Positions 1 to 64,000 of a stretch of DNA of 64,000 nt are shown in pieces. Under the pieces are notes generated by a model. The model did not search any database. It had not been told where the DNA came from and saw only the letters and a list, made by a program, of their open reading frames with translations. The stretch is from Paragordius varius (Eukaryota > Animalia > Nematomorpha). Positions within the stretch are counted from its first letter, which is position 1. Every line of letters begins with the position of its first letter. The stretch spans positions 9,796,001 through 9,860,000 of the forward strand of contig OZ176052.1 of NCBI GenBank assembly GCA_964247055.1, written 5' to 3'. The position numbers and the translations under genes are program-made.

Positions 1-3
1 TAG

Positions 4-2803
4 GTCAGTTAACTCAAAGACCACCTGAGCCCAGTCGTCCGTCTTATTTGGAACGATCATTTATGGATAGAACTAATATTAGTACAACGTTTCCAAAATT
101 TTCGTATCAGATTGTAGGTACGTACAATCCATTCAAACAACAACTCAACATATTTCAACCGTTTGTTTGGCTCAACTACACTTTTGACAATGGCGATGAT
201 GCCCCCCTGTCAAGCTGTAGTCTCCCCTGTGAAGAAAATGAAATTAAAATAACCATAAATCTTACATGTTGTTGGGTGTGTTTAAAGTGTCAAGCAAATG
301 AATTCTTCTCCATTAAATTACAACGATGTGAAATGTGTCCACACTTTACACGACCTGACCCGGCAAGCCTCTATAGTTGTTTAGCTCTCCCTTAAAAAAT
401 TATAAGTCAAGATTTTAAATTGTGGCGTAATTTATTATCAGTTATGATGGGCATTTCTCTTCTGTACTTTGTACTTTACATTACGTTTTTCACTACCAAT
501 TTTAGGACGCTTACGTTTCGGAATGAGTTTAAAGCCTTAGTTTATTTCCAAAGTCTGGGTATATGCATGGGTATAATTGCGACATTTCTATATATCATAG
601 TACCTCCTAACTATCGAATTTGTGTCGCGGCCCAATTTTTATTACAACTTGCGCTAAGTATGAATTACGCCGCATTAGCGGCCAAATTATACATTATTTC
701 ACAGGTTATGCGTAAACGAAGCACTGAATACAATTCGGTCGCCCCATCTCACATTTACACAAGCGTCACAAATGCCAACCACCCTAAGTCAAATGCTGGT
801 AAACAAACAATTAATGATTCTAATCATCTAAACAATGTTATTAACACAACCATGATTTCAGACCTAAAGATATCAGCAACACCAAAAGATATTACACAAA
901 ATAGTTCTAATAAAAAACAACAAATTAAATTTGTTCATCTCAGAGCTTTTATATGGATGCCAATGCTTATGACCATTTTACAAGTATTATTAACTTAAAA
1001 ACTTACATTCAAAATTTGATCATTCGACCTTTTATTACTGTTTTGTAAACTAAACTGTTTTCAAAAGCTTTTCTAATTAAACCAATGGTATACTAGGGAT
1101 ATACAAATTTTTTAAGAGTCGCCTTAGAATCTAATTATGATGGCCAAAAAACTCAATCAAATCTTTAATGATCGTCCCATATATGGTAGTTAGATTCATA
1201 AAAAATAAATGTTTGTTATATTTTTTAAACTTTTTATATAATTCAAAACACATAAACAGAGAAAAATGCTCTACCTACTGAGTTAGCTGAAATATTTGTT
1301 GAGGACTAGGATAAAATATGCGCAATTTAATGGTTAGCTTCTGTAGCATATACCGGTAAAATATCGGACCATTCCCACTATAAGCTTAATAAAATTAAAT
1401 TGGTGCCTTGGCAAGACTTGTAAAAAGTTCGCAATGGCCAAATGCGACCCCTTTTTTGTATACGTAGTATAGTGAATTTTGTAAAACATCAATAGATTGT
1501 GCTAAATAATTTTGATAAATATCTTAAGGATAAAAATTATCGTTTATCAACGTTGCTGTTAATGAGTTTAATTGGTCATAAATACATTATTTGATCGTAG
1601 CTTCCTTATGACCAGTTGCTTAGCTTGCATTTCTAGCGCCCGGTGCATGAATCGATGATGGCGCCCCCTCCGTGGTTTTTTTATGTATTATTTAAAGTAA
1701 TAACTTTTAAATACCTGTTTTAAATTTAAAAATATTAAAATTCGGCACCCCTACAACTATGCGCCTGGTGGATTCCCTTTTCCCTCCCCTAGCTACCCCT
1801 CTGACTATGACAGCTTCCAAAAAAATCGGTCAAAATACTTTAATGTATTTCTATCATATGGTCTATGAAAGCCAACACAAGTAATAAAGTTGTCATGTAA
1901 AAGAGTACTGGAGATGTGATTATTTTTAAGTGTGATATTGAATTATTAGGATTTTAGAGTAAAGTGATTGGTAAGTAGTCAAACTGGTTTTTATTTTGTG
2001 AGAGGCAGTCTTTAATATATAATTTAAATTATTAAATTTGTTCCATTTAAAATATTTTAAATAAAAGTATATATATATTATTTGTTTGCTCATTAAAAAT
2101 TAATTTTTAAATACGCTTAAAAAGCTTCCTTTTACCATTTTTAATAAATACTAGTTATACAAATCAGATTCTGTATTTTAATAATATTATTTTTATTAAT
2201 CTTTAGATTACTTTAAACATAATATTCGTGTTGATGGGTGCTTTCCCCCCTTTCGAAAGAGAAGTGCAACCATCTCTACGTTTCCGATCTTCAACCATAA
2301 TAGCTAATGCTAACAATAATAAAAACGAGACAAAAGATACCCGTCATTCCCCGCCTCGATCTGTGGCTAACCCAGATAACAGTATTGCAACTCAAATTGG
2401 TTATGTTGAGAGGTGTTGTGGTATATTTCCATTATCCAACCCTGGACGTTTTCTTCAAATGTCCCTGACTGTGTTCCTTATCATGCTCTGTTTCTATTTG
2501 GCTGTCAGGTTAAGACGTTTACCCATCTCAGCCTACAAGGATTATCGGATACAAGTTCTTAACGTTTATTTGGTCGTTACTGTGTCAGCTATTGGGTTAA
2601 TCATTTATGCTGCCCTAAACTCTATGGTAGGAATTATGATTTACCTGTGCCTAGTTGTGGTCCAAATGCTATTCACTGAAATCCTGCAATCCATCAACAA
2701 AATCAAAAATGTTTTGTTCGAAAAAATTCAAAATCAAGGTGGGGGCGGTGGAACTAGTTTGGGAACTACGCTGAATTCGTTGGATTATGCGCTAAGATAT
2801 TAA
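4..2803 (+). CDS. Class C (metabotropic glutamate receptor-like) GPCR, 3' part: cysteine-rich domain + 7TM; exons ~4-983 and 2207-2803; in-frame TAA at 393-395
   Basis: ORF 48-395 has the class C CRD pattern (PLSSCSLPC...CCWVCLKC...C..C...P...C). ORF 420-998 is in the same frame and gives TM1-TM3 (PPNYRIC; YAALAAK, cf. YSALLTK). The phase-0 intron 984-2206 (caa|gtatta...tctttag|att) rebuilds TM4 (ILQ|ITLNIIFVLMGAFPP). TM5-7 follow (LCFYLAVRLRRLP). The Venus-flytrap exons lie upstream of the window. Could be a pseudogene. Confidence 0.85.
1613..1803. mobile_element. hAT-type MITE (family H1) in the GPCR intron
   Basis: Imperfect TIRs (cagttgcttagcttg / tagctacccctctg) and near-identical 8-bp flanks cttatgac/actatgac. 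Homologous, in opposite orientation, to 52291-52514. Confidence 0.7.
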
Positions 2804-4016
2804 GTGTATATTGATATATCTCCAGTTTGGCTAACTGATGATGATCATACATATCGATTGTATAATAATTATGTGATATATAATTAGCCTTGAAAATGGA
2901 TATTAATGAGATAATTACATTTTTATTTTTGTACATATTGAATTATAACGCAAATTCCCTTGCACTTAAGCCAGATAAGTTATAAAAGGGATGATATAAA
3001 TGAGGCTGATATTTAGTTTATTTATTAATTCAAGGAACTGTTATATGATAATATATCAAATTTTGGGTACCCGATGATACTCTTTCAAAATCCAAAATTT
3101 GATGGTCACACGCCATCATCAAAATGAAATTGAGATGCCCGAAACAGCTGATTCAAACAATCTAACATTTTATTTAACAATTTAAATGTTTGCGCCGTAA
3201 TATAACGTTGATTATTTTAAATTATAGATATTTACGAGGCCCCGATTCAAATAAAAGTTTAAACTCAAAAATGAGTTTTTTTAACATTGTGATGGGGAAT
3301 TTAAAATCACGGCCTAAAAACATATTTTTCTTCTATGATATAATGTTTATGAATCCTAATTAATATATTTTTTTGGCAGCAGTAACCTTTTCAGGTTGTA
3401 CAATAATGAATATATATATTGGAGAAATAAAGGTACCCTTTCTAAAGTAACCTTTAAATATCTAAATAAATTTATTGGAATCTATATATACATATAAATT
3501 TTATCGACACTATGATGATGTGTTTACATTAAATAATTTAAATATATATCTAATATATATAAGATAATTTATAACCCAAATTTTATCACATGACTATTTG
3601 AGCTTAATATAAGATAGATTGAATTATAATTTAATGAATGATGATGCTTGATGACTAGTTGCGTTATTAAAAACAATTAAAATTATTATTAAATATCACA
3701 AATAAACTTTGATAAAGGCAAATATAAATAATTTGGTTTAAACTAATCTCACTGGTTAAGATCTATCTTTTATGCTCTAAGCTACTCATAATATACATAT
3801 AATAAAAGTTTTAAAATAATTACCACATTTGTGGATGTATATAGGGGGGCACTATAAAAATAATTATAGATATGTATATTTGGACCATTTTATCATCACA
3901 ATGTTGGTTTTTTATGAGAATCTAATGTTTTTGAGATAAATTCCTTCTAGCTAATGTATATAAGTAAATAATTATATATAGGTACATCCTATATAATAAT
4001 AATAATATAATAATAT

Positions 4017-7000
4017 TTATAATAAAAATATGTCGCTACTGACGATTGAATAGACACGTGAAATGTTTAAGTTTTCCGGATACGGAACCTTAGATTTGTT
4101 TTCATGATCTTTTGTTGGGAGTTTCAACCGCTCTACAATATCATTTTGATACATGCGAAAACATTCAGATTCCATTTTAAGAGCAAGGTCCTTGGTTGCA
4201 CAAGCATACAGAAAATTAGGGTCAAGCAAAGAATCCGGGTTAGGTTTTGTAACGTTGCTTATTGGCTTTCGATTTTCCTTTTCAGAATCTGGCGTAGTTT
4301 TTTCAACCTTCAAAGGAATGGTCATTTCAAGATTCAATTTCCATTCAGGCGGAACGGAATTGACAGCGGCCATTAGCAGACGATGAGCTATCTCAGGCGT
4401 ATCGGCATAAAGAGGTTCAAGAGACATAAATTGTTCTATGGTATTATAATTATCAGCATGACCGTTTTGTGAAACAACATCTTTTGGCGTGTCGCAATTG
4501 CTATTATAACGTGGTCGTATGATTGCGTACCCACAAACAACATTATTGTAAAACTTTTCAAGGTTATCTAGACTTTGGGTCCGTCTCAGAGCCACAATAC
4601 ATCGGCATTTGAATGGCATCTATAAAAAGATGTAAATTATATGTTTAATCATCATATAATGATAATCAAAATCGTCTAATTTGAATTTTTTTATAAAAAA
4701 TAATTCAACTGCACAAACTCTATTTTTATATAAAAAAAGGTATGATTAAGCAATTTTCTTTATTACCAAAATTTATGCTAAAAGCAGTTTAGGATGAGCT
4801 TAAAACCAATTTATGAATATTAAAACTATTTTATAAGCCATTTATTGGTATATAAAAGAAGAGATTGACAAATATCAAACATAAAATAATTGATTATACA
4901 GTGAGAAAGCAAAAAAGCAAAAGGCTGGGTGTAATGGCCTTATAAAACCGGGTATTGACTTTACTATCATTTCAAAATATTTAATAAAAAGTTGAACATC
5001 GTAATAATCAAATATATTAAAATAATATTAATTTACCAACCAATACTGAGGTAGAAATTATTTTTACATCAGGTTCAGCTTTTGGCAAGCGAGTGTTAAA
5101 GTTAAAATCTTTATTGCGCCACTAACCAAGTTCGTATTTTTTCATGAGAAAAGGTAATTATAAACTGTAATTTGATTTTATCACAAAGAAAATACAATAG
5201 ACATCTGGATAATTTGCGTTATAATTAGGCCAAATTTAATTAAAATAACAGGATTCCCTGTTTTGAAGTATATATTAATACTATGAACACTAGATACAAT
5301 TAATATGGAACCGTTTAACCACCTAAAAACACAAATTATAGCATGTTATAAATCCCGCTTATTTACACCGATGCTTTTACATTTTTTAATATTAATTAGG
5401 AGTTCAAAATTTTAGCTAATTTAATAAATAAGGGAAAATTGACAAGTTCAGTTTACAGGCGCGTCATGCATATGTAGCAATTAAATTTTAAAGTGTGATT
5501 CCGGCATTATCTGATTTTAAAATTTTTTATAATGTAATTTAAATTAAAAACTTATTCGATGTAATTAATAATAAATCGACAACATAAAATTTCTATGAAA
5601 ATATTTTTTTGAATTTATCTTTATATGTGGCAAAATTTACTTTTTAATAATTTTTCAGATAATTAAAAGGATTTTGGCTAACACTTTTGATTTGTTAACG
5701 TCTATACCAGGAGTCTTTAACGCACGGCCCTCCGATTATTGCGTCCCATGAAAAAAAATTTCATCCATAATTTGTATTATACAGACAAAATATCATTAAA
5801 ATTGATATTTATTGACAATTTTACAAATAAATTACCCAATTGGCAAAAACTACAAAATTGTTATATTGTGTTTGCATTTTGCGGTGTTTTAGGTCTGACG
5901 AATAAATTATTTATGAAATATAAAATGCGGCCCGCGAAGCCATTGGTGTTGGACAGCGGTGGTCTATTATCATCTTGATAGGACTAACTAGATGTCTTAT
6001 ATAAAAAAATTTTCTCACAAAGTTAACTGCTTAAAATCACAATTTTGGTTTTAAAACGCCAATTAAAAACCTTTTGTTCTGGTACATTTATAACCCAACG
6101 CTAAATATGCTATTATTAAAAAAGCGTGAGAGTAGTTAGTTAGAAAGCCCTTTGCTTTATGCGTATGATATTCAAACCCGGTAACCCCTTAATTATTTAA
6201 ACACCTTCAGCTTGGACAGACTGTTTAAAGCGTCCTTAGTCCTAGTCAACAAAATATAAGTCCTTACAATTTTTAAAAACTAAGAAGGAGCAATTGAGAA
6301 AAATATATTTTGTGTATGAGTATGCACCTACTTGATTGGACATGGTTAAATAAGTTTTCAAAAATATTTCGCGTTTAATTCCGTAATGAATGGCCGTATC
6401 ATATTCTAATATAGATGCTAAATCCAAGTCTCTCCCATCCATAAATGAAATAACGTAGTATTTGGCAGGTCTAGATGTTATATCATCGCTAATCGCGTAT
6501 TTGAATGTATACCTAATCATTTGGTAAAAAAAATATGTTTGATCGGATATATTAATAAAGGTACAATAGTCAAAAACAAAAATTTTAAGACTAATTTTTT
6601 AAAAAAAATGTAACCATAAATATAATTTATCGTTTTTGGTTGCGAAATAAGGAAAATTTAAATGGATGACAAATATTGCATATCTATTAGATGTAGATTA
6701 AAATTGAAATTATACGGAAAACCTTAAAATATTAAGACAAATATTTTTTAAAAAAACAACCATACTAAAATTTTATTAATATTATTTGTTGTTTTGGGTC
6801 GCAAAATAGGGAATAAAGATGTAAATTGTCAATATATGTCATTTAATAATGTAATTAAATAATTTCTGTAGGAAAAATTAAGGTTTGAAGTAGGGTTGTT
6901 TTTTAAAAAAAATATTTGTCCTTATATTTTTGCGTTTTGTTCGTAAATACCAATTTTTACTCTACATCAAAAAATTAAAATTCCGAGCCTTAAAAATGAC

Positions 7001-9456
7001 TAGTTTGCTTTTTAGCTTCATAATTTAATGCTATAAAAATTGAAATTGAGACAAAACGTAATAACATAAATTAGACCGCTATACTTTTATAAACTTTAAA
7101 GTAATTAGAAATTTGCACTTTAGGACAATCAATTATATATTAAACAATATTAATTAATAATAGTTTATATGGGAAATGTAGGTTTAAAAAAAGTTTAGTT
7201 GTCTTTTGAAAAAAAAATTGTCTCGTGTTTATACGTTTTGTCTATACAATTTAAATTTTATTGTATCTTAAATGCATATAAATAGATTTGTGACGGTATT
7301 TAAAAAAAATAAAAATACAAACCTCGCGAGGTCGCCACTGTGCATGTTTAAAACAGATTTATTAAATGCATCATTGATTTTCGTTTTTTCGGACAACTCC
7401 TTAACTTCTAATTTATCGGAATTAAGGAGGGAATCTATTCCCTTATCATTATTGTTGTTTGTTTTTGATCCATTGAAATATACTAGAGTTGTGTGTTGTT
7501 CGGTATTATATTGTATTGCATCCTTGAAATTTGCATTTATGGAATTTCCATTTTCATAGTAAAATTGGATTTTGTTGAAATTAAGTATATCAGCTTTCCG
7601 ATTTATAAATCCATTAAATATGACAACTATAGAAAAATTATAAATTATATTACATTGAATCAAAAAGTGGAGAGATCGCATATTTGAATACAGTATGAGT
7701 TAGTATACATTGCTAGAAAGTTATTAATTATTGCCAATTAGTAAATACAACAAAGGGATTGAATAATAATAGCAAAAAGGGAAAAAATACCTATAAGCCA
7801 ATAATTCTGCCCTTTGTTGTATTTACTATTTGGCAAAAATTAATAACTTTCTAGCAATGTATACTTCCTCATAGCTGTATTTATTTTGCTAAAAATGCGA
7901 ATGATTATAAAAATAAGATATCTCGGTTTAAATTGAAACGAATTTTTAATGTAGCATTGTTCCCATATTTATCTGAGAGATTTGAGAATGGTTTAAAAAT
8001 ATTTTGTATTTTATAGACAAGACAACTGAGAGTTGTATTAAACTGAGTATTTAAGTGACTCAACTTTAATCACTCTATAAAACTGCATGATATAGTAATA
8101 AGTACCCTTAAAAAATGGCTGAGAAAATCCCATTTTTAGATTCGAGGGCACACGAGGCTTAACCGAATTTATTCCCAAACAGCGTGGACCGACGTGTTTA
8201 AGCATTTCATTCCATAAAACTTTGCCAATCCCTTTGAACCGGTGACTTTTTGCGACTAGGTAGAGACCAGCAAACGAATATTTGTCATTCATGTTCATGC
8301 TTAAAACGGCCCCTATTTATATGGTTAAATAAATGTCGATAATCAAATAAAATGACACTATAAGTTTAAAAAGATCCATTCTTCTATGCGTCTAAGTATG
8401 AAAATTAACTCTTTATAGAACAATTAACTTAGTTGATTAGGTATTTAATTACATTTCCTAAAATTTTATTTAAAACTCAGATCTTTTTGGAATAATCAGA
8501 TAACTTTATTGAAAAACAGAATGTTATAGACAATATTTTGATATTTATAGTTGGATTGATTGAGTATCTGGAAAATATAAAGTGGGAGATGTTAATTATA
8601 ATTTATTCAAAAATCCAACTAGTATTAAAACTCTGCGTAAGACCTTGATAAATCAAAGGTTATTAACACCAACTTTAAGAAGGCTAAGCTAAGCGCATTA
8701 ATAACAATCATAAATCTTTTTATGCATATATATGGTTGCTAATGAAGATAAAAGTTTCCGATTATACATTATGAACACTGTTATTTAAACAAGTTAAAAT
8801 CGCACACTTGTTACTTAAACAAGATATCAAAAACGATATTTAAACTTAATAAGGCTAATTTTATTTTATACCAGTAAAAATTAAAATTATACAGACAAAA
8901 CGCAAAAAAGTTAAATATTTTTTTTAAAAGTCAACCATACTTTTTTAAACCGTAAAATTTTTCCTATAAAATCATTTAACGACAATTGTGAAATACATAA
9001 TTAATTGTGTTATATTTATATATATATATATATATATATAATATTTTGCATTTAAAACAATGAGTCATATGCAAAAAAGCCAAGTTTAAAAAAGTACACA
9101 CAGCAGTCTTATGAAAAAAATATTTGTCTATATATGTTATGTTTGTATAATTATATGACTTTTTTCAAATTGTATGTATGAATATAAATCGTAAAAAAAG
9201 AATCGAAACACAAAAAATTATTACCAATAATATTGTTTTCTTTATCGACAGCCAATATGAATCCTTTTGGGTCAATTTGATAACATACGTTAAGGAAGGA
9301 GGCATCATTCGTTGTCCAACCGACTTCATTGTAAACCCATTCTGGTATTTGGGCTATTTCCTCACCCTTTACTACTCTAATAGTGTAACTTATATCTTCT
9401 GTCACTGTTTGATTTGTGGCATTATCTTTTTTCTCTAATTTGCTCTCATCCGCCAT
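4017..9456 (-). CDS. Two-domain GNAT-family N-acetyltransferase (YitH-like architecture), ~508 aa; exons 9456-9225, 8312-8106, 7626-7323, 6512-6332, 4619-4017
   Basis: The five minus-strand ORF pieces join with matching phases (1,1,2,0) at GT-AG sites. Motifs: GW...DPKGFILAV...IIG, FAGLYLV..HRFKGIG (acetyl-CoA motif A), YD....KREIFL, GYAIIR, PLYAD..IAHRLL, FRMY. The exon 4/5 junction is ambiguous (alternative donor at 6327). Confidence 0.87.
5708..5961. mobile_element. hAT (Charlie/Buster-like) MITE (family H2)
   Basis: caggagtctttaac...gcggcccgc...gttggacagcggtg ends; 8-bp flanks gtctatac/gtctatta. Confidence 0.65.
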
Positions 9457-9941
9457 GTTAATTGATTAGATCTTTATATAAATAAAAATTTATAAATTTG
9501 GATCACAGTTGTAGAAGATGTAAAAAAATTAATGTATGCAAAAAAACAATTGTTGGAATTTCAAAAAATGTTTATTAATTTACCAATAAATTATACAGGA
9601 TTTGTATTACGTCTTTTAATTAAATTTAAATGAAACAATTTTTTGATTACTACAAGTAAGTTTATTTAATGGCAAAATCAGCAGTAAATCATTCCAACTA
9701 ACATCATTTTTACTTTATGAACAAGAATGAAATTATGGTAATTTTTGGATGAAATCGATGAAATTTTTTCATTAATAAATTAAAATTATGGAGAGTTGAA
9801 CATTAAAAAGATAGCATAAAAAAATTAACAAAACTAAAAATGTGTTCATAAGTAAAATGCCTAGAGAATTTGATTTATAATATCATATATGGGAAATGGA
9901 TAGAGAAAGAATAGTCAGAAAGACAAATGACTCTACTCGAA

Positions 9942-9981
<40 letters not shown>

Positions 9982-10217
9982 AAATTTGACAATTCTCAAT
10001 AAATAAATTAAAAATACAAACTTTAAAACAACAGAGGCTATAATGGGATTAAATAGTGACATCTTTTTACAGTTTTTTTATTAGCTTATATATGCAGAGA
10101 GACTGACTGGTAAATTTTAGCTAAAATATGGTCGTAATTTTAATTTTCAAATGGATACATGTTTTCTGATTCATTAGTAATCCATTCTAAATCATGTAAA
10201 CCAATTAACTTTCTATA

Positions 10218-10399
10218 CAGTGGCGTATGCAGTAAAAGATTGTTAGTGCAAAGTAATCTTAATGAACACAAAACAGGGGGACAATTTTCATATATTAATT
10301 ATCATTCAGTCCTATTTATAAACATATCCATAATATCCCCCTGTTTTGTGTTCATTAAGATTACTTTGCACTAACAATCTTTTACTGCATACGCCACTG
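10218..10399. mobile_element. Tc1/mariner-type MITE with perfect 64-bp TIRs and TA flanks
   Basis: 10218-10281 is the exact reverse complement of 10336-10399; ends are TA|CAGTGGCG...CGCCACTG|TA. Confidence 0.85.
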
Positions 10400-13300
10400 T
10401 ATATGTTTTTATAATTCTTTTCATATATATTTTTGATGTTTAAAACTTTGTTATTAATTAATTTTTTCCCTACAAATTCTCTCGCAATAATCCTGATAAT
10501 AAAATTACAAATTTTATCAAATGTTATCTTTTGATTTCGGTAGATAACAAGATAAGGCAAATGTGTACTTTGACAAATTGATTTTTATCCAATCGCATTT
10601 GGTTGAAACTACAAAGCATCATGGTTTTTTTTAAAAAAAATGATATATTTATCGATTTGAAAGTTGAAAAATTTGTTTAAACATTGTAAAGTTAGTACTA
10701 CATAGGTTTGGTTATAATACTCAAAAATAAAATATTTATACTGTTTAAAATAATTTCCTCCAAAATATATCATGACTTGCCGACTCTTTAACTAAGCAGC
10801 ATCAAAATAAATATATTGACCTTTAAATCGCATTTTTTCAAAGTAATTCCAATCAATATATCATTGGCAAATTATAATAAAAATGGTTCAAAAATTATAT
10901 TTTCGCAGATCTTATCTAACCACGTTTGTCTCTCCTTTATGCCAACCGCCTACTACTTTTTTAGTTAATTAAAAATATTTGCAATATATTTAGTTATAGA
11001 ATCATATATATAATTAAATTATATTTTAGATTTTATTTCATACTGCCAAAAAATAAAATATACCACTCAAATTAACTTTTTTAACTTTATAAATATTTAT
11101 TTGAAAGTGACTTTTAACATTTTTTCCTTTTAATATTATTTAATTATACCAGGAAAAATTATCCAAAATAACTTGATTTAAAACCTCCTACAGCTTGTTA
11201 GTAAATTTACTTATGTTTGCTAAATGATTTGACTTTTTTTCACTATTTTTATATTAAACATCAAAATTAATAATATTACATTATAACTGTTTGTGAATTC
11301 TAATTTTAAAAATTTGATTCAAACCTTCTTTAAAAATGATATAAAATACCCATATCTAGTCGGTTCTTTTAAATATCAAATGTGAGTAGTTATTTATGCA
11401 ATTCGCCAGTTATTGCGTAAAATAAAAAAATAATAATCATAGAAACGAATATATACAAGAAATAACTTTATGAGTCGACTTAATCACAGAAAAAAAATGA
11501 AAAGATGAGATAATATGAATCTCAAATTATCCGTGATAAATTCTCATGACAAAACGAACGAACGAGCAAAGGAAATCGCAAAGATAAATCGGCCATGCCA
11601 AGCTATAAAATATCACTCTTTAAAATGTTAAAAATAGATGGCTAATAAAAATTAAGATCTAAATATCCCTACAGCTGTTATATTATGTATTTTGAAGATT
11701 ACCCTATAGTATAGACCTAATTATTAAAAATAGAAAAAATGACGCAAAATAATGGTAAAGTTGTTGATTGAATTCCATAATTAAAGATTAATTATTTTTA
11801 CTCAATTAAAGCGTTTATAGTCATTTCGATTTCTATATATGCTATAAGGCAATATCTAATGAAAAGTTAGCAATGTATTGCTTCTTTCGATTTCTACTTC
11901 GAGAGGGAGGGGCCACGCATTTCAAACCACAAAACAAAATAAAACCTTAAACATATTTTACATATAAAAAATGCTTAGGTCCATATAATTTACTAAACCG
12001 ACAATTTGGTTTAATGAGAATATTATAGATATCTAAACATGCGTTAAAAAAAATCATTATTAATTTACATAGAAACATTCAATTATGTTTGAAAAGAAGC
12101 AAAAACAAAAACATATACCTTTTCAATGCCAATATGGATTGAGTTTTGTTGGACGTAAAATGGAAAAATATATGTACAATATGCAAAAAAGTCGAACAAA
12201 TCAAATGATGCGCGTTAGCTGATCGAATAGTCGTCGTGTCTAAACAAAATAAAACGTCATAGTTTTATTGGACAAAATAGCAGTTTTATTTTTTAGCATA
12301 TATATTTATGCTATAAAATAAATATATATCATTTAGCATGTGTAACAAAAGGATCATATAACCATGAAAAAATATTATGCAAGAATAAAAATAATTGCAT
12401 CCAATTAACGAAAAAAATAAAAATAAACTTGATCCAAAAGTATCATCACATTAATCTTATATATTATAATTACAAAGATGACTAAGCATTTTTATACCCA
12501 AATTTATTCTTTAAATATGTATATTGCCGTGTAAATAAAATATTAATTATATATATATACCTGTTCTTTATATCGTTTTTTTTAAAGCAGGCAACCATCC
12601 ACGTCTATACCTTTTTTCTTTTGGATGACGGGAATAAAAAAATTTAGATTTTAATATCTTTCTTATGCAGGCAATTTGGAGTATATCCCTCCATTAAACT
12701 ATTATAAAAAAAAATAACAAAATAAAATATAAGAAAAAGTTTAAAATATTTTATTATTTTTATAATTTTTACCTTTGTGATTATATATACCTGTAAAGGC
12801 CACTTATATTTTTTTACAAACTACATAAAAAGCTAATACAAGAGAAGGCAATTATTTTTTTGTTTGGTATTGGGAAAAAATTGGCACAAATTACACAAAT
12901 ATATATACGTATATTGATAACATTCGTTATAAAAAATATTAACGTTTAAACAAAGTTCATTTGCAAAAGTTTAATTAAATTTGAAACTATTACCGTTATA
13001 TGGAATATGGTCTCAAAAATTACAATGAAATAATTTCTATCTCCAAATAAAATATGAAATATTTTAAATAAAATACTGAAACGTACCGAAAATATGATAA
13101 ATAAAAAAATATTTTTTTTATAATATGCGCAACAGACGTTCTTTAGAGCTAAAAATAAATTTAAAATAGTATTAAAACAATGTATCATTTTTTCATATAT
13201 TACATAACTTTTATTTTTTTTGTCCGTCTATTATACAGGGACGTATGGTAACATAAAACAAATGGTTATAATTTAACAATTTTTCCCTCTGTTATAACAT

Positions 13301-15053
13301 TAATTTAATGTATTCAATTATGGACAAACTTTCTCATTATGCCATACGCTACTGTGCATATCAAAAAGCAATGACAAATATATTATCATATAAATTTTAT
13401 TTTTATGAATGGATTATATATTTTTTGTTGTTAGATCTGAATAAGCTAGATAGACATAGTCAAAAGCATAAAATTTATTGATTTATACTTTGACTGTACC
13501 CAAACTTTATCGCACGTGTTTCCATGCTTTTGTTAGTTAGACTAAATATGGCTGGAAAAAGGATTAATATGGAAACTAGGAAATCATTATTATTTTTGGA
13601 CGAGATCTTTATGATATTCCAGTTTTGGAAAGAGTATTATAAAAAAAAATATATAAATTATAACACGGTATTCAAACACAATGCTTCTGTAAATGACTTG
13701 AAAAATATATCAGCGGTTTATAAATTCGTAATTGTTCAACAAAATTATATCCAAATAAATTAATTATTGGCAAATATTTATTTTATGATATTTAATAAAA
13801 TTTATTTGTGGTTTATCAACAGAGACCCCTACCCCTTATATTGCTCACAAGACAGTATTAAAATATATTTTATTGCCTGCTTCGTTCATCTAATAGATAT
13901 ATGTCTGATCTAAACGGTAACCAGGATTGGTCCAATATCAATTATATGTATTTAGTAGTACTGAGCTATTTTCTTTTACAAATAACGCATAAAAGTATTA
14001 GTCAATCTTTAATAAATAAAATATCAACACATAATAGGATTTAAACGTATATAAAGATGTATAAACCCACTATTGGATATTTTTTGTATAGCGGTTTCTA
14101 TAATAATCAAACGTCCTTTAGTAGAGGGTCTGGGTTAGTTTCTTACACATATATACCTTACTTTATTTCCCGCTGTTATGTTTGTGAACAAGTTACATTA
14201 AATATCAAACAAAAATTAAATTAATGAATAATTGTAATGGTCTGAATAAAGATTACTTTAGAATTTATTGCAATCTAAATGTTTTCCAAATTGCACAGTT
14301 CACACAATAAACATTCTTATCATATTGTTGTGTCAGGATTCTCATAGTGCATTTATTGCAGGAGAAACAAATAGCATATTTAGCTCATACTTTTAAAAAA
14401 ATTTCCTGTTTAAATGGACTAGTATTTTTTAAATGAAGCCAAAATGCCATAAGGTGAGACAACTACTATTATAAAATTATATTCTATATTTAAAATGCAT
14501 ACTTTGCTTAAAATAAAAAAAATTATATCTACAGATTTAAATATGCATTAACTAAATTATTAGTAACAAACTTTTTCTAAATTCTATGCCACTTAATTTT
14601 ATTATTCAAATTTTAAAACAAATATTCTTTTGTTTTCAATTAATATGTGAATGTGGTTTGTCCAGAAGCATTTCAATGAAGGAGGCGGTTCAAAAATAAT
14701 TAATGTGAGTTGCAAAATAGCTCAAATAACATCTCATTATTTAGGGTAGAAAAATTTTAAGGCATTATAATTTCCAAACATTCTAACTCTAAAAGCAAAA
14801 GGAAATTTGGTTAAAAAATGTTTCGTTTTAAAATATTAACATGGCTCATTCACATAGGCAAAGGTCAACCTTTCATCCACGATGGCACTTCATTTTTTGA
14901 AAAACATTATATGTAATTAATTGATTTTTCCAAAGATCTATAATATTAAATTTAAGAATTCATTAAATGTTAAGCGCAAATTAAACATTATTTTTTAGTT
15001 TTTGGGATCCATCATAAAACTTGCAGCTGATAAATTATCTACAAAAGGAATTT

Positions 15054-15937
15054 ACACTTGGATACAACACATTCATTTCAGTTCTTTGATTCGCCTGATA
15101 AAATGATTGTAAGCTATAATGTGTCAAAAAAATATTTTTTTAGTAATTTATGCGTTGTTATAAAATTATAAATTTTAACACATTTTTTTCATAGATATAC
15201 GGTATTTTGGATAACGTAAAAACAAAACATTAAGCGTCAAATCAGATAAAGAATTTATTTAAAATTTAGTTAAAATATGTATTGTTTTGAACCTAAATTG
15301 AAGAATATATTTTATCAAAATTACCAGAAATAAACAGCAATTAAATATAACAAAAATTGTTTTAATGTTTAAACATCCTTAATCGCATGTTTCGATTACC
15401 ATACAATATGCTTAACACGTCGATTCAAATTGGGGTATCCAAACACCCCTGACTGAATTTAAGTTAGGATTTTTAAAAAACTACTGAAGGAAACGGTCCC
15501 AATTTAAATATATGCTTCCATCCTAATAAAAATTATATAAAAATGCCAAAATATCTAAATAATTTTTTGAATTAAAAGTTTCATGTCAAACTACTTCAAC
15601 GCCATTTTTATTTTACAAAATTTTTGCAAAATATCGTTTTCATTTAATATTAAGGGTAAAATTGAAGCTAATTTTTTATTTAAAATCTAACATTGATAGA
15701 AATGGGAAAAGCGGTTTATTTTAAATCATTTTTTCATTTTACAATTTCACACATGTCTCGTTGACGAAATTTTTACCTTTTGGTTATCAAGTATTTTTGA
15801 ATAAAATCTTTTATATATTCGGTTTATTAATCTTACATAAGTGCAAAATTTTGCCATGGCTTCGATTCCTTCCTTATTTTTTAAAAAATTTAATTTCAAA
15901 CAGGTCTGGGGTATCCAACTACCCCCAATTGAATCGA
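15054..15937. repeat. Dispersed inverted-repeat element related to 56966-57190 / 58853-58885
   Basis: 15755-15937 is the reverse complement of ~56990-57190; 15054-15100 matches 56966-57005 directly; inverted ggggta...acccc motifs at ~15420 and ~15905. Confidence 0.6.
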
Positions 15938-16299
15938 ATAAAATAAAAATGTCATATTTTTTTCCTAGGCTTTTGCGTTAATCTTGAGAGATTTGCCAGG
16001 GTTCAAAACACTGCGCTTAAAATATGGGGGTATAAATGCTATTCTGATAGACATGTATGGTGCTAGTGGCTTTGGGGTAACGAGTGATATAAGAAAGTTG
16101 TGCGCTTTGGTAACTCAATATCTTAAAATCTGAAATTTAGCGCAGATATGTTTGAATTTTTTTTCGGTGAAAAATAAATGCTTTCTTCCAAAAAATATTA
16201 AAATATATGATATACAATATTTAAAAAAAAGATATTTTTTATACAATTTTAATTGTATGCTCCGCCCAAGACTATCGGCCCGTCCATAATGCCTTATTT

Positions 16300-16460
16300 A
16301 TCTTTAAAATAAATGCAACATATGCCAAGATCGTGATAAAATTTTTAAATATATCCTATAATATTAAGCATCAAAAAACATATTTTGTAAAAAAGTATAC
16401 TTTGTACAATTAGCTATTTGTTGAAGCGTACTTCATGCTATTTTAGGTCATGATGTAAAC
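16300..16460. repeat. Dispersed repeat shared in inverted orientation with ~46605-46770
   Basis: Exact 21-nt core catgaagtacgcttcaacaaa plus flanking similarity. Confidence 0.55.
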
Positions 16461-16906
16461 GGCATTAAACGCTTTTAATATTAAAACACTTTTCATTTCA
16501 ATAGCCTTTGAATTTTATAAAAATTCGTCCGACAAATTATCGTTAAATATTAATTTCTTTAAAAACATTAGGAAAAGCAACCAAACGTTAAAACTAAGGG
16601 GCTCGAAAAGGTTTTAATATAATATCGTTAAAATTTTTATACCGCACCATGCTTTTATATACCATAAAACACATCACTATAACTTTGATACAAATTAAAA
16701 TTTTAAGCAAACTATCCGATTTTCGAATTAGATTAAAATTTTTTATTCATAAGTAGATATAAAAAAATTCATAAACTACATTTTAGAGTGTATAAAGCAA
16801 GCTTACACGAGAAATTTTATTTAATTACAGTAGTATGGACTAGTTACCTAAAAGGAAAAACTTTCTTTAGTTACTCGTAAAACCATTTTGATAATTTTTC
16901 TATCTG

Positions 16907-16951
<45 letters not shown>

Positions 16952-17224
16952 AGCTCCGATTTCGCAAAAAAGAAGTAAATCTCGCATAACTCGAAATTAT
17001 AATGTCGAATATATTAATTCCAAATATGTGATGGCATATTGATCAATTTTTACTGATAATAACAATATATTTGTGATTATGAAACTTAAATAAATATAAT
17101 TTAATCATACTGATATATTTTACCGTGCGTATAGCACTGTTTTACTCTCCCACTTTGGTCAACACTTTAAATATTTTTCGTCGACAATGCCAACATAAAT
17201 TAGGAACTATAAAATAAAAGTCAA

Positions 17225-20200
17225 ATGCTATATTTATGGGCCGTTATTCTAGGATTTGTCATTGCACTAATTTTAGCTTTTGGAATCGGAGCTAACGATG
17301 TTGCTAATTCATTTGGTACTTCGGTCGGTTCTCATGTCCTTACGCTAGTTCAAGCTTGCATTATTGCTACTATATTCGAAACGCTTGGTGCTGTTCTAAT
17401 AGGTATAATAATTATAATTATTATATATTTATCAATTTTGTTATTTGTCATTCCATAATAATTATAGTTAAATACGCTATAACTTCTGACAATTTATTCA
17501 AATATTTATAATTGATACGTTCAAAATTTAGTTAAAATCGATAAATTATAAATGTTTTCGCATACATTTTTGTTTATAATTCACTCATAATCCTGTATAT
17601 TGATGAATATGCATAGATTGTGTTTTTCAAGATTTTTTCCAAAAATTATCTATAATTACAAACATTTACATTTTTTCATGTGTGTTAAAATAAAAATGTT
17701 AACATATATGTCTTGCATCATGTTTTAATTTGTTTTCATCATTTTTTCCAAAAAGAATATTTTTTTTCATTTTATAATTTAAAGTATTGTTTTAGGTCGG
17801 GCTCTTATCAATTTTCATAATATTTTTATTTATAAATATTGAACTTTTAGATTTCTAGTATAAAGTTATTAATTTAATTGATTTTCACTGTATCAATTTA
17901 AAACTGGTATTAATAATTATGGATTTATATTATATTGAAAAATGTGATATTTATTTTTAACTCACACATTGGTTATAATATTTAGGCATTCTTAAACTTA
18001 TACAAATTAAAAATGCAAATAACTCATCCGGATCTTATTATTTTATTTTATGGTCATCTATGGAAACATCTGTTTTTCATAAAATATTTATTATAACAAT
18101 TCGGATTTTTTAACACTTCATTATCTTTTCACATTTTTTTCTAGTTTACATTTTGGGGTAGTTTTAATCCCAAAGCTCATTTTTGTAAATAAACTACAGT
18201 TTTGAAAGTTGGTAAATTAATTTATAACAGTGTTCTAATGTATTAGATAAAAATGCTTATTTACAGTTTTGTGAAGTAAAATTAGGCAGCTCCAATACAC
18301 GATTAAAACGAACCTGATATTAAAATCACAATATATCAAGTTTTTGCAGGATAAATCTAGCCTGAAAGCTTTTTAATGCTAAAGAAAGCATATTTTTAAT
18401 ATCGTTTTAATACCTTAAATACCTTTAAAGATCGAGGACAAGATTTTAACATAAATAATATTCTAATCGGCTCTTCTTGACCCTCGATAGAAGTTATTCC
18501 TATCCCTTTTTTGAAGTTCATTTTTTAAATACTTTAATTTTACTGTCAAGAGGAGCTTTAAATAAAACTACCTCAAAAAGTAATGGAGTGTTGATTTAGT
18601 TAACGACCATGAATTGAATATAATTAGTTTTCGTGATTTCATATTATTTTATATAGGTGGTCAAGTTTCTGACACGATTCGGAAAGGTATTGTCGATGTC
18701 GATATATATAATGGATCGGAGCCCTTATTGATGGCTGGTGAAATTTCTGCCCTTATGGGTATATTTTATAAATTTTACAAATTAATTTATTAGTTTGTTT
18801 ATTAAGCTTTTTATTTGGAAAATTAATATATATGTTTATTTTATTATTTGATAAATGGTTAAGAATATATGATTTGGTATAAAAATATTTTAAACAGTTT
18901 TTTACTAGACAATTTGAAAATGTTTAAGCTCTTTGAATGGGTAAAATTTTTAATTTTTAAAAACTACCTTTACTATGTTTAAGCATATTTTTAAATATCA
19001 TCCGAAATTAGGGCTCTAATTAAAAGATTTAAAAAATTATTACTGCCTTCATTTAGGCAAAGTTTTTTGGCATTATAAGTACTTTTAACATAATTATATA
19101 TGGAACAGGTAAAATTTAATTATTTATGATCAATTTTTATTAAATGACATCATTATATTGAATGTTTTTTATGTTAGAAAACCGCAAAGTCCCAATTTAT
19201 ACATTAGTCTGCTAAGATTTAGCAAATAATTTAGAGATTTTCAATAATACATATATATTTAAATAATATTATAATTAATAAATCTTTTAAGCTCTAATGA
19301 AAAAAATGAAAGAAAGTTATAAATCAATATTATCATTTTGAGTTAACAAAGAGGACGCTTAAGATAAGTTATGCTCTATTCAAACGTAACCATATAATTT
19401 GTATATTATTGTTTTAAATTTTGTCATAAATAAACTAAAATAATCTCGATGACATTTTTATCTCCGTTAATGTGTCGTAAATCAAACTAAACTAAATTAT
19501 AAAAAAATATTTTTGTCTTATTATCTAATTAAGGTAGCGCTGTATGGTTAATTATGGCTACATTTTTGAAACTACCGGTTTCAGCATCACATAGTATTGT
19601 CGGTTCTACGCTTGGTTTCTCATTGGTTGCCAAAGGACATGAGGGGATTCATTGGGAAAAATTGGGATATATTGGTGAGTCATTTGAAGCTTAGTTTTAA
19701 TTTTATTTAATACAAAACTTGAACATTTTCTTTAAAATGTAATGAGTTATTAGTACATATATTATATAAAAATATACCTATGTATTGGTCTAAAAATTTT
19801 GGCAAAACAAAATCTCAAACGGAACTGCTATTTAAGCATTCGGTGCTCTTTTTTGATATCAGTTTCACTTTTTCCCATAAATTAGGTCGGTTTTATTTTG
19901 TATTTGTTTTTAAGCACTAAACAGATCCTAAGAATTGGGTTTTCGCGGGTTTAATTTTGACTGTCTTTGCTTCAAAAGACATTGTTAGTTTTAATCCTTA
20001 TTATCATTTTATTCATAATTGATTTTGCTAGCTTTGTATGAATATAAGCTAATTTTTCTAATACAAATCTATTATTGTTTTTATTAAAACACACAATTAG
20101 CTTAAAATTATTCAAACTCGGACAGATCTATAATGTAAAAACCTCAACATATTTATTATATTATTTATAATTAATACATATATTAATTTTTTAGTTATGT

Positions 20201-23200
20201 CATGGTTTATTTCCCCAGTATTATCTGGTGTTATCTCAGGGTCAATTTTTCTCATTATACGACGATTTATCCTACAAAAGGTTTGTTTTTGTCAGTATAA
20301 AAATTTATTGCAATATATATTTCATTATAAAATATTTTTTTATGTATGTTTTTAGAAAGAATCTTTCAAACATGGCCTCAAATTTTTACCCTTCATATAT
20401 GGTATAACGTTGGCTATTAATTTTTATTCTGTGTTTGCAAATGGACCTAAGGGTATATTTTTGCTTAATTATTTTTTATACTATACACATTTTTTATATC
20501 TATATTAACATAGAAATTGTATCATTAACTAGGAATTACTTAGATTACATTTGACAAACATTTTTCAAATATTTCTTACCAAAGTAGGACGTTATATGTC
20601 ATTTTATCAATAAATAAAGTTTATTTAATAATGCATATATTAATTATTAAAATCAACATACTACCAAATTTTATTTTTAATTATATCAAAAGAAAAAACG
20701 CAATATGAAATATTTTATTTTTTTTGATAAATTTTTTATAGCTCTGCATTTCCACAAAATACCTCCTTACGGTTTTGTACTACTTACAATAGGATGCGGT
20801 CTTATTATAGGGTTGTGCGTTCAATTTATCATGGTCCCTTGGTATCGTCGTAAAATAGCGTTGGGAACAGTTCGTAATGAATAATACTTTTTTTTGTAAA
20901 AAAAATAAATTTTGGCTTTAAGGCGATTCAAAATGAAAATAGTAATATATTTAAAACATGTAAAATTTTTAAATTCATGATATATTTCGTGTTTTCTATT
21001 ATATACTCTATTAGCCGAATTATTGGAAAATATTTTATAGTGTTTTATATATTTTTTAAAAACAATGGTACTTTATTTTTGGATATTTTTCATTAGATCT
21101 TGAGACTTTTTGACTTTATAATTGTCTAAATCTTTTTATGACATTGATATGAGTTTCGCGTCGAATCATTCTTTATACTATATTAAATTATTACATAGGC
21201 ACAATAACATAAAATATATTTTTTTATAGCTTCACCAGAAGTTACAAAAACTCCTGCATATGCAGATAAGGTCACATATCCCCCTGCGGAATTAAAACAG
21301 CCCACAATAACTAATGGTATTTTTAACAGTTTATTTTTGACAATGTTTTGTATCAAATAATTTAACATATTCTAACTGATTTTTATTTTATAATAAATGA
21401 TTAATAAATTTTTTTATCTATTTTGGCTATGAATATCATATAAATTATCAAATAGGTTTTCAAATAGGTTAGTCTTAAAATACTTGAGAGCTTTTGTTTT
21501 ACCACTAATTTTTTTACAGAGATTTTCACTATAATAAATTTATTAATATGGAAAAATTTAACAAATTGCATAAATTATTTTATATCATGTAAATGTCAGA
21601 ACTGCCAATACCCAGTATTCAAATCTCAGCTGAGGACGAAGAAGCTAGGAGACTTAGTTTAGCGGCCCATAAACCTCCGCTACCCAAACTGTCATCACAA
21701 ACCAAAGATCTTACAACAAACGGTATTAATTATATATTTATAGGTTTTTTAAGAGATTTTTGTCGTCCTTAATTAGAGATTTGTCGCCTTGTAATGAGGA
21801 TATGTATGTTTTTTTTCTTGATTGAATTGAATCTTGTATAAGATGATGTTATTAATGCATAACTAAAATATGTGGTTAGTACTGTTTGCAATCCAACCTC
21901 AATAAAATGGAATAAGCATAAAAACTATTAGAATTAGATAAAAGATATGTGGTAAAAAAACTATTTGATATCCAATTAAAATATGTATTAATTATTAAAA
22001 ACGATTATTATTAAAGAAATTAATTTTTTTAACAATTTAAATACATGTAGTAAAAAAAATCTTGACTATTCAACCAAAATATGTAGTATTTATTATCAAC
22101 CACCATTTTTATATAACATTTTATTTTAAAATTTAATCTTGAAAAAAGGTCACCTTCAAATCCCCATGCATTTGGCAGCCACAGAATCTCCTGTTTACGA
22201 GCCTCCTGGGTCCGCTAAAACGGAAAGACAAATTTTTCGGGAACGAAAACTATCCGACGCTGATCGCATGTTTATTGGTATAAATTTTTACTACTTTTTT
22301 GAAAAACATTAAAAAACAATTATTATCTATCCAAGTGAATTATTTATCATTAAAATTTTCAAATAAGATGAAAAAAGCATGAATGCATAAGATCCTTATA
22401 AAACTAAGTTTTGGGATATATTGTGTTTATTTGTGCCTCATTATCATTATACTGAACATTCATTAATTTATGACACTACTTAATGATGAATTGCATTATA
22501 AGCATCTTTTTATTGCATTATAAGCATCTTTTTAATTCAAATGCTAGGTATTATGCCTCTTTCCTATATTTTTTTATGAAGAAACATTTTTACTAAAATT
22601 CTAAAGTCAAATTTTTTTGCATTTTTATAGTCAAAACCATCTTCAAGTTTGCATTTGCATATGGTTAATTTACACATAAATTAGTTTTTTAAAACCAAAT
22701 TATTTTATATGTTAACAGGATATTTAATGCCCGGGGAACTTGCAAGATATGAATCCGAAGAGGATAGGGAAAGCGATTTAGCTCGTGGTGTAAGATCTTT
22801 GTCTCACACAATTGGTAAAAATTAAATATTTGTCACTTCAATCTTTTAAATAATTAATTTAGAAAAACTGATAAAGATAAAATAAAAATTAAAAGACACT
22901 TTTTATAAAAGAACCATACTTTTTTAAACTTTAATTTTTTTATATAATCTTCATTATTATGTGTAATGTAGTGTAATTGAGTGTGACCTTCATTTCATAT
23001 TTGGCGACCCACAATGAAAGAGAATTATGGTGTAAAAAATATGACTGTCTTTTAATAAATATTGGTTTTTAATTTTCCATTTTGTCTTTATAATTTTAAT
23101 TTTTACTGTGTATAGGAAAATATAATTTATCAAATATTTTTTATACATAAATGTATATTTTTTTCAAAAAAGTTTATTTAGCGTATTAATCATTATTAAC

Positions 23201-26200
23201 ATATAATATTGTGTATAGGTCACATGCGCCCCTTCAAAAATGTACGAGGTCGAAAACGAATCGTTCGTTCTCATACAGTTCATTCTACTGATGGCAAAGG
23301 TAATATGATGATAAATTTACATTAAAAAATGTGGTCTAAATTAATAAAATCTCAAGTTTTTATTCACACTTTTATGATAAATAGTTAAAATTACTGAAAT
23401 TTAGTAACTTTATATAATTTTGCAATCTAAATGATCGTTTATTATATTAACAAATAATATAATTATATTTAAATCAAAATTAAAATCATATTTATATTAA
23501 CCTTATTTTGAATTAGTAATAATTAATTTTAAATATTTTTAAATAATAAAGAAGATATTATACTTGCTCACACAAATTTTATTTCTCCCTACCTATTAAC
23601 AAAATAAAGATGCATATATAACCATTAATTTACCATTTATTGTATAACAAAACTTTGTTAAAACAATGTTTTATACATGTTGATTTTTCTCAACAAATTT
23701 TTTCTCGATCAGGTAGTATTGGTAGCGTTGGTCGCGATGCTAAAATCACTTTGGGTGGGCTGACCTCCACCAGTGAAGAGGACGAAGGTCCAGGAGGAGC
23801 TGGTACCACTTCCAGTTCGCCTACCGCTAAAAATACCTCTTCTGATAGCAACGCATTTTTTGGTAAAATTTCGGTTTTTTTCAAACTTGAAATACGCTAA
23901 AATTTAAATTATTTAGACCACAATTATTATGTATTTGATTTGTGAATGTTTATTAATAAAATAGCACTTTTGATTGCAACAACGCATATTTTAGTAAACA
24001 CAAAATTTGAGCTTCCTCAACCAAAAATACGCTAAAATTTATCGAATATAAAATATGATTGAAAATAGTATAGAAGCAAAGTAATTATGATATTAATGCA
24101 TTTTTTTTTAAAAAACAAAATTTGTTTTTTTAGAATGTTAAAAAAATACAAAAATTATTGGGAATTATAACGTCGATTTTTTTCACATATTTCTTAGATG
24201 GATTGCAAGCGTTAATATAGCTTTTGTTTTAAATTTTATTCATATAATTTATACCTCATAAATCCATTTTTTGTTAATAATTGTAAACACTTATCCTATG
24301 TGTTCTTAAATGCCCATTATTTACGTTGGTGTCAATTTTGCACAATACATCTCTAAAATGATAACTTAAATATCTTTTATTTCAATTTTATATACATTAA
24401 AGGTGACACCGAAATGGGTAAAGACAGAGCCGTGTCTGAAACTCAAAGTTTATCGGATGAAACATTTCTCAAGGAAGAATCGGGCCAGCTTGAAAAACCA
24501 GATCAAGTTATTATAGTGCCGGCTATCACAGTTCCAAAAGAATCAAACAATAAAACAGTGGAAAAACCAATGCAATCTTCCTCTAGTTCGTCCCAGGATA
24601 TCACTAAATCAAATACTCAAAAAGGTCTTATTACCTTTTTATAAACATGATATGTGAAAGAAATTTCAAAATATATAAGTTTATTTACTTAAAAATCATT
24701 ATGGACTTTTAACAAAGAATTAAATCGTTTGAAAACCGCAATAATCTTAAATAATTTAAAAAATATTATTTGACCATACCATATACTTCAACGTTTGTTG
24801 GTTTTTTTTGAATTGGTTCATTATGTAATTTGAATGGCGAAATTACAAAAACTTTCATATAGACTTTTTTTTATTTTTAAAACATATCTATCGCACTCAG
24901 TTTTTTATCACTCTATAAATGATTAATTTTAGAATCTAACTTTGTTACAAGTGCTATACCAAAGTCGGAGGAAGAAATGGTGCAAAATAAAAATACTCTA
25001 TTCTCCAAAATGCGTTCAAAATATTCCTTAACGAAGAAAAAGAAAAAGTCTGGTGTGGATGATACCGTGCTTGAAGGTATGTATATATGACATAAATTAA
25101 TTTAACATATATTTAAATAAACATTTGGCGCGAATTTAGAATATATAACACCATGAAAATTTTTTATTTTATTTATAAAATTATCATTTATATATGTATA
25201 TCTTTTTGTTATTATAATATTTATTAAATTAAGGTGCAACAACTTATTATAAAAAGGCAAAAAAATGAATTTTTACCCAACAATATATATTTGATAATTC
25301 TATTATCCGCACCTACCAATTTGGTTTAAAATCTTTATATTTTTTAGTAACATTGTATAGTATAATACACTGTACACCAAAAAATGGAAATCAAAAAATG
25401 AAGGTTAATAAATCATATATCATTTGATAGCTAAAAGCTTTTGGATAATGAATATCGAAATGATATATGCGGTTAAAATATCAGAAAAAAAGTTATTTAA
25501 ATTTTTCTGTCATAAGCCAAAATCAAAAAATCGCATTTTTTTCGCATATTAGGTCAAATAAAATTAAATACCATAGAGGATAACTGTCAACTAAATTTTA
25601 TTTGTTATAATATAGCATAAGGATAACTCTAAACGCAAAATATTATCAACTAAATTTTACGTTTAGAAGGTCAGAATATTAGCTAAAACATCGCACTTTG
25701 TTATCAAATTTGAATCATAAAATCCTATTAATATGCGGTAAAACATTTTAATTTTTGTTAAAACAATCATATATTAACTCAATATATAGTTACTCAAAAA
25801 AATTAAGCCTTATATAAAAAATAAATTTTTGGATAATTTGCTACAAAGCGTAAGTTGCGTATAATTTTTACAAAATCCTTTGTATATTAAAATTTTTCCA
25901 TACAATTCGCTGCAGAAAAGAGATCTTTCATCTCAAATTATTTTACCCGAAAATCTTGATCATATATTGTCGCCATTTTAGCTTTTGATACCGGCTTTAG
26001 GGGATAAAAATTCCCCAAATTACGAATTGTATGGATATTTATAATATATACTTTGAATGTTTTCTAAAAATCATACACAACTTCCGCTTTGTAGCAAATT
26101 ATCGAAAAATTTACTTTTTTTTATATGAAGCTTAATTTTTATGAAGGCGATATATTGGTAATTTCTATATATTGAGTTAATATATGATTGTTTTAACAAA

Positions 26201-28935
26201 AATAAAACCGTTTACCATATATTAATATGATATAGCTAATATTCTTGAAAATCTTTCTAGGACCCTCCGAAAAAATGTAAAATCTGATTATATTTTGCGT
26301 TTAGAATTCTTATGCTATAATATACAAATAAAATTTAGTTGACACGTTTTCTTCTATTATATTTAGTTTAAATTGATCTGATATGCGAAAAAAATGCGAT
26401 TTTTATCATTGCTAACAACCGAAATATTTTAAATGACTTTTTTATGCTATTTTAACCGCGTATATCATTTTGATGATTTATTATTCTGAAGCTTTTAGCT
26501 ATTGAATGATATGTGATTTATTGATTATTTTTTGCTGGGCATAGTGATATATAATCAAACTTAATGGCTGACTTTTATATTATTAAATAAATAATTTTTT
26601 TCATCATATATAACATAATTTAGATGAAAAAACTCCATTATCCCCTCCCACAACTTTGGCACAACAAAACAAATCGGATGGGCATGTAACAAAGGGCGAA
26701 AAAAAACCCGTGAAAGAAAAAATTAATTATGATGACCACATTTATGATCGGAATGCTCCCCTAACCGCTGGGAATGATAAAGCTGCCGTTTCTAAACTTT
26801 TTGCCTTCCTACAAATTTTGACAGGGTCTTTCGGCGCTTTTGCACATGGGGGGAATGATGTTAGGTTTAGTTAATTACGACATACCTTTTTTTTTAAATT
26901 GCTGTTTTTATTTTCACTACATTGTTTCGGCATTTTTGGATAGTAGTTATATTTATTCATAGTGGATGTCAAAAAAGGTAAAGTTATAAAAATTGATGTG
27001 TGATTGATTCCAAATAGATATTTATTATTATTATTATTATTCGTTTAATGAAGGAAAACATGCTTAATATTATATATACTAACCAATATCTTTTGATATT
27101 TGGACGATACAGGGCTTGGAACCGATTTAAAAAAAGTGGAACCGGAACCGCGTTGGTCCTTAAATTATCGGTTTCGGAACCGGTTCTTAACGTTTAGAAC
27201 CGGTTCCATTTTCGGTTCTTGACTTTTGATCAAATGATTTACAAAATTATTATTATAATAATAAACAAAATATTAACAATTATAAATCAAGCAATTTATT
27301 CTAAATTGTCAAATGTATAGTGAAAGAAGTGTAGCATAATAAATTAAACAAATTATAAAAATACAATAGGAAAATATAACAAAAGTATAAATTGAGAGTT
27401 ATAATTAAGCATGGCATTTAAAAAATCTTTGTAATATTGCACCAAGCAATTCGCTGGTCAAACTGCTTCTCAGGTCTGAAAATTAAATTAAGGGTGAAAA
27501 AAACTCCTTTCAACGGGGACCTATATATACGTACATATGTAATATAAATAAACTTGACTTATCGAAGTTTTTTTAGAAGAGCCGAATCGCAAAATTCAGA
27601 GAGTATCGCCAATATAATATTAGGCGCTTAGTTTTAGGTTTAAAGTTTGAAGTATGGAATATGTAGTGGTACAATCAAATTAAAATAATAAAATATAATT
27701 ATTATAATAAAAATCATATAACAACCAGTGATTAAGGGGGTGGAACCGGAACCGCTTTGGTTCCATTCGAATGAAACCGGTTCTTGTTAAAATCCCAGGC
27801 GGGTTCCGGTTCCAAGCCCTGGTTAAATATTAATTTTTTATGCTTTTGCAAATAGATTTTTACCTTACAAAAGCATTTAATACAAATATTATTTATGTAG
27901 ATTCGCTTAAACAATGTACTTAACTAAAATATAATTTAAAGCTTAACTTTTTTATGTTTACATAAAGTAATTCGATCGGACCCCTTATCGCGTTATGGGA
28001 GGTTAGTAAATCAGGAAATGTCTTTCAAAGAGGTGATACACCCCTCTGGATTTTGTTTTATGGGGGGATGGGTATTTCCCTTGGCCTTTGGCTATTTGGA
28101 AAGCGTGTTATGGAAACTATGGGACGTGATTTAACTACCATTACGCCTGTTAGGTACACAACATATTTATGAAAAAATATTTATTCTTTTTTTTGCGAAT
28201 TCGAAAGAATTTTTTTGGATAATATGTTTTTTAGAAAGCAACGTTTTATTGTCCTTTTTTGCTTTTGTTATAAGTTATTAAACACTAAAACGAGGTATTG
28301 AGTTACAAGAAAATTAGCGATACCTTTTTTATGTTGTTCTTTTGTGTCAAATTAGTATAAGAAATGTTTGATCGTTTCTGGGATGGAAGAGTAATTAAAA
28401 ATATTTTTACTTATTTTAATTAAAGTGGGTTCACGATTGAAATTGGAGCAGCAATGACTGTTTTATTAGCATCTAATCTTGGTATCCCCATATCAACCAC
28501 ACATTGTAAGGTTGGATCCATCGTTTTTGTTGGATATCTCCGTGCCAAACGATCAGTTGATTGGAAACTTTTTGGTTTGCACCTTTTAAAAAGATGATAA
28601 TTAATTTTTTTTCTATAAATTTTGGATATAAAACGAATAAAGTAATATAAGTCTTTTTTGTGAATACAACCACGTTTTCAAACGTAACTTATTGTTTTAG
28701 ATTGCATAATAAGGGAAAGGAGATGTAAATTGTTAACACGCGTACATCCAACATTATCTCAATTTGTAATCATTTAATTATGATCTTCTTTATAAAATAA
28801 TTGGTCTTTTACAATATTTATTTTTTAATATTATACATAGGTAACATTGTTGCGGCATGGATTGTGACGGTGCCAGCTAGTATGGCTTTATCCGCGGCTT
28901 TTATCGCAGCAATTAGACATTTTGTTCGCCCCTGA
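17225..28935 (+). CDS. SLC20A: Sodium-dependent phosphate transporter, SLC20/PiT family, 812 aa, 18 exons
   Basis: Exons 17225-17402, 18657-18758, 19534-19674, 20195-20280, 20356-20452, 20742-20873, 21230-21316, 21600-21722, 22149-22277, 22719-22814, 23219-23299, 23713-23862, 24403-24624, 24933-25076, 26624-26864, 27968-28153, 28426-28574, 28841-28935 join in frame (2439 nt, TGA stop). Signatures: [43 protein letters not shown]. The start could extend upstream. PiT1 vs PiT2 orthology is not resolvable. Confidence 0.96.
25368..26546. mobile_element. Long palindromic non-autonomous element with CACT...AGTG ends (CACTA-like)
   Basis: Arms ~25395-25910 and ~26020-26535 are diverged reverse complements; ATA 3-bp flanks on both sides; lies in SLC20 intron 14. 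Confidence 0.65.
27110..27821. mobile_element. hAT-like non-autonomous element with GAACCG subterminal repeats
   Basis: Perfect 15-bp TIR cagggcttggaaccg / cggttccaagccctg and clustered ggaaccg/cggttc motifs at both ends. No clear 8-bp TSD. Confidence 0.7.
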
Positions 28936-29848
28936 TGATCAAAATGGAAAAAAATCAACATGAGAAGACAGACAATATTTTATTTTTATCTTGTTATCAT
29001 TTTTTCATTTCTACGCATAACTTTGGTATTTATAAAAACATAAAAAACATGAGATTTACAGTAAAAATTGACATTATACTTACAAACGTGAAAACTATTT
29101 GGCAAATTTATTTTATAAAAAGGCAACCAAGCTTTTTAAACCTTGTTATTTTCTACTAATGACAATTTTTTTTACAAACTAAAACGAGTGTATTACCATT
29201 TTACATTTCTATTCCTTATATTACATCCTCCAAACGATAAGTTATGTTTACAAATCACGGTTTAAAAATACGTTTGTTTTTCTAAAAAAATATTTGTCTT
29301 TTAATTTTTACATTTTTTGTGTAGTAATTCAATTTTTACAGTAAGTTTTACAGCGCAATATTATAAAATATAACCCGGTGCTCATCTACTATTCTCTAGT
29401 TAATAATGGCTACTCTTCCGCGTTTTCTACTATGCAAATAATTTCTATCTCGTACCCCTTTTTGGTTTAATTGTATGTGACATAAATTTATCCATCCATC
29501 TTTTTTCTTTCTTAGTTATTAACGACAAATATTATTTCATTAAACGCGACTTTTACATACGGAATAGTGCGTGCGCAAGTTTAATGTATTATTGAAACGA
29601 TTGAAGATATTTAATTTTTTTACATCCATATAATAAGGTTTATCAAACTACATTATTACTACTATACATATATACACACGAATAAATTGTAAATATATAT
29701 TCTGATTGATAAATAATAATATTTTTTACTACTGTTGTCGATTATTAACGTGTTAACTTTTGTACCAAATAAAGGGGCAATTTTTATTAAAGTTTTTAGT
29801 ACATGTTTCGATTTATGGTGGGTTAATTTTTGTTTTTTTTGAAAAAAA

Positions 29849-31628
29849 ATGTTGTACCAACCTATACCTACCTTATTATATTTAATTATCCAATCCCTGT
29901 ACTTGTCTCTCGTTTATTCTGATTCGGAGTGTAGTAAAATTTAAACTAATATCTATCAAGATTTATAAATTTTAATTTTTAGTTCAAATTAAAATTTTAT
30001 CAGGGGTTACTTTAGTACGATTGATTTTTAATATTGTATTTCATCTTTATGTACTTTAATGTGATGGATTATTAGTATACGTGATACCCCTGTTTTTATT
30101 ATGTTATTGTATATTTGAACTTTCTTTTTTTTTCAATATAGATCAGACCAAATTTTTAGAATATTTGGAAAATCCATCTCTACCAAATGTTACCACCAAT
30201 AATTGTAATTAATAAGTTATAATGATTGATTAATATAAAGTATAAACCTAATTTACTATATAAAATATAATTGTGGGGTGGATTGTCTTTTATTTTATTT
30301 TAAAATTGGAACCAAACGATTTCTTTATGATACACTATTTTGTCCTAATTTTAAGACTCTCTTCTGGTTGAGCCTAAGTTTTTTTAGAGAAAAGGAAGGA
30401 TTTACTATCCAAAATTCTCTTTTAAATTACCCCTTTTTTGTTAAATTGTGTTATGACTCTGTCTACTTAATTTCATTTATTCCCTTTTTTTAACCGAAAA
30501 TTCTTGTAACTTTAGTCTCGTTTTCTCATACCATCTCATTCTGTTTATAACTTTACCAAAAAGATCTAATCTCAACAATGCTTCCGTGTTTCATAATAAC
30601 TTAATCCGAGTAGATGTGATGATTTATTAATTAATTTGGTTTAAAAGTCATAGAAAAAACTATTGTTAACATAAAATAATATATCAATAATTGGTATATA
30701 ATTTACAATAATAATCAAATTAACATTTAATACCAAAGTAATAACAATTTTGAGAGTGAATTTGTTTAAGTCCCGATTTTGAGAAAGTTTTTGATTTAAC
30801 TAGGGAAAATTTAAAATAATTAACTATGATTGCATTAAATGGTATTTAGCCATTATCACAAAAATTTTGGACACGTATAGGATAAATATTTATTCTGTTC
30901 CTTGTAAACTTTATCATTAACAATTCATTTCAATTTTCTGGACGCGATGACATTTTGGGGTGGTTTTCTACACCACATCTTATAGCAGTAAACAAAATAC
31001 TGTTGTGAGTTTGGTTTAATAATTATCAAACCCTTTTACCCTGTATTAGATAAAAAAACTTGGCTTGAAATTTGGCCCAATGCTAAAAATATTTTTTAAG
31101 ATATATAAATTTTATAAGTGGCCGTGGGTTATAAAAATATCCCAAAAGTTCATGAGGTAGATATTAAATCCAAAAAATAAAACCTTATAAATTATAGGTG
31201 ACAATTTTGAAGGACATACCTTATCTGTCCAATACGTAGGCCGATTAAGTATAGCTTAATAATCATTTTTGTATAGAAATTAACCAAACCTTAAACTCTA
31301 CACATGCCAATATTTCTTGGTGGCGGATAGAACCTTTCCACAATATAAAATTTATGATTGTCAAATTGAAATCACCTCAAACCATAAGTTCGGTTAATAT
31401 ATAATATATTTTTTGTAATAAAATTTATCGTAAAATTTATAATAAGTGTATTGTCAAGACTATATAATTTTTTCCTTTTCGATTAAAGTTCGGTTTAATT
31501 TCATATAAGTTTCTTTTATAGCATTATTTGATGTAATTTAACAATTGATAATAATGGATATCATTCTTTTATAAATACATGAAAATATAACCGCTTGATT
31601 AATAAACTTTTGCGTTTAAGAAATTTCC

Positions 31629-31667
<39 letters not shown>

Positions 31668-34141
31668 CATTGTTCTAAAAATTGGTTACAAATGTTTAAA
31701 GCTATTCAAATCTTATGGTTGACTAAACTTCTTTTGTTACCCGGTTTAGATATTAACATATAAAAGCCAAATTGAAATCGCTAGAGAGGACAAAAACATT
31801 CTTGTTAGAATTTATGCTGTGTCAACAGAAAGTACCAATAAATCAATCAATTGCACAGAGGTTATTAGCATAAACTTATTTATCAATTTATAGGGAACCA
31901 AGAAAGGAGCGGTTTATAATTTAAAGACCCGGTTACATTTCAATTTTTTAAACCACCCATGTTTTGGCTCCAACACTTTGACGCCATTTTTAATTTTTTA
32001 GGAAAAAGTGTTTCTGTTTTAATCGTCTGGTCTGGTTCTACATCTTTCGGCCCAGAAAAGCCCTCATAAAACCTTTTAAAACATATAGGTGATAAAATAT
32101 TTTCATCTTCGATAAGATTGATAATCTTTGAAATAAAGGTTGATAATTTTATATAGCCATATATATAACTCTATAAAAATTCTGGTCATATTATTTTAAC
32201 ACTGGATATTTTAGCATGTAACAGTTATGTTCATATTTTTTAACCCAAAAAATTACTAGTACACCCTAATAAAAAAATCTAATCAGCTCGTTGTAATTTA
32301 TGACTAGTTTTATTGAGGGAATAATTCAATGTAGATATACCAATCCAAGTTTGTTTGACAACCAAAATTTTTCAACAAATTTATATTTTTATTAAAATTA
32401 TTTATTTATTTATTTATAGAATTACGCAAAATGTATTGTACTTGACATGAATTCTAGGGTGATTGTCCCACCAAAAGGTTAATTTGTATTTCCTACTTAA
32501 TTGAGTCTTTTATATGATTTGTTTGAATTATAATTTCACATGTAACCACCAGTTTTCACGATTAAGACATATTTTTATCATACCAGTATATTTTTCAATT
32601 CAACTTGTTTTAACTATTTAGTAAATCGATGCATATATCAGAAAATAACAACCCTTTAAATAATATTTTATATAGGTTTGTTTATAACTTCATAATAAGT
32701 GAATATAAGTAGCATTTTATATTTGTTAACCAAAAAGAATTTATATATTGTTGTCAATAATTAAAAAATGTTTTTCTTTTGAAAACCCATTTTTCGTTAA
32801 ATAATATTTCCTTTATATGATTACACAGTTATCGATAGAGTAATGTCACCCACTAAAACTAACCTGTCCTTAATAATCGAACGTCCACGCTTCGACAAAT
32901 ACAATGGTAGAGATCCCCCTTCAGTTTTTGTCCCTGAGTTTGTTTTTCGAAATCCCTTAAACATATCCGTTGATATAACATTGGAAAACGTTTTGACCAT
33001 TGCAAAAATGCAAAGAACAATAGTTTGTATTACAATTTATGATATTATTTGATGAGTTGCTTATGAATTGAGCAGAAAAAATGATGTTTTACTTAATCAA
33101 AATCTGTATCTCTCAAACTTTAAGACCATTAAACTAAGCATAAAAGACTAATAATTTATTATTTAAAACTTCGAGTTGAACAAAACGTTTTTGGTTTCGG
33201 TTCCGTATAATTTTTTTTTAAAAAATAGTTCTGGACAAAATGTTTCCTATTTTCAGTTTTTAATTTTTTCCACACCAAATAATTATGGTACTACTACCAG
33301 TTTCAATGCTTTTAAAAGTTTTCATTTCGTTCCATTAAAACAAATTTATGTTTGTTACTATTTTCTAAAAAAATTAGAATATTTCCCTAATTTAAAAAAT
33401 TGGAAACAAAATCAAAATATAAGGTAATATAATGTATCAAAATGTGAAATAAAAGATGATTATGTAAAAATTATTTTTTTGGAATCAATTTATCACCCCT
33501 ATACGAAACCGTTTCCAAACTTTAAAAAGCCGATTCCGGCCTAAGTTCCATAAAAACGCCTGACATTTTTCAGCTAGGTTTTGGATCTTTTATGATAGCC
33601 ACTAAGTATACTATATTAGATAATCTTTTTTCATATGCTTTTTTAGAAACCGTTATTAAACTTTACACTGTCCGAAGCAGTATGGATGGAAAAATTGGAT
33701 ATTAAAAGAAATGAAGGTCTAATAAAAATCTCTGTTTGGGATAAAACTTATTATATGCCGTTTCTATCTAATTATCCTGGTATATCTCATGATCTAATTA
33801 TACTTGCTTTTAACCTAACTTATATTATTATAAAACTTTTTACAAAACTATAGTTTTTAATCCTAAATTCTAACTTTTATTTTTTTTTAAATGTATAATA
33901 AGAAAAAAATATTAATAATTATCTACATGAATAATTATTAGTCACCGGAAATCATGCAAGGCCACAACTTCCGAAAGCTTTCAATTTGAATTTTGAAAGT
34001 TTAATTTCGGCAGGATTCGAAGCTTTAGATACGAATCCCGTAGCTCTAATTTGCAAGTCGGCATCTATTCAAGATGGAGTTTATACAATCAAAGAATGTC
34101 AAGGCTTTAAACGTCAAAATACTATAGTTTTGTTTCAATAA
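29849..34141 (+). CDS. Tentative orphan secreted protein with an FN3-like segment (partial exon model)
   Basis: Signal-peptide-like first exon 29849-29930 (MLYQPIPTLLYLIIQSLYLSLVYS-DSE). Phase-compatible exons 30142-30204, 31198-31248, 31277-31392 (LNSTHANISWW) and 31750-31860 (LVRIYAVST). Further open exon-like blocks at ~32839-33024 and 33942-34141. The junctions between 31860 and 32839 are unresolved. Confidence 0.4.
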
Positions 34142-35176
34142 TTGATTATTAAGTTTCATATTTTACAGTAGAAGGAGTATCTTAATAAACACATTTTATC
34201 TAATATTGATGGAAAAAGTCAAATAAAATAATGAGTACATTTAATTAAAAATGCAATGGGTTGTAGAATAATTCCGAGGTCACATTGGATGTCAGGATAC
34301 ATTGCAACACCTTCACTCATTTTTAAATATATTATATTGTAAGGATCGCACAGAATTTTGATTTAAAATATAAATTAGCCAGTTAGGTATTTTATATTAT
34401 TTTAATTATCAAGTAGGATTAGAGTCAGATATATCTTACTCTTTAGAAGCGTTGACATATTAGATGGTTTTAAATTATATAATTGCCCTGTATGTCAAAC
34501 TGTTAATTGCCGATAAAACAGATGCGAAACGTTTAAAAGAATTATGCGGTTAGTTACAAAAAAAATTGCTGAGTACCGCAAAGCTTTATTCATGTGGGTC
34601 AAAATAAGCACGAGAAATTATACGCATCCTAACTCATTTTATGTAAATCATTATGTTCAATAAATTTAAAGTCTTCAATATTAACAAATATTGAACGACT
34701 ATCTTTTATGGATTATCTAATGTGCAATAGCTTTCTTTTTATCGTGGAACTTTTAACATAAGTAGGGCATATAATCACAAGCTTAAAAATTAGGCATCGA
34801 TTAGCGTTTTTGCTTATTTAACCGAAAACAAAACGAACCTTTGAACTGTTTCTTATTACTTAAATTAGCAGTTAGTAATATTATTATTTTGTGGCTAAAA
34901 ATAGCCATCTCTTATTCAATCATTTAAAGCCTTCAATGTATTGATTTACTCTATACACAGTTAAACATAACTGAAATAATTGCATCCTTCGTTTTTATAA
35001 TTATACTAAGCAGGCATCCTCAAATATGGTGTAAGGATATGAGTTCGTTCGCTCTTATATAACAACACACAATAAAGATAACATTGTAACATCAACAAGG
35101 TTTTTGCTGTAAATAAAAAAATAAATTGGTTTTAATCCAAATATTTATCATATATTTTTCATTTTTATAGTAAAAA

Positions 35177-35294
35177 ATGTATTTGCTTAATTATCACCGA
35201 AATCATATTGGCTTAATAGTGTTATTTGTAATATCTTACACCTGTGTGTCATCAACTTCAAAAAGGAATGATCCTACATCCACATTTAAAAAAG
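35177..35294 (+). CDS. Probable first (signal-peptide) exon of the micro-exon gene
   Basis: ATG at 35177 encodes MYLLNYHRNHIGLIVLFVISYTCVSS-TSKRNDPTSTFKK and ends at a strong phase-1 donor (aaag|gtaaat) compatible with the phase-1 acceptor at 38616. Confidence 0.6.
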
Positions 35295-35644
35295 GTAAAT
35301 AATTATTTTCTAAAATTCCATTTATTTTATAAAATTGTGTGATATGGAAGTATTGAATAGGGAATCAGTTTTTTATAAAATCTTAAAAAATTTCTTTGAT
35401 TCTTTATCTCAAATGCCATGAAAGTGGGAACTAAATGAACACCTAATTAATTTAAAATCCTTTGAAGTGTATTTAGTCATAACTTTGGTTGATAAAAACG
35501 AAACAAAGGTGCGTAACAAATTTGGGAAACACCCAAAAGATTTATTTTCATAGAATTAGCTATCGCAAAATCCAAGCAAATACATTTGTCCGTATCTTGG
35601 GATCTCTATAAATATTATTTTGAAAATGTAAAACACTAAATTTA

Positions 35645-35854
35645 CAGTATGCATATTTATGTCGGCCATTTTACATTATTGTTGGCCAATTAGTTACACA
35701 ATAGGGTATAACCAATTTCGTCGAATAAACAAATTAAATGTTGTAAGATAGAAAAAAATTATTTAATTTACACCATTTGTTGTTTTATCCCATACGCTTC
35801 TGTATTGCTAATTCGCCAAAAAATGTGAATTGGCTCACATAAATATGCATACTG
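35645..35854. mobile_element. Tc1/mariner-type MITE
   Basis: TA|CAGTATGCATATTTATGT...ACATAAATATGCATACTG|TA terminal inverted repeats. Confidence 0.7.
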
Positions 35855-35934
35855 TATGCATTCTTAATGCACTTACGGTTTAACAAATTATGTATGCAAT
35901 CTATATTATATTTTTGTATTGTTATAATTTAAAG

Positions 35935-36210
35935 CAGGAATGTTTAACATGCGGCCCGCGGTCAGCATGCGGCCTCCAAAATATGTCTGCGGCCCACGAA
36001 AAATTTTAATTACAACATTTCACCAAATCTAAGTAAAATGGATTTCGTTAAGCAAACTTTCTGAGTCAATCTTTCCATCCAAATTTTGGCAATGATCTAG
36101 CAAATAATATTATATAGTTTTTACAATCGCTAAAAATCCAATAATATATTTGTTAATGCCCATATATTTTGCGAATGCAGTCCGTGAAGCCAGTTATTTT
36201 GGTCACCCTG
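35935..36210. mobile_element. hAT (Charlie/Buster-like) MITE (family H2)
   Basis: caggaatgtttaacatgcggcccgcgg...ggtcaccctg; 8-bp TSD atttaaag/atttatag with central TA. Confidence 0.75.
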
Positions 36211-36701
36211 ATTTATAGCCTTTTCTTCACAAAAAACATGATCCGTTCATTTTAAAAACTTCCTGCCAATACCAAATATCTTTATATATAATTAAGGATT
36301 AACCCATCTTATGTCCAAGTTAGTATTTTTTCACACTCTTCATATATGTTAAAGGTCAGATTTAATGTAATTAATAATAATGTATCTAGTAATATTGTTA
36401 CATTTCATTCATAAAGTACAGCTAATTAACTCTAAAAAACATCGGAGTTAATCACAACTGACTATATTCCTTCCAAGTCAGACGCTTTAAATCAAAATTT
36501 TATAGGCGCAGCAACGTACATCTTAAAATGTTTTTCCCCGTTTTCATAAAGCTACAAAACACCAAATAATAGGCTTCAGCCAACCCAAATAAAAAATTTA
36601 AATGCCAAGCATACTTTTTTCAAAAATTAATGTACAACACAAATGGCTTTGGGCGAGGTTTAAAAAATACGAGTATTTAAAAACAACAGGCCGCGTTTGA
36701 A

Positions 36702-36733
<32 letters not shown>

Positions 36734-36964
36734 GTATATTTTATTTAAACAATACATTGTGAAATCGAAGCTGATAAATGAATAATATTGTTATTTAAAA
36801 TAGTTTATGACATATTGTAATAAATTTTTGGAATGAAACAATTAATTTTTATTAAAAAAATTGTAATGTACACCTAATACTGCGATTTCCTAATGATGCA
36901 ATCATAAATTAGAAAATATTAAATGAGCCCCAATTTTAAAAGCAGTAGACGAATCTAATACATT

Positions 36965-37008
<44 letters not shown>

Positions 37009-37250
37009 ATTAATTGATATACTGTATGCACATTAATGCCGGTCAATTCACATTATTATTGGACAATTGGTAATACAGCATATGGGTAAAAACAACAAAT
37101 GGGAGAATTACAATTTTTTCCTATCTTACAATATTAAATTTTATTTTATGGACATAATTTGCTTTATATCATACACTACTGTATTACTACTTTCCCTACA
37201 ATAATAAGTTGACCAACATTAATGTGTACACTGTGTTGTGTGCGTGTTAA

Positions 37251-38580
37251 TATACCTTTTACAATTCAAATTCACCCTCGAACGATTCATACTCACCCTT
37301 GAACAATTCAAATTCACCCTAAAAATAAATTATGTGTTTTCGGGCTAATATAACTCATCTTTAATATGAAATATATCTTTACGGCTAGACAACAAATTTT
37401 AACTTATTTTAACTGCCATTCTTGTAAATTTAAAATTTATTTCATTAAAATACATCAATAGTATATCTGAAAAGAAAATTGGTCTAGCATTCAAGAATTT
37501 TTAAATTAAAGTTTATCGAAAATTTTTGGCCCCGATTTAACATTAAACTCGAAAAATGGAAAATTAAAAGATTTAGATATGAAGCCATGTATTTTATATC
37601 CTTCGAAAGAGCGCAAAAAACTGCATTTTTTAAAAAAGTCATTTAAATCAATCGGATGTAAAAGTTTTTTGGATTTAAATGGTCGAAATTTTCAATTCTT
37701 AAATAAGTCAAGAATTTTCACAGACAAACTAATTTGAAAATATAAATTATTTTAATATAATTATTAGGGTTATATTAGTATTTAATTAAAAAAAATGTTT
37801 GAAAAAGCTTTTGTTTGCTTTTTTAATAATTATCATAAATATTTTACCTAGTGGATACTAAAATGCATAGTTATAAATGTAAATTTATTGCATAATGGCT
37901 ATAAAAGATCAAAAATACCTTAAACTTTGTTTTTATCTTTAAAATTTCGAAATTATCAGCCTCGTAAAGAAAATAAATTATTGATGAGATGGTAATTTTT
38001 AAAAAACAAAAAACTTAAAAATAGCAGTTTTGAGTGACATAAAAGCAAATGTTTTAATCAAAAAAAAACTTTCTTGTGTTATCTTTTTTGGACATTCATC
38101 TCCATCTAAACAAAGTTTAAGCTATTTTCATCCATTAGTTTTAAAAATATAATAATTAAAAAAAATGCCCCCGCTTCGCGCGTTTGTCGCTCTTCGTGTC
38201 CAATATTAACTGTCGATGTAATACATATTAGTATGCATTTTATAGAGTGTTTAATACTCTTTCGAATGATTTATTACGAATGGGCATTACTTGTATATCA
38301 AAGAAAAACATTTTTTAGTAATTTGAGAGAGGGCACATAATCATAAAAAATCAAATTATACAAAATTCTTCCATCGAATTATAGTTTTTATTTCAGATTA
38401 GAAAATGCAAAAAACTCGAGTGGCAGAAAAATTTGTTGTCCAGTGTTATAATTAAAAATTTCATTTTTTAAAATATAAAAAATATAAATAATTTTTAAAT
38501 TTAAAAAACACATTAGGGTGAATTCGAATTGTTAGAGGGTGTTGAATTGTTAATGGATGAATTTGAATTGCAATTGTATA
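37251..38580. mobile_element. Foldback element, TATACC-end family, subrepeat type B
   Basis: Inverted arms of ~250 bp beginning with 21-bp repeats (gaacaattcaaattcaccctt-like); left arm homologous to 48060-48140; ends in a TA run. Confidence 0.7.
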
Positions 38581-38615
38581 TATATATATATATATTTATT
38601 ATCAACAATATTAAG

Positions 38616-38919
38616 GGTATGTCACAAATAATTTGAAACAATTTAATGATATCAACAAAGATACAGAGGAAGAAGTACAATCAAATTTAAAATCAAGTAA
38701 TATTATAGTAAACATTTATTTATTTTGCTAATATCCAAACAAAGAGAATATATTAACATAGATTACAGTTAAATAAAATATAGGAAATTTTAAACATTTT
38801 TTCATTTATGTTTTAGTCAGATTGAATCCTATAAACAAGCAAACTCCAAAATTTTCACCAGCCAATTCGACCATTTCCAGTGCAAAGAAAAAATCCAAAT
38901 CTCCCAGGCCAGGTATATT

Positions 38920-38951
<32 letters not shown>

Positions 38952-41900
38952 TAACGCTCGAAATAATATAATTATTGGGGTGATTATTTAGATAAACCCA
39001 GAAAACAAAAAAATAGAAGAGCATCTATGAACAAAACTAATAAACCAAGGAGAGAAAAATCTCGAAAAAGGAACGTAATATCATTAAATAAAACGACCAG
39101 TGGCCCTAAATTATCAGACACAAATGAAAGCAAAATCATTAGTAAATCTCTATAAAAATTTTAATTCGTTGTAAATTTGTTTTTTAAAATAAATTATCTA
39201 AAACGATTGATAAAATTAAAAGATTAAAAATATGTTATCATATCGTGAATCATTCATTTTACATTATTGAATCTTGGACACCATCATTGAATGAATATTA
39301 AATATTTTTCCATTTAATAGATGGACTGAAATTTTATATTTTATTAACTTTAATTCAAGTATAAATATTATTTATATTAACTACCAACAATTACATATTA
39401 TAATCGTAAACATAGAATAAACCGAATATGCATCATATGTGAAACATTTGTCAATAGTAATCGCAGACTAGTTTCTTGCTTGCTGGAAATTACCAGTATT
39501 TATGACACAATATAACTAGGAGTTTTTATATATCAATTTCGTATACAACACGAAACTAGTTGTTTGCGTTTACTGTTGATGAAAGTTTTCACACTGTATA
39601 TTACATTTTTTGTATATTTCCGCTAAATTTACCATTTAATGCATGTTTTCTATAGTATTACAGATACATCATTAATTCGTAAATGAGCATATAATCTTTT
39701 ATTAAAGCTTCAAACGACACAATAGACTTTATTGTCCAGAATGTATCATCCGTATCCTTAAATGAGTCACTCAATATTAATGATACAATGTATAACGATG
39801 GTAGTTGGAATATAACCGACATTATTTTCATCAATAATACTCGAGTAGACCAACTAAATAAAACAGTATATCAGATTACCGCAAATGGTACATCTGATAT
39901 CAACCACAACGATTCTGCAAAAACCAATAATACTAATTATACTACCTATAATAAAACCAATCCTATTCAACACAACACCAACATAACGATAAAATTCCAG
40001 TTGCTTAATGATACGCAAAGTAGGTTAAGATAATCACATGTGCGAAATCATAGGGCCATGTGAATTAGCCTTGATCCGGCATTTCAGAGAAGAGCCGGTT
40101 TAAGTTAACAAAATGTGAATGGTACAAATGACTCTAATAACTTTTATCTCAAAAGATTTACGAATCTTTAGGGCTTAAGCAAATTTTTAAACCTCGTAAA
40201 TAAAAATTGCGAAATTAATTCTGTAAAGTGTAATTTGAATCGGCTTTCCGGCTGATTCACATGACTATATTGTCTTTTAACGCGCTTCAAAAGTCAAAAT
40301 TGATGTTTAATTCATTATAAAAGTGTTTTTGCATTAGAAAATTTAAAATTAAAAAGATTTGTACAAATAACATCATGTAGCACTATTTTCCTAGACCTAG
40401 ATAGTAGCACTTTATTCATATGATTGTTAATTAAAGTTTCATTTTTGGGTAATATTTCGTCGTTGAGACCTGCTATAGAATAATTGACTAAAATGTACTG
40501 CCAAATCATGATCATATACATTTCATGGTTATTGATTTTATTTTAAATATTATATTTTAAAGTTTTGCGGTTGAAAACTCTAGCAAATATATGTGGCGGC
40601 AAATTTTGTATCATGATTTTCATAATTTTTCATTTATTTTTCTATTTTGAATACGACTAAAATCCATTAGTCATAATTCAAAAAATCGCTATGGGGTAAA
40701 TAAATCAAAATTAAGGGTTAAATTACACAGTAACGCGAGCTTTTATAGGCCATTTGGATACATTTTAAATGGTTAAAAGGCGATTTAATTTACATGTCTG
40801 ATACCTGTAAGAGTTTTTATTTTATTGTTGACATATTTAAATGAAAAAGTTTATTTCTTCTCCACAAATTATAAAAATGTAACATATAAACGCAAAATCT
40901 CATACATAGCATTATACAAGTAAATTAGATTCTCTTTTGCCCATTTGGAATACTGAAATGGTCTATGATAGCTCTCATTACAATATAGAATAATTTTAAT
41001 TTAGACCACCTAAATCAAACTATGTATCAATATAATCAAACTCGTTCAACTGATATCAACCATGATCCTTTTGCACAAAACAATAAAAATGTTTTATATA
41101 TTAACTATAATGACACCAGTCCAATTCCATACAAAACCAACATAACGATCGGATTTCATTTGCCTAACGATACCCAAAGTAAATTAATAGGCTAAGAAAA
41201 ATACATACACAAAAAAATATAAGGCCATGTCAATGAGACGGTAGGGTGGCCAAAATAGATCAAATGGTGCAAATGATTGCGATGACTAATATTTTATATA
41301 TTCATATAGATATAGAGATATTAATCGGTTCTCATATATATTTTATGTGGAAAAATCAAGATTTTAAAAACTATAGTTGACTTTTTTAAAAAATATTTGT
41401 CTTTTTGTTTTTAATTGTTTGTAAAAATTCAATTTTTATGCCACCCTTTTTGTGGATCAATAATATTTCTAAATCTTATAATTTTTTTAAATATTGTATG
41501 TTGACCGGCTATTTACATGGTCCTATGAACGAATCAGAGTCGATTCAATGGCTCATTCATATGGCATTGAATAATGTCTTATGTATATTTCTCCTTTCCT
41601 ATTTTAACAAACATTTAATAAATAGCTTATGCGATATTTGTGGATTTATACACATTGTAATATAATAATATGCTGTGCTGGGCATATATGCCAACGTTCA
41701 GATAATGTATAAAATTAAAACACCAAAAATTATAAAATTAAATTTTATTAAATATCGTTAGAATTTTTATGAGCCAAAATGCAAGTTTAAATAAAGGGTA
41801 TAGCAGTAAAGACACTCTTTTTATTAATTTTGGTGTCTTAGGGGCGAAATTGCCGGGCAATGATACAGAAGATTATTATTATGATTATCCTGATGAAGAA

Positions 41901-44900
41901 TATGGTAAATACGTAATATTTTTTAATTAAGCCCATTTCATATTATTTATCGATTAAAATTTGATGCTTTCTATTTAAGTAATGTCGCATTAATATCTGC
42001 AGCCCACGAAAATTTAAAAAAACAAATTTTATTAATAAATCTTTCCAAATTTTGGTAATGAACTAGCAAAAAATGTTAAATTAAATAGTAATTTCAACAG
42101 TCTTATGTTTAAAATTAAAATCTAACAAAATATTCGTAGATGCCAATATATTTTACGAATGCGACCCGCATTTCTTTTGATTAAAAGGCGGCCCGCAAGG
42201 CCATTTGTGTTGGACATCCCTCATTAGAACATTATTTATAATCAGATTAATATATGATTATTTTTAAACATGATAGACTCTTATCTTACATACATAATAA
42301 ATAGTGTTTTTCCTATTTAGAAGGGGTTAATACTATGATTTTTTTAATAAATTTTCTAGTTACAAAATTTTTTGATATTTTTTTGATTAAAATTGTTTCA
42401 CCCAAATATTTCCAATAATTGTTTAGAAGACACTACGGTTCTTAAATCAAATAATTCAGGTATTTCTTAAATATATAGGTGATCACATTGGTTTTCGAAA
42501 TAAATTGGCCATATTCTATCTAATATTATATTATTATTCAATATCCAATTAAGAATCAATATTACAGAATGATGCCATCACATATGAAGGTTATTATCTG
42601 ATTTGAGTAAATAAGTATATTTTAGCAGTAAAAAGGCAAAATGGTAGCTTCAATAATATAGTAATGTAAGCTATTCAGTATGCATTTTAATGGTTGCTTA
42701 TTCCACATTATAATTGGGCTTTCATTACTGTTAGTCAAATGGCAACCAATAGTATATAAAACAATAACAAAATGTTATATAAATTCCAAAAATATTAAAA
42801 TTATTTGTTTTTCAAAAGTAATATGACTTATTAAAAACAACAGTAAAATGTTATAACATAAAAATAAAAGACTAATTTATAAATGAAAGTTTTTTGGTTG
42901 ATTTTTTTATATAACTTATATGATTACAAATGGGAATAAATAACAGATTCACATCTATATTTTCAATTTCACCCAAATTGATGAGTTACATTAACGATCC
43001 AATATTTTTTGGGGTAGTTTTGTATTCCAGAGTTGAAGTTTGAATATCTTAAAAAGTATTTAACGTATTAAATCGAATTTAAAAATATACTTTCTTCAGT
43101 CTTTTGGGTGCATTACACAAATTTTTTTAAAAAAAATGTGAAATTGTAAAAAGTCCTCATCTCAAACCAGACATTTTTTTCTATTTTTTCAAATCGCTAA
43201 TGAAACAGGTAAAAAATGTATAATATGGTCAGAAAATGTAAACAACTTTAAAAAGCTTTTAAGCTACATTTAACAGCAAAAACTTGATATATTTTAATTT
43301 CAATATCAGCTGTTTGTTTCAATCCTGTTTTGGAGCTGTCCCAATTTTAGACTCTAGAAGTCACAAAACTGTAAATAATATAAGCCGTTTTATATAATAC
43401 ATGGTAACAATGTTTGATAATTAAATTTTAACTAAAATAACTTTCAAATTAGTTTATTTACAAAATTGATCTCTGGGATATAATACTACCCCAAAATGTA
43501 AACTAGGAAAAAGTGAAAGCTAAAAAAATAAAAAATGATCATACTATATATTCTTATTAAATATATGAATATTTCTTTTATTTTAAATTTAATTATTAAG
43601 CATTGCTCCTGTATTAGATAAATAACTTATATTTTTTACAATTTTCTATCTCCTTAAATCTTAAATCGGGACAGCTCCAAAACACGATTGGACTAAACAG
43701 CTGATTTTAAAATCAAATTTCGGTCGTAAAATGTAACCTTAAAGCTCAAAGTTAATCATTTACGCTTTCTAACCATAAATATATTTATTTCCATATTTTA
43801 TTTGCGATTCGGAAAAATTCAAAGAAAAAAAACGGCGAAAAAGTTTGAGATAAGAATTTTTTAACAATTTTATTTTTTTAAAAAAATTATGAAGCATCCG
43901 CCTTAAAAGCTAAAAAAATCACATTTTGAAGTTTAATTCCATAAATATAAGATTAAAAAATCGCTCTAGGTACTAAAACGTCTGAAGTGTTAACAATAGT
44001 CTATTTTTTTGTATTACAATTTTAATTTTTACCATAAATTTATACAATATTGATGCGAAAATGTTGAGTTTAGGGTTTATAAAATAACACATATAAAAAA
44101 TATTTGTAGATAAGAGTGTTGACAATGAGACTCATACCATAATGACAGGTTTGAAATGATAAATAATTATTTTTATTCGAAAATAATTTGAAATATTTAA
44201 CGCCAAATCAAATGCGATTTTATCATAAATTGTTATTATAGAGAAAAACATAACTACTCCGCTTAAGATTGACAAAGCCACTGATGATGAAGGTTTTAAT
44301 ATTTATTATTGGATAAATTTATACACAATATATAAATGACCACTTATTTTTAATTTGGTTAATTTCAACTAAGTTTTTTTAGAAAAGTTATGGTTTATAT
44401 GAGAACTATTAATATCCAGAATTAGGATACCATCAAAGCACTTCAACACCTACCGAATACCCTTTACCACCAAGTATTTATTGTTTTTACAAGAGGATTA
44501 TAATTATTAAAAATTAAATATACATTTAATAATTTTAATAATAATAAGTTCTATAGATTTCGAATTTTTAACCAAACATATTTTTAGAATAGTTGATTGT
44601 ATAGCAAAAAATATTTACTATTTAAAAATTTTTAATAACTAACAATACACATTCAAATGACATGATTTCAAAATTATATAATTTATAAATTAATATTCGA
44701 TAATAGTGCATTCTTCCTCAAACGGTGGTACAGTAGTCAAATCCGCAAGTATGTTGTATTTAAATTATAACAATAAATTTGTCGCAAATCCAAAAAGTCA
44801 ATATATAACTTCTTGATCATCGGTTGTATAGTCAACTTGACACTTTTTCTTTTCGCTGCATTGTTAACTATTTGACAAAATAAATCTTGAAATTTAAGAA

Positions 44901-47900
44901 AAAATTAAGTGAAATTCTAATATATTATAAATATTGTAAACTATCAAATCAATTTCAGCATTAATTTAAATTTTTTGATATATATAATTAATTTTTGGTT
45001 TTGTTATGGCGTCCTTTTCACTCATAGGGGCACAATTTTTCCAACATCACTTTATGCCCTGGCAATAGTGCTTAAAAACTTCATGAATTCTTAATACAAT
45101 TCATTCTTTACTCTATTGATAAAATGAGACTCTGGCGATACCTTTGTGCAAAAAATTGAAATTTTAATATATTATTTATATTTTCTACCTTATTCACTAC
45201 GTATTTTTATGTTATTCCCATATTCAGTCGTTGGCGGTGGACTTGTTGCAGCTGGTAAAATTACAATCCATTCATTTTATTAATACCATTTTAATTGTCC
45301 TCTTTTGCGATAAAGGCTAAATATATACAAATGTTAAATTAGGTGGCTTACTTGGAACATCAATTGTGCAATCTGGCACTTCTTTAGGAGCAAGTGTCGT
45401 CCCCTCATCGTTGACAGGAGGGACAACGAGTGGTGGATCTTTCGTATTGCAACCGGCTCAAATTCCATCCCCTATGAGTGGACAAGTAGGGGAATCATTG
45501 CAAGATGTTATTGGATTTGCCGTAGAAAATGGTATTTTAGAATACTAGTTTATATACCATTTGCACTTCAAGAGTGTCCTGGAACACTTCAAGTTGGTCT
45601 TTGAACATTTCAAGTTCCTTAAGCAGTTCAAGTTGGTCCTTGAACAGTTCAAGTTGGTCCTTGAAGAGTTCAAGTTTGTCCTTTGGCTTTTTTGTTTGTT
45701 TTTAACTTTTATCAAAATCGTAAATAATTTATCTATTCTATTGTTTTTAACCTATTTTCTATTATTTAAAATAAATTTTAAATTGATATCAACTTTTAAT
45801 CTTTGAAAAATCGTATAGCTATATTAATTTCTTAAAATAATTTTGGATACTTATAAGATAACAAGAAATGAAAAAATATATAAGTTTTCTGGGTTATTAA
45901 TTAAAATTTTTCATTAAAAACATTTAAAAGTTAATAATGTTCAATTGAAAAAAAATAGAGTGAAACAAAAAAGTGGTTTTTAAATAAAAAATTTTATTTT
46001 TAAATGAATAGAAATATAATAAATAAAGAAAAATAGGTTAATAAATAATAAAATAAAAAATAAATGCAAAAATTATGGTTTGAAAAGTTCAAGGACCAAC
46101 TTGAACTGTTTAAGGACCAACTTGAAATATTCAAGGACCAACTTAAAGTGTTCAAGGACACTCTTGAAGTGCAAATGGTATACATTTTGGTCCTAAATTA
46201 AAGACTTCATGTTTACCGACATTATCCTCAAAGTATGAAATCTTGGAACAAACCCTACCCATAAAGACATAAAAAATAAATCAGGGTTGTCACTCTGCTT
46301 TTAGTTTTGGACGCCCCTAAAATGGGTTTGTTTTTGTAAATAAATGCAAAAAAAGGTTGCGTGAAATTTATATATATATATATATATATATTACATCATG
46401 ATATCAAAATAAATATTTATATAATGCATACTTTATTCATTGTATTTTTGGTGGAAACGATATAAAAGTCTTTATAGATATCGTAAAAAATTATAATTAG
46501 ATAATGCTGAATTTTCTCACCTCATAATTTTCGGTCAATAGGTTATTTGTTTTCAATCATCGATTTATAAAAGAAGTTTTAGAATATCTTAAAGCATTTT
46601 TGTACCGTTCGCCCATGCTTTAACATGAAGTACGCTTCAACAAAATTTTGCCAAAAATTAAATAATAAAGCAGCAAAGTACGATTTTAAAAAATATGTCA
46701 AACTAAAAAATTCTTATCGCGCAATCTCAGCATTTTTGCTTTTATTTAAAAAAATTAGCCCATTTAAGGGGGTCAAAAAAATGCTACTTTGGGAGACGAA
46801 AGTATAAAATATTTAAGTTATTATTATAAATATGTTTTTGCTTTTTGAATATGGTTTATAACATAATTTCGTGATATTCTTTGAAATGAAGCATTTAGCT
46901 TTCACCAAAAAAATTTATTTTAATGTGCTCTAATTTTGCGATTTTCCTTTAAGTAATAACCACCACAAGGAAAATAACTTTTTAAAATAAGTGGTAGGCC
47001 CCAAAATCCAAAGGACAAGATAAATGCTGCATTATTTATCAGAATATATATGATTAATCAAGATATTAAGGTAACCCCCACACCCCAGTTCTCCGCCCGT
47101 GTTTATTTAAACGAGTAACTCTAAATTCAAATAATACAAAATATATTTTAAAATTTTTTTGATATCATCTTTCAAAACAACAAATAAAAGGTGTTAGAAA
47201 ACTATAGTTGGTAAGAATCAACGTATAAATAAAACATTTTTGCGAACCGAATGTCAAACATTTAATGATAATTAAAATTTAATAAATAGCATTAACACCT
47301 CAAGGCAATGCTGGTCTCAATGCTGGTGCCGAAATGTCAACTAATGACGGCCTTTCCATAAAAAATATTTTGGATTCAAGTTAATTAATATTATAAATCA
47401 ATATATAATATATATGGTATAAATTTATGTAATTACATTCATTTAGGTCCTCAAGGTATATTTAATTAATTAATTGTGTAAAGTTCCCAGTGCCGTTTCC
47501 CGGGAAGGTAATATTTATACCTCTTGAAATTTATACTGTTTTATATTTCTCAAAAATATATATAACTTAGCTGTCGCTGAAATCGGAGGAAAATCCGTTA
47601 TAAAGGCAAACGGTGAATTTTTTAAATATATATTTTCTTTTATTTACAAAATATAATCTGGATTATAAATGAATATTTACATTCAGTTATGCTGAAATTT
47701 AATGGGAACTTAATATTTTTGCTGTATAAATAGAATCAATATCGATCTTGTAGAAAAAGTGTTTTATAATGGTTTTACTGTTTCCAATATGGTTTAAAAT
47801 ACCAATTACTACAATTTATCCAACGCCAGTATATTAATTTTTTATACAAAGGTTTTTCCCAAAAATAATTGTTATGTAGTTAAAGATATATTTATAATAC

Positions 47901-50900
47901 ACATACTCTTTTGATTTTAACAAAAATATTTTAAAAGCTTAGGGGATATTTTGTAGGATAATGGAAGTTATCAAACATTTTTATATTATGAAAACATTCT
48001 AACCAATTAAGGGCTGCTGAATATTTCTATCGGTCCAATTTTTGACAAATTGAAGTTAATATACCATTTGCAGTTCAAATTCACCCTTTACCAATTCAAA
48101 TTCGCCCTAAAAATTAATTATGTGTTTTTGAACTAATATACATCTATATATTAAAAATGGAAAATGCTGGCTTTGTGATCTGATACCGGAAAACCGGTAG
48201 ACCCATTCAAATCCAAAAGATAAAATATAATCATTAATGAATGCCCCGACAATAGCTTCGCCCTTTTTTTGAAATAGGCCCCCAGTTCGGGACCACCCAC
48301 CGTGTGAAAAACGTTTTTTTTTGAAAACACGAGTCCACAAAAATCGTGTCTTTGAGACAATTTTCTGGAGAACGTGGTGGACCATTCAATTTTAAATATA
48401 ATTTTTGTTTACTTATCTTCGATTGCCCCGAACATAGTCGTCTCGCTTTTTTGATTTAGGCCCTCTTTTTACCCGCTCCCCCCGTAAAATGCCATTTTTT
48501 TCAAAAAACAAAGTCCACAAAAATAATTTTTGAAATCTATTTTTCGCCCTAGGCATGAGACCGTAAAAATTCACGTATTTTCTGTTAAAAGGCAAAAATT
48601 CTAGTCAAGCGTTTCTTTGATGATAGCTACTGGGTAAGGAGCTACCCGCTAAAAACTGATTCCTCATGTAACTTTGTGATCTGTTACCGGAAAACCGAAC
48701 CCAATCAAATCCAAATATAGAAAAAATATAATCATAAATAAATGTCCCGACAATAGCTTCGACCTTTTTTGGAATTAGGTCCCCAGTTCGAGCCCACCCC
48801 GTGTGAAAAATGGGTTAAGTCAATTTTTTGGAGAACGTGTTGGACCATTCAATTTCAAATATTATTTTTGTTTACTTATTTTTGATCGCGCTGAACATAG
48901 TCGACTCACTTTTTTGATATATGCCCTCTTTTTACCCGCTACCCCCGAAAATGCCTTTTTTTCAAAAAGCAAAATCCACAAAAATAATTTTTTAAATCTA
49001 TTTTTCCCCAAGTAAACAATATATTAGTATGAATGCACCGTTTTAAAATTCCTATAAAATCATATTTAAATAATGTTTCGAAATAATCCACATATGTGGA
49101 TCATTTTATTGTCCCTTATTTCAAATAGCCCCCCCCCCCCCCCCCCCCCCCAGAAGTCCGTAGGACTTCCTCGTGATGCGTAGCAGCACGAGATTTACGC
49201 TAGTTATTAATATAAATAAAGTATATCTTTATGGCAAAGTTTATTATTTTTTCAGTATTATTTGAATTTAAAACAAAATTTTTTTTAAAAAAATTATAGG
49301 TAATTTGTAATTTTAAAAAACATATAATTTATTTGAGGGTGAATTTGAATTGTTTGAGGGTAAATTTAAATTGTTTAAGGGAGAATTTGTATTGTAAATG
49401 GTATATATTTTGAAACGCAATGCCAATATTTGAGATTTAAGGAACATTTTAGGCATATTATGTAAAAACAAAATAGTTTGGCAAGTTCAATTGGTGTTTT
49501 ACAACCAAATGAGCAAGTTTTTAAATTTACTAATAAGCCACCTGAGCAAAATACGTTTAGAATCCTGATAAAAAAAATTTCTATCAGAATCTGAATATTT
49601 CATATAGTTAATTTTTATTTGAAATGAGTTTTTACAATAGCTGACCAATTGAGATAGTTTCGAGATCTAATTACACGAAATTAAATTCACAGTTAGAACC
49701 AGGAATATATATTGTATTATTGTGCTTCAGGTTTTTGAGCAATTTTTTCAATAACTAAAAGACAATGCAAAATTAGTGATAATAATTCTGCATTAGCAAT
49801 TCATAGTTTTATCATAGTTATATATATTTTTGATAAGCTAGATTAGTCTACCATCACTAACACATAATTAAGTATTACATTTATAACTTGCGTATAGGTG
49901 TTATTTCCTAAACTAATTGTACCCAATCATGAGTATTAAGCTGAGGATATTGGGCAAATGAAAAGATTATGAAATACTGTTTTAAATTTGATTTATACCA
50001 AGAAAATAAAGCATTGGTTTTGTATCATACACGATTCAATCATGATTATTGTTTAAGTTCTAAAATTTTAATTAGAAATGTTTTTTGTTAGGTGGTGCAC
50101 AAAAATCTGCATTAGCCTCGTTTGCGGGATCGTCAGCCGGATTCGCTGGAAGGCCTACTGTTATTCAACATGGACAATCCTCAGGTAAAAAAAGATACTA
50201 CTTTAGATGTTCTTTTGTTAGGATAGCGCTTTGAACTATCCCCCTTTTCTTTTTTTACCCATTCATATTTGATATTTTACAGAATATAAGTTCCAAAAAT
50301 ATATAGAGAATAAAATTTAGCATATTATTATATATAGGAATAAAATCGTTTTGCTAGTGCAAAAAATTAACGGAATATTTAGATTGAATAATATTCCATG
50401 GCCTAAGCAGAAGAAATGTCATGTTTTATAATGTTTCAGACCAACTTTAATTTTGAATTTTATCATATTGGTTGGTATCCAGTTATGTTATGTGCATCTG
50501 TGCGCCTGTCTGGTCGCTTTCAAAATGCAATAAAAAAATACGTTTATATAAACGTATGGCATATATATTATGAGATAAAAAATATTAAAAAAAAGATTTT
50601 ATGCTATTTATTTATCGTCAACATATTATCTTATACACACAGTGGATCAACAAACCCCACAGAGGGACTCAATTTTGGGTAAAATATATAATATGTTGAC
50701 AAAATGCTTCCAATTTCCTAGAAGGTCTATTGAGAGATGAAACCTCGTACAGATCAGATAACCCAACACATCAAAATCAACAAGGTAATATACAACATAT
50801 ACCATTTGCAGTTCAAGAGTGTCCTAAGTTGGTCCTTAAAATTTTAAGTTGATTAAACCATAAATCATGTATTTTTTTATTTCATCTTTTTTTATAAATG

Positions 50901-53823
50901 TTTTTATTGAAAATTGCAATTAATAACCCAGAAAACTTTTTTTACTATTACTGGTGTAAATTTTATAAAAAATGATATATATTTTAAGAACTTACACTGT
51001 TTCTGAATGATCAAAAGTCGATATTGATTTAAAAGTTTGGTTATATCAGGAGAATAGGTTAAAAATAATAAAATATATTAATGATATACACGGTTTGATT
51101 GATGATAAAAGTTAAAAACAATTTAAAAAAGTTGAAGGTATAACTTGAAACAAAGACTCTCTTGAAATGTTTAAGGACCAATTAAAGTGTTCAAGGATAC
51201 GTTTGAAGTGCAAACAGTAAAATCCCCGTTTCCATAATTTTTAAACTTAATATATTATTGGTGTCAATGATATTTATTTGGTATTATCATTTTTTATTTT
51301 TGTTAATATCTTTTTAAAGGGGATTTTGTCTTTAGGCTAATTCTTGGATTTTACTACACATATGAACGGAATATATTTTATGATCATTTATTAATTAATA
51401 TGCACATTTTGTATTTAGATGTGACACCCGATCCGATACAACCAAAAACAGAAGGTAATGATAAATTAACCTTTAAACAACTTCTAATTAGTTGATTCAC
51501 CCGAAACAGATTATTTTCAACCTATGGAGACAGTCATACCTCAAACGGCACCCCCGAGCGACTTGGGTAATGATAAAGTTTAACTCATGATGTATTTATA
51601 TTCAATCTATATTAAGGTGAACAGAAATAAAACATAATATTCTAAACATTATGTACCAAATTAAGGGTGCTAGGAATCCATTTTTTACATAATATTTATA
51701 CATAATTTGAAAACACTGAAATACTCAGATAACATATTGTACAAGATTTGTTTTGTTGTATTTTGGGAATTTAATCAATTAATTTTTATAGGATCGAGGA
51801 ATTTCATTCATTTTTTGGATATTTATAAATTATAAGTTATTTGCTGTAAAACACATTTTTTATAGATTTCGATATTGATCTCATAAATCAAGGAATGTCA
51901 GATATTGAAGGGATTACGGGTACATAATTTTGGCGATATCTTTTCCTAGATATTTTTTTGGCGACACCATTAAAGTTTATACTAATAAAGTATATTAATT
52001 TTGATATATCAAGTTTTACATCGTGTTTATTAAAAATTATAATTTTTTAACTCCTATTATCTGATATTAATTTAATGTAATAGACGAGCTTTTTAAGCTC
52101 CTCAAATTTTAAAGTTTTAAAAATCATCAAAAATAACCAATCAATACCAACCTACGAGCTTGTGGCCAATAATTTTGTTAAAAGAATTTATTATATTCAA
52201 AAATATTGGTTCTGGTTTACACAATACATAATTGCAGAGTCTAAAATAAAAAATTAAACTTCAGGATTGTTGGTAAAGACAGAGCATATACAGATGCGTA
52301 GCTAGAGGGGGGAAGGTGAACTAATTCACCGGGCGCCATATTTAAAGGGGTGCCGGATTTTAATTTTTATTATCTTATTTCAAAAATTAGGTATTTTAAG
52401 ATTATTATTTTACATAATAAATAAAAAAAATCATCTATAGAATGGTCATGATCACGTTTGAATTTAATTATTTTAAAAATGTGAGGGGCGCCAGTAATGC
52501 AAGCTATGCCTCTGAGTAGATAATTTAAAATATTTATTAACAAATATTTCATAAGGAATGTAATATAATTTATATTTAGGTGATATGAACTTTAACCTGG
52601 ATAATTTTGATATACCCGGTATATTTTGATAAAAAAACAAAACTTAATTTAAAATTTATCGCGTTTTTTATATAAAAATTATATTTAATCTAATCATATT
52701 AAATGACAAAATCATAAATTTTTGAATTAAATATTAATTTCACAATTTGTAGCAAATCAACCTATGCAACAAGCGCAAAATCCATTTCCCTCACAACAAA
52801 CGGAACAACTCCCGCATCACCAAAGTTTATTTTACTTATTGATAATATCTTTAATATAAGTTTTAAAGTTGTTTGTAAATGTTTCTCCCAATCTAATTTA
52901 CTGAATGCATGACATTCCATTTATTGTGGTTGGAAATAGAAATATAATATAACCAACGCTTAAAATATGTATAAGTACGTGTGATTATAAGTATAGGTTA
53001 ACACTCCAATACAAATCAGGATTTAAAATAACTCAAATAAATATTTCATTGAGTACTTTTAAAAGAATGTATGGGAAATAGAGGTTAAACAATAGTAAGG
53101 TGATTGGTATATCTAGATGGCACTTTTGATACGGGAAATACTTGGGCTGAAATACTGTAGTAACATTAAATGATGTCTGCAATCTCGATAACGTACGTTT
53201 TTTTGTGGTTTAAGTTTCTGATCTTCTTGTTGACGTTTCGGTTCATATGTTTTCGATTACATACAATTATTCAGTTTAAGTTTAGTTTCATCGCATAAAG
53301 CTGTTTCTTTATTGATTCCCGTAAGAGTATGTGTTTTTTGAAAAAAATCTTCATGTGTTACGGTGTGGGAATGAAGATTATTATTGAAAAAATACGTATC
53401 ATATAAAACATAATTAATATATATTATCACACAATAATTTAAAAACTTAAAATTTTTTGGCTCCAAATAATGTTTTTGAAATCCATCGAATTTCACTCTT
53501 TACAACATAATAACAACTAATATAACGAAACAAACCGTTTATATAAAATTAACATAATATTCAAATTGGTGTGAGATCATCATACGTATTGTATATGTAA
53601 AAAATCAAGCCTATTTTTTCAAAAAACTGCTAAAAAATTGAATTGTGTATTTTTTATGGTCTAATAAGAAAATGTGTGATACCTTTCATTTTTTAAATCA
53701 ATTTATAGATTATCAATCCAATACTCATGGAGAAAGTAGCAACACTCTTAGAGGTAAATAACCAATTAACACGTTAAGATTCAACCAATGAAAGAACAAT
53801 GGATATAAATCATCCATTGACAA
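38616..53823 (+). CDS. Core of an orphan secreted low-complexity glycoprotein gene made of symmetric phase-1 exons and micro-exons
   Basis: GT-AG exons, all multiples of 3 nt with no stops when joined: 38616-38696, 38817-38912, 38992-39141, 39708-40019, 41005-41178, 41842-41904, 42427-42459, 42554-42589, 44110-44148, 44242-44292, 44420-44473, 44707-44748, 45228-45254, 45343-45531, 47063-47098 (weaker), 47290-47379, 47447-47455, 47484-47507, 47571-47612, 50092-50184, 50643-50678, 50722-50784, 51419-51454, 51510-51566, 51866-51919, 52580-52618, 52753-52824, 53709-53753, 53779-53823. The exons stand out as GC-richer islands. No family recognised. Confidence 0.75.
41995..42222. mobile_element. 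5'-truncated copy of hAT MITE family H2
   Basis: Colinear similarity to 35985-36210; right end gcggcccgcaaggccatttgtgttggacatccc. Confidence 0.6.
43008..43990. repeat. Complex palindromic repeat, with a partial inverted copy at ~18135-18410
   Basis: ~43080-43350 is the reverse complement of ~43660-43960 (ttttggagctgtcc / ggacagctccaaaa); 18135-18410 matches 43250-43515 in reverse orientation. Confidence 0.6.
45553..46182. mobile_element. Foldback element, TATACCATTT-end family, subrepeat type A
   Basis: The first 28 nt of both arms are exact reverse complements (tataccatttgcacttcaagagtgtcct), followed by 21-bp repeats gaacacttcaagttggtcctt. Confidence 0.85.
48143..49203 (+). mobile_element. 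Non-autonomous Helitron
   Basis: 5' A|TCTATATATTAAAA; 3' hairpins (gaagtcc-gta-ggacttc; ctcgtg...cacgag) then CTAG|T; no TSD. Internal direct duplication 48171-~48550 / 48672-~49010. The joined flanks resemble the uninterrupted sister element near 37345-37380. Confidence 0.8.
49129..49151. repeat. Poly-C tract (23 nt)
   Basis: Read directly; sits immediately 5' of the Helitron terminal hairpins. Confidence 0.95.
50798..51219. mobile_element. Degenerate foldback element, TATACCATTT-end family, type A
   Basis: Left end tataccatttgcagttcaagagtgtcct; degenerate right end gttcaaggatacgtttgaagtgcaaa; internal similarity to 45553-46182. Confidence 0.7.
52291..52514. mobile_element. hAT-type MITE (family H1)
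   Basis: TIRs cagatgcgtagctag / caagctatgcctctg; 8-bp flanks agcatata/agtagata; shares the internal aggggtgccg.attttaat motif with 1613-1803. Confidence 0.7.
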
Positions 53824-53954
53824 GTAATGCTATATAGATGTATATAATAATATAATTTTAATACATATCAATTAATAATTAACAGAATTAATTATATTGA
53901 ATGTTAATCTCAAACGCTATATACAATCAAAAATATAACTCTAAAATTTGCCAG

Positions 53955-56900
53955 GTGTCGTGGGTTAAACCTAATGAAAATTTTAATTTATTTATTTAAT
54001 TTACGATACCCCATCTATACATTAATTTTTTTATGTTTACATTGATATTGAAAAATCATAATTAAAGAAAATATATCAAACGCAAAAGTTTCACCCTTTC
54101 TTTTTGAATTAATTTCAATTTTTCATCTTAATTATATTTTTATTTTTGAATAATAATTGGATTTAGATGGATTAAATCAAAGTATAAATAAATTTAATCC
54201 TTTACATATCAGTTAATCAATTGGAGCATGGTAAATTTTAACTGTTTCATTTTATATGTTTGGTAATAAAATTTGAATATGTGGTTTAACGCAAAAATTT
54301 GTTTTATCAGAGTATAGAACCATAAAGAGATGTAAATTTTGCTTTTTGTAAATTTACCCTAAGTATATAAAATTAAAGATTTTATTCCATAATAAAATCA
54401 AACAATTTATATACAAAATTATGTTTCCAAATTTTTTTGAGAGGATAAATATTTTTTTTAAATATTTTATGGATAACTTTATTGCAATGTCATAAAGCAA
54501 TACAGAACTTACGACAAGGTAAAATAGTTAATCATCCCATAAGGCAATATTTTGATGTACATTTTCATCTTGCAAAAACAATATTTCTTAAATAATAAAT
54601 CAAAGGTTTCCAAATGTTCGGTTCAATATACAATATAATAAAAGGGTTTAAAACGCACAAGTTTTTTCTATAAAGTGTAACAACAATAAATTTGAAAGTA
54701 TATTAGTTAATCTAGTTAAAGGGTACAGAATATACCCAAATATGTAAACACTGGTTGTGCGACTTCAATTTCCGTTTTAGTCAAACCTAATAAGCAGAAA
54801 AGTCGTTTAAATGCAGTTATAAATTGAAACATACAGACAAAATGTAAAAACTAAAGGGCTAATATTTTGTTTAAAAAGCACCCACACTTTTATGTTAATT
54901 TATTATAGCATATCGTTTTAGATAATATAGTAAATTGTTAACACTCTCAATTATATTAATTTAATAATTTGATTAAATAGAGGTTTAAAATATGGTCTTT
55001 AAAAATATATTTAGTTTTGACGGTTTGCATAATTTCTTTTCTCTATTTAAAACACAAATTTTTGAAATAGATTTGATCAAATAAATATAGATGGGCAGCT
55101 GAACATAATTAATATAAGAACTAAGGCGCTTTTTTAATACGCTATAGGATTTCAAAGAGATGATATCCATGCTGTGCTATCTAGTAAACATTAAGCTCTC
55201 GGTTTTTTTAATGAGCGTGAATGTATGATTAAGAATCCAAATTAAGATCGAAACACCTCTCACGCGATGAAGTGTTTTGGGTAAGATGGATAATATATTA
55301 TAACTATCGGAGGCGCTAGAATTTTTACTTTTGTTTTATACTGAGACACGTTCAATCAAATTTTATTTTTTAAATAAAAGCGTGTACATCAAATTTATTT
55401 CTCATATATTTAGTTTAAATTGGTATGTTAACTGAACCGTTGCATAAAACTGCAATTAAAAATGTGTGGTTTATAGAAAGAATTTAAAAGTTGCTTTTCT
55501 AAAACCCTTTTTTCTGGTCGGATTCTTGAAAATTGTTTTAAAACTGTTTCTAAACAGTGTTTGCTCACTTTCCTCAATATTTCCAAAAAGCTCTTACCAT
55601 TTAATCTTTGTATTTGAAAAGCAGGCTTTTAATTCAATCTAAATCAAGGAATTGTTATATATTTTACCATTTTAAAGTTTATAAAATGTGATAATTTACT
55701 AATTGGATATTTATTTATAATATTTAAGCAACCGGTTTAGGTATAAATTATTTGATTATTGTAAACTTAGCTCAAAATTATTTACAGCGAGGTAATCTTT
55801 AAAATTATATAATTTAAACCTATCTTATTAGGACAAGACATAACTGGTATTTCCATTCTATTACATATATAAGTTTAATGTTACATGATATTTTGTTTCA
55901 ATAGCATATAGCAATTGAAAAATGTGTTATATATAATTTCTGGTTAAAATGGTTGAAAAATATATTCTAGCTTTCATAAAATAAAATAATGGTTCCTTGA
56001 GGTTCAGTGTTTTTATATAATATTTTTGCAAAACATAATGACTTAATGGTAAGAAATGGACATAATTCGTTCATTAATAGACTAATGTTAAAATAATAAA
56101 ACATAAGAAAGTGACCTGGCTTTAGAATCCAAATAACAAATAGTGACAATGTTTTTGAGGCAATAGCAAATAAAATTATATTAAACAATCCCTCGTTTCT
56201 ACAGAATGTAAAACGTTTAAATTTATTTATATAGGCAAAAAGTTGAAAAGAGTATTAGTATTGTACAAACAATTAAAATGCTTGTGATTCATTTCGTTTC
56301 GATATCATGAGAGTGAGGCGATTAAAATGCAAAATCAGTTTTTTTAATTGTTATTAAATTGTTTTCTATTATATTGATGATTTTGTCATAAGGATTTTGA
56401 TAATTAAAATATTAAATAGAGAATTTTTTGACCGTATTTGTATTGGATAATAAATTTTTAATTATGACTTGTTTAAGAAACAAAAAATATTCAAAAGGCT
56501 ATCTTTTTTATCTTTGGATACCAAACAAGTTGTTAATCAGTTGTTTTTATTTTATAAAAGATATTTATTGGAAAAATAATGGTTTATTAATTTATCACCA
56601 ATAATTTTGCATTTTCTATATTAATAAACGAGGTTTTGAATTTTGTCATATTATCCGACGATTGGAAACATTAAAAAATTATAAAAAGTTAACCGTTTTT
56701 CCGCTTCTAAAGTTAGGGGCCCAAAATGATGTATAGATACCACATAAACCTTAAATTTCACGCTCTTTTAATATGTTAAATTTATTTTTATTATAAACAC
56801 ATTAAGCCATTAATCAAGGTTGGTATTAATTTAAATATGTAAAATAAATATAAATTATATAAAATATAAATTTAATCAAGTTGTTCAACAAGAATTAACA

Positions 56901-59259
56901 AGTAAATTATGATTTAAAATTATAATTCTATCAGATGTAAAACAATTAACCCAAAGTATATTTTAACACTTGGAAACAACACATTTCAGTCCTTCGATTT
57001 GAATTGAGGTAGTTGGATACCCCAGGCCTATTTAAAATTAAATACTTCAAAAAATATGGAAGGAATTAAAACCATGGCAAAGGTTTGCACTTATATAACA
57101 TTAATGAACCGAAATATAATAAAAAATCTATTCAAAAATACTTGATATTATTTATTCAGAGGTAAAATCCAAAGGTAAAAATTAAGCCAATGCAAAATAA
57201 ACCACTTTTATATACCATTTTTCATGCAAAAACATCATTTTTTTAACCAAATGCAACATTTTTTCACCAAACTCAACATTTTTTCAAGCAAACGCAACAT
57301 TTTTTCAAGCAAAGACAATATTTTTTCGAACAAACGCAACATTTTTTCAAGCAAAGACAACAATTTTTCAAGCAAACGCAACATTTTTTCAAGCAAAGAC
57401 AATTTCGAGCAAAGACAACAATTTTCAAGCAAACGCAACATTTTTTCAAGCAAACGCAACATTTTTTCAAGCAAAAACAACAATTTTTTTAAAAAATAAT
57501 AACCCTTTTTTTTATTTTAAGGCATATTAAATTTAAAGTTTATGTAAATTAATTTTAGCGTAGAATTATGATTTTTATTGTTTTATCATCAATATTTGAT
57601 GGTATGATTGATTTTCAAACATTTTAATTTAGCCCAAAAATTGCATTATTTATTTATATTAATTATTTTTCCTTTTGCAACTTAAGTTTCACCTAATCAA
57701 TCTATACTGCGCTTCAAGATTGTTCTTTTAAATTTAAACTTAGTCCTAGAACACTTCAAGTTGATCCTTCAATATTTTAATTTTAATTCTAACGTTTATT
57801 AATGACGCAATAAAATATTCATTATTTAATCATTTAAACCTATTTTTTTATTTAACCTAAACTTTTTAGTGAATACATTTATTTCATGAGAACCGTATAT
57901 CCTTATTATTTTGTATAAATTAATATTATAAATTTCTACGTTTTGTGGGTTATTAATGGAAATATTTAGTTTAAAACAATAATAAATTTATAATATTGAT
58001 AAATTAAAGAAAATTTTCAAACAAAGTTGTTTTACTATGAAAATATTAATTTTGATTTAAAAACTAATAAATAGAGTTATCAGTTTAAATTTAAAAAATA
58101 GATATTTACACACAAAAATAACGGTTGTATGGAAACTGCAAAAAATGTATTTAAAGCGAAGGATATCTTTAAATTTTTAAGGAGAGTCTTTAAGTGCAAA
58201 TTGTATTGAATGATAAAAAAAAATATTTATAAATAAATAATGCAATTTATGGGCTAAATTAAAACGTTTGAAAATCAATCATACCATCAAATATGATGAT
58301 AAAACAATAAAAATCATAATTCTAGTCTAAAATTAATTTACATTAATTTTAAATTTATGTCTTAAAATAAAAAAAAATGGTTTTTTATTTTAAAAAAATT
58401 GTTGTTTTTGCTTGAAAAAATGTTGTTGTTGGTTGAAAAAAAAGTTGCGTTTGGATGAAAAAATGTTGTCTTTTGTTGAAAAAATGTTACGTTTGCTTGA
58501 AAAAATGTTGCGTTGTCTTTGCTTGAAAAAATGTTGCCTTTGCTCGTAAAAATGTTGTCTTTGTTTGAAAAAATGTTGCGTTTGCTTGAAAAAATGTTGA
58601 GTTTGGTTGAAAAAATGTTGCATTGGAAAATGATGTTTTTGCATGAAAAATGGTATATCTATATTAAATGTGGTATTAATAAAATAATTTTAGTTTTAAA
58701 ATTATATAAACATGACATTTTGCCTAAATATTGTAAAATAAATTGCGTCGAGGATATTTGATATGAAACTTTTTTTTAAAACTAAATTGAAGCCTAAATT
58801 AAAATTGGGATAGTTTCTTTCAGTAATTTCTTAATATCAACTATAATATAATCCGGGGTATTTAGATGCCCCATTTTGAATCGAAGTGTGGAACAAATAT
58901 ATAATTTTGTTATAAACATACATCAACCATTTTGTTATATTTAGATATTGAGACGCATTGGTCAAGTAAATTTAATTCAAATATAATTATTATTAATTAT
59001 ATTAATTTAGACCTTATGCAACAACAACATAGTAAATTATATATACACATACTTTATAGACTAAATTATTTTTTGGTATTATTGTTAATAAGAATTATAT
59101 TCTTGTATTAATATCATAAATAGGAATCCATAAAAATTAATATTCTTTAAAGTGTGTGATTAATTTAAATAATAAATAGACCCATCGTTGAGTGGACCAC
59201 CAATGTCAAACTTTGGACAAAATGCACCATGTATTTGTTTTATAAAACAACCTTCATTT

Positions 59260-59331
<72 letters not shown>

Positions 59332-59357
59332 ATTGTATATTATTTATAGTTAAATAA
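53955..59357 (+). CDS. 3' micro-exon tail of the same gene (9-51 nt exons)
   Basis: Candidate phase-1 exons 53955-53963, 54167-54181, 54213-54230, 54311-54331, 54498-54518, 55729-55740, 55771-55791, 55832-55846, 58945-58965, 59011-59031, 59180-59230, then a possible terminal TT AAA TAA at 59350-59357. Very short exons can arise by chance in AT-rich DNA. An earlier stop (54214-54216) is possible if 54167 is read as a terminal exon. Confidence 0.5.
57211..58657. mobile_element. Foldback element, TATACCATTT-end family, subrepeat type C, ~450-bp arms
   Basis: Arms 57211-~57665 and ~58215-58657 are highly similar reverse complements, each with about ten 21-bp units (caagcaaacgcaacatttttt); the centre holds a degenerate type-A element (~57703-58206). 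Confidence 0.85.
59264..59324. repeat. (AT)n microsatellite, ~30 units; shorter runs at ~9015, 9945, 16911, 31633, 36703, 36968, 38577, 38922, 46370, 60758
   Basis: Read directly from the sequence. Confidence 0.95.
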
Positions 59358-60750
59358 TCCCCTCTTTGTCACCAAATGGAATTGGTTCTCATTTAACACG
59401 CTGCCATCCAAAAATAACTCATCCTTTAATAAATTATAAATTAAACTTTATTTATTATGTTATCGTTGATAAAAGGTTTTCTATGAGGTTGTGTTTAAGA
59501 TCACAATATATTTTGTAAATATTGAATTCAAATATTAAAAAAATGAGAGCGATTTTTCGGAGAAATGTTTAAAAAATATTAAATTTTTATTGAGTCGAAT
59601 TTGGGGATATCTTGTCAGTTCTTTAAAACTAAGGTGAGGAATTTTCAATTGACCATTGTGTCATGCTTGTAAAAATTATATTTTCACGTGTCGAAGATTA
59701 AGCCTTTCTCAGATTATTTTATCATCTCATGGGAAAATGTGTATAATAATTGTAAAACTTTTTAACAAAAAAACTAATATACTTGATAAAATGAAAGGTC
59801 ATTTAGTCTCAAATCACACCAAAACTTAATGATCGTAAATATCTACTATAATTAAATGCAGTCAATATAACCGGCATGAAAAATTATATGATTGAACCCA
59901 AACCAAAACAGTTTGAATTCCACACAATTTTAACTGGTTTAGGATAAAATAGTTTGCCTGTTTTATTATCGTTCGGGAAATATTTTACGATTTTAATTTT
60001 CATCCAATTGTTTGAAAGCGTTCTGATTTAATCATTTTAACAGCGCCACGCCATCTGTTACCACTCCCTAAGACAAGTCCTATTAAACTTTGTTTTGCAT
60101 TTGTAACCTTCATATTTTGTCCACCGCTAAATAATGTTTTCAGGAAATATATTTTTTTTTCAATTAAACCCCAACTCTAGCATACAACATAATTATCCAA
60201 TGCTGCACTAAATCATGATGTTGTTAAGTATTATCGTTAGTCCCACAACTTAAAAAATAGTTTGAAACACAATCCCTTTTAGCAAAAAAAATGGCTGAGA
60301 AAAATCAAACAACAAAATAATATCTACTTAGGATTAGATGAACTGATCCAATTTAAAACATAGGTGTAATTCTGTTTTTACACATAAGAATAGAATATCC
60401 AACACAATATGCTCCAATATAAAAAAATGATGATAATACTTAAATAAGCCTACCAATGACGACCGACATAAATTTAGTTCCCCGAGATTATGAAAAAATA
60501 TATGTTTTGGGGGGCAAATATATTAGCTGTTTTAATTATAAGAAAAGTAGCTATGAGTGTAAAGTAAAAAGTGTCTAAATATGGAAAATAAAAGAGTAAT
60601 TTCATTCGTGACTTGGAAAATATCTGGTTAAGATAGTATGTTAGCCGCATTCAATATATGGCAGTTTTCTAAGTTTTATCTGGATCGAAGCTTATGAAAG
60701 CGTTAGAAATTTAAAATAAACAACTTTTAGACATGACCTTTTCAGTGAAT

Positions 60751-60797
<47 letters not shown>

Positions 60798-61668
60798 GTA
60801 AAATAGGTAAAATTCAAGTTAAATTTTTATTTTGCATGAATACAATTCAATATTATTGCTTAGTCAATAGTAGTAGTTATTATACGACAATGGTGAGTTC
60901 CAACCAAGGCTTGAAAAATAATCATAGTTATATCAAGATATGAAATATGGGGGATGAAAACTATATCCTAAGAGGGGCTTATATATAAAACGTTGGGGAG
61001 CAATCTTATTACCTAGTGAGTCCACTAATCTCATAACATTAATAATATCGGATACATTGAAAAAAAGTTTATGAATACTGTTGACCTTTATATTTCGATC
61101 CTTTATTAAAGAAAAAAAACTAACTTTTCCTTTACATATTTTACTTGAACTTTAATGCGTGTATCTTACAACATTAAGGCATGGATGCGAAATATTTATA
61201 GATAAAAATTAGATATATAAGATAAATTCATCTTTTAAACCCGTTAAAAAAAATTTTTAATTGGACTTTTACGGCAAATTTTTTTACTAAGGAATAGATA
61301 TTACTAAAATAAATCAAGGATGGCCTTGTAGATACTATTTGTAATATTGCCTCATTTCGTATTAGGTTTATTATATTTGCTAATACAAATGATGAAATGT
61401 AATCAAATAAGCATAAAGCGTATTTTACATTAGCATAAAAAACACCCCCTTTTTTGATTGGCTTCATTTAGCAGTGAAAGGTTAAACCTCTTTTTATTTA
61501 CATCATGCATATGTTTGTAAACATTTACGACGTTATATAACAAATTTGTGTTTTATTTGCTAATACATAATAATTTTCGTGCGATTTTATTTTTAATATT
61601 CCACGTATTTTATTTACCTGAATAACATAAATCTTTTCCAATCCAATTAATAACCTGCATCTCATATC

Positions 61669-63924
61669 ATGACTCAAATTGCTTATTTATCAACTGAGAA
61701 AAAAGCTGAATTGTCGCGCATTGCTAATGAAATCGTGAAAAAGGGCAAAGGGATTCTCGCAGCCGATGAAAGCACGGGTAAATTTTAATTTTTTCTACTC
61801 ATTTTTAACAGTTCTTTTTTATTCCAAGGCTTAATTTATAGCATTCAGGCTTATATAGATGAGTCGCAAAAATTTTCCAATTATATTACCGTTTAAGATT
61901 ATAATCAATCAAATTCGAACTAAATTTTGTAATTTACACATGGGAAGGTCATATTGAAATATCCCTTTTTGTTTTGAGTCCAACAGCACTGTTCCAGTTC
62001 TCCTCCTTCCATTTCCATCAAAATTATTAGCAATTCCATATTACTTCAAATTTTGTATTCTTATATAATATTAAAATCATAATGAATTGGATTTATAATA
62101 AAAATTCCTAAATTGATTTTAGCACTCTTTAAAATGACTATTCAGAATTCTAGCCGAATTCAAGAAAAATCATCAAAATGCAGTGTTTTTTGTTAATATA
62201 TTTAAATGTGTTGTAATTGTCCATTTTTGCAATTGCTATAATTTCAAGGTCACAAATATCAACATTTTAATATGTTTATGAAATAATGAAAAACAACGCG
62301 TTTTGGCACAAATTATAATTGTATAAAACCGTTTTAAAAACCGCGCATATACAAGTGTTTGCAGTCTGTTTTGTCAAGGTTTGCAATCGATTTAAATTAA
62401 TTGTCAAAAAAAAAAATTTAACGAATGCATTTGGTTTATAAGAGCTCAAATAGAAAGATTTTCCTTTATCGGTTTAATCATATTTTGTAATGTCTCCATT
62501 ATAACTATAAAATTTATTGTGGCTGAATTAAAACTGTTATAGAGATGGTTTTACACTAGTTTTAATGGTATAGAAAATTTACTTAACTCTTTATTTAAAA
62601 AAATTCTAAAAAAAACTAAAAACCATCATATTCCTTTCAATTTTTTATTTTTATAAACAGGTACAATGGGTAAAAGATTGGCCAAAATAAATGTTGAAAA
62701 TACGGAAAATAATCGAAGACTTTTCCGCCAACTTTTGTTCACTTGTCCGAGTGTGATGGCAGATTCCATTAGTGCCGTTATTCTATTCCACGAAACTTTG
62801 TATCAATCGGCCGATGATGGAACACCATTTGTTAAATTGTTACAAGATAAAGGTAATCATGGTTTAATACACAAACATTGGATTATTTTATTTTTTATTA
62901 TATTTATAATTTTAGGTATTATACCTGGCATAAAAGTTGATAAGGGTACAGTCATCCTTGGTGGTACAGATGAAGAAACTACAACACAAGGTATTTATTT
63001 ATTAAATCAAAAACAGATTAATTATTTTTACAAAATTTTAATTAATCTTTCAATTCAGTTTTTTATAAATATAAAATTTTTTAATAAATATACCACCAAG
63101 GTTTGGATGGGTTGGCCGAAAGATGTGCCCAATATTATAAGGACGGTTGTCGCTTTGCTAAGTGGAGATGTGTCCTTAAAATTGGTCCACACACTCCCAC
63201 ACAATTAGCTATCATGGAAAATGCCAATGTTTTAGCTCGTTATGCTAGCATTTGTCAACAGGTTTATATACCAAAACTATTTTAATGTACCTGTGGGCTC
63301 CCTTTCACTAAAATGATCCCGGCATGGGATAAAATATGAGTCATTAGTTATATCATGACCAATTTTTGAATTTCAATATTTAATCATCAATAAAAATATT
63401 TCAATTAATTGGTGTATTATGTGGGTTCCATACTACCCACCAATTAGTAATGTATACGAAGGTTTTCTCAACTTTGAATTATTATAACTTAAAAACCTAC
63501 ATGGGAGTCCCACTGTTTGCAAAAACACGATTAATCTTAAAGATAAATTCCTCTATTTGAACATTAATATTTATCCAATATTATAAAAATGTATCCTGTA
63601 TTAAACAGAATGGATTGGTTCCCATAGTTGAACCCGAAATCTTGCCTGATGGAGATCATGATATTACTCGTTGTCAAGAAGTTACAGAAGCCGTTTTATC
63701 TGCCGTATATAAGGCTTTACAGGATCATCATGTATACTTGGAAGGAACGCTTCTAAAACCAAATATGGTAACCCCAGGGATGCAATACACCGGTCACAAC
63801 AACATAGCATCCAAAGGAATAACTAATGGGGCAACGCATAATGGAAACACAAACCTAGAAAGTCACATGATAGGCCGTGCGACTGTTGAAGCACTCCAAA
63901 GAACCGTTCCTGCCGCAGTTCCTG
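61669..63924 (+). CDS. ALDO: Fructose-bisphosphate aldolase class I, 5' part; exons 61669-61777, 62661-62852, 62916-62990, 63101-63261, 63609-63924; continues beyond the window
   Basis: [48 protein letters not shown] and [13 protein letters not shown] are present with catalytic residues intact. Intron phases match (1,1,1,0,1). Confidence 0.97.
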
Positions 63925-64000
63925 GTATTATCTTCATTTTAATGAATAATAGCTAAAAATCAGCGAGAGAAAAAAGTTTTTTTTGAATTTTATGACAAGT

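Follow-up and report, generated by a model that had tools for sequence, protein, structure and literature searches.

The forward strand of a 64-kb stretch of the Paragordius varius genome (hereafter the window) contains, at 35177-59357, what is probably one intact, lineage-restricted protein-coding gene of about 37 exons, with a coding sequence (CDS) of 2235 nt. A hidden gene of about 24 kb had been noticed here in a preliminary description of the same DNA, and phase-blind tests with controls, presented below, confirm that observation by placing the gene above chance. The genome is AT-rich (26% GC) and rich in DNA transposons, in both respects resembling the gordiid Gordionus montsenyensis (26.9% GC). 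The exons of our rebuilt model are listed below with one mobile-element insertion; splice-site scores are in bits, GC is given for the exon versus its flanks, and a slash marks a splice junction.

35177..35294, +, exon 1: ATG and signal peptide, 39 codons plus 1 nt; phase-1 donor G/GTAAAT
38817..38912, +, exon 2: 96 nt, start of the K/R-rich block; GC 0.40 vs 0.09; acceptor 6.2, donor 7.8
38992..39141, +, exon 3: 150 nt, K/R-rich, dibasic sites; only the phase-1 frame is open across 150 nt
39708..40019, +, exon 4: 312 nt, Asn-sequon-rich, 14 sequons in 103 aa; longest open frame of the locus
41005..41178, +, exon 5: 174 nt, tandem duplicate of the 3' part of exon 4
41842..41904, +, exon 6: 63 nt, acidic Tyr cluster; acceptor 7.4, donor 4.6
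42427..42459, +, exon 7: 33 nt; acceptor TTTAG, donor CAG/GTATTT
42554..42589, +, exon 8 (tentative): 36 nt; AAG acceptor -0.1; picked by the model only at low exon penalty
44242..44292, +, exon 9 (tentative): 51 nt; weak acceptor -0.8, donor 1.6; GC 0.37 vs 0.19
44426..44473, +, exon 10: 48 nt, S/T/P block; GC 0.44 vs 0.20; acceptor 5.0, donor 4.3
44707..44748, +, exon 11: 42 nt, Ser-rich; GC 0.45 vs 0.15
45228..45254, +, exon 12: 27 nt, first part of a hydrophobic Gly/Ala/Val segment; GC 0.59 vs 0.24; acceptor 5.4, donor 5.3
45343..45531, +, exon 13: 189 nt, remainder of the hydrophobic segment and G/S/T block; GC 0.47 vs 0.24
47290..47379, +, exon 14: 90 nt, G/A/N block; GC 0.40 vs 0.11
47447..47455, +, exon 15: 9 nt, the smallest; TTTAG/.../GTATAT, donor 6.6; GC 0.56; passes the phase-blind micro-exon test
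47484..47507, +, exon 16: 24 nt, after a 28-nt intron; AAG acceptor, donor 5.1; GC 0.62 vs 0.21
47571..47612, +, exon 17: 42 nt; GC 0.45 vs 0.12
48074..49406, no strand assigned, foldback/MITE-like insertion in intron 17: internal tandem duplication, poly-C run
50092..50184, +, exon 18: 93 nt, G/A/S block; acceptor 8.7 (best of the gene), donor 6.2; GC 0.51 vs 0.20
50643..50678, +, exon 19: 36 nt, Q/P block; GC 0.47
50722..50784, +, exon 20: 63 nt, after a 43-nt intron; only the phase-1 frame is open
51419..51454, +, exon 21: 36 nt; acceptor 7.6, donor 5.2
51492..51566, +, exon 22: 75 nt, after a 37-nt intron; GC 0.48 vs 0.21
51866..51919, +, exon 23: 54 nt, acidic; acceptor TTTTATAG, donor 5.2
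52580..52618, +, exon 24: 39 nt, acidic; acceptor 6.8, donor 5.7
52753..52824, +, exon 25: 72 nt, Q/P-rich; GC 0.44 vs 0.14
53709..53753, +, exon 26: 45 nt; acceptor 5.0, donor 5.0
54167..54181, +, exon 27: 15 nt; passes the phase-blind micro-exon test
54213..54230, +, exon 28: 18 nt, after a 31-nt intron; donor 5.7; passes the micro-exon test
55729..55740, +, exon 29 (tentative): 12 nt; AAG acceptor -1.3
55771..55791, +, exon 30: 21 nt, after a 30-nt intron; passes the micro-exon test
55832..55846, +, exon 31: 15 nt, after a 40-nt intron; top-scoring micro-exon, donor 4.0, acceptor 3.3
56935..56955, +, exon 32: 21 nt; passes the splice test, without GC contrast (0.24 vs 0.24)
57160..57174, +, exon 33: 15 nt; donor 5.5, acceptor 0.5
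58945..58965, +, exon 34 (tentative): 21 nt; donor 5.3; acceptor reads TATTTAG yet the matrix gives -6.0
59011..59031, +, exon 35: 21 nt, after a 45-nt intron; passes the micro-exon test
59180..59230, +, exon 36 (3' boundary tentative): 51 nt; GC 0.45 vs 0.17; weak donor T/GTATTT, -2.8
59350..59357, +, terminal exon (tentative): 2 nt, one codon and the stop TAA 59355-59357; acceptor TATTTATAG

Both ends of the gene fall where the preliminary description had put them: an ATG at 35177 opens a signal-peptide exon with a phase-1 donor at 35294/GT, and the TAA at 59355-59357 was reproduced, the terminal exon itself being tentative. Read heuristically, exon 1 encodes an n-region with basic residues, a hydrophobic core of 11 residues and, ahead of the probable cleavage site, V-S-S. 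Transposon sequence aside, no other ATG exon at 34.0-59.4 kb has both a strong hydrophobic core and a good phase-1 donor. A signal-peptide-like ORF at 49094 was rejected, as it lies inside the transposon at 48074..49406. We recovered 35 internal exons plus the short terminal exon rather than the 40 internal GT-AG exons first counted; 26 internal exons are at most 63 nt long and 16 at most 36 nt (31 and 18 in the earlier count), the smallest is again 9 nt, and the product has 744 rather than about 800 residues. The symmetry claimed for the internal exons holds throughout, with 35 of 35 being a multiple of 3, in phase 1 and free of stops. Their mean length is 60 nt and the median 42 nt (n = 35, rebuilt model).

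The two halves of the gene are built differently. Ordinary exons of 27-312 nt make up the 5' half, and exons of 9-93 nt the 3' half, to which the micro-exons are confined. There, exons are separated either by introns of 28-45 nt or by kilobase-sized introns filled with MITE-like elements. Of the seven introns shorter than 50 nt, five are not multiples of 3, so their removal is needed to keep the frame; likewise, the 28-nt spacer before exon 16 must be spliced out because the frame is otherwise lost. Exons of at most 36 nt hold 360 of the 2235 coding nucleotides (16%), and those of at most 81 nt hold 1005 (45%). GC content is 38% in exons and 25% in introns, and the exons are single-copy within the 64-kb window. 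Standard gene finders fail on exons as short as 9-24 nt and on introns of 28-45 nt.

An exon chain of this kind could be an artefact of choosing among many AG..GT segments in AT-rich DNA. Indeed, 521 phase-1-open AG..GT candidates satisfy the bare chaining rule, barely above the 415-486 found in the other eight length and frame classes, so the rule by itself is not evidence. Intron-side splice signals also carry little information in this genome: matrices restricted to them were too poor to use, and a generic metazoan donor/acceptor matrix was useless, as donors here read G/GTAWWT without a G at +5. For the bulk of the chain, however, every phase-blind test and its controls contradict a chance origin, to which we assign a negligible probability. 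A dynamic-programming model that allows any phase scored 283.6 bits, a value inflated for the 19 exons of this same gene on which its splice matrices were trained, and 33 of its 37 exons were symmetric, as were 14 of the 18 that lay outside the training set. Controls (the reverse strand, another region and block-shuffles) reached 20-33 bits, with about a third of exons symmetric. Exon 3 was retained by this model at all penalties, exon 14 was picked though outside the training set, and exon 24, also outside it, has both splice sites in the top 1% of background sites. The model's asymmetric exons at 48779-49172 were rejected as pseudo-exons because they fall within the foldback/MITE-like insertion at 48074..49406, which carries a poly-C run; an asymmetric pair, 46759-46801 and 46992-47098, compensates in frame, lies in a GC-rich stretch and is otherwise unsupported.

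Additional tests gave the same picture. Sorted by length modulo 3, strong-site pairs with GC contrast were distributed 13:1:2 on the + strand, compared with 4:4:2 on the - strand. For micro-exons, we scored pairs of 6-26 nt using matrices built from exons of at least 27 nt and aldolase sites only. The + strand yielded 8:0:0, all in the 3' half, and 10:0:0 at a looser acceptor cut-off; five control regions gave at most 2 per length class, scattered over the classes. Codon periodicity in the phase-1 frame extends to the small exons, with G at position 1 at 0.30 in exons of 27-63 nt and 0.22 in those longer than 63 nt; each group has 0.11 at positions 2 and 3. The early caveat that the smallest exons may be chance matches could still apply to individual exons and fails for the micro-exons as a class. 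About 21 exons of at least 27 nt are convincing one by one, nine micro-exons are supported as a class, and six exons, including the 3' end, are tentative; taken singly, chance could still account for 42554-42589, 44242-44292, 55729-55740, 56935-56955 and 58945-58965. Alternative structures exist in the 3' part of the gene: 55729-55791 (exons 29-30) also reads through as one 63-nt exon, and the any-phase model prefers a 3' end at 60338-60363. With its donor unused, exon 36 runs into a (TA)n tract and stops at 59323-59325, which rules out a last exon that reads through this tract to 59357.

We also considered whether the locus holds two units, the first ending after about 448 residues by read-through of exon 13 and the exons from 47290 onwards belonging to another transcript or serving as alternative 3' exons. 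With its donor unused, exon 13 stays open for only 15 nt before the stop at 45546-45548; every micro-exon lies downstream of this stop, and an intron of 1.76 kb separates the two parts. Such a division is nevertheless very unlikely, as no start exon with a usable phase-1 donor occurs at 45.5-47.3 kb and the downstream exons continue in the exact phase left by the exon 13 donor, with the same composition and codon periodicity.

Read as one gene, the locus would encode a precursor of 744 residues: a cleavable signal peptide, then a mature part that lacks Cys, is hydrophilic and is probably disordered for the most part; the single Cys of the whole precursor lies inside the signal peptide. The compositional blocks appear in the order first described. 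A K/R-rich stretch with dibasic sites would be followed by a beta-prone Asn region with about 19 N-glycosylation sequons, an acidic Tyr cluster, an S/T/P stalk and a Gly/Ala/Val hydrophobic stretch, and then by G/A/S, Q/P and acidic blocks and a Q/L/K-rich tail. Judging from its acidic context, the Tyr cluster of exon 6 is a possible tyrosine-sulfation motif. Exon 4 contains far more sequons than expected from shuffling, and residues 27-368 contain 26, compared to 9.7 +/- 2.6 in shuffles, none of which (0 of 5000) reached 26. A single-sequence AlphaFold model of exon 4 was uninformative (pLDDT 36.5). From these features, entry into the ER followed by secretion is the most likely fate of the product, with heavy N-glycosylation of its N-terminal half.

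The hydrophobic segment at residues 374-392 raises the alternative of a type I membrane glycoprotein, in which this segment is a transmembrane helix, the glycosylated, sulfated and mucin-like N-terminal half lies outside and the micro-exon half forms a disordered cytoplasmic tail. Its Kyte-Doolittle mean of 1.82 over 19 residues exceeds the classical 1.6 cut-off, the S/T/P stalk immediately precedes it, and all 26 sequons lie before it with none after, where 3.8 are expected (P = 0.016). MEG products (see below) may also be membrane-anchored, and the PiT loop described below offers a parallel, being a disordered cytoplasmic region likewise made of phase-1 exons. However, the segment contains 6 Gly, 1 Ser and 1 Thr among its 19 residues, a hand sum on the Hessa biological scale gives about +2.3 kcal/mol, unfavourable for insertion, and no basic residues follow it, the sole Lys standing before it. 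We therefore regard a membrane-anchored form as rather unlikely and retain secretion as the preferred reading.

The preliminary description had called the product an orphan led by a signal peptide, and our searches support this: no homologue, transcript or Pfam domain was found, and exon 1 has signal-peptide features. An exhaustive HMMER search of representative proteins with exon 4 returned no relative; a match of this exon to a chitinase-like repeat protein (E = 7e-5) was discarded as a spurious repeat match. Pfam searches with five exons gave nothing above threshold, and word-index homology searches with exons 4 and 13 were blank. A control query, an exon from the loop of the neighbouring PiT gene, drew a blank as well, so these blanks say nothing about expression. 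Exact look-up of a neighbouring ORF produced no record, and a literature search found no account of such a micro-exon layout for Nematomorpha. Nothing external supports the gene model.

The neighbouring genes show how the symmetry should be read. The variable loop of a PiT/SLC20 transporter (21230-25076) consists of eight consecutive phase-1 symmetric exons, and three of the four aldolase introns are in phase 1. The warning, already given in the preliminary description, that phase 1 is common in the conserved genes here is thus a serious one. Because the PiT loop and aldolase share this habit, symmetry alone does not point to exon shuffling; it is a habit of the genome. Like the orphan gene, the PiT loop uses phase-1 symmetric exons to encode a disordered, fast-evolving region, with matching splice-site style and GC contrast. 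Unlike it, the loop has exons of 81-222 nt, none of them a micro-exon, and is part of a conserved membrane protein that is not secreted.

One duplication within the gene hints at how it was assembled. The segment 39833-40068 aligns with 40989-41237 at about 75% identity, extending into the start of the intron, and the proteins of exons 4 and 5 align over 56 aa with their sequons kept. The dN/dS of the pair is 0.75, so little constraint is visible. The mobile insertion at 48074..49406 has inverted terminal arms in common with 37250-37352 and the direct repeats D7 and D11. We propose that growth of the gene probably took place within an ancestral phase-1 intron behind the signal-peptide exon, where cassette exons neutral to the frame were added or duplicated, and that exons 4 and 5 may represent one such event caught in progress. 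The exons would probably be recognised by their GC contrast (38% versus 25% in introns), and the same process or bias may be at work elsewhere in the genome, for example in the PiT loop.

In schistosomes, micro-exon genes (MEGs) employ exactly such a symmetric layout for splice variation (PMC4350168), and the orphan gene could likewise generate diversity, its symmetric micro-exons being cassettes skipped in many combinations to produce secreted variants at a host-parasite interface. Since none of the 35 internal exons changes the frame, every subset of them could be left out without a frameshift; the symmetry would thereby make frame-preserving exon skipping possible. Additionally, the gene is an orphan with a signal peptide that evolves under little constraint, its 9-24-nt micro-exons are real as a class, and the organism is probably a parasite. 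Against this stand the small coding share of exons of at most 36 nt, a product several times the size of any MEG product, and the same all-phase-1 symmetry in the cytoplasmic loop of the neighbouring PiT protein, a housekeeping transporter. Because that transporter shares it, the symmetry needs no diversity function here, and on balance we doubt this interpretation. A broader proposal, to which we give little credence, is that horsehair worms independently evolved a large micro-exon gene repertoire for exported proteins that annotation has missed, of which this locus is a composite member. Such genes would have grown by phase-1 cassette accretion acting genome-wide and also reshaping housekeeping loops, and their exons would be skipped in combinations to vary the molecules that come into contact with the insect host.

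Should RNA bear out the model, the present lineage would join flukes and aphids as a third group of animals in which micro-exon genes encode exported proteins, and it would once more be a parasitic one. With a third case, one could ask more sharply if such a layout evolved as an adaptation for diversity or arises as a by-product when introns and exons originate. The PiT transporter is an internal control within the window and points to the by-product answer; its symmetry makes the diversity reading testable here rather than assumed. Since micro-exons and short introns defeat gene finders, hairworm proteomes would lack genes of this kind, which might add to the apparent gene loss in hairworms. 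For Gordionus, the published annotation lists just 10,320 genes and reaches 71.6% BUSCO completeness.

The layout of the orphan gene resembles that of schistosome MEGs and aphid bicycle genes. MEGs, reported as limited to platyhelminths, are defined by having most of their coding region in very small symmetric exons (PMC4350168), of 6-36 nt, or up to 81 nt in a 2023 re-annotation. In both cases a signal-peptide first exon (heuristic reading here) precedes symmetric multiple-of-3 exons, down to 6-9 nt in MEGs and numbering 35 of 35 here with the backing of the phase-blind statistics, with much longer introns between, and the products are orphan, fast-evolving and disordered. The MEG-like architecture first claimed for this locus therefore stands for the signal peptide, the symmetry and the many tiny exons; it fails for coding content, as only 16% of the CDS, rather than most of it, lies in exons of at most 36 nt. 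The longest MEG product has 189 aa compared to 744 aa here, many introns between the orphan gene's micro-exons are just 28-45 nt, and no sequence similarity to MEG families was found by exhaustive HMMER with exon 4, Pfam with five exons or protein searches with exons 4 and 13. The phylum also differs, and splice variants, a feature of MEGs, are hypothetical for the orphan gene.

Bicycle genes have many micro-exons, nearly all starting at codon position 2, and megacycle, a very large gene with a product of about 2000 aa, comprises over 100 micro-exons (PMC9168663). All 35 internal exons here likewise start at codon position 2, and the two share intron phase 1, a signal peptide and a divergence too great for sequence search. 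Bicycle proteins take their name from paired Cys-Tyr-Cys (CYC) motifs, reportedly defined by Korgaonkar et al. 2021. The mature orphan protein has no cysteine and hence no such motif; it also lacks sequence similarity to bicycle proteins and belongs to a different lineage. A further parallel is Schistosoma mansoni VAL-6, a composite gene with the micro-exon layout in one part and ordinary exons in the other (PMC4350168). Although VAL-6 has a conserved SCP/TAPS domain and Pfam detects no domain in the orphan gene, the latter is composite in the same way, joining an ordinary 5' half to a micro-exonic 3' half.

Chaining 40 internal exons across this locus, as the preliminary description did, proves nothing on its own, because 521 segments at 35.3-59.4 kb satisfy the rule it applied (an AG...GT segment whose length is divisible by 3 and which is open in phase 1), and each of the other eight length/frame classes contains 415-486. 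The tests of exon reality were therefore chosen to ignore reading frame. When each strong donor (G|GTAW) was paired with the upstream YAG acceptor of best GC contrast, the resulting exons, sorted by length modulo 3, numbered 13:1:2 on the + strand and 4:4:2 on the - strand. The phase-1 frame is open in all 16 clear exons, and each other frame in only about half. For the micro-exons, scoring was confined to AG..GT pairs of 6-26 nt, with donor and acceptor matrices derived from the aldolase sites and from 19 exons of at least 27 nt. At donor >=2 and acceptor >=1 bits, the + strand of the gene gave 8:0:0 by length modulo 3, and every passing pair lies in the 3' half (47.2-59.4 kb). With the acceptor relaxed to >=0, the counts became 10:2:0 for the entire span and 10:0:0 for its 3' half. 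Five control regions yielded at most two pairs per length class, scattered through all classes.

A dynamic-programming gene model that allows every intron phase scored 283.6 bits on the gene, with 37 exons, 33 of them symmetric (14 of 18 among exons outside the training set). On the reverse complement, on a different region and on five block-shuffled sequences, which served as controls, it reached 20-33 bits with 8-15 exons, about a third symmetric. Codon composition follows the same frame: G occupies codon position 1 at a frequency of 0.30 in 27-63-nt exons and 0.22 in longer ones, compared to 0.11 at each of the other two positions in either size class, and the 11 exons of up to 24 nt show this trend weakly. 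Additionally, five of the seven introns shorter than 50 nt are not multiples of 3, so their removal by splicing is required to keep the frame. We conclude that the orphan gene at 35177-59357 (+) is real, with the structure originally described.

The rebuilt model has 37 exons and a CDS of 2235 nt encoding 744 aa, which starts with the ATG at 35177 and ends with the TAA at 59355-59357. Its 35 internal exons measure 9-312 nt (median 42, mean 60); 26 of them are no longer than 63 nt, 16 no longer than 36 nt and 11 no longer than 24 nt. The layout first proposed thus stands, with its counts of 40, 31 and 18 (internal, <=63 and <=36 nt) and its product of ~800 aa revised downward. Exons average 38% GC and introns 25%, and introns range from 28 nt to 3.5 kb. 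About 21 exons are convincing individually, and a further nine, all micro-exons, have support as a class. Four internal exons (42554-42589, 44242-44292, 55729-55740 and 58945-58965) are tentative, as are the 8-nt terminal exon and the donor of 59180-59230, making six in all. Read-through of the (TA)n tract after 59230 would end at a stop at 59323-59325, and the any-phase model prefers a gene end at 60338-60363. If the weak donor at 59230 were unused, this tract would encode an Ile-Tyr repeat. The short introns, all very AT-rich (the 28-nt one ~14% GC), and the (TA)n tracts are as follows.

Introns of 28-45 nt between small exons and (TA)n microsatellites of the gene
47456-47483, short intron
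50679-50721, short intron
51455-51491, short intron
54182-54212, short intron
55741-55770, short intron
55792-55831, short intron
58966-59010, short intron
38913-38945, (TA)n microsatellite directly 3' of the exon 2 donor
59257-59325, (TA)n microsatellite shortly before the last acceptor

Exon 5 arose by tandem duplication of the last third of exon 4 and the start of the following intron (39833-40068 against 40989-41237, aligned at ~75% identity), and its acceptor was created out of sequence that had been exonic. Both copies retain their sequons, with a dN/dS of 0.75 between them. The remaining exons are single-copy within the window.

Exon 1 encodes a basic n-region, an 11-residue hydrophobic core and V-S-S ahead of the likely cleavage site; no other start exon with such a core and a usable phase-1 donor, outside transposons, was found in 34.0-59.4 kb. 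The mature part is acidic (pI 5.6), hydrophilic (GRAVY -0.83) and free of cysteine. Its joined translation bears out the block order read initially: K/R-rich with seven dibasic sites, Asn-rich, an acidic Tyr cluster, S/T/P, G/A/S, Q/P plus acidic, and a Q/L/K tail. Residues 27-368 carry 26 N-glycosylation sequons, compared to 9.7 +/- 2.6 in shuffles (0 of 5000 reach 26); the Asn block alone has 19 against 6.2, and the sequence beyond residue 392 has none where 3.8 would be expected (P = 0.016). This excess is a functional signal independent of gene finding. Between the sequon-rich and sequon-free halves, AIVGGGLVAAGGLLGTSIV could be a transmembrane helix anchoring the product in the membrane, as its Kyte-Doolittle mean of 1.82 would allow, but we consider this unlikely: the segment is Gly-rich, basic residues are absent after it, and we calculate ~+2.3 kcal/mol on the Hessa scale.

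Homology and domain searches gave no external support for the gene model. Exon 4, searched exhaustively with HMMER against 1.84 billion representatives, returned one spurious hit only, word-index protein searches with exons 4 and 13 gave no matches, and a Pfam search of five exons found nothing. AlphaFold assigned exon 4 a single-sequence pLDDT of 36.5. A control word-index search with an exon of the conserved PiT gene was also blank, so the blanks for the orphan gene say nothing about its expression.

The window itself (23-33% GC) is clearly animal and holds three conserved genes.

Conserved genes in the window
1-2800, class C GPCR
17.2-28.6 kb, PiT/SLC20 phosphate transporter
~61.65-61.78 kb (first coding exon) to the window end, class I aldolase

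The caution that phase 1 is also the commonest phase in the conserved genes proved justified. In the PiT gene, the any-phase model found eight consecutive phase-1 symmetric exons of 81-222 nt (21230-25076, +), each a long open frame with G|GTA donors, which jointly encode the transporter's variable central loop; in the aldolase (62661-63924, +), three of four readable introns are phase 1. The usual +5 G is missing from the aldolase donors, which read G|GTAWWT, and one aldolase intron measures only 63 nt. The PiT loop suggests that disordered regions tend genome-wide to be built from 1-1 exons. One contributor to the phase-1 bias is the donor preference for G at -1 (24 of 36) combined with a G-rich codon position 1 (25%, against 11% at 2 and 3), though on its own this would put only about half of introns, not all of them, in phase 1. 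We propose a fuller explanation from the classical phase-compatibility rule, by which a phase-1 intron can gain a cassette exon, new or duplicated, only if that exon is 1-1. A gene growing by accretion behind a phase-1 signal-peptide intron would therefore end as a chain of 1-1 exons. Given this rule and the PiT and aldolase pattern, all-phase-1 symmetry alone is, in this genome, no sign of a splice-diversity system; the way the genome builds disordered coding regions accounts for the symmetry of the orphan gene better than selection for exon shuffling does.

Foldback/MITE-like elements fill the long introns. Their inverted arms are built of 21-nt subrepeats in tandem, in which motifs like CAAGTTGGTCCTTGAACAGTT and CAAGCAAACGCAACATTTTTT occur.

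Foldback/MITE-like elements
37250-38570
43293-43717
45553-46182
48074-49406
50800-51219
57200-58650

One arm family is common to elements 11-12 kb apart. Element 48074-49406 contains a ~460-500-nt unit in two tandem copies (48218-48530 and 48719-48993, 79-84% identity), each with a minus-strand open frame of ~70-90 aa, followed by a ~22-C run at 49129-49150. Asymmetric exons that the any-phase model placed within this element were rejected as pseudo-exons on account of their location. In GC (26%, against 26.9%) and in richness of MITE-like DNA transposons, the genome resembles the Gordionus montsenyensis assembly (63.8% repeats, DNA transposons predominant).

Our literature search for micro-exons and Nematomorpha found no paper connecting them. 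Schistosome micro-exon genes (MEGs) are defined by a signal peptide, a coding region made mostly of very small symmetric exons, and splice-generated variants (PMC4350168, PMC4699917, 2023 re-annotation). The MEG-like reading first offered holds for the signal peptide and exon symmetry, which the gene shares with MEGs, but not for micro-exon share, since only 16% of its coding region lies in exons <=36 nt, or for homology, as none was found. The aphid bicycle genes, also rich in micro-exons, have exon phase 2, equivalent to intron phase 1 as seen here, and the megacycle gene is of similar scale (PMC9168663). The Cys motifs of bicycle proteins are absent from our gene. We conclude that it resembles a micro-exon gene in layout only and stands outside the MEG and bicycle families. 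The closest parallel is with composite genes such as S. mansoni VAL-6, in which ordinary exons are joined with a micro-exon tract (PMC4350168).
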